DNA of 33,873 bases from Bugula neritina. Lineage: Eukaryota; Animalia; Bryozoa. The position numbers were made by a program, and so were the translations under genes. Below the pieces are notes generated by a model. It was not told the DNA's origin and ran no database searches. It worked only from the letters and a program-made list of their open reading frames with translations. Location: contig CAXIUT010000024.1 of the NCBI GenBank assembly GCA_964035545.1, positions 1 through 33,873 on the forward strand, read 5' to 3'. Within the stretch, counting starts at the first letter, position 1. Each line of letters starts with the position of its first letter. This document shows, in pieces, positions 1 through 33,873 of this stretch.

Positions 1-95
1 CCAACCCCAACCCCCCAACCCCAACCCCAACCCCAACCCCAACCCCAACCCCAACCCCAACCCCAACCCCAACCCCAACCCCAACCCCAACCCCC
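1..95. repeat. Left telomere, (CCCCAA)n
   Basis: Tandem C4A2 repeats at the 5' end, with one C6A2 variant near position 11; Tetrahymena-type ciliate telomere repeat. Confidence 0.98.
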
Positions 96-124
96 TTAAA
101 TATCTCATAAAGAAATAAATCATG

Positions 125-929
125 TCATTCTTTCTTGTATCTTGATAAATAGTCTACAATAACTTTATTAATACCCATTATTTCACGAGCTGACCATCTT
201 TTATTCGCATCTTTTACCATTGCTTTTCTCATTACTACTTCCAATTACTTATCGCAATATCCATATACTATTTCTTTGCTTGTTGCATTTTCCCAATACT
301 CAAATTTAGTTTTACCAAAAAAAGGAGATTAACTGAAGATCAGCTGATAGATACATACTCCTAGAGCATAGATGTCTACTTTTTCTGTAAAGGGCCTAAA
401 AAAACCATAAATTATACTTTTTCTCAATAATTTAAGGAGCCATGTAGGCAGGACTGCCAGCAAATGGTTGTGAATCATGATTTATCATCCATTTCCAAGT
501 AGAAAGACCAAAATCAATCAATTTTATTTGATTATTGCTTATCATAATATTTTGCAATTTAACATCTCGATGTATGATCCCTCTTTAGTGCAAATAGTCC
601 AAAGCTGAACATATTTGTACCACAATTTCCTTCAATTTGGTCATATTGACTCTATTTTTCAAGTAAGTAAGGTTCTATCCTTGACAATATTCCATTTGCA
701 GTTCATATCCTTGAGTTTTAGGATTGAATTAACCATATTTGTAGCTTACTATGTTTGGATGCTGACATATACTGAGTATTGATGTTTAGTTGAGCATGTA
801 GTAATAGCTATTTCTATTTTCCAGTCGATCTGAGTAAGTGTGAAGTACTTTTTTCGTTGCTATTTGACTAGAAGATTAAGGATTGATGACTACTTTAGAG
901 AAGTTACCTTGACCTACTTCGTTTTGCAT
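125..929 (-). CDS. Ser/Thr protein kinase (~253 aa)
   Basis: With TAR=Glu: GQGNFSKV, HPNIV, HRDVKLQN, DFG, YMAPE (E=TAA), KVDIYALG. Introns 396-417 (22 nt) and 154-174 (21 nt); spliced length is a multiple of 3; TGA lies 30 nt from the telomere. Confidence 0.92.
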
Positions 930-1404
930 TTTATTGATAATTGATATGATCTTCCAAATAATGGAACCATATCAATTCTCATTTTATTAATTATCAATTT
1001 TAGATTTTTGACAAATATAAAAAAATCATATTTATCTATAACTTGACTCCTCATGAAACTTAAGCCATTTATAATTATCCATTTTGCAACCCCTAACTTA
1101 AATCTGCCAATGTTTTCCCTCTTTTTCTTCTAATCATAAGCATCAAAACAGCTGAAACTTAATCCCAATATTCCAACCAAATTTAACACATAATAAACCA
1201 CATCACCATCTGGTAAGACAGTAATCATCAAATCATGGTTAATGAAAGCCAATTCGACAAATAATGGAAATAAGCATAACTTTAGATTAATCTTTTTAAA
1301 TATTTTTCTTTGTAATTATTTATACTTGATAGATAGATTATTTTTTATTTTCTTAGAATCTTGAATAAAATATATCTGCTTCCCAAAAGATTAATTTTAT
1401 TAAA

Positions 1405-2219
1405 ATGTCATCAACCACTTATTCCCACCAAAAAGACGAACATTTTCTTATCCCCTGTCCTAAAGGCTATAAATGCATCTGCACATTATGCCCATGCGGT
1501 ACTTCTCTCTTACTAAGGTCATCATCTCTGCCCGCGTACCCATGTACCAACCGATTTCCAAACATCATATGCCAAAAACTATCCACAATACACCATCATT
1601 CCAGTCAATACGCCTCAAAAAGTACAACATAACGAAAGACACTATAATCCTTAGGTGCTGAAATCAAATTATCAACAAAATTTTGTTCCACTAGATGTAG
1701 AGAAGAAAGAGTCAACAGGGTAGGCGGGACTTATAGCATCGAGATTGTCAAATTTAGGAGTATTTTAAGATATATTTTAGAAAGAAGTATTGAAATCTGA
1801 ACCTTTTTTATGCTAATACAGCCTATCATGATACCTACAAACCTTTTACTGTTGAACAAATAGAACAATAAGCAGGTAGTCGTGTCATTTCTGATCCAAT
1901 TCAACGTCCTCGACTTAAATTCTAAGGCGAATCATCATATAAATCTCAATTTCATCAAGTCTAAATGCCAAGAATCTAACGTTATAAACAGCCGTAGTAT
2001 AAAAATCAAGTACCATTTCAAGGAAGTTCGAGTTATAAGCAAGATTTTCCAACTTTTAATGTTAAACAACCTTTAGTTTTTTCTAATTCAAATCAAAGAA
2101 CACCTTTGAGACAAGTTCCATTTGAAGGCAGCTCGACGTATAAGAACAACTATGGAACTTTCAAGGTGATGTCAGAAGAGGAAAAAAGAAATTATTTTGG
2201 AGATAAACTACAAGTATGA
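1405..2219 (+). CDS. SAXO/FAM154-like stabilizer of axonemal microtubules
   Basis: N-terminal CICTLCPCGHHLC is restored by a 19-nt intron (1499-1517); repeated Mn-like units FEGESSYK, FQGSSSYK, FEGSSTYK; TGA at 2217. Confidence 0.85.
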
Positions 2220-2437
2220 GAGTTGATTTTTATTATATGTTTTATACTAGTAATATTAAAACACATTATAATAAAAAATAACTAACGACTAGCTTTCAAT
2301 ATTATGAAAGAATAAATTTCAACTCTTCTTCCTTCCATAAATAGATATTTACCTGTTCTGTTGATTTATGTGATCTTTAATACTATAAGTATGCTCCTGC
2401 GTCCATATATTTTTTAAAAAACACATTTGGAGTGTCA

Positions 2438-3144
2438 ATGGATAACCTACTTCCAACCTTCTAGCCCTACAAATAAAAGATCCCAGAGTTCATAATCAAA
2501 CTCTATCACATTCTTGAAGTATCTCCTCTTATAACAAAGCAATAGCAATACAGTGACTATCTGACATGGCACGGCCCAACCGAAATTCTCATAAAACAGC
2601 CAAAAAAACTCTAAGACAAAGTTCTCCCACATTTCTTCCGACACAAACATCTATCATCCTTTATCAGACAGCTAAACATGTACAAATTCAACAAGGTGGT
2701 GAAATTGGTAAAAGAGCGTAACCACATGTACTTCAAAAACCAATTTTTCAAGAAAGGCGATATGTATTCTTGATTTCATGCAGCAAGGAGCTAACTAAAA
2801 TCAAACGGAATAACAAGAAGTCAAGAAATGCGACTGCTTCACATTCTTAGTCAGATAATATAAGTATTGAGTAGAAGTTGGAGAAAAATAATCATTTGAG
2901 TGATTATAAAAATTATGTCAAAAATACTGTTTAAGAAATTGTGCATTCTTTGAGGAAATTGGAAGGTAGTTATCCGGAATTAAAAGAGGAGTTGACTGTG
3001 TCGTTAGGGAAGTGTAATTAGTTGATGGAAGTGCAACAGTAACAAGAAATTCATTCTGCAATTAATTTATCTTAGTCAGAAGTTGGTAAAAATCAAATGA
3101 GTGACAGATTCATGCCGTCTTTTCCGAGCAATTTTAACTTCTGA
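2438..3144 (+). CDS. HSF-type DNA-binding domain protein
   Basis: PEFIIKLYHILE...LPHFFRHKHLSSFIRQLNMYKFNKV followed by a coiled coil. Introns 2519-2539 (21 nt) and 2764-2783 (20 nt). Confidence 0.92.
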
Positions 3145-3281
3145 TTCATTTATCACTATATAACCATCAAAATAATCAAATAAAATATAAGAACAATTTT
3201 TTCTTTATTATTAAATCTATTGTTAAATTTCTTTTATCTTTGTTCAAATATTTAGATCAATATCTCACAAATAATTTTTAA

Positions 3282-3631
3282 TCAGATATAGATAGTCATA
3301 TTCAGAGGTATTATACGATATTCTTTTTCTATTAATTTTTAATAATAATAGAAACAAAATGAATCTGTAAATGCCAAACACATAAATCCCTTTATCACCA
3401 TCTAACCCTCTAACTTCTTCATCAATTAACCATTCACATCAATCTTTAGTCCATTCTGTTCAAAACTAACCCAGATAGTGTCGTATTTGTCTTTAGACAA
3501 ATGAATTACCTCTACTACTTGCTTGTGGATGCAAGGGATCAGTGGGTTACGTTCATGAGCAATGCATAAAGACCTGGATTATGAAAAGGATGTAACATAG
3601 TGGTGGGGTGATAGAATGCTAGATTTGCCAT
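3282..3631 (-). CDS. Hypothetical protein (~108 aa)
   Basis: ATG-to-TGA frame closes after removing a 23-nt GT-AG intron (3574-3596); no family recognised. Confidence 0.4.
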
Positions 3632-3727
3632 GAAGATTATTCTTATCAAAAACATAAATACAAAGAATGCAGTATAAATCATTTAAAATAAAAAATAACA
3701 AACAAGCCATTAAAAATTCTAACAATT

Positions 3728-4057
3728 ATGATTCTATACTTATCTTTTCTATCAGCTACAATATATTTCACAACACTTCTTCATTAAGCAAACAACCAAA
3801 ACGGACAACTAAGAGCCAAATTATATTTTAACTAGCATATGCAGGCAATATTTACGATATTGATCGTATTTGTTTATGTTGTGTTGGCGGTCGTAGGTGT
3901 ATCATTTTATCGATAGTATATGATTGAGAAGAAGGTGGAAATATAAATAATACCGCAGTATGATTATGATTTGAGTTCTACTGTTAAGGTCGATAAAAAT
4001 AAAAATAAAATTAATAAGGCTAGGAATTATAAAATAGTGCCTGTTCGGTCACAATGA
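3728..4057 (+). CDS. Small membrane protein, hypothetical (109 aa)
   Basis: Intronless ORF with a hydrophobic N-terminus and a TM-like segment AIFTILIVFVYVVLAVVGVSFY. Confidence 0.5.
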
Positions 4058-4100
4058 TGTCTATATCATTTATTTACTGAATATATGGCTGAATGAGAAG

Positions 4101-4951
4101 TCACTGAATGTTGATGTTGCTTCTTGAACGAGAAATAGTTACATGCAGCCGAACATAACGACGTATAGGATGATATTTCCAACACCTGAGGGTAAGATTT
4201 TGGGGAGTAATATGTATGATTGTTGCTTATATTGCTACCAACCTTACTTGAAACGATATGAAGTTTCGTCTTTGAGGTAGATGTTCAGTGCAAAAAAGAG
4301 ACAGGCTAGGCAGTGGACGATGAAGAATCCGAGTAAGTGGCCTGAACACATAACGAAAGAAGAGTATATCATGATTTCACCAAGATAATTTGGGTTTCTT
4401 GTGTATTTGAAAAATCCTGTGGAAATAAGTCCTAAATTAGAATGAATAAATACCTGGTTTCTTTTTTAGGGTGACATATTTTTGATAATCTGAACCCATC
4501 ATTAGCACTAATCCTCCCAGATAAACGGCAATGATGAAGATAATTCTTTATTTTGAGGGTTAGTTGATTCCATAGCCAGCGGCCAAAGGTACAGATATCA
4601 TCCAATATAGCCCAAGGAAGAAGATAACTCCAATTACTGAACCAATTGATGCTTTATTAGCGAATCTGGAGTCAGGAAAGGTGAGATCTTTAAAGACCCA
4701 AAAGTATCCATAAGTTCCATGGAGGAAAAGATACAAATACATGCCAGTTGAGTAGTTTTGATATGAATGCATGAGTAAGAGAACCCACAAGAATGTGAGA
4801 CCTTTAAAGGTATTGATGATATAGTTAAGTTTGATTATTTTAGGGCCCACTGAATGACATAATAAGTACAGAGATCGAAGAAGAGACAGTTTTGAAGAAC
4901 CACTAGATTTGAAACAAAAGGTGAAAGTTCTTTTGTTTTGGATTATGACAT
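4101..4951 (-). CDS. Steroid 5-alpha-reductase/DUF1295-like membrane protein
   Basis: LISTGFFKYTRNPNYLGEIMIY motif and several TM helices. Introns 4850-4869 and 4432-4453, plus a probable one at 4123-4142 (if unspliced, the stop is at 4049). Confidence 0.85.
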
Positions 4952-4995
4952 CAATTAGATATTATGATTATGATTAATAATAACAAAACAATCAT

Positions 4996-5286
4996 TCATA
5001 TTTTGAATATTTACCATTTATTCATAATACTTTCACTTTTATCTTGAATCTTACTAAAATATGTCTCTTCTCTTGATGATTTAGTCTGCAATTAGTACTT
5101 CTTCTTTTATTACTTTTATTTGTGGACTTTTTATTTATGCATTCTTAATGCTGCTTGTGCCGGTCTCCATTCTATATCTCTTTGTTATTGATTCAAAATT
5201 ATAAAGTTTTTGAAACAATTTAGCTGTTCTCTGTTGATATCCTAGTGATAGAGGTTCAAATTGTCTTCTTATGGATTTTTGTTCAT
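4996..5286 (-). CDS. Hypothetical protein (96 aa)
   Basis: Open ATG-to-TGA frame MNKNPEEDNLNLYHEDINREQ... that fills the space between two genes. Confidence 0.45.
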
Positions 5287-5331
5287 TAAAATAATATAAA
5301 AATATAAATAATATACAATATCAAAACCTAT

Positions 5332-5922
5332 TCAGGCTTCTATTAGAAGAGAACTTTTACTTTTGATAATTTCTAATATCGTTTATTTGAGAATCGATAT
5401 TTTTTCACTCTCTTCACCAGGTATATCAGTCCATAGTTACTCCTGAATTCGAGTTATTTTACTTAAAAGCTCTTGTTTCTTTTATTACAACTTTCCAATT
5501 ACTCCTTTTGTTCTTTTATCTTCTTTATTATCAACTTCCTAACTTTTAAATTTTTAAATTACTTCTTAAATTCTACTCTATCCTCGACTTTCTTTGACAC
5601 TTCTACTCCCTAAAACTCTTTTCATCATCATTCCTAACGCCAAATAATCTTTCTACTTTTTCTTTGCATATCTTTAAGCATCGAATCTTTTCCATCCTAA
5701 CTTCCCAAAACAACTCAATATGACTTTATAATTTTGCAACACTTCATACTCATTACCAGGTCTCAGATATACTTTCGATAGATCAACTATCTTGGGATGG
5801 TAATTATGCAATAACTACAAAAATATGTATCCAGAAGCTAGTTACTAACTCGATGATATAAAAAGATTTTTCTCTACTAGTTAAAGATTGAACCACTCGA
5901 CTAGTTGTACTTTGTTGTCCAT
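5332..5922 (-). CDS. Divergent EB1/RP-like calponin-homology protein
   Basis: QLVEWFN...EELASGYIFLELLHNYHPKIVDLSKV...NEYEVLQNYKVI matches the EB1-type CH domain; C-terminal coiled coil; 196 aa, intronless. Confidence 0.75.
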
Positions 5923-5983
5923 CTATAAATTTAAATATAGCTTTTATAAGATAATCAAAAGAGGCACATAAGTGATATAGAGA

Positions 5984-6259
5984 TCATATTGGATTCCAGG
6001 TAGAAGAACATAAAAGACAATTTTGATTCTTCTGACTATTGAACCATCGATCAAGGCAGTGTTTGTGGAATGAGTGTCCGCATTGACCTTTAGCTATATG
6101 GCATGCAATACTTGGATCACTGAGAAGGAGACAATGTGGACAAGTGCTGTCAAGAGACTATCTGCATATACTACAGGTAACTGAGACGGAATCAGATACC
6201 CAACTAGCGACTGCATTCCATTTGATGACTGAGAATACTGGTTTTGTTTCGATTTACAT
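5984..6259 (-). CDS. APC11/RBX1-family RING-H2 protein (91 aa)
   Basis: KWNAVASW...CSICR...CPHC...GQCGHSFHKHCLDRW...CLLC..W; the last zinc ligand is Cys, as in APC11. Confidence 0.88.
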
Positions 6260-6367
6260 TGAATTTTAACAAAGATTTTTAATTATTGATGGTGAGTAGA
6301 TTTGTGCATTTGTATCTAACTGAAATAGAAATGTATATTTTGATCTATAGTTAACAAATCAGTCAGT

Positions 6368-7243
6368 ATGAAGGGAAATTAGTTAGGATAAGATTTTTTT
6401 GATGGTTATTTTAAAAAAATGGCATAAGAAATGAGAGTAGATTATTAAGAAAATATTTCAAAGATAACTAGAACTAATCAGAAGTATATGTAGACTATTG
6501 GATACCTAAAAGATGTTATCAGACGACTTAGTGATAAATACAATCAGGTTTTATAGAGAAATAAGGAACTAGAATTAGAGATAAAAAAATACTATAAAAA
6601 TAATGGGATAGTAAATCATAATTAAAATCATAAGGAATCAAACAAATCTGAAGAGTATATCGTAAAGAAATTTAATTTACCTAAAACTAGTGTTAAAGAA
6701 CGTCCAAATTCTAGTTTTTTCGATCAATTTCCACCATATCCAACTCATAAACCAAAAAAGACTCGTTCGAAATGTCTAAATGACAGACAAGATCTTCATC
6801 TATAATATCGACTTATATCAACATTTGTTCAAAAGCATTTAGCTCCTCATCTACTTGAAGACAAACTAAAAAACTGTAAACTGCCTAAGACACCATTGGT
6901 AAACCTTTATCTTCGTTGGAGTCAGACACAAAATCATATATCAACACTCAAAAAGTTGAATATGATCGTTAAATGTCAAATAACTAATGAATTAAAAAAG
7001 ATTTTTCCGAATGTTGATCATAATGAGAACTATTTTAGAGGGTTGTTTTTCAAAAAAGAGCTGGGAGTCAATGAAAATCATAGTAAAATTAATTAAACTG
7101 TATCTAAACAGGAAATTAATAATTTTGGAGACAATGTTGATGAAGAGGAAGATATCTTCGAATTGGATGATATTAAATTAGAATATTAGGGCGGATGTGA
7201 TTAAAATGATAGTGATTTGTTTTAGGATTGGCCTAGTTAGTGA
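6368..7243 (+). CDS. Hypothetical coiled-coil protein (~291 aa)
   Basis: 876-nt TGA-free frame with an N-terminal coiled coil and an acidic tail; start uncertain. Confidence 0.6.
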
Positions 7244-7309
7244 TATTATATTTATAATTTTGATAATATTGAAGGATATTTATAATAGATATGATAAAAT
7301 CATAGCTAG

Positions 7310-8449
7310 TCAATGATATAGTTCCTGAACCAAGTCAAAAACTTCCTAAAATCTCCAAAACTCTTACAATCCAAACTGATTTCGACAAACTTCTCTCACA
7401 TCGCCATTGTGTTTCACTTATCTGTTCATAAACTTCTCCAAACCGATCAATTAACGATCGTTTTATCCCATAAAAGGCAATACAGGTATGCAGTTTTATG
7501 GGTGTTTGACAAAAGAAGCAGGATTAGAATCGATTAACACTGTATTGCGAAGATCTCTATTGAAGATCGAAATGTCTTTTGTTAGGATATTTTCAGTCAA
7601 AGAAGTGCATGTTTCATGACCAAAATATGCTGAAATCAATTGATTTTCTGGATCTATTTCTTGAATAATTTCTTGAAGTATGTTTTTGTTTAATCTACTT
7701 AAAACAATGATCTCAAAGTTCTTAGCTATATTTTTAAGAAAACTCAAAGCATAAGGTCTTAAACCAACAAATCCCTTCCCATTTGATAGTTAAATATCAT
7801 TTTTATTCTATTTCTGTTTTTTCCATTTTAACACCACTCCATCTAACTCCATCACTATTGTTTTACATTTTCTATATTTCTATTTCTTATCAATTTTTAT
7901 AACAGGTTGATCAATAATATTTGGATAAGTAACTAACATAGTCTTCTTCATCATCTCCATCACATTCCATAGATAATGACCAATTATTGATCTTTCATTC
8001 TTTTAGGCGAGGATAGATGAAGTGAAGTAACTTTTGTTTTTAGGAGTTGCCTTGATGTTTGAGTGGTCATCATCACATTCAACTTTATATAATGAGAAGC
8101 CACTCTATGAATAGTTGAAGATTTTTTGGCTAACACTGTGGTGGATAATAGGTTTTTTGTTCTTTTTGGGAGATTAGGACACTAAATTGTCATTTTTGGC
8201 ATCTTTTACTTTTTTCTATAGAATGGCCAGATAGTCAACAAGAGAAGCTTACATCGTGTTTCTTGGGTTTTTGATGACTTTGTTGAAAGAAAAAGGTGAA
8301 AGGCTTTAGAAGTATGATGGGTTATTGATTCTGAGAGTTAATGGAGAAGTTTAGTCCATAGTTAGAGAATAGCGGTTGCTTGATCTGGATAGAGTTCTTG
8401 TGGTGTCTAGGCTCTAAAGGTTAAGGTATTTTTTTGAAAGTTAGCTCAT
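7310..8449 (-). CDS. NIF/FCP1/SCP-type (HAD) phosphatase-domain protein with a degenerate motif I
   Basis: KTIVMELDGVV, LRPYALSFL, TKDISIFNRDLRNTVLIDSNP..F..HPENCIPV; 379 aa, intronless. Confidence 0.88.
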
Positions 8450-9117
8450 TTGATGGTGTTTTGTTTTAAATTTATAATTTCTGATCGATCAGGCAGTATT
8501 AAAAGAGTTAAAATTCCAGAATATTTCATGAAATTACTTCATTTTTCATTATCAACAATAAAATTATCAAAATGACATAAAATAAATAATACATAAAACT
8601 CCTATTGCTCTTCCAAACACTCTTTCCTCATTAAAATTCATATTAATTTTTGTTTAATAATATTTTTGTAAAAAAAACATGCATTAATCCTTTCAAAAAA
8701 TTGATAACTGAGCTTCTTGTTATGAATGATATTGTTTAGTTACTACTTGACTTTCAAGAAAAATATTTAGAAAAAGGTAAAACTACTTTATTTCTTTTGG
8801 AATAAAATCATTTGAATCTTATCATTCTCATTTTTCAAAATTCTTTTAAATCTTCTTTAAAAAATACTGTAAATATGTTCTTCTAAAGCATTAAATGATA
8901 ATAAAATTAATAAATTTTCTTTGTTTTTTTTTCATATACTTTAAATAATTTTTAAAGAATATTCAGCGTAAAATCAAACGATATTGAACAAAATAGCAAT
9001 CCAAAAGAATATCTAATTAATCAAAATATCACCCAATAATAGAATAAAACATATAGATAGTCTATATTAATTTTACTATCCCCAAATATAATTCAATAGA
9101 TAATTATAAAAATAAAC

Positions 9118-10550
9118 TCATTTATCATCTTTTTACTTGTCTTTATCTTTATCTTTGTTCAGACAACCCATGACTCCTCTCACAATCAAAAAAATACCTA
9201 CTATCACCACCAATATCACCATCAAAACCAATGGAATTTACTTCTAGTAATATTTATCAAAAAGAGGCAAATGGAAAACCTCTCTTATCTCAATAGCTGC
9301 AATATAACACTGCGAAGGATCAAAATATTGAGGAAAAGACCAAAGTGCCATGAAGCTAATCGAAGAAGAAGCCAGTAGCATCACATTACAGTTGAAAAGC
9401 AAGCTATTCATGTAGGTTTGATTGGGAACCATAGGGTGCAACTTGACTACATAAGGGATTCTGAACCCAAATATCAGGTATCCTTTCAGCAGACAGATTT
9501 GCATATAGATAACAAAGAGACCATAGAGAAGAGTGGCAATGAATTAGCCACCTCCACCAGCAAGATTGCTGAACCAACCATCCATGAAGCTGTAGAGAGG
9601 TTCACCATCAGGTTTTATGATATGTCCTAGCATCTGGAACAACCAGAAAATACTAATGATTGCTGCTAGTATGCCGAAAATGAGTGCTGCGATGAATTTG
9701 AGAGGATGTGTGCTGTCTCGATGCAAGTTACTATCCAATAGTTTATGTTAATCTTCTAACTAGTTTACCTTCTTTTTGTACATATCAATTGCTTTTTAGA
9801 ACTTTGATTATGTTTTCTTTTTGGCAAGCCAGTTGCCTTATACATTTTTTATTTGCTATCCTTGTTATTTTAGTTTTTCACCTTAAGTTATTAGTTCTGC
9901 ACTGAGGGTTTGAAGTTAGGTTTTCTTAGTGAAGCCTTATTATGTTGACATGGGTTTTGGTTTATTGAAAAAGAAAAAGATAAGATCTAAAGGCAAGAAC
10001 ACCATTCCGACTGCTCCATTGATAACTAGTACAAACCATCCAACAAAACTCAAAGATAGCATTACGTATAGCGATGAATGTATATATGATTCATCCTAAT
10101 CGATAGTAAATTTACCTAGCCAAATATAGCTGATAAATACAATAGCATTCCAGATACATGCTACGATGAATGCAAAAAGAACAGACCAAAAGATGCGACG
10201 AGGAATGGAATCATCAGGATCGGATTAGTAGAAGAAAATAGCTAAAGGATTGATGAAGCATATGAGGATGAAGATGATCGGATAGAGGATAAAGTATACG
10301 AGGTGGAAATTGCTTTAAGGATCAGCTCCTCCTACTCCTAGGTCGAGAGGGAGTAGCAATATTTGAGACCATGCAAGTGTTTGTGAGATGATGACGAGTA
10401 TTTTAGCGAACAAAGAGTTGCCAAAACCTTTTTATTATGCTAAATTGAGGTGGTAGTACGATGACAGTAGACACTGAAGAGATAGATGCTGACACAGATG
10501 ATGATAATCACTACCACAATGGGCACGATGATTTGAACTGCGTTTACCAT
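9118..10550 (-). CDS. LMBR1-like multi-pass membrane protein
   Basis: YCHPEEKGFGNSLFAKILV, LLLPLD, LHPMVPNQTYMNSLLFNC; intron 10440-10459 (20 nt); 470 aa. Confidence 0.88.
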
Positions 10551-10629
10551 ATCTATATTATTATGGATAGAAATTATAAGGTGATTTTTAAGAACAAGTA
10601 AGATTTTATTAACTTGATTAAATCAATTA

Positions 10630-13263
10630 TCATCCATTGCTAATAACTTTTATCAATTTGGATTATCGCCATATCCCTTATACTGTCTTCCCATCTTCTG
10701 AGTGGAATTTACCGAATCCTTGGATCTTATCTTCATGAAAATCTCCTTCAAACATCTCTCCGTTTGATAATTTGATCCTTCCTCGTCCTTCTTTTGTATC
10801 TCGAGCCAGCATGCCTTCATAGTATTACCAATAATCTTATAAAAAGTCAAAATTGGTGTAATCGAAAGGTCCACTCAAAACAACAGGATTATCATTGTAA
10901 ACTTTACCCAACCCATTGAACTAATCCTGTGCCCATTGCCCCTAGTATGCCAATTTCCCACCTTAGTAAAACAACTTACCAAACCCATCCATTTTGTTGT
11001 CTTTCCATTGACCTTAATAATACCCTCCATCTTGGTAATAAAATCGACCACGGCCATTTCGCATACCTTTATTCTTGAATCCCTCATATCTACTACCAGT
11101 TTAGTATTACTCCACGACATATTACTACTCTTCAATGGGTTAGTCTGACTTGGCTGAGTGGTCAGGTGTATCCTAATCTCGGACTTCGACAATAGTTGAG
11201 TTGTATTTATGTTTTCCAGTTGGACGAGGAGGTGTGTTCTCGGTTTATCTTTATGGTTTTTGAATTGATTATGGTATTGGCTATGAGTAGGAGTTGAAGG
11301 TAGTACTGGAATATGAATAGGATGGTTATATATGATTGTTTTATTGAGTTTTTGGAGACGAGTAAGTTTGTTTTTATGGTTTTTATTCATGTTTTTATTC
11401 ATATTTTATTTTAGGTTATTCCATTTTGACCATACTTTATTCATTACTGATAAATCGGTTGTTATTATTATTTCCAAATCTATCTTATAGAGCTACTTTT
11501 TATATTTCTACAATGGGACTAACTCTTGCTTACTTTATTTCTACTACTTATTTCTATTTTTTATTTTCTTCAAAAACTGGAATACTTTCTTTGAAAGTTC
11601 CATAAACCAGACTACCTTACTTACTTCTTGGTAAACTATTAGATGTCTAGGAATGCTTCATTGGGATAGTACTTTCATTTCTAAAGGAGATCGAGTTGGG
11701 AAGACTTGGTTATGGAGAACGATTGAAAGATGGATAGTCTGTAAGTTGATGAGTTTGTGATGATTTTGGCAGTTGAGATGAGAAAGTAGGTAGATTCTGT
11801 TATTCGTGGGACATGAAATCTTTAAAGCTGACAAATTTTTGAGAGTTTTATAATGATTTATTCGAATATTGATTGCTAACTTGAGGTTGATAAGTGTTAG
11901 TGTTAACAGTAGGTGCTGGTAGTGGTCGATAGCTACTATCAATTTGAGTACTAACTTGTCCGATATTACCATATTGTCTTAATCCAGTATTTTGATTAGA
12001 TTTACTAAAATTGATAGGAATGGGTTAACTGATTTTCTTTGATGCTTATATTTTAGTTGGGATATTGATAGGATCAACTTGTTTTGGTTGAACTTGGATC
12101 ATAGAGTTTTGATTGACTGATTGTTGTTATTTTGGTGATTTATAGGGCTATATTGATGATTTATAGGGTTAAATTGATGGTTTATAAGTAGAGTAGTTCA
12201 TTGGCTGATGAGAGGAATAGTTCATTGAAGAAGGTATTTGAGTATTTTGAGAAGGTATTTGAGTATTATTTGAGGATACTGGATTATTAGATTGAGTTAT
12301 AGTTGATTGACCTGGAATTCGCATGCTTCGAACTGGTTTTTGTTGTTGATTTTGATTATTAACAGTCATATTTGTTCCATTATGTTAATTAATAACAATA
12401 TTTCCATTGTTATTGTCTTCAATATATCTCAAAAATCTTTCCTGATAATCAATATTCCACACTTTAAAGATATCATCTCTACTTCTAGGTTATTTCCTCA
12501 TCAAAATATCCAATCCTTGTCTTAGCCCTCCATCTCTTATCTACCCAATCCTTCTCCCAATCTATCCACCATTAATTTATTTCCTCCCATAAATCCTATC
12601 CTTTCCACCCTTCATCTCTAGTCCAATCGCACCTACCGTAAAAAGATTAGATAAAAATTAGTCATATACCTCAGCTTTTCCATTCTCACCATGATATACA
12701 TTTAACTTTTAAGGTGAAGGGTAACTCGACATCAAATCAGTCACACTATCACGGCTATCTTTCTATGATGATTGACCTATCCATGGATCTCTCAAATATA
12801 TCTTTTTTGATTCTCTATCGATAACCAAACTTTCAGTATTTAAATTATCATAATCTCGTTTGAATCTCTATTTGTACTATCTCAATCCACAGAGATAGGT
12901 ATACATTACTTCTTTTATCTACTGTTACTCGAATCCTTTACCTTTTCTTGCTTCTATCTACCCTTTCAAAAACCAATCATTCTTCCCTTAGAAAATAAGA
13001 TAGTAATTTTCCTAGTTAGAACATACTCCTTCTTTCTGAACCCTTTGATGAGATATCAATTTTGATATAGATTGGCATTTTGTCTGTTGATATGCAGTTA
13101 TTATTTGAGGAGTTTTTGTGTTTTACAAGATGTTGGGAGATAGTTTATGAATTGAACAAAGTTTTTTTGTGCGATAATGATAGAGATAAGGAGAACGTTA
13201 TTAGTATTCACCTTTTAGTTCTTAATATAGTTGCTAGTCTGGATTACTGAAGGTTGTTCCCAT
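10630..13263 (-). CDS. Pseudokinase-like domain + low-complexity linker + MORN repeats (877 aa)
   Basis: Single 2634-nt frame. C-terminal MORN repeats (YEGQWKDNKMDGFGKL, YEGQWAQDEFNGLGK); N-terminal kinase-like remnants (YPSPE, SNLFTVGAIGLEM). Confidence 0.85.
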
Positions 13264-13335
13264 CTCTTCGTTCGAATCAATTTGATTTATATTGAATTAT
13301 CACTGAATATAACTTTTGATTAATCATATGAATCA

Positions 13336-13414
13336 GGGGTTGGGGTTGGGGTTGGGGTTGGGGTTGGGGTTGGGGTTGGGGTTGGGTGGTTGGGGTTGGG
13401 GTTGGGGTTGGGTT
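13336..13414. repeat. Internal (GGGGTT)n telomeric tract
   Basis: About 13 repeats in right-end polarity, with one GGGTGGTT variant; unique sequence follows directly. Confidence 0.97.
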
Positions 13415-14107
13415 CAGCTCCGATTCCTTAATCTTCTTCTGCAGTTCTTAAAGGAAATCCTTCATGAGTCAAGGCCTCAACTTACTCTTCATCTCCTGGA
13501 ATAACAGTACAAAGATAATAAATTCCTTTATCTGATAAAAAAGAATTAGCTTATTGTTATAACTTGGTCTTAATGAATTTTCTTTCACCAGTTTTATCTA
13601 CTAACTCGATATAGACTTCATCTTTAACTACTTTTTGTTTTAGTTCTTTGATAATTGTATGAGTACCTTATAACTTGACTTTTAAGGCTTATATTTTAGT
13701 GCGTTTATCTGAGTATTTAGTGATAGCATTTTTTGAGAATTAGATAGCTTTTTAGAGATCGAGTTTTTCCTGTTAAAGTGGTGAGGCAGGTGGCGCATCT
13801 TTACCTCCTTTCTTAGCACCTTTTTTATCATCTTTCTACATAGTATAACTTTTACCTTCTTATCACCTCCTTGAGCTTATTACTACTCCTTCAATTTTTC
13901 ATTAACTCCTTACAACTTTTTTTCATTAACTTATATTTTAGCTTGATGATTTTAGCTTTCTTTAAAAAAAAGAGCATCTTTGGCAATATAAGTATCGAAT
14001 AGTTAGCGATAGCAAGCCTACCAAATACAATCAAAGAGTGCAGATGCGAGACAGTCAATAGTAAATATCTTTCTAGAGCGATAGCCGAAGTTGATCATGA
14101 TGAACAT
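13415..14107 (-). CDS. CXorf65/C22orf15 (Il2rg-domain)-like protein, 3'-truncated at the telomere tract
   Basis: MFIMINFGYRSRKIFTIDC...IELVDKTGE...ANSFLSDKGIYYLC; intron 13836-13855; no TGA before the repeats. Family call is from recalled motif similarity only. Confidence 0.65.
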
Positions 14108-14177
14108 CAGTTTCAATTATTTACTTTTGAATTATAATTATCTTTATTTACTTTATGATAAGGTGATCAATGAATTA

Positions 14178-14818
14178 TCAGCAACAGCCTGATTTCTTGT
14201 TTTCTTCTGGTCTTTTCAAAGAAGTACTTGGTCCACTACGTTTCTCTTTGCCTGCATTAGTTGCACCAGGTCGACTTTGCACCTTTGATTTGATTTCTGT
14301 AGATAAAGTAGTAAAGGCTTTTTCGACATTGACTGCATCTTTAGCTGAAGTTTCCAAAAATTTGATTCCTAAACTATCAGCTAAAGTTTTTCCTTCTTAT
14401 GTTTTCACTTGTCTGTTAGCCTCCAAATCGCTTTTGTTTCCTACTAACAACTTAACCACATTCTAGTTGCCATACTTATCAACTTCTGCTAGCCAGTTCT
14501 CGATATCTTTGAATGATTGTCGATCAGTGATATCATAAACAAGAATAATTCCATGTGCGCCTTTGTAGTATGAAGCTGTAATAGTTTTAAATCTTTCTTG
14601 GCCGGCAGTATCCCAGATTTGTAATTTAACTGTGCTACCAGCTGACTCGAAGGTTCTGATTTTGAAGTCAACGCCGATCGTTGGCAAGAAACTCAGTTAT
14701 TAAGAAGTTACCTCTAGCTGAAGATGTTGTCAGAGAAACGGAGAAGGAGTGAGGATTTACCAACTGAGGAATTACCAATCAGGAGCAATTTGAAGAGATA
14801 GTCATAATCTTGGTTCAT
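14178..14818 (-). CDS. RAB1: Rab1/Ypt1-like small GTPase (206 aa)
   Basis: [46 protein letters not shown]-terminal CC; 20-nt intron 14692-14711. Confidence 0.93.
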
Positions 14819-15032
14819 TTTTGTTTGTATTTTTTTGAATTATAAGAATTTGTACGTGGATTTTAATGAAAAGATGATAGAAATAGTAAGAAATATTATA
14901 TTTTTTTGAGGAGTATTTAATTTCAATTATGATTGTTAAAAATATTAGGCAACCACCTCTTAATCATTCTCAGTAATAAACTAACTGTTGAAAAATCGTC
15001 AAAATATATTTATTACGTGTAAATTAAAAGAT

Positions 15033-17194
15033 ATGGTTAGACTTTCTTTGTTCTTCTTGATATTCTCTTTAGCAATTCTCAGTAATTGTTAGATAAATGT
15101 CCTTGATGATAGCAACTATACCTCATTTATTGAGGAAAATTCCTTCGTTTTTACTATGTTTATGTAACCTTACTGTGGACATTGCAAGAACATGGCACCT
15201 GCTTTCAATCAACTCGTTAATAATTCATAGGGAAAATAATATAAAATAGCTAGAGTTGATGGTACTGCCAGTCCTAAAACTACTAAGCTACTCAATATTA
15301 TGATTTATCCAATGCTGAAGTTGTCAATATATGGAAATCATTTTGATTATACTGGAGCAAGGACTGCTGAAGGCATGCAATAATTTATCGAATAGACTCT
15401 GAAATCAAAGTTAGTGGAAATAACTGAAGATCATCTAAAAGAGATAATAGGATCAAATGATTTTGTTGTATTTAAAGGAGCAAGTGATTAACAAATATAA
15501 CGTTTGAGATTTATACAAAGCAAAGGAGGAATGCAATATTATGCCACTAAAGAGGGATAATTCAAAGTAGTTCTATATAAAAAAGATGGAACTATGGTTC
15601 AGTACAATGGATAAATCATTTTGAAGTAAATATCTATGTGGGCATTCCAACAGACGACATCAGTGTTGATAGCTTTATCAAGTGAAGATGTGATGGCTTT
15701 TGTGTTTTAGAACTAAAAGAAAGTAGGTACATTTATACTTCTTAAAAATGCTGATTGTACTGATGCTATGACTGACAGTTTGATAGCTTTTTGTTAGGCA
15801 CATACTGATGATTTCAACTGTGCATATGCTGATTAAAGTCATTAAATACATAAGGGCATTAGTGGATTTATGAGATTAGCAGATAATAGCAAAAGCGTTG
15901 TTGCATATTTTGACTATGAAGTAAAAAATGGATGGAAATTACCATAAAAAACAGCTGTAACAAGTATTAATAATCTTATTTAGAATAATCACTTGAAGAA
16001 TTCTTCAAAAGTATCAAGTAGGGGACAGCTGAACAGTTCCACAGTGCATAATAACGCAAGAAGTCAAGCTAGAAGTAGAAAAAGATAAAATATGACTATG
16101 TAATGAACCTAGATCCTGACAACTTCAATACCACTCTTAAAGAGAACAAATATGTTTTTGTTTAGTATTATTCTTCTACAAGCAAACAATGTGTCTAATT
16201 TGAACATAAATATGATGAGTTAGCTTTTGATTTGAAGGGAACACAATCTGAATATTTGATAGCTGGTTTGGATATCAAAGAGCATAGCTAGATGAACTAT
16301 GGACCAGAAGTGAGAGGACTACCAACTTTTAGATTCCATGTTGAGGGGAATACTATCGAATACAAAGGATAGAGAGATGGTAAGTTGATGAAAGAATGGA
16401 TGGATAAAGTTGTTAGTAGTCAGTTGCCTATTTTAAAGAGCAAATAATAAATAATGAATAATAGTGTGGTTATTTATGGAATAAGCGATAAATGTGATCT
16501 AAATTTACTGCCATTCAAATTCAATCAATACCCTATCTTCAGAATGTAGGGATAGTCTTCTTTCAAAATAGAACTACATACAAATAAACCAGCAAAATAC
16601 TAATAATAAGATAGATCTCTATAAAAAGTAACATAATGGCTTCTATAGCGAACAGAAGAAATAGTAGTTGATTTGGTTGCTCCTCAACCCAGCCATAAAC
16701 TTGAAGTAGCTATGTAGAAATTTATACCAATGTTGGTTATTATCAATCGTGATAACTCATCGCAGGTTGATTCGACACTGAAGTTGATGTAGAAGTTTTG
16801 TGAAGGCAGAAAGGAGTTTATTTGTTGTTTTGCTAATAAAGGATAAGGAGAGTATGATGGATTCAATGATTGGGTTGGAGATAGAAGTCCTAATAGCAGG
16901 TTAATCTATGTGCAAGCTGATGTGTTTGATAAATTTTTATATGATGAAAAGCTAGAAGAATTGGATGAGAGTAAATTAGAGCAATGGATTGGAGATATTC
17001 ATGCTAAGAAAATAAAAGCTCATGGTAAAAATGTTCAAGAGTTCCACTAGCTAAACTAGACTTCTTAAGCATCAAAGGAACCAGTTTAAACATAAGCTGA
17101 ACCATAAGTTAATTAGAAAGCATAAGAAAAGATTGAAGCTTCAGAAACAAGCGAATCTGCCACAAAAGTTGACTAGAAACCAGATGAATTATGA
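15033..17194 (+). CDS. Protein disulfide isomerase family protein, ER-resident (713 aa)
   Basis: Signal peptide, YCGHC thioredoxin domain, second Trx domain with SKQC, C-terminal PDEL-stop; intron 15964-15983. Confidence 0.9.
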
Positions 17195-17227
17195 TGATCT
17201 AACTTATAATCATTTTTTAAAACTGAC

Positions 17228-18450
17228 ATGAATAGTGATTAATAGTACTACCATTAGAGCGATTCTGGTTCTAATAAGTAGCATTAGCCCAATCCCTATG
17301 ATTAATCCTAAGGTAGTCGTTAGTCATAATCCAACCGTTCAAAAATTTCAGCTTCTTCTTCATGTATTGACTATAATATCAAGAATTCTAAGACCAAGAA
17401 TTGCAAATCAGACGATGGCAATGGGCTTATCCTATCATCTAGGGAGTTAGTCCTTGTCCAAGAGGAGGTCATTCAGCTACTCTTTCAGGCGCATCGATCA
17501 TTATTTTCGGAGGACATTACTATACAGGTAAAACCTAAGGATATGCATATCTCAACGACACTTATATCCTTGATGTCAATGCTAATAAATTTACAAAACC
17601 GAAGATATCTGGTACTCCTCCTGCTCCAAGATATGCTCATTCATCAGTATTAGCAGGCTCAAAGATAATTATTTTCGGAGGAAGAGGCGCTAAAGGTAAA
17701 ATCTTTAGAGATTTGCATGCACTAGATCCAGTGACTATGACTTGGTTACAGGGTCCTGAAGGTATTGGATCACCAAGTGCAAGATATGGACATACTGCTG
17801 TTTTGGTTAACTAGACAAAGATATTTATTTTTGGTGGAACAAATGGAAAAGAATATTTCAATGATTTGTTTGTTTTGGATTTGTAGGTGATGGCCTGGAC
17901 ACAACCTAAATGTTAGGGTCCAATTCCAACCAGAAGACAAGGACATACAGCACTACAAGTTGGAACAAATATGATCGTCCAGGGAGGATTCTGTTTTGAC
18001 TAAGAAAGTCAGAAATCAGGTGAATTTAGACAAGGCACTCAACTACAAAATTGCTATCTCAATGATATCCGTATTCTTGATACAGAAAAATACGAATGGG
18101 CGAGAGTTAGGGTTTCAGGTAGTCCACCATTGCCGCGATATGGTCATAGCGCTAACATATCAGGTCCCGATATTATCTTCTTTGGAGGTTGGAGTATCAA
18201 TTCTGGAGCAAGAGGGGAGCAAAACTTTATTCCGCCTCCAGATATCGACTACTTCATTGTTCTTAATACTGATAATTAACTGATCTGGGAGAAAGGCAAG
18301 TTTTAAGGGCAACCACCTCTGAGTAGATATGGACATACTGCTACATCAATTGGTCCTCATATTTTGATTTTTGGAGGTTGGGAGTTCAACAGGGCCACTA
18401 ACTAGGTGGTAGTTTTGAGAGATATGAACGCTACTGGCAAAAAGAAATGA
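17228..18450 (+). CDS. Kelch-repeat beta-propeller protein (400 aa)
   Basis: Six repeats of the form P..R.GH[ST]A...I.IFGG...ND..LD; acidic N-terminus; intron 17364-17383. Confidence 0.92.
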
Positions 18451-18508
18451 TAGTTCTGTTTGTTTGTAGAAATATAAATAAATATTTTAAGATAAGAAAC
18501 ATATTTCA

Positions 18509-20734
18509 TCATAATTTCATTACTTCTAGCTCTCTAATTATTTACTTGAAAGAAGGACGTTTAATCTGGATCACTATCCCAACATTTCTTCATCAACTTT
18601 GCATATCCTTCTGGACATTTAGGTGGTATAGTTGGTCTAAGGTCCATCTTAAGCACATCTTCAGAGACCTTTGTTCCAGTGATATTTCTGTATGGAGGCT
18701 ATCTTGATGCTATTTCCCATAAAATAATAGAATAACTGAAAACATCTGCTTTTTATGTATAAGGTTTGCAACCGATAACTTCTGGAGCCATCCATTGATA
18801 AGTTCCTATTTTATTAGTCATATATTCTTCTAGAGTCTTAGTCCATCCGAAATCTCCTATTTTTATTCTAAGATCTCTATCCAGAAAGATATTTAAACTC
18901 TTTAGATCTCTATGCAAAATCGGAGGCGAACACAAATGCAAATACAACACCCCTTGTGCAATCTAGATAGCAAAACGACGTCGATCTTACCAATTGATAC
19001 TATTTTACTTCTTCTGCAAATAAGACCATAGACTACCTCTGCTACAATACTCAAGTACTAGACTATAGTGAGGACTAGAGGTAACTGCACCTAGAAACAT
19101 AACGATATGAGGGTGTCTGACTGCCTACATCGCATGGCATTCACTCAAGAAGTCACGAAGCGAGACATCACCATTTTATATTTTGAATTTCTTGACAACT
19201 ACAAGAATCTATCTCCATTTTGCTCGATAAATAACTCCATAGCCTCCTTAGTTGATCCCAGATTAGATCTATAGTTATTTCCATGCGATCTATGTGTTGG
19301 AATTGAATTTTCTGTATTATGTTATTCCTGATATTTAGAATTTTGAGATAGTTTGAACTTATTTAGATTATTTACGGGTTGTTTGGGTTTTCTAGATCAA
19401 AGTCAAGTTCATAGCTTTGAGAAGTTGATAATCTTGGAGTAGTTTCTTGTGTTATTGGAGTTGGATTGTTTCATTTGGGTTTTATTGGTGTTGAGATTGT
19501 GATTTGAACAGATTTGTGACATTTGATCTTTTTGATAGAAGTAGAGTAAAATAACTTGATGCTATTATTTTCTATTTTGGTTATAATTTAAATCCTAGTG
19601 GAGTAATAGACATCAATTGTTGGATATTTCCTGGTATAATTTGTCCATATTTATTCGATCCCCAAGCAACCACTTATGAAGTCTAAACATTCACCATAAA
19701 AACAGTATTACGACCAACAACGATACTCCTCGCAAATGGACAATTAGGCACAGACATAAACTTACTCTGAAAAGGCACTTTATGTTGTTAAACTCCTAAC
19801 TGATTATTGATATTAGCTCCAAAAGCCAATATCTCACCTTTAGTTGTCAATTTGAAGGCGCATTAGTCAGCTACTTTCAAATCTTGGCATTTAGTCATTT
19901 TATCTTCTTATATTTTTTTGGGATAATTGATAATTATTTGTCCAAATACTCCCCAGAGATATCCTTGACCTTGATTGTCAATTAGACTTGCTCCTGATAG
20001 ACCAGCATGTATTTTATTGATTTTCTAATTGAATTATATAACCTTGAAATATGTTTTTTACATTTGCTATTCGATAGATTGTCCATTATTCGTTCCAATT
20101 TGCCCACAAATAAAAAACCTACCTCTATTCGACAGCGCAAGTGTAAACAATGCTCCACATTGGATGTCAGTTATGTGTTATTATTGTAGCAGAAGGAAAG
20201 AGTGTTCGGTTCCTTCTTACATCTTTACTTGTAGGTCGAATTCTATGTTAGAAATGATGGACTTTAGAGGATCTAAACGGTTGGATGTTTGGGGTGTTTT
20301 GTTGGATGTGATGATTTTGGATTTGATTGGCCATTTGGTAGCAAGTTTTGGATTAGTGTTGGGGTGGGTGTGTTCTAGAAGTGATGGAGACCGAGTTGTC
20401 CTTTTATGTTTAGACCCATACTGAACACTTCATGTTTATCTGTCTGTATATATTTGTACCATTGATAAAGAAAGAATGTTATGATCCACAATGAAAACTT
20501 CGAACACTACACATCTCAAGCACATTGACAACTTATCCATAAAATAACTATTATTTTAATCCTAGCTGACCGAACCGATTCGATCCTAATCCGTAATTTT
20601 GTCTACCATCTTCATTTCATCATAATTACTGGTAGTAAAAAGCATATGATTTTATCCAACTGCAGCGTGAGTGACTTTATTTTTGACAACTTTTCCATTT
20701 TATTGATATCCTTTTCCCCAGACGTGAAGGGTAA
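18509..20734 (-). CDS. RCC1-repeat + TKL (Raf-like) protein kinase (721 aa)
   Basis: GSNRFGQLG, CGSEHSFF, GLNIKGQLG repeats; kinase motifs EGGYGVIY, HRDLKSLN, DFG, GTYQWMAPE, YTEKADVFS. Three 20-nt introns: 20610-20629, 20440-20459, 20243-20262. Confidence 0.9.
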
Positions 20735-20786
20735 GTTAGTCCATAATTCAAACAGTAAATCAAAAATGATAAATTATAAAAAAATA

Positions 20787-21489
20787 TCAGCAGCAAGGTT
20801 TGCACATACCACTTTAATTTTATCTAGACTTCTACTTCTATAAACTTATTGAATTACCAGGATATTTCTCACTACTTAGTGATTCTTATCCATGTTTCTC
20901 CCTCCAATCATAAATATCTATATTATTTATTATGTTACTTTGGATGAACTCGTTAAAAGTCTAACGAACGTTATGACCTGTCTTAGCACTAGTTTATTTG
21001 AATGTTAAATTGTACTATACGCAGAAGTCAACGATTTATTTTTATGTGACAGCTCGTTTCTTCTGTCCTGAATCGATTAGATCGCATTTGTTTGCTATTA
21101 TTATTTTGGGCATTTTGTCTTTTATTTGCTATCTTATCTGATCTAGCCATCCCTTCAGATCTTAGAATGATTTCCTCTAGGTGATGTCGAACATTATTAT
21201 CGCGCCGTGACTTTTACGGTAATATGATCGAGTAATAGACATGTACTGTTATGCGCCAGCTAAGTATAACTAGTAATACAGGTGTCCCAGATGTTGACGC
21301 GGATGTTATGTTGGCCAACGTTGAGGTTTACAGGTGCATATTCGACTCCAATAGTAGGAGTGAGGGATTTTTAGGATTGAGGGCGGTTGATGATGAAGTT
21401 AAGAAATGAGGTTTTGCCCACTTTGCAGTTGCCAATTAGAATGACTTGATTGAAAGATGGGTACCTCTGTAGATAAGGGGAGTTGTCAT
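20787..21489 (-). CDS. Divergent Rab-family GTPase (213 aa)
   Basis: GNCKVGKT, PTIGVEY, WDTSGAEQY, NKCD, ETSAK, C-terminal CKPCC. Introns 21445-21464, 21260-21279, 20918-20938. Confidence 0.9.
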
Positions 21490-21615
21490 GTTTAAATTAA
21501 TCAACGGATGAGAATATTATCAACTCTTAGATTATATTTAAACCAAAATGAAAACAATAGTCTTAGATTTAATAGATGATTAAGGATATATTTTAATAAT
21601 AATACTAGTAAAATA

Positions 21616-23245
21616 TCAGATAATTCCAAAGAATTTCTTATTCTTGGGTATGATACTGCTTTTTTAATCTTCAGAATATTCAAAGAAGTCACATAACACT
21701 GTCCATATGGCTTCACTTTATCCCTTCACAGATCTAAATAAATAAAAATGTACTTAAGTTACAATGATTTGAGGAATTGTAAGATAATGCATCTGACATG
21801 TAACTGTTTTTCCTTTAATTCTGATATTTTCTCTATGAGAGCTTTTTTCTATAGTTAAAGATCCATTATTTTGATAGTAAGTTGAGGATTCGTACTTGGA
21901 TAATTAGTATTTGGTTGTGCTAGAATACCTCCAAAACACTGTTGAAAATCAATTGATTTATCATCTTCTTAGATATTTTTTCTAGAGTCAATCCACTCCT
22001 TATCTTGAGATCTACGATAATTCATAAATCTAAGTTTATGCGTCTCCAACAACTACCTTTATTCTTCATCAAAAAGATCACCAAGATGATGGTTATTTTC
22101 ATCTTCAATATGGAATAAAAAGTTAAAAACAGATTCTAATTTGCTTTAGATATCTATTTATTTAACAAATGAGCCTTTGATTGTTGTTTATGTTATTTTT
22201 CTTATCACTGAGAGTTGAAACAGATATTGAGTCTTTTGTTTTTGACCAATCATTGTATTTCTTTTATAGTTTCTTTAATTGCTATAGTTTTAATTGAGTT
22301 TTGTTGCTGACTAGCTATACCTACTTTCTTAGTAACTAAACTTGAGTCTTTTATAGTTATTTTTCAAATAGTTATTCTTTCATTGATCTCACCTATTCTT
22401 TTAACTACTTATTTTTACACTACAACTATTTCTTTTCCTTTTAATATAAAACTTTTTCCTCTTTCATCCTTTAAACTTAATTATTTAACCTATCATTGAT
22501 GTCTTACAATTTATCATTATTTCTCCTGATAACTTAGTGGTTTTCCTCTAACATCTTCTCCTATCTATCACCTATATTCAATTTACTTTACAACTATCTT
22601 ACAGTTTCCTTTAGTTCTTCAATATAATCTGATTTCTAAGTGAGTTCATCTATCAATCCTTGAAGTGATGATTTCTTTTTTATATTTATTTTTCTTGACG
22701 TCTCTATGTTTCTTATAGTAGCTATTAGAGGTGAGTTATTTTATGTTTAAGGGTTTTATTTTATACTTTTAGAGAGAATATGATTTTATTTTCATTCTAA
22801 GGTTTAAATTTAAACTTAGGTTCTAGAAATCGAGGGATAGAAGAAGTCTATCCTTGCTATTAGCCTTTTTAAACATTTTTAACTCCTTCTACACTTAATT
22901 TGCATCTCTAGCTAACATTATTTATGCGTCTTATCTCCTAGATTTCCATTTTATTTCCTTCAATCTCCCATAAAACGCTTCCCCCTTGAATTTTCTTTTT
23001 TACACTAGCCTGAATGCAGAAGACATATTCTTTACTTTGATTTTTTCTATCAAAAGAATCAATTTTAAGCCACCTTGACTGATTTTATCTCTATTTTAAA
23101 GATTCGAGATGATGGAAGGTGCAAGTGATACTTTAGAATGGTCAAGTTGCTGTGTTTTCTTTCTGAGGAGATGGACTAAATTGATGTATTTGTTGATGAT
23201 TTACTGCTTTTGGTGGCAAGGAAGGCAAAGTTTTGGTTACTGCAT
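21616..23245 (-). CDS. Coiled-coil protein with a C-terminal GRIP-like domain (golgin-like); frame broken by indels
   Basis: Ends HVRCIILQFL...EAIWTVLCDFFEYSEDEK after a 20-nt intron (21734-21753). Long E/K coiled coil with frame changes near 22680 and 22198; 5' structure uncertain. Confidence 0.6.
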
Positions 23246-23461
23246 TGGTATTGATAAGTAAATAATTAATTATTTTTCAGCGATTTTCCACAATCAGGAT
23301 ATAAACTAGATAATTATCGGATATTTATCATATCCAAAAAAGAAAATAAACATTTTAGCAAAAACATTGAATCGATAAGAGTTAAATAGAGATAAAACTT
23401 CAATTTATCTATTTATTTTTTAGTAGCGTTAATTGCTAATTTTATATTCCCATTAATAATA

Positions 23462-24093
23462 ATGTCCCAGCCAATCCATCAAACCGACAGCGTCGTCGAC
23501 CTTGATGATGAACATGACCATCCTGCTCAACAACTCTAAACTCTTCGTTCAAATTCTCAAAAATCATTTCGTATCGCCACAACAATCGCTTTACTTTTAT
23601 CTTTTATTCTATTGCTTTATGTCTTTGGTACTATTTCACTAGTGAATGATGGTCTTTTCTATAGAAATGTGATAAAGAGTAAGTAGATGCTTCCTTTTTG
23701 GAGGCAAATAGGGTAGTAAGAATAAAATAAAAATGGGACTGCATTGATTTAGAAAGGAGAACATATAATTACCAGAGGGTAATTAGGACGGATGGGCTGG
23801 ACTATTCTTCATATGATGACTGGTAGTTTTCCAGATGAAATTGATGATTAATTAAAATAGAAATGGAATACTTTTCTACTTCTATTTGGACACTTCTATC
23901 CATGCAAACTCTGCTCTGGACATTTTCTCAAAATGATGAAATAAGTCTAACCTTTTAATGGTAACACCAAGAGATAACTCATGGTTTATGTTTGTTAATT
24001 ACATAATCGAGTCAATTAGAGACTAGGTAAACCGATTCATGACTGTAAATCTGTCAAGAAGAATGGAATACCTGTGGATGCAGTGAATCATGA
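23462..24093 (+). CDS. Erv2-like (Erv1/ALR family) FAD sulfhydryl oxidase
   Basis: TM anchor, ELGRMGWTILH, FYPCKLCSGHF, CELHNRVNERLGKP.HDC. The C-terminal EEWNTCGCSES-stop requires one missing base near 24056. Confidence 0.88.
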
Positions 24094-24131
24094 TTTATTA
24101 AAGATTAACTATTAAAAATATCTATTATCAT

Positions 24132-25600
24132 TCAGCGATTGGCCAAAGTGTCTAGTATTTTTTAATTTTGCTGAGATCTTGTCCAACATTTGATAGTCTT
24201 AACCATCTCGTGTCTCTATCTTGTTGTAACTTTTCTCAACTTCTATAGACCTTATTAACCTTATTTACTACTAGCCATCTTGCAAGCCTAATCAACATCT
24301 TTCCAGATCCGATCTCGAACTCTTGTCATGCTCATTTTAGGATCTTTTCTTTGCTCACTGAGATAGTTTCTGTATTTGGTTGATAGTGTCCTCAAAGGTG
24401 TCTTTTTGAGAGATTATTCACTAGTCATAGATGACTCTTGATGCTTGTTCTGTTTCTTTGGTAATCTACGCATATATTACATGTAAGAGTTACCAACTTG
24501 TTTGCTTTACTAAAAAGATAATCCTTAAAACTTTATTTTTATTTCATTTTCTAGTCCTCAGATGATCGAGTCCTTTTACCCTAGGAGCATGATTTTGTTT
24601 AACATTCTATGCATAATCTTTGGCTGCCTCAACTAATCCTACTCTTTGCTTATATTAACTTTCTATATCCTATTTCTTTTTTCTTTTCTCATTGGCAACC
24701 AAAGTATAATATTTAGATTTCTAAAAATTTAGTTTTTTCTCTTTATTTATTTAATCCAAATCTCTTTTCTTCGTTCTCTATCAGCTATTTGTTGAGCTTT
24801 GATTTCTTTGTATTTTTATTAATGTTCTCTAACTGCCTGAAGATCTACTTCTTTTCTTTTTAATCTTTATTCCATCATCATTATCTTATTCTCAAGTTCA
24901 GTTTTTTCTTGTTCTTTTTGTTTTTATTCCATCTTCTAAAACAACTTCTTTTTTGCTTTCAACTAAGTAATCTTCAATCTTTCTTCTTAATATTGTTTTT
25001 ATTTTTGTTTCTTAGTTTTTTATAGAAGTTGCAATTTATTCATAGCTTATTTTCTATGATTCTATGCCAACTATTTTCTATGCTTTTATTCTTATTTTAA
25101 CTATTATTATCTCATCGCTTGTAACCTCTGTTAATGTTCTTTAGTTTTATTTTTCAACTTCTGTTAGAATTCCTTTTGTTATTTTTTCAACTTTTTCAAC
25201 ATATTGATATCTTACTGAGTAAGTTCTGATTTATTTCTTAAATTAGGTGAAATAGATTTCTTCTAGATATCATAGACATTTCTTTTTATACTTAGTTATT
25301 TTTATTATTAAGTAAATTATCGTAATTTTTAGTTCATACGCTATTTTGATTGTTTTATCTGTTGGAGACGACTTGATAACAGTTTGCTATCGTCTTTTGG
25401 TAAGATAGTGAAAGGGACCTGAGTTTGATTAGAGTTACTTTGTTTTTTGATAGTTTAAGAGCTGAAGAATCTAGCTGATTTACCACTTTCTATTATACTC
25501 TGCGAAGAAAATAGACAAGTTTTTACTGTATGTTTTATGGCTATGGCTCAAGTGTAGGTTATGGTTAGATAGTTGCTATAATTTTATCTTTGGCTGGCAT
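24132..25600 (-). CDS. Coiled-coil hypothetical protein; frame broken by indels
   Basis: E/K/Q-rich heptads; 1-nt frame changes near 25445, 25261 and 24160; plausible end ISAKLKILDTLANR-stop. Confidence 0.55.
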
Positions 25601-25701
25601 TAATTATTATAAAACTGATCAACTAAACATCTGTTATCTCTTCATAATCATTGAAATCATTTATTTCTCTTATCAATTTTCATAACAATACATAGTGAGT
25701 A

Positions 25702-27374
25702 TCAAGTTTGGAAGACTCCTTTCTTTTCTAACCCTCTATTCTTTTTTTTCAACTTGAATCCATGCAACAACTTCCATCTCTTCCTCGCTGATATCAACTT
25801 CAACCGATTTACATCTGTAGTTTATGGATTTTACTACTCCAAATCTACATGTCTTAACACTCTTTTAACTTTCTCTCGATACATTGGCTTATCTTCTACC
25901 TTTGGCTATGATTTCATCTTTTAGGAATAAACTGCTTTCAAACATTCTGGAACCAAATATTCTGGCACAAATGTTGGTATTTCTGTTTTGTTGTGATCGA
26001 TCTTCCTACGTAGACTGTTGACACTTTGCACAAGTATTTATTTTTATTTGTTTTGGTCCATCTCTTGAATTCTGGTGTCTTCAACAATTTCTTTTTGAAA
26101 TCTAACTGTCGATATAATTAGGCTCTGTGATTGGTTAAACTACTCCAAACATCACCGAATTCTGTACTTAAATGCTTCTATTTATTTTTTATTTATTGGC
26201 AATTCTTTGATAACTGTGTGTTCATATTGATTTTTCTCATATTTTGATCAATCCCTGTAATGTCTATATTTATTGCTATCTATTTTTCAAGAAAAGTCAT
26301 GATGAAAGGTTTTATTTTGAACGAATTAAGAATGGTATCATAATCATTATTAAGATGAACTAGACCAAGAGTGATGATAGAGGTCATGTTGACTAATTCG
26401 AACTGCTATCTCTTGTATTGTTTTTTGACTTGTTTTTTAAAGAGGTTAGTATCGATATCTTTCAATATTTGAGGAGTAGCCAACAAAACCGAAGTATTGC
26501 CGTTCATCCAAACCGACAGAATATAGAATTTTGAGGTGATAGGATCTTCATGGTTGTAGATACCTACTGATGGAATATGACATCTTTCCAAAAATAGTGC
26601 ATATCGGTATATCTATCTGATGTTTTCAACCAAAACAAGTATCTTAGGGTTGACTAGATTGAATTTAAGAGTGAGGTATAGACAGATAGGTATGGTGAGG
26701 GAGTCGCCAACTGAATAGAAGTGTGTGATTTGTTATTATTTTTATTTTTGTTATTATTATGGTTCATTTGGTGGTTAATATGTTATTTTTGATGTTTTTT
26801 TCATCCAATCCGTCTTGAATTTTTATATTTATTGGCCTCTGTTTATGCAGCTCAACTTATAGATGACTCTGGTTGATTTCAAACTGCCAGCTAGTAATTA
26901 CAGTATTTATCCATAGCCAAATCCAAATAGCAAATCTACTTCTGGATAAACTATTATCATTATTTTATCTTTTTATTTTTTCCATAAATTGTTGACTTGC
27001 AAAGGACTACCGATTAGCACCATCTTTCCTTAGACTTATCCTAGATCCTGCATGTAGAGATTGATGACTGCTGTTTAGAGACAACTTGACATGAAATGAT
27101 GGATTTGCTGGGATAGCTCTTTCGAGTGGCAGAGGACTACCATGATGCCCTTATTCTTAATTTGAATATTTCAGTAGAGAATGTAGGAGGAGAGCAGTAG
27201 TTTTGCCCTGAAGTTGGAGGTGCCAGTGATGATGAGGTTGTCGATGTTTTGAGTGGATTATAACATCTGTAGCTGGAAATCTGTTGGATGATGTAGTTGC
27301 AGGCGTGTGAGTCCTCGCAAGAGAAGAGGATAGTCTTGAAAGAGAGATGCAAGAGTTGTGGGTTAACTTTCCAT
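25702..27374 (-). CDS. DDX56/Dbp9-like DEAD-box protein, degenerate; frame broken by indels
   Basis: PTDFQ Q-motif, GKT, CHSKELSQQ, EVDLLFGFGY, YRYALFLE, EAFKYRI.DV, VPEYLVPE; several homopolymer indels. Confidence 0.72.
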
Positions 27375-27479
27375 TGTTGACCTATAAATATTATTTTAAT
27401 TAATTAGTATTTGATATCAGATAATACCATTATTCCAGAATTTTACAAAGAGATGACAAAGAATAAGAAAAGAAGCAAT

Positions 27480-28006
27480 ATCAAAGTTTGTTATATATAT
27501 AATTCAACCTCATACTTTTCCAATATTTCCAAAACCCGCTACAACTAATATCTCAAATATTCTGCCTAAATTTAACTGCCAGCTTCAAGTTGCAGTCGTC
27601 TCTCTTTGCCTATTATCACCAAACAACATCCAATATTTCTAATCTTACTTCCTCTTATGACATACTAGACCCCTTCTTTGACTATTTTTTCCATTTAAGG
27701 AATCTATATCCTTTTCTAGTCGTCTTTATCAGGTGATTTTCCAACAGAGATACCTGTCGTCGGAGGAGAGATAGACAAATTTATGATGAGGTTCTGTTGT
27801 GTTTTTATGAGTGTTTTATCATTAGGTATCCTTTTTTTTAAGTTAGATAGTATTTAGTGGATGTTTTAGGCTTCAGATGATTAATCGCTTATTCTTTTGA
27901 GAGTTACAGTTAGAGGAATGTTTTTTATGTTCTAGCGTACCTAGTTGAGGGTTTTGCTCAATAGATTACGTATTTTTGTGACTCTTAGGATTGTTTTAGG
28001 AGGCAT
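27480..28006 (-). CDS. Hypothetical protein, 3' end uncertain
   Basis: Long TGA-free frame from MPPKTILRVTK; no family recognised. Confidence 0.4.
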
Positions 28007-29849
28007 GTTTGTGTTGATAGTTGTGGTTTTAAACAGTTTGACTACAATTCAAAACTTTGTATGATAATATTATCAATCTAATAATTTTTTTATTACTTGT
28101 AAAAATATAAACTTTATGATATATTATCATTCTATTTTTCTGATTATGTATGATTTAAGAGTTTTCTCTGGCGTTTGGATTAGAACATTCGGTTGATTTA
28201 ATCGCAAAGAGTGAGATGATTAGCTAGGGATAGAATTTTGAATTAAAATGTTTGTTTTTCTATTCTTTTCTTGTTGACTAATTATGATTCATTTGATATT
28301 TGTACTTATTGAATGAATTCCCTACCTCTGTAACTTCTTATTGCATAATTTTTCTTTTCTTTATTACACTTATTATCATCTTCTTTGAACAATTTACTCA
28401 TCATTTCCAACCACTTCTCTTAACAGGTCGATTCTTATCTCTCCTCTGACAAACATTCTCAGCAATATGGTCTTAGTTTCACTGCTCTGTAATCTCTAAC
28501 TACCATTCTCTTATGATTTTCATTAAAATAAATAGGTAGTATTTAATTTCGACAGTATTTTTGGATTTGTTGCTAGATGGCAGTCATAACTTTATGGAAA
28601 ATGAGTTATAGCTTATATTTTAGCTGTGGGATATTGAAATCGGTTTGATGATAAATGTTGAAAGGATCTACCACATTTTTGAGAGATTTATGAGCGAGAA
28701 ATAAACGACAAAGTCTTTTTTCTTTCTATTAGTTCCAAATAAAAGATGATTTGTTTTATTATTATTTGATATTTTATTATTTTTTGTTTATTTTCTGGAT
28801 AGTCTGCATTATCCATCCATAGAGATCACATATTTAAGGTTCTTAAACAAATTATTGTTCCTATTTATAGACAAGATTAATAACTTTGCAATATGTCTAC
28901 CATCTCTTCTAACTTAATACTTTTTTGGCATTATAAAGCAACCAAAACAACTTTTCTCATTTATTCTTTTCCAATTCTAATAACATTTCTTCCATTTTGA
29001 TTTATCATTTCTTAGATCTTTCTGAATACAGTGATTGTAATCAATAAAAATATTTCTTGATTGCTAGCTTGAATATTTTAGAATCTGAGATAGGGATTCA
29101 TAGTTTAAAATTATAATTAACTTTCATTGATGATAGCTTTGGCAAGAAACTGCTCTTTTTGTAATCTAATTGAGTAGAAATAATCAGAAGTAAAAAATTA
29201 AGGTGAATGAGTTACTTTATTTAAAGGTTGATTGATTATGTTTATTATGTCTGATATATTCAATTATGGAATTATTTACTCGTCATTTGGAATTGATAGA
29301 TATTTTTTTGGGAAGTTGAAGTCAACAAATTAAATATTTTCAGACTGCATGTTTATTTTATCATAAATTAGTTTTGGTTTTGCCGATTATAAGCTTTAAA
29401 GGAGGTCAATAACAGACCTTTATTTGTTTATATTGTTGTTTTCACCTTGTTATACAATCTATATTTATTCATTCGCTTCCTTGTGATTGATTTTTTATTC
29501 ATTATCTGCCATAGATTAATTATTTCGATATTTCTATAAGAACTTGATAAATTTATCAGCATTTTTCAACATTTTCTTGCTAAAAAATATACTTTAATTA
29601 TCTTTTTCATTGCATCTCTCATTTCCAATAACATCTGTCTCGTTAATATTATTTTTAATTTTATTTATTCGCTCATATGCTAGTTATCCATGATTTAAGT
29701 ACTCGTTGATATTGGATTGATTGACTTTTCAAATAGAAATTCCACTTGATAGAAATCAACTCATTTAATATATAAGTTGACAAATGATGCAAAATGTAAA
29801 TATTTTTGAATAACCCTATTTCTATTATTATAAACAAATAGAAATAATC

Positions 29850-31900
29850 ATGGAAAACCTACCTTTAGTATGTTCCACTAATCACCCTCCAAAACTTATC
29901 CCCTCACCTCATCGTTCATACTCATTTAAAAGCAAAGCAAGTAGTTTGCCTCAAAGTCGATATCATGTAGAATAGCTAAGATTGGATTGATAGTAAATGG
30001 TTTATTATTGATCACTCTGGATACTAAAATTAAAATAGTGGATAAGAGAATTCTAAAATAGGTAAAAAAGATGGTTATAGATGTGGTAGAAGCTTTCGGG
30101 AAAGAAATGATATCAGTGGTATTGGATCGAGAATTGGTAGTCAACTTGGAATGAGAAAAAAAGGAGATCAACAGTATTTCAATATGAGAAAGAGAAAGGA
30201 GACTTAAATGAAGATATAAATCACATCTCCTCAGAAATAGATGTCTAAATGTTCAATGAATTCACCTAAAAAATCAATAAGTGGATCTCCTAAAAATGAT
30301 AAATAACATAATAAATCATATCTAGCATCTCTTTTAAAAGCAAAAGAAGGTCTTAAGAGAAAATTTAAGACTTAAAATACTTATAAAAAATCAAGAAATT
30401 CAGGAACAAAGATAGATAAAGGTTTCGGATCATCAAAAAAATTTGGTTCTAGATCTTCATTTAGAAAATACATGGGTAAAGATTTAATTTCAAATAAGAG
30501 TATTCTTTCTGAAATATCAAAGGCTTCATCAAAAGCAATCGATATTGTAGGTCCTGAAATGACAAAATTATTAAGTCCTGTTGAATTATAGATCCTAATT
30601 ATTTTATGAGACCCTTTATGAGTGATCCTTACGAAGACTTTCCTTAATGGAGACAATGGTAAGACAAATAAAATCAAAATTAAAAAGTAACAAACGATAG
30701 CAGTGATAAATATCAGCTCATGAGGAAGTTTTCATTACCAATGGAAATGGATTAAGGTAATTTTGATCATCTAAAGAAACAAAAATAAAATAATGAAGAA
30801 AAATTAAAGTAGAAAAGTAATCTTTAAAAATAGAAAGAGGAGAAAAACAAATAATAAAGTAAATAAGCAATAAATACAAAACAATAAAGTCTTCATTTAA
30901 AGTAGAAAACATAAAATAATAACTATCATTGTATTTTTTAACCATCTCCTTAAAAATCATAAAAATCCTCTTATCTCTAGTCTGCCTTCAATAGAACAGC
31001 TCACAATAACTCTTTATCATATCTATTAGCCTCATAATAAAAAATAAACATAATAAATATTCCAAATAGTCCTCAAACTTCATATTTCCCTTTATCGAAA
31101 AAGCAATCTCTGATTATTCCTAATCCTTCTCACAACAGTCTATATCACAACTAACCTTTAATCTAACTTCTAAACCTCATGTTAAAAGTTCAACCTAAAA
31201 TAATATAAAATTTGTTCGATATTCATGATACTTCATGTTACCGATGCATGTTATTCGAAAAAAGAAGAAGATAAATGATTAAAATGGACGGATTGTTTCC
31301 TTTTGATAGCAACTACTATCCTCTATTTGGCAATGTTTAGCAGTTTATCTGGTTTTCCCGTGTTAGTTAAAGCAATAGCAACTCTAAAAGGATCTTATAG
31401 TGAAGTATCGAAAGTCAATATTTACTAGATGTACTAAATGATAACAGGACATCAATTGGTATCGATTAAGTAAACAGTTAAACTCTAGAACTAACCAGTC
31501 AAATACTTATCGATGTTGAATAAAAAAGGGCTCAGACATTGGATAGTTTTATAATTGTTCAAGATGACTTAAATATTTTTAAATTAGATGAATTGGTCTA
31601 TCGTAAACCTCTATCTCAAATTAGATAATAAGAGTAGATTTCAAGTGTGAAGAGATCATTGCAATCATCATCGATTGGATCCAGAAAGATGAAGAGTTTG
31701 ACTGGTTTTCCCTCAAAATTAAAAAGCATGAAATATCTGTCTAAAGAGCCTATGATAATACGATTGGTAAGTTGATTGGAGTTAAAGGAAAGAGAAGTGT
31801 TCCTTTTGGATAGTTGCTAGGCTAAAGATATCAACTTTGGATGGCTACTGAAGTCAGTAGGTCGTAGATGAACAACTCTGAGAAGTGAAATAGTGAATTA
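29850..31900 (+). CDS. Hypothetical K/S-rich low-complexity protein(s); frames broken
   Basis: Long TGA-free segments (e.g. ~30070-30600, SPQKEMSKCSMNSPKKSISGSPK); boundaries approximate. Confidence 0.35.
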
Positions 31901-32879
31901 ATAAATAACTTTTTTGATGAGTTATATTTAAATAATCATTGTTTAATAAATATTTTCTCTTAACTCTTTTTCATGATTTTTGTTTTTAATAATTTTGTTC
32001 ACATTGTCAAATAACTCCAACTAAAAAACCTTCCTTGAAAAGATCAAACATTTACAATCAATTTTATTCAGATTATTGCAGCTATATAAACTATTGTTTT
32101 TATAATCCTTTTTAATCCTTTAAAGAAGTGCTGTAGTCAGTCGTCAGTTTTATAACCTTATTTATTACATGAAGCCAAATCTTACTTTATGCCATTAACC
32201 TCATTTTGCATTCAAAAAGTTAAGTCCAAATGTTTAAAAGCAGAGAAAAACTATGGACTAAAGGAATGCCCTAAAATCAAAGTTGGTTTTTATGACTTTC
32301 CACATCTTGAAGTATGGACGTAACCTTTGGTAAAGGCCTCTTTAAGCTATCTTAAAGGGCTTAAATCAAATTAAATTGCTATTAATTTGGTCTTATCTTT
32401 GGTCAGACCTGTCAGACTTTAGCTAATCGATATGGTAACTTCATGATCCAATTAAAACATGGTATTCATGACTCCATAAAACAATCTAAATATCTGGATC
32501 AATCTAACATCTTATAAGAGTAAGTTAAAAATATATCTTCTTCCTTCAAAAATGGGATAACAAACTATGGTCAGAAGTATGTGAGTTATTTGAGATTATG
32601 GTTCAAATGTGATTTTGGATAATTTGTTTATTCTTTATCATAGCTAGCAAAAAGTTGTTTAGGAGATGAGTTGGAAGAGATAAGGATTGACTTTTATGAA
32701 GAAAAATCAAGTTGGAAATGGAAGGAGTAGTGTTAATATATAGAATAGATAAATAAAGGAAGAAAAATATATTATAATATTAATCATATCAGATCCAATG
32801 AGAATATTAAAAGAATTAGATCTCCTTAAAATGCTTTGAGCTTAAAAAAAGAGTTCCTAGATTTTTGACAAATCGGTTT

Positions 32880-33240
32880 ACAAATAATGAAGATTAATAT
32901 CATCACCCTCAAAGTTAAATTTCAATAAAACAACAAAAGCTTCGTAGTTTTATCTTATTGACTAAAATCAAACCCAAAATTATCTTAGAGTACGACCAGA
33001 AATCACTCCTAAAATCTTCTAAACTCCAAAGAAGCAAACATTTAATCGCTCTCTAAGTCTAAATAATTATCAAGTATCTCGTACCACTGCTCGCAATCAC
33101 ATAGTTAAGATGATATTAGAGTATGATCGTGATCCTGATCATTTTGGAGGTAATAATATCATGCTTGATGAGCAGAGGCTAAAATAGATGGAACTTAGTA
33201 AGCTGAAAAAGCTGAAGGAGAGTCCTAAATAGTGTTGGTG
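32880..33240 (+). CDS. Hypothetical protein, 5' end unresolved
   Basis: Frame ...ETPKKQTFNRSLSL...KLKESPKECW ending in TGA at 33238. Confidence 0.35.
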
Positions 33241-33443
33241 AAGATTTAAATGACCTCTTTGTATCAAATTTTATTGAATAATAAAAAATAGATTTAGATA
33301 AAACCACTAAGAATTTAAAATGCTTCTAGAATGATCTTTTATCTTCACTTCAACTCCTTAATCCTAATACTATTAATCATCAATAAAACACTAATAGTCA
33401 CATTGATACTAACTGATAGATTGATAATAAGGTTGAGATCCTT

Positions 33444-33698
33444 TCAGCATCCTTTGATGTGCCATTTTTGTTGTTCAGCAACCCAGCAAATGCAAGGCCA
33501 GCAGTCTTTTTCCATTGAGACGAAGTATTTGAAGCATTCAAGATCCATGGGAACATCAGCTCCTTTTTCTCTGGCAGCTTTCTAGCAGACTGGGAAAGCT
33601 TTATTGATGTCATCAATGCATCTGACTTCGAGGTCATGGGGGCAATCAGCAGCAAGAGCCAAAGCGAGGATGGTAAGTAGGAGTAGTATCAACTTCAT
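33444..33698 (-). CDS. Small secreted cysteine-rich protein (84 aa, 8 Cys)
   Basis: MKLILLLLTILALALAA signal peptide followed by DCPHDLEVRCIDDINKAFPVCEKAAREKGADVPMDLECFKYFVSMEKDCWPCICWVAEQQKWHIKGC-stop; intronless, clean frame. Confidence 0.88.
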
Positions 33699-33786
33699 TT
33701 ATGGTAGATTTATATTATGGATAAATCATTGGTGATGATAGATTTATAATTGATAGGTAGGATATTATATTTAAAAAACAAATAAT

Positions 33787-33873
33787 GGGGTTGGGGTTGG
33801 GGTTGGGGTTGGGGTTGGGGTTGGGGTTGGGGTTGGGGTTGGGGTTGGGGTTGGGGTTGGGGTTGGGGTTGGG
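33787..33873. repeat. Right telomere, (GGGGTT)n
   Basis: Perfect G4T2 repeats to the end of the window. Confidence 0.98.

Follow-up and report, generated by a model that had tools for sequence, protein, structure and literature searches.

A GC-skew gradient from C-biased gene starts to G-biased gene ends as the probable source of a sawtooth-like pattern on a ciliate macronuclear chromosome

The stretch of DNA analysed here (the window; 33,873 nt) is a chromosome of the small, multi-gene ciliate macronuclear type, with a telomere at each end. Genes were called ab initio with a self-trained periodic-Markov HMM, whose strand calls were 95% accurate in cross-validation, and the median length of the coding runs is about 0.9 kb. 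Pfam domains were found in eight of the ten pieces searched, and all seven domain-bearing pieces lying inside HMM coding runs (six runs) are on the strand called by the HMM. The features of the window are listed below, with GC skew at the left and right sides of coding runs and the source of each assignment in brackets.

1–95: left telomere, (C4A2)n (read directly)
5030–6185, − strand: RING-H2 finger coding run; + strand skew −0.08 left, +0.19 right (HMM; Pfam zf-rbx1 at 5987–6157, −)
6350–7214, + strand: coding run, G-rich throughout; +0.43 left, +0.47 right (HMM)
7361–8467, − strand: NIF phosphatase domain coding run; + strand skew −0.08 left, +0.51 right (Pfam NIF at 7499–7789, −)
9122–13278, − strand: two adjoining genes (LMBR1-like and MORN-repeat) merged by the HMM; + strand skew −0.29 left, +0.28 right
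ORF 9121–10629, − strand: LMBR1-like gene (Pfam LMBR1 at 9247–9543, −)
ORF 10633–13299, − strand: predicted MORN-repeat gene (sequence reading)
13336–13414: internal (G4T2)n array in an intergenic linker (read directly)
13415–13861, − strand: coding run with its stop codon directly against the internal telomere array; + strand skew −0.30 left, +0.07 right (HMM)
14189–14679, − strand: Rab/Ras GTPase gene; skew flat, −0.13 left, −0.11 right (Pfam Ras at 14466–14696, −, E 2e-28)
15164–17188, + strand: coding run; + strand skew +0.04 left, +0.18 right (HMM)
17375–18447, + strand: Kelch-repeat gene; skew −0.08 left, +0.14 right (Pfam Kelch at 17539–17811 and 18004–18276, +)
18566–21336, − strand: protein kinase coding run, possibly more than one gene; + strand skew −0.11 left, +0.11 right (Pfam Pkinase at 18756–18962, −)
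23482–24092, + strand: coding run with a C19/G4 window (23521–23580) at its 5′ end and a G17/C3 window (23701–23760) downstream (HMM)
24138–25491, − strand: coding run; + strand skew −0.20 left, +0.24 right (HMM)
25706–28043, − strand: coding run with the largest rise of the window; + strand skew −0.43 left, +0.45 right (HMM)
29850–31733, + strand: coding run from an ATG at 29850 (HMM, sequence reading)
33452–33708, − strand: small gene for a predicted secreted cysteine-rich protein, its 5′ end at the right telomere (sequence reading, HMM)
33787–33873: right telomere, (G4T2)n (read directly)

The initial annotation of this chromosome described a sawtooth in which blocks of the + strand begin C-rich and end G-rich whatever the direction of the gene. 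All seven of the 60-nt base counts on which it drew were reproduced exactly. These extreme windows are local patches, and some run contrary to the C-to-G rule. In the MORN-repeat gene, the + strand is G-rich at 11.2–12.4 kb and then C-rich at 12.4–13.0 kb, against the rule, and both patches track amino-acid composition. We take the 12.4–13.0 kb segment as putative MORN repeats; a Pfam search gave no confirmation of such repeats there. Part of the G-rich reading at 13.2–13.4 kb comes from the internal telomere array. The G21/C2 window at 20281–20340 lies some 100–150 nt from the 5′ end of ORF 18360–20429 (− strand), so the coding strand is C-rich at that position. Likewise, the coding strand of the small gene at the right telomere is C-rich at its 5′ end, making the + strand G-rich. 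The first 90 nt or so of the run at 29850–31733 are C-rich and encode a Ser/Pro-rich N-terminus (C21/G3 at 29881–29940), and the run is G-rich from about 30060. It is the sole apparent exception to a left-to-right rise on the + strand, because the start called by the HMM (29928) misses most of the C-rich start.

The variance of GC skew is 3.1 times the binomial expectation at 60 nt and 6.1 times at 200 nt. Within the window, 11 of the 12 coding runs of at least 500 nt, and 15 of 16 runs when all lengths are included, have a higher + strand skew at their right end than at their left; the rise is common to + and − genes, as first described. Polarity was tested on 143 kb of sequence of this ciliate, using a statistic that is invariant to reverse complementing. 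It was positive in 63 of 80 blocks of 1.5 kb (p ~4e-8), and stayed so in 39 of 54 blocks (p 4e-5) once DNA within 800 nt of a telomere array was set aside. AT-rich contigs of other ciliates carrying C4A2 telomeres (from metagenomes) gave 23:23, showing that a positive value is not built into the statistic. The polarity is modest, with a mean of about ±0.1.

The skew spectrum has only a broad hump at 0.4–1.3 kb, peaking near 1 kb (about gene size), and no sharp or regular period beyond it. A sawtooth shape was not recovered either, the third moment of the skew increments being about zero and the block sign test about 8:8. On the approach to an AT-rich dip the DNA is G-rich (+0.10 to +0.14), and beyond the dip it is C-rich (about −0.03); this polarity extends for about 250–300 nt. 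It is found at gene boundaries (115:70, p 8.5e-6), whereas at AT-rich dips within genes it is not significant (58:56), and the proposed resets within coding sequences were not confirmed. The densely spaced fixed sites that had been invoked thus correspond to gene boundaries and chromosome ends, and do not form a regular array.

Viewed along the coding strand, metagene profiles (33–52 genes from the 143 kb) start with a skew of −0.05 to −0.14 over the initial 200 nt, run at about +0.1 through the gene body, and reach +0.13 to +0.24 over the final 250 nt. Internal genes gave −0.04, +0.06 and +0.21 in successive zones from 5′ to 3′. The deviations at the two ends are similar in size (5′ about −0.10, 3′ about +0.15), and coding-strand skew rises in genes of both orientations (9:4 for + genes, 10:1 for − genes). 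On the coding strand, extreme C-rich windows are common from the 5′ part to mid-gene and almost missing from the last 20%. In the per-gene shuffle test of McLean and Tirosh with 100-nt ends, 12 of 41 genes (29%) rise significantly and none falls. Flanking DNA, where linkers contain little G or C, has a skew of +0.12 in the first 50 nt past the stop and about −0.03 over the 50 nt leading up to the start.

The bias is present at all three codon positions. At 4-fold degenerate sites the gradient persists (−0.49, −0.27 and −0.02 from 5′ to 3′), with the difference between last and first zones positive in 22 of 33 genes (22:11; paired test, p 0.004); at codon positions 1 and 2 combined, it is positive in 26 of 33 (p 0.002). 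Along the gene, C decreases and G increases at 4-fold sites while A and T stay flat, and AT skew is flat, positive and without polarity (0.16, 0.14 and 0.22 by zone). The change resembles an exchange between G and C that leaves GC content constant, and does not resemble C-to-T deamination. Amino-acid usage differs accordingly, with Ser, Thr, Tyr and His commoner at gene starts and Lys, Glu, Trp, Val and Ala commoner at gene ends. The initial claims that the skew shifts synonymous codon use and tracks amino-acid composition were therefore both upheld.

Superimposed on the gene gradient are local skew patches of either sign, about 150 nt long. The protein sequence and local synonymous codon choice each carry about half of the excess variance of these patches. 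Synonymous shuffling removes 50–60% of the excess block variance (z 7–19, so the effect exceeds codon-shuffled controls), and protein sequence alone retains around 40–50%. Much of the skew variance lies at codon positions 1 and 2, while 4-fold sites, corrected for codon family and next base, track the local skew (r ~0.2, slope 0.35–0.4), and the codon-choice component has an autocorrelation of its own of about 120 nt. These interior patches, which involve synonymous sites, are left unexplained by a model based on gene ends.

The blocks had been said to share the polarity of the telomeres, and this was confirmed at chromosome ends: the C4A2-bearing strand is C-rich 150–300 nt inward (skew about −0.2, or −0.22; 27 ends against 7), and the effect is about twice as strong beside real telomeres. 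The same polarity occurs to the right of internal G4T2 arrays (13:2). Such arrays are present on many contigs at about one per 50 kb (a rough count of telomere matches), compared with about one gene boundary per kb. Logan contigs break at the array at 13336–13414.

Composite GC skew at gene ends was reported in unicellular fungi by McLean and Tirosh in 2011, who held it to be absent elsewhere (PMC3315797), so a description of the pattern exists, where the initial annotation knew of none. It is a known type of pattern in a new taxon, and matches the fungal one feature by feature. In both, the coding strand is C-biased at the 5′ end of genes, G-biased at the 3′ end and intermediate between, there are three regimes with changes limited to gene ends, A and T are flat with a uniformly positive AT skew, and 4-fold sites as well as amino-acid usage are affected (e.g., Trp is commoner at 3′ ends). 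The share of individually significant genes is also alike, 29% here and 33% in C. albicans (PMC3315797). Fungal composite skew continues into promoters and 3′ UTRs (PMC3315797), an extension that may be weak in the flanks measured here. The present case differs in its host (a ciliate, whose stop codons are reassigned and whose macronuclear genome is fragmented), in the stronger effect beside telomeres, and in the interior patches of either sign.

A 2005 study found that C outnumbers G on the coding strand at transcript 5′ ends, ascribed this to transcription-linked mutation, possibly G-to-C transversion, and saw no significant excess of C among 11 protists (Tetrahymena, 0.04) (PMC555766). The 5′ excess seen here, relative to predicted gene starts, is alike, but that work concerned the 5′ side only and reported no 3′ G-bias. 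Among spirotrich ciliates, Oxytricha nanochromosomes have a base bias in the 50 nt or so next to the telomere, with a periodicity of about 10 bp (PMC3558436), and in Halteria nanochromosomes the coding strand has a GC skew at its 3′ end which, according to the authors, may not be transcription-related (PMC7858049). These too are macronuclear chromosomes with a complementary bias that is identical at both ends. Their bias lies no more than about 50 nt from the telomere of single-gene chromosomes, whereas that described here lies 150–300 nt inward, within coding sequence, on multi-gene chromosomes, and is seen at internal gene boundaries as well.

The sawtooth-like profile is probably a per-gene gradient of GC skew seen from one DNA strand. 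The coding strand is C-biased over about the first 200 nt, mildly G-biased in mid-gene and clearly G-biased over the last 250 nt. As such a gradient is invariant to reverse complementing, every gene, in either direction, rises from C to G on the + strand. Skew falls back at AT-rich intergenic linkers and chromosome ends, and the spacing of units is simply gene size (median coding run about 0.9 kb). The initial annotation had argued that independence of orientation rules out transcription alone. A constant skew does flip with gene orientation, but a 5′-to-3′ gradient does not, so a gene-anchored, transcription-linked cause is still allowed.

The same invariance means that the data also fit a process anchored at linkers or chromosome ends, and sequence symmetry alone cannot separate a gene-polar process from a strand-symmetric one of this kind. 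A strand-symmetric mutational process running outward from nucleosome-free linkers and chromosome ends, for which gene direction is irrelevant, is considered unlikely, though it is the likeliest of the alternatives. Candidates are end resection exposing a 3′-ending single strand at regular and alternative ends, or bidirectional transcription initiation from every linker; either would leave the strand with its 3′ end toward the linker depleted of C. The reverse-complement symmetry at all linkers, the similar size of the 5′ and 3′ deviations (as a symmetric process predicts) and the maximum inward of real telomeres, repeated beside internal G4T2 arrays, are consistent with this, and some linkers may be alternative chromosome ends given the internal arrays on many contigs. 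The arrays are, however, far sparser than gene boundaries, AT-rich dips within genes lack significant polarity, and the identical pattern occurs in fungi, without chromosome fragmentation (PMC3315797). It is a little less likely still that the polarity is written specifically at chromosome ends and alternative-end linkers, and not by transcription, with the fungal pattern a look-alike of different cause. An example would be repeated exposure of the 3′-ending single strand during end processing of fragmented, multi-isoform macronuclear chromosomes; if true, coding sequence, including its silent sites, would record where chromosomes end.

Asymmetric repair in nucleosomes predicts the observed sign of polarity (Mao et al. 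2020, PMC6961582): with faster repair on the 5′ side of nucleosomal DNA, C would be depleted on the 3′ side of each strand, and each positioned nucleosome would run from C to G and reset in linker DNA. The patch length of about 150 nt and a small bump at 210–220 nt in the GC content spectrum would suit such nucleosome-imposed polarity, yet it seems very improbable, as the skew spectrum has no component near 150–220 nt, there is no positive autocorrelation peak near 200 nt, polarity reaches 250–300 nt from linkers, and interior dips are non-polar. Protein composition or chance, i.e., Gly/Glu/Arg-rich against Pro/Ser/Thr/Gln-rich segments and low-complexity repeats with the DNA itself unbiased, would account for the variance at codon positions 1 and 2, for the part retained by protein sequence, and for extreme windows falling on putative MORN repeats and Ser/Thr/Pro-rich tracts. 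As the sole source it is just as improbable, being contradicted by the 4-fold sites, which follow both the gradient and the corrected local skew, by the synonymous shuffles, and by the separate autocorrelation of codon choice.

Densely spaced replication origins or termini, writing replication-type skew into each sub-kilobase unit, would likewise give a strand-symmetric pattern with breakpoints at AT-rich sites. Human N-domains show such a strand-symmetric, sawtooth-like profile with fixed breakpoints, on the megabase scale and with TA skew involved, and at bacterial origins and those of N-domains skew jumps upward. Here the skew drops from G to C across AT-rich sites, the opposite sign; units are about 1 kb; AT skew has no polarity; the effect is gone within about 250–300 nt and does not span the unit; and a 34-kb chromosome needs no dozens of origins. 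This origin of the pattern, offered in the initial annotation, is the least credible of all, and the match to the gene-end bias of yeasts means that the pattern is no evidence of closely spaced origins.

Composite gene-end GC skew of Candida-like strength in a ciliate extends the known range of this bias to a eukaryote that is very distant from fungi and has its genome organised differently, and so speaks for a general cause tied to transcription or chromatin. Macronuclear chromosomes that are small and multi-gene, with defined, perhaps alternative, ends, are a possible test bed on which a transcription-polar cause might be told from one anchored at linkers or ends, where fungal data could not do so. 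In this genome, the skew gradient is also a usable annotation cue for gene boundaries.

The window (33,873 bases, 31% GC) is a complete ciliate macronuclear chromosome, with (C4A2)n at its left end and (G4T2)n at its right end. TGA alone serves as the stop codon of this ciliate; under the standard code ORF content collapses, and it recovers when only TGA is read as stop. The assembly holding the window (as contig C33) amounts to 216 Mb, and its nine large contigs belong to another organism. Contigs C3–C7 are from a different organism than the ciliate, and their first 10 kb (L003–L007) open with (CCCCAAA)n arrays, which in C4–C7 are up to 10 kb long. The ciliate sample comprised 143 kb (the window, eight contig ends of 5–10 kb and sixteen pieces of 1.5–3 kb) and was small, giving 33–52 genes per test, with gene models predicted ab initio. 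None of the public RNA runs checked contains the DNA of the window. Public contigs aligned to the window were short and showed strain differences only, the telomere array being skipped as a repeat. Across positions 10500–16400, the chromosome is present in public runs of three studies with many single-base differences, mostly transitions, indicating that several ciliate strains were sampled.

The initial annotation described + strand blocks that start C-rich, end G-rich and reset, usually at AT-rich linkers. Its seven 60-nt hand counts were all exact on recount, and the variance of GC skew (referred to below as skew) exceeded the binomial expectation 3.1-fold at 60 nt and 6.1-fold at 200 nt. 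The skew is correlated over about 150 nt, and its autocorrelation dips weakly below zero at 200–300 nt. The sawtooth shape itself did not hold up: the third moment of skew increments, a test for a slow rise followed by an abrupt fall, was null, as was a block sign test. Nor do the blocks recur with a regular period, as the power spectrum is a broad hump between 0.4 and 1.3 kb, peaking near 1 kb with nothing sharp, and the autocorrelation is similar.

Polarity was measured by statistics that are invariant to reverse complementing, so gene models were not needed. Cross-correlating GC content with skew gave an antisymmetric part that was positive in 63 of 80 blocks of 1.5 kb (p ~ 4 × 10^−8), and AT-rich dips carried a skew of +0.10 to +0.14 on their left and about −0.03 on their right, reaching 250–300 nt. 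An effect confined to subtelomeres was ruled out, since polarity is still present once everything within 800 nt of a telomere array is set aside (39 of 54 blocks positive; dips 135:91). AT-rich contigs with C4A2 telomeres from other ciliates in metagenomes, which serve as a control and not as proof of absence in any named species, gave 23:23, showing that a positive value is not built into the statistic. Over-dispersion of skew was also lower in these contigs than here.

Genes were called with a three-periodic, second-order Markov model trained on long TGA-free ORFs, followed by a seven-state HMM segmentation. Strand accuracy of the Markov model was 95% on 300-nt windows in cross-validation. 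Two gene finders tried first, one scanning windows by codon log-odds and the other scoring ORFs with an X-drop, were dropped as too weak (KL 0.06 per codon; wrong strand at the right end). Pfam domains were found in eight of the ten pieces searched, namely Ras, protein kinase, Kelch (two pieces), RING-H2, NIF, PEMT/ICMT-like and LMBR1, the last being a weak match under Pfam's own cut-off. All seven domain-bearing pieces within HMM coding runs (six runs) had the domain on the strand assigned by the HMM. Individual features of the window are:

4247–4465, PEMT/ICMT-like piece (Pfam), in a stretch without an HMM call
10633–13299, − strand, MORN-repeat gene, so named from reading the sequence
13336–13414, internal array of (G4T2)n, about 80 nt long, with the 5′ end of the MORN-repeat gene on one side and the stop codon of the following − strand gene on the other
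33401–33708, − strand, small gene for a cysteine-rich protein with a signal peptide, starting about 80 nt or less from the right telomere

Coding runs of both orientations rise from C to G on the + strand, the right end lying above the left in 11 of the 12 runs of at least 500 nt and in 15 of 16 overall, much as the initial annotation had proposed. The single exception was a run whose HMM start skipped most of the C-rich 5′ end. Polarity at AT-rich dips on gene boundaries was 115:70 (p = 8.5 × 10^−6), whereas dips within genes gave 58:56, which is not significant, so that the resets reported inside CDSs find no support. The units of the pattern are genes, and skew drops at the intergenic linkers.

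In the average over genes, coding-strand skew lies between −0.05 and −0.14 across the first 200 nt, is about +0.1 in the gene body and reaches +0.13 to +0.24 across the final 250 nt. Both + genes (9:4) and − genes (10:1) show this rise, which occurs at all codon positions. The proposed effects on synonymous codons and on amino-acid composition were both recovered. Four-fold sites keep the skew (−0.49, −0.27 and −0.02 along the gene; paired test 22:11, p = 0.004), C falling from 18% to about 13% and G rising, with A and T unmoved. At two-fold sites, C/(C+T) is higher at gene starts and G/(A+G) at gene ends, and AT skew along genes is flat and positive. Toward the gene end, Ser, Thr, Tyr and His become rarer while Lys, Glu, Trp, Val and Ala become commoner. 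On the coding strand, windows of extreme C-richness are frequent from the 5′ part through the middle of genes and nearly missing from the last 20%.

Where ORFs are long and their frames secure, four-fold skew follows the skew at positions 1 and 2 (r ~ 0.2, slope 0.35–0.4, both corrected for codon family and next base), and does so within ORFs as well. CpG is depleted (odds ratio 0.48); a context artefact at four-fold sites, arising from codon family or CpG avoidance, was ruled out because the signal persists after this correction. The block structure also exceeds that of codon-shuffled controls, as synonymous shuffling within ORFs takes away 50–60% of the excess block variance (z 16–19). Wrong-frame ORF ends were ruled out as the cause by the same result in the cores of ORFs of at least 400 codons (z 7–8). 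Codon choice is autocorrelated in its own right over about 40 codons, a length scale equal to that of the protein component. The four-fold correlation, the loss on shuffling and this autocorrelation together show that a skew field exists at the DNA level, with a consistent sign at gene ends.

The blocks share the polarity of the telomeres, as first noted from the sequence. Inward from C4A2 ends lies a C-rich zone, with skew of −0.19 to −0.23 at 150–300 nt (27:7, 26:10 and 25:9 ends), which is back to zero by about 500 nt; AT skew inward from the same ends gave no signal. Real chromosome ends show the skew effect at about twice the strength of internal boundaries, and a C-rich zone is likewise found to the right of internal G4T2 arrays. 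Such arrays, of G type in every case, also occur in contigs that start with C4A2 (C10, C11, C14 and C15), and 30-mer telomere matches across the genome number 5412 of G type and 2848 of C type, about a twofold difference. A simple end-to-end join of chromosomes was rejected as their origin, since it would place G4T2 beside C4A2. Either an assembly effect or genuine telomere tracts inside chromosomes, serving as alternative ends, could account for the arrays. At the one in the window, public short contigs break off. At some internal sites of the pieces L023, L027 and L028 (from contigs C86, C133 and C190), a G4T2 array is followed by a spacer of about 200–300 nt and a C4A2 array, an arrangement that looks like two facing chromosome ends in one contig.

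It had been argued that orientation independence excludes transcription, but this does not follow. Reverse complementing maps s(x) to −s(L−x), so a constant skew flips sign and a rising gradient stays rising; a gradient that follows gene direction, C-rich at the 5′ end and G-rich at the 3′ end, thus has the same appearance on the + strand whichever way the gene points. Symmetry of the sequence does not by itself tell whether the cause follows gene polarity or is a strand-symmetric process anchored on linkers. What is observed is a skew anchored on genes, an exchange of G and C at constant GC content that extends to silent sites. The main rival is a strand-symmetric process working outward from linkers or chromosome ends whatever the gene direction, and it is kept in play by 5′ and 3′ deviations of equal size and opposite sign, by the stronger effect at telomeres and by the existence of internal telomere arrays. 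Replication origins, suggested previously, are unlikely, as the sign is wrong, AT skew lacks polarity and the effect reaches just 250 nt. A strand polarity about the nucleosome dyad, like that known for UV repair (PMC6961582), would have the right sign, but the skew spectrum has no component at nucleosome spacing. A small bump at periods near 210–220 nt in the power spectrum of GC content (143 kb; window and L010–L036), absent from the skew spectrum, could be a nucleosome-repeat signal in the DNA.

Although no description of the pattern was known to the initial annotation, McLean and Tirosh (2011; PMC3315797) reported the same composite skew in almost all unicellular fungi. There the coding strand is C-biased at the 5′ end, G-biased at the 3′ end and intermediate between, in three regimes that change at gene ends; A and T are flat with a uniformly positive AT skew, and both four-fold sites and amino-acid usage are affected. 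The ciliate matches this pattern in every feature that could be tested. Their per-gene shuffle test was significant for 33% of C. albicans genes and here for 12 of 41 genes (29%), while no gene was significant for a fall. Fujimori et al. (2005; PMC555766) reported C in excess of G at the TSSs of plants and fungi, and no such skew in 11 protists. Among ciliates, a GC skew has been noted for Halteria (PMC7858049) in the 3′ subtelomere of the coding strand, and its two chromosome ends show similar biases; Oxytricha (PMC3558436) has a subtelomeric bias of about 50 bp at both ends, and GC skew is mentioned at the +1 nucleosome of Paramecium (PMC13076228). A literature search found no account of the complete composite gradient for any ciliate.

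McLean and Tirosh argued against C-to-T deamination because GC skew was not mirrored by AT skew, and it is disfavoured here on the same grounds. Of the two causes they offer, one is C-avoidance tied to CTP supply (PMC3315797). Given the match with the fungal pattern, the explanation we favour is that mutation or repair in phase with transcription would be the source of the gradient in this ciliate.
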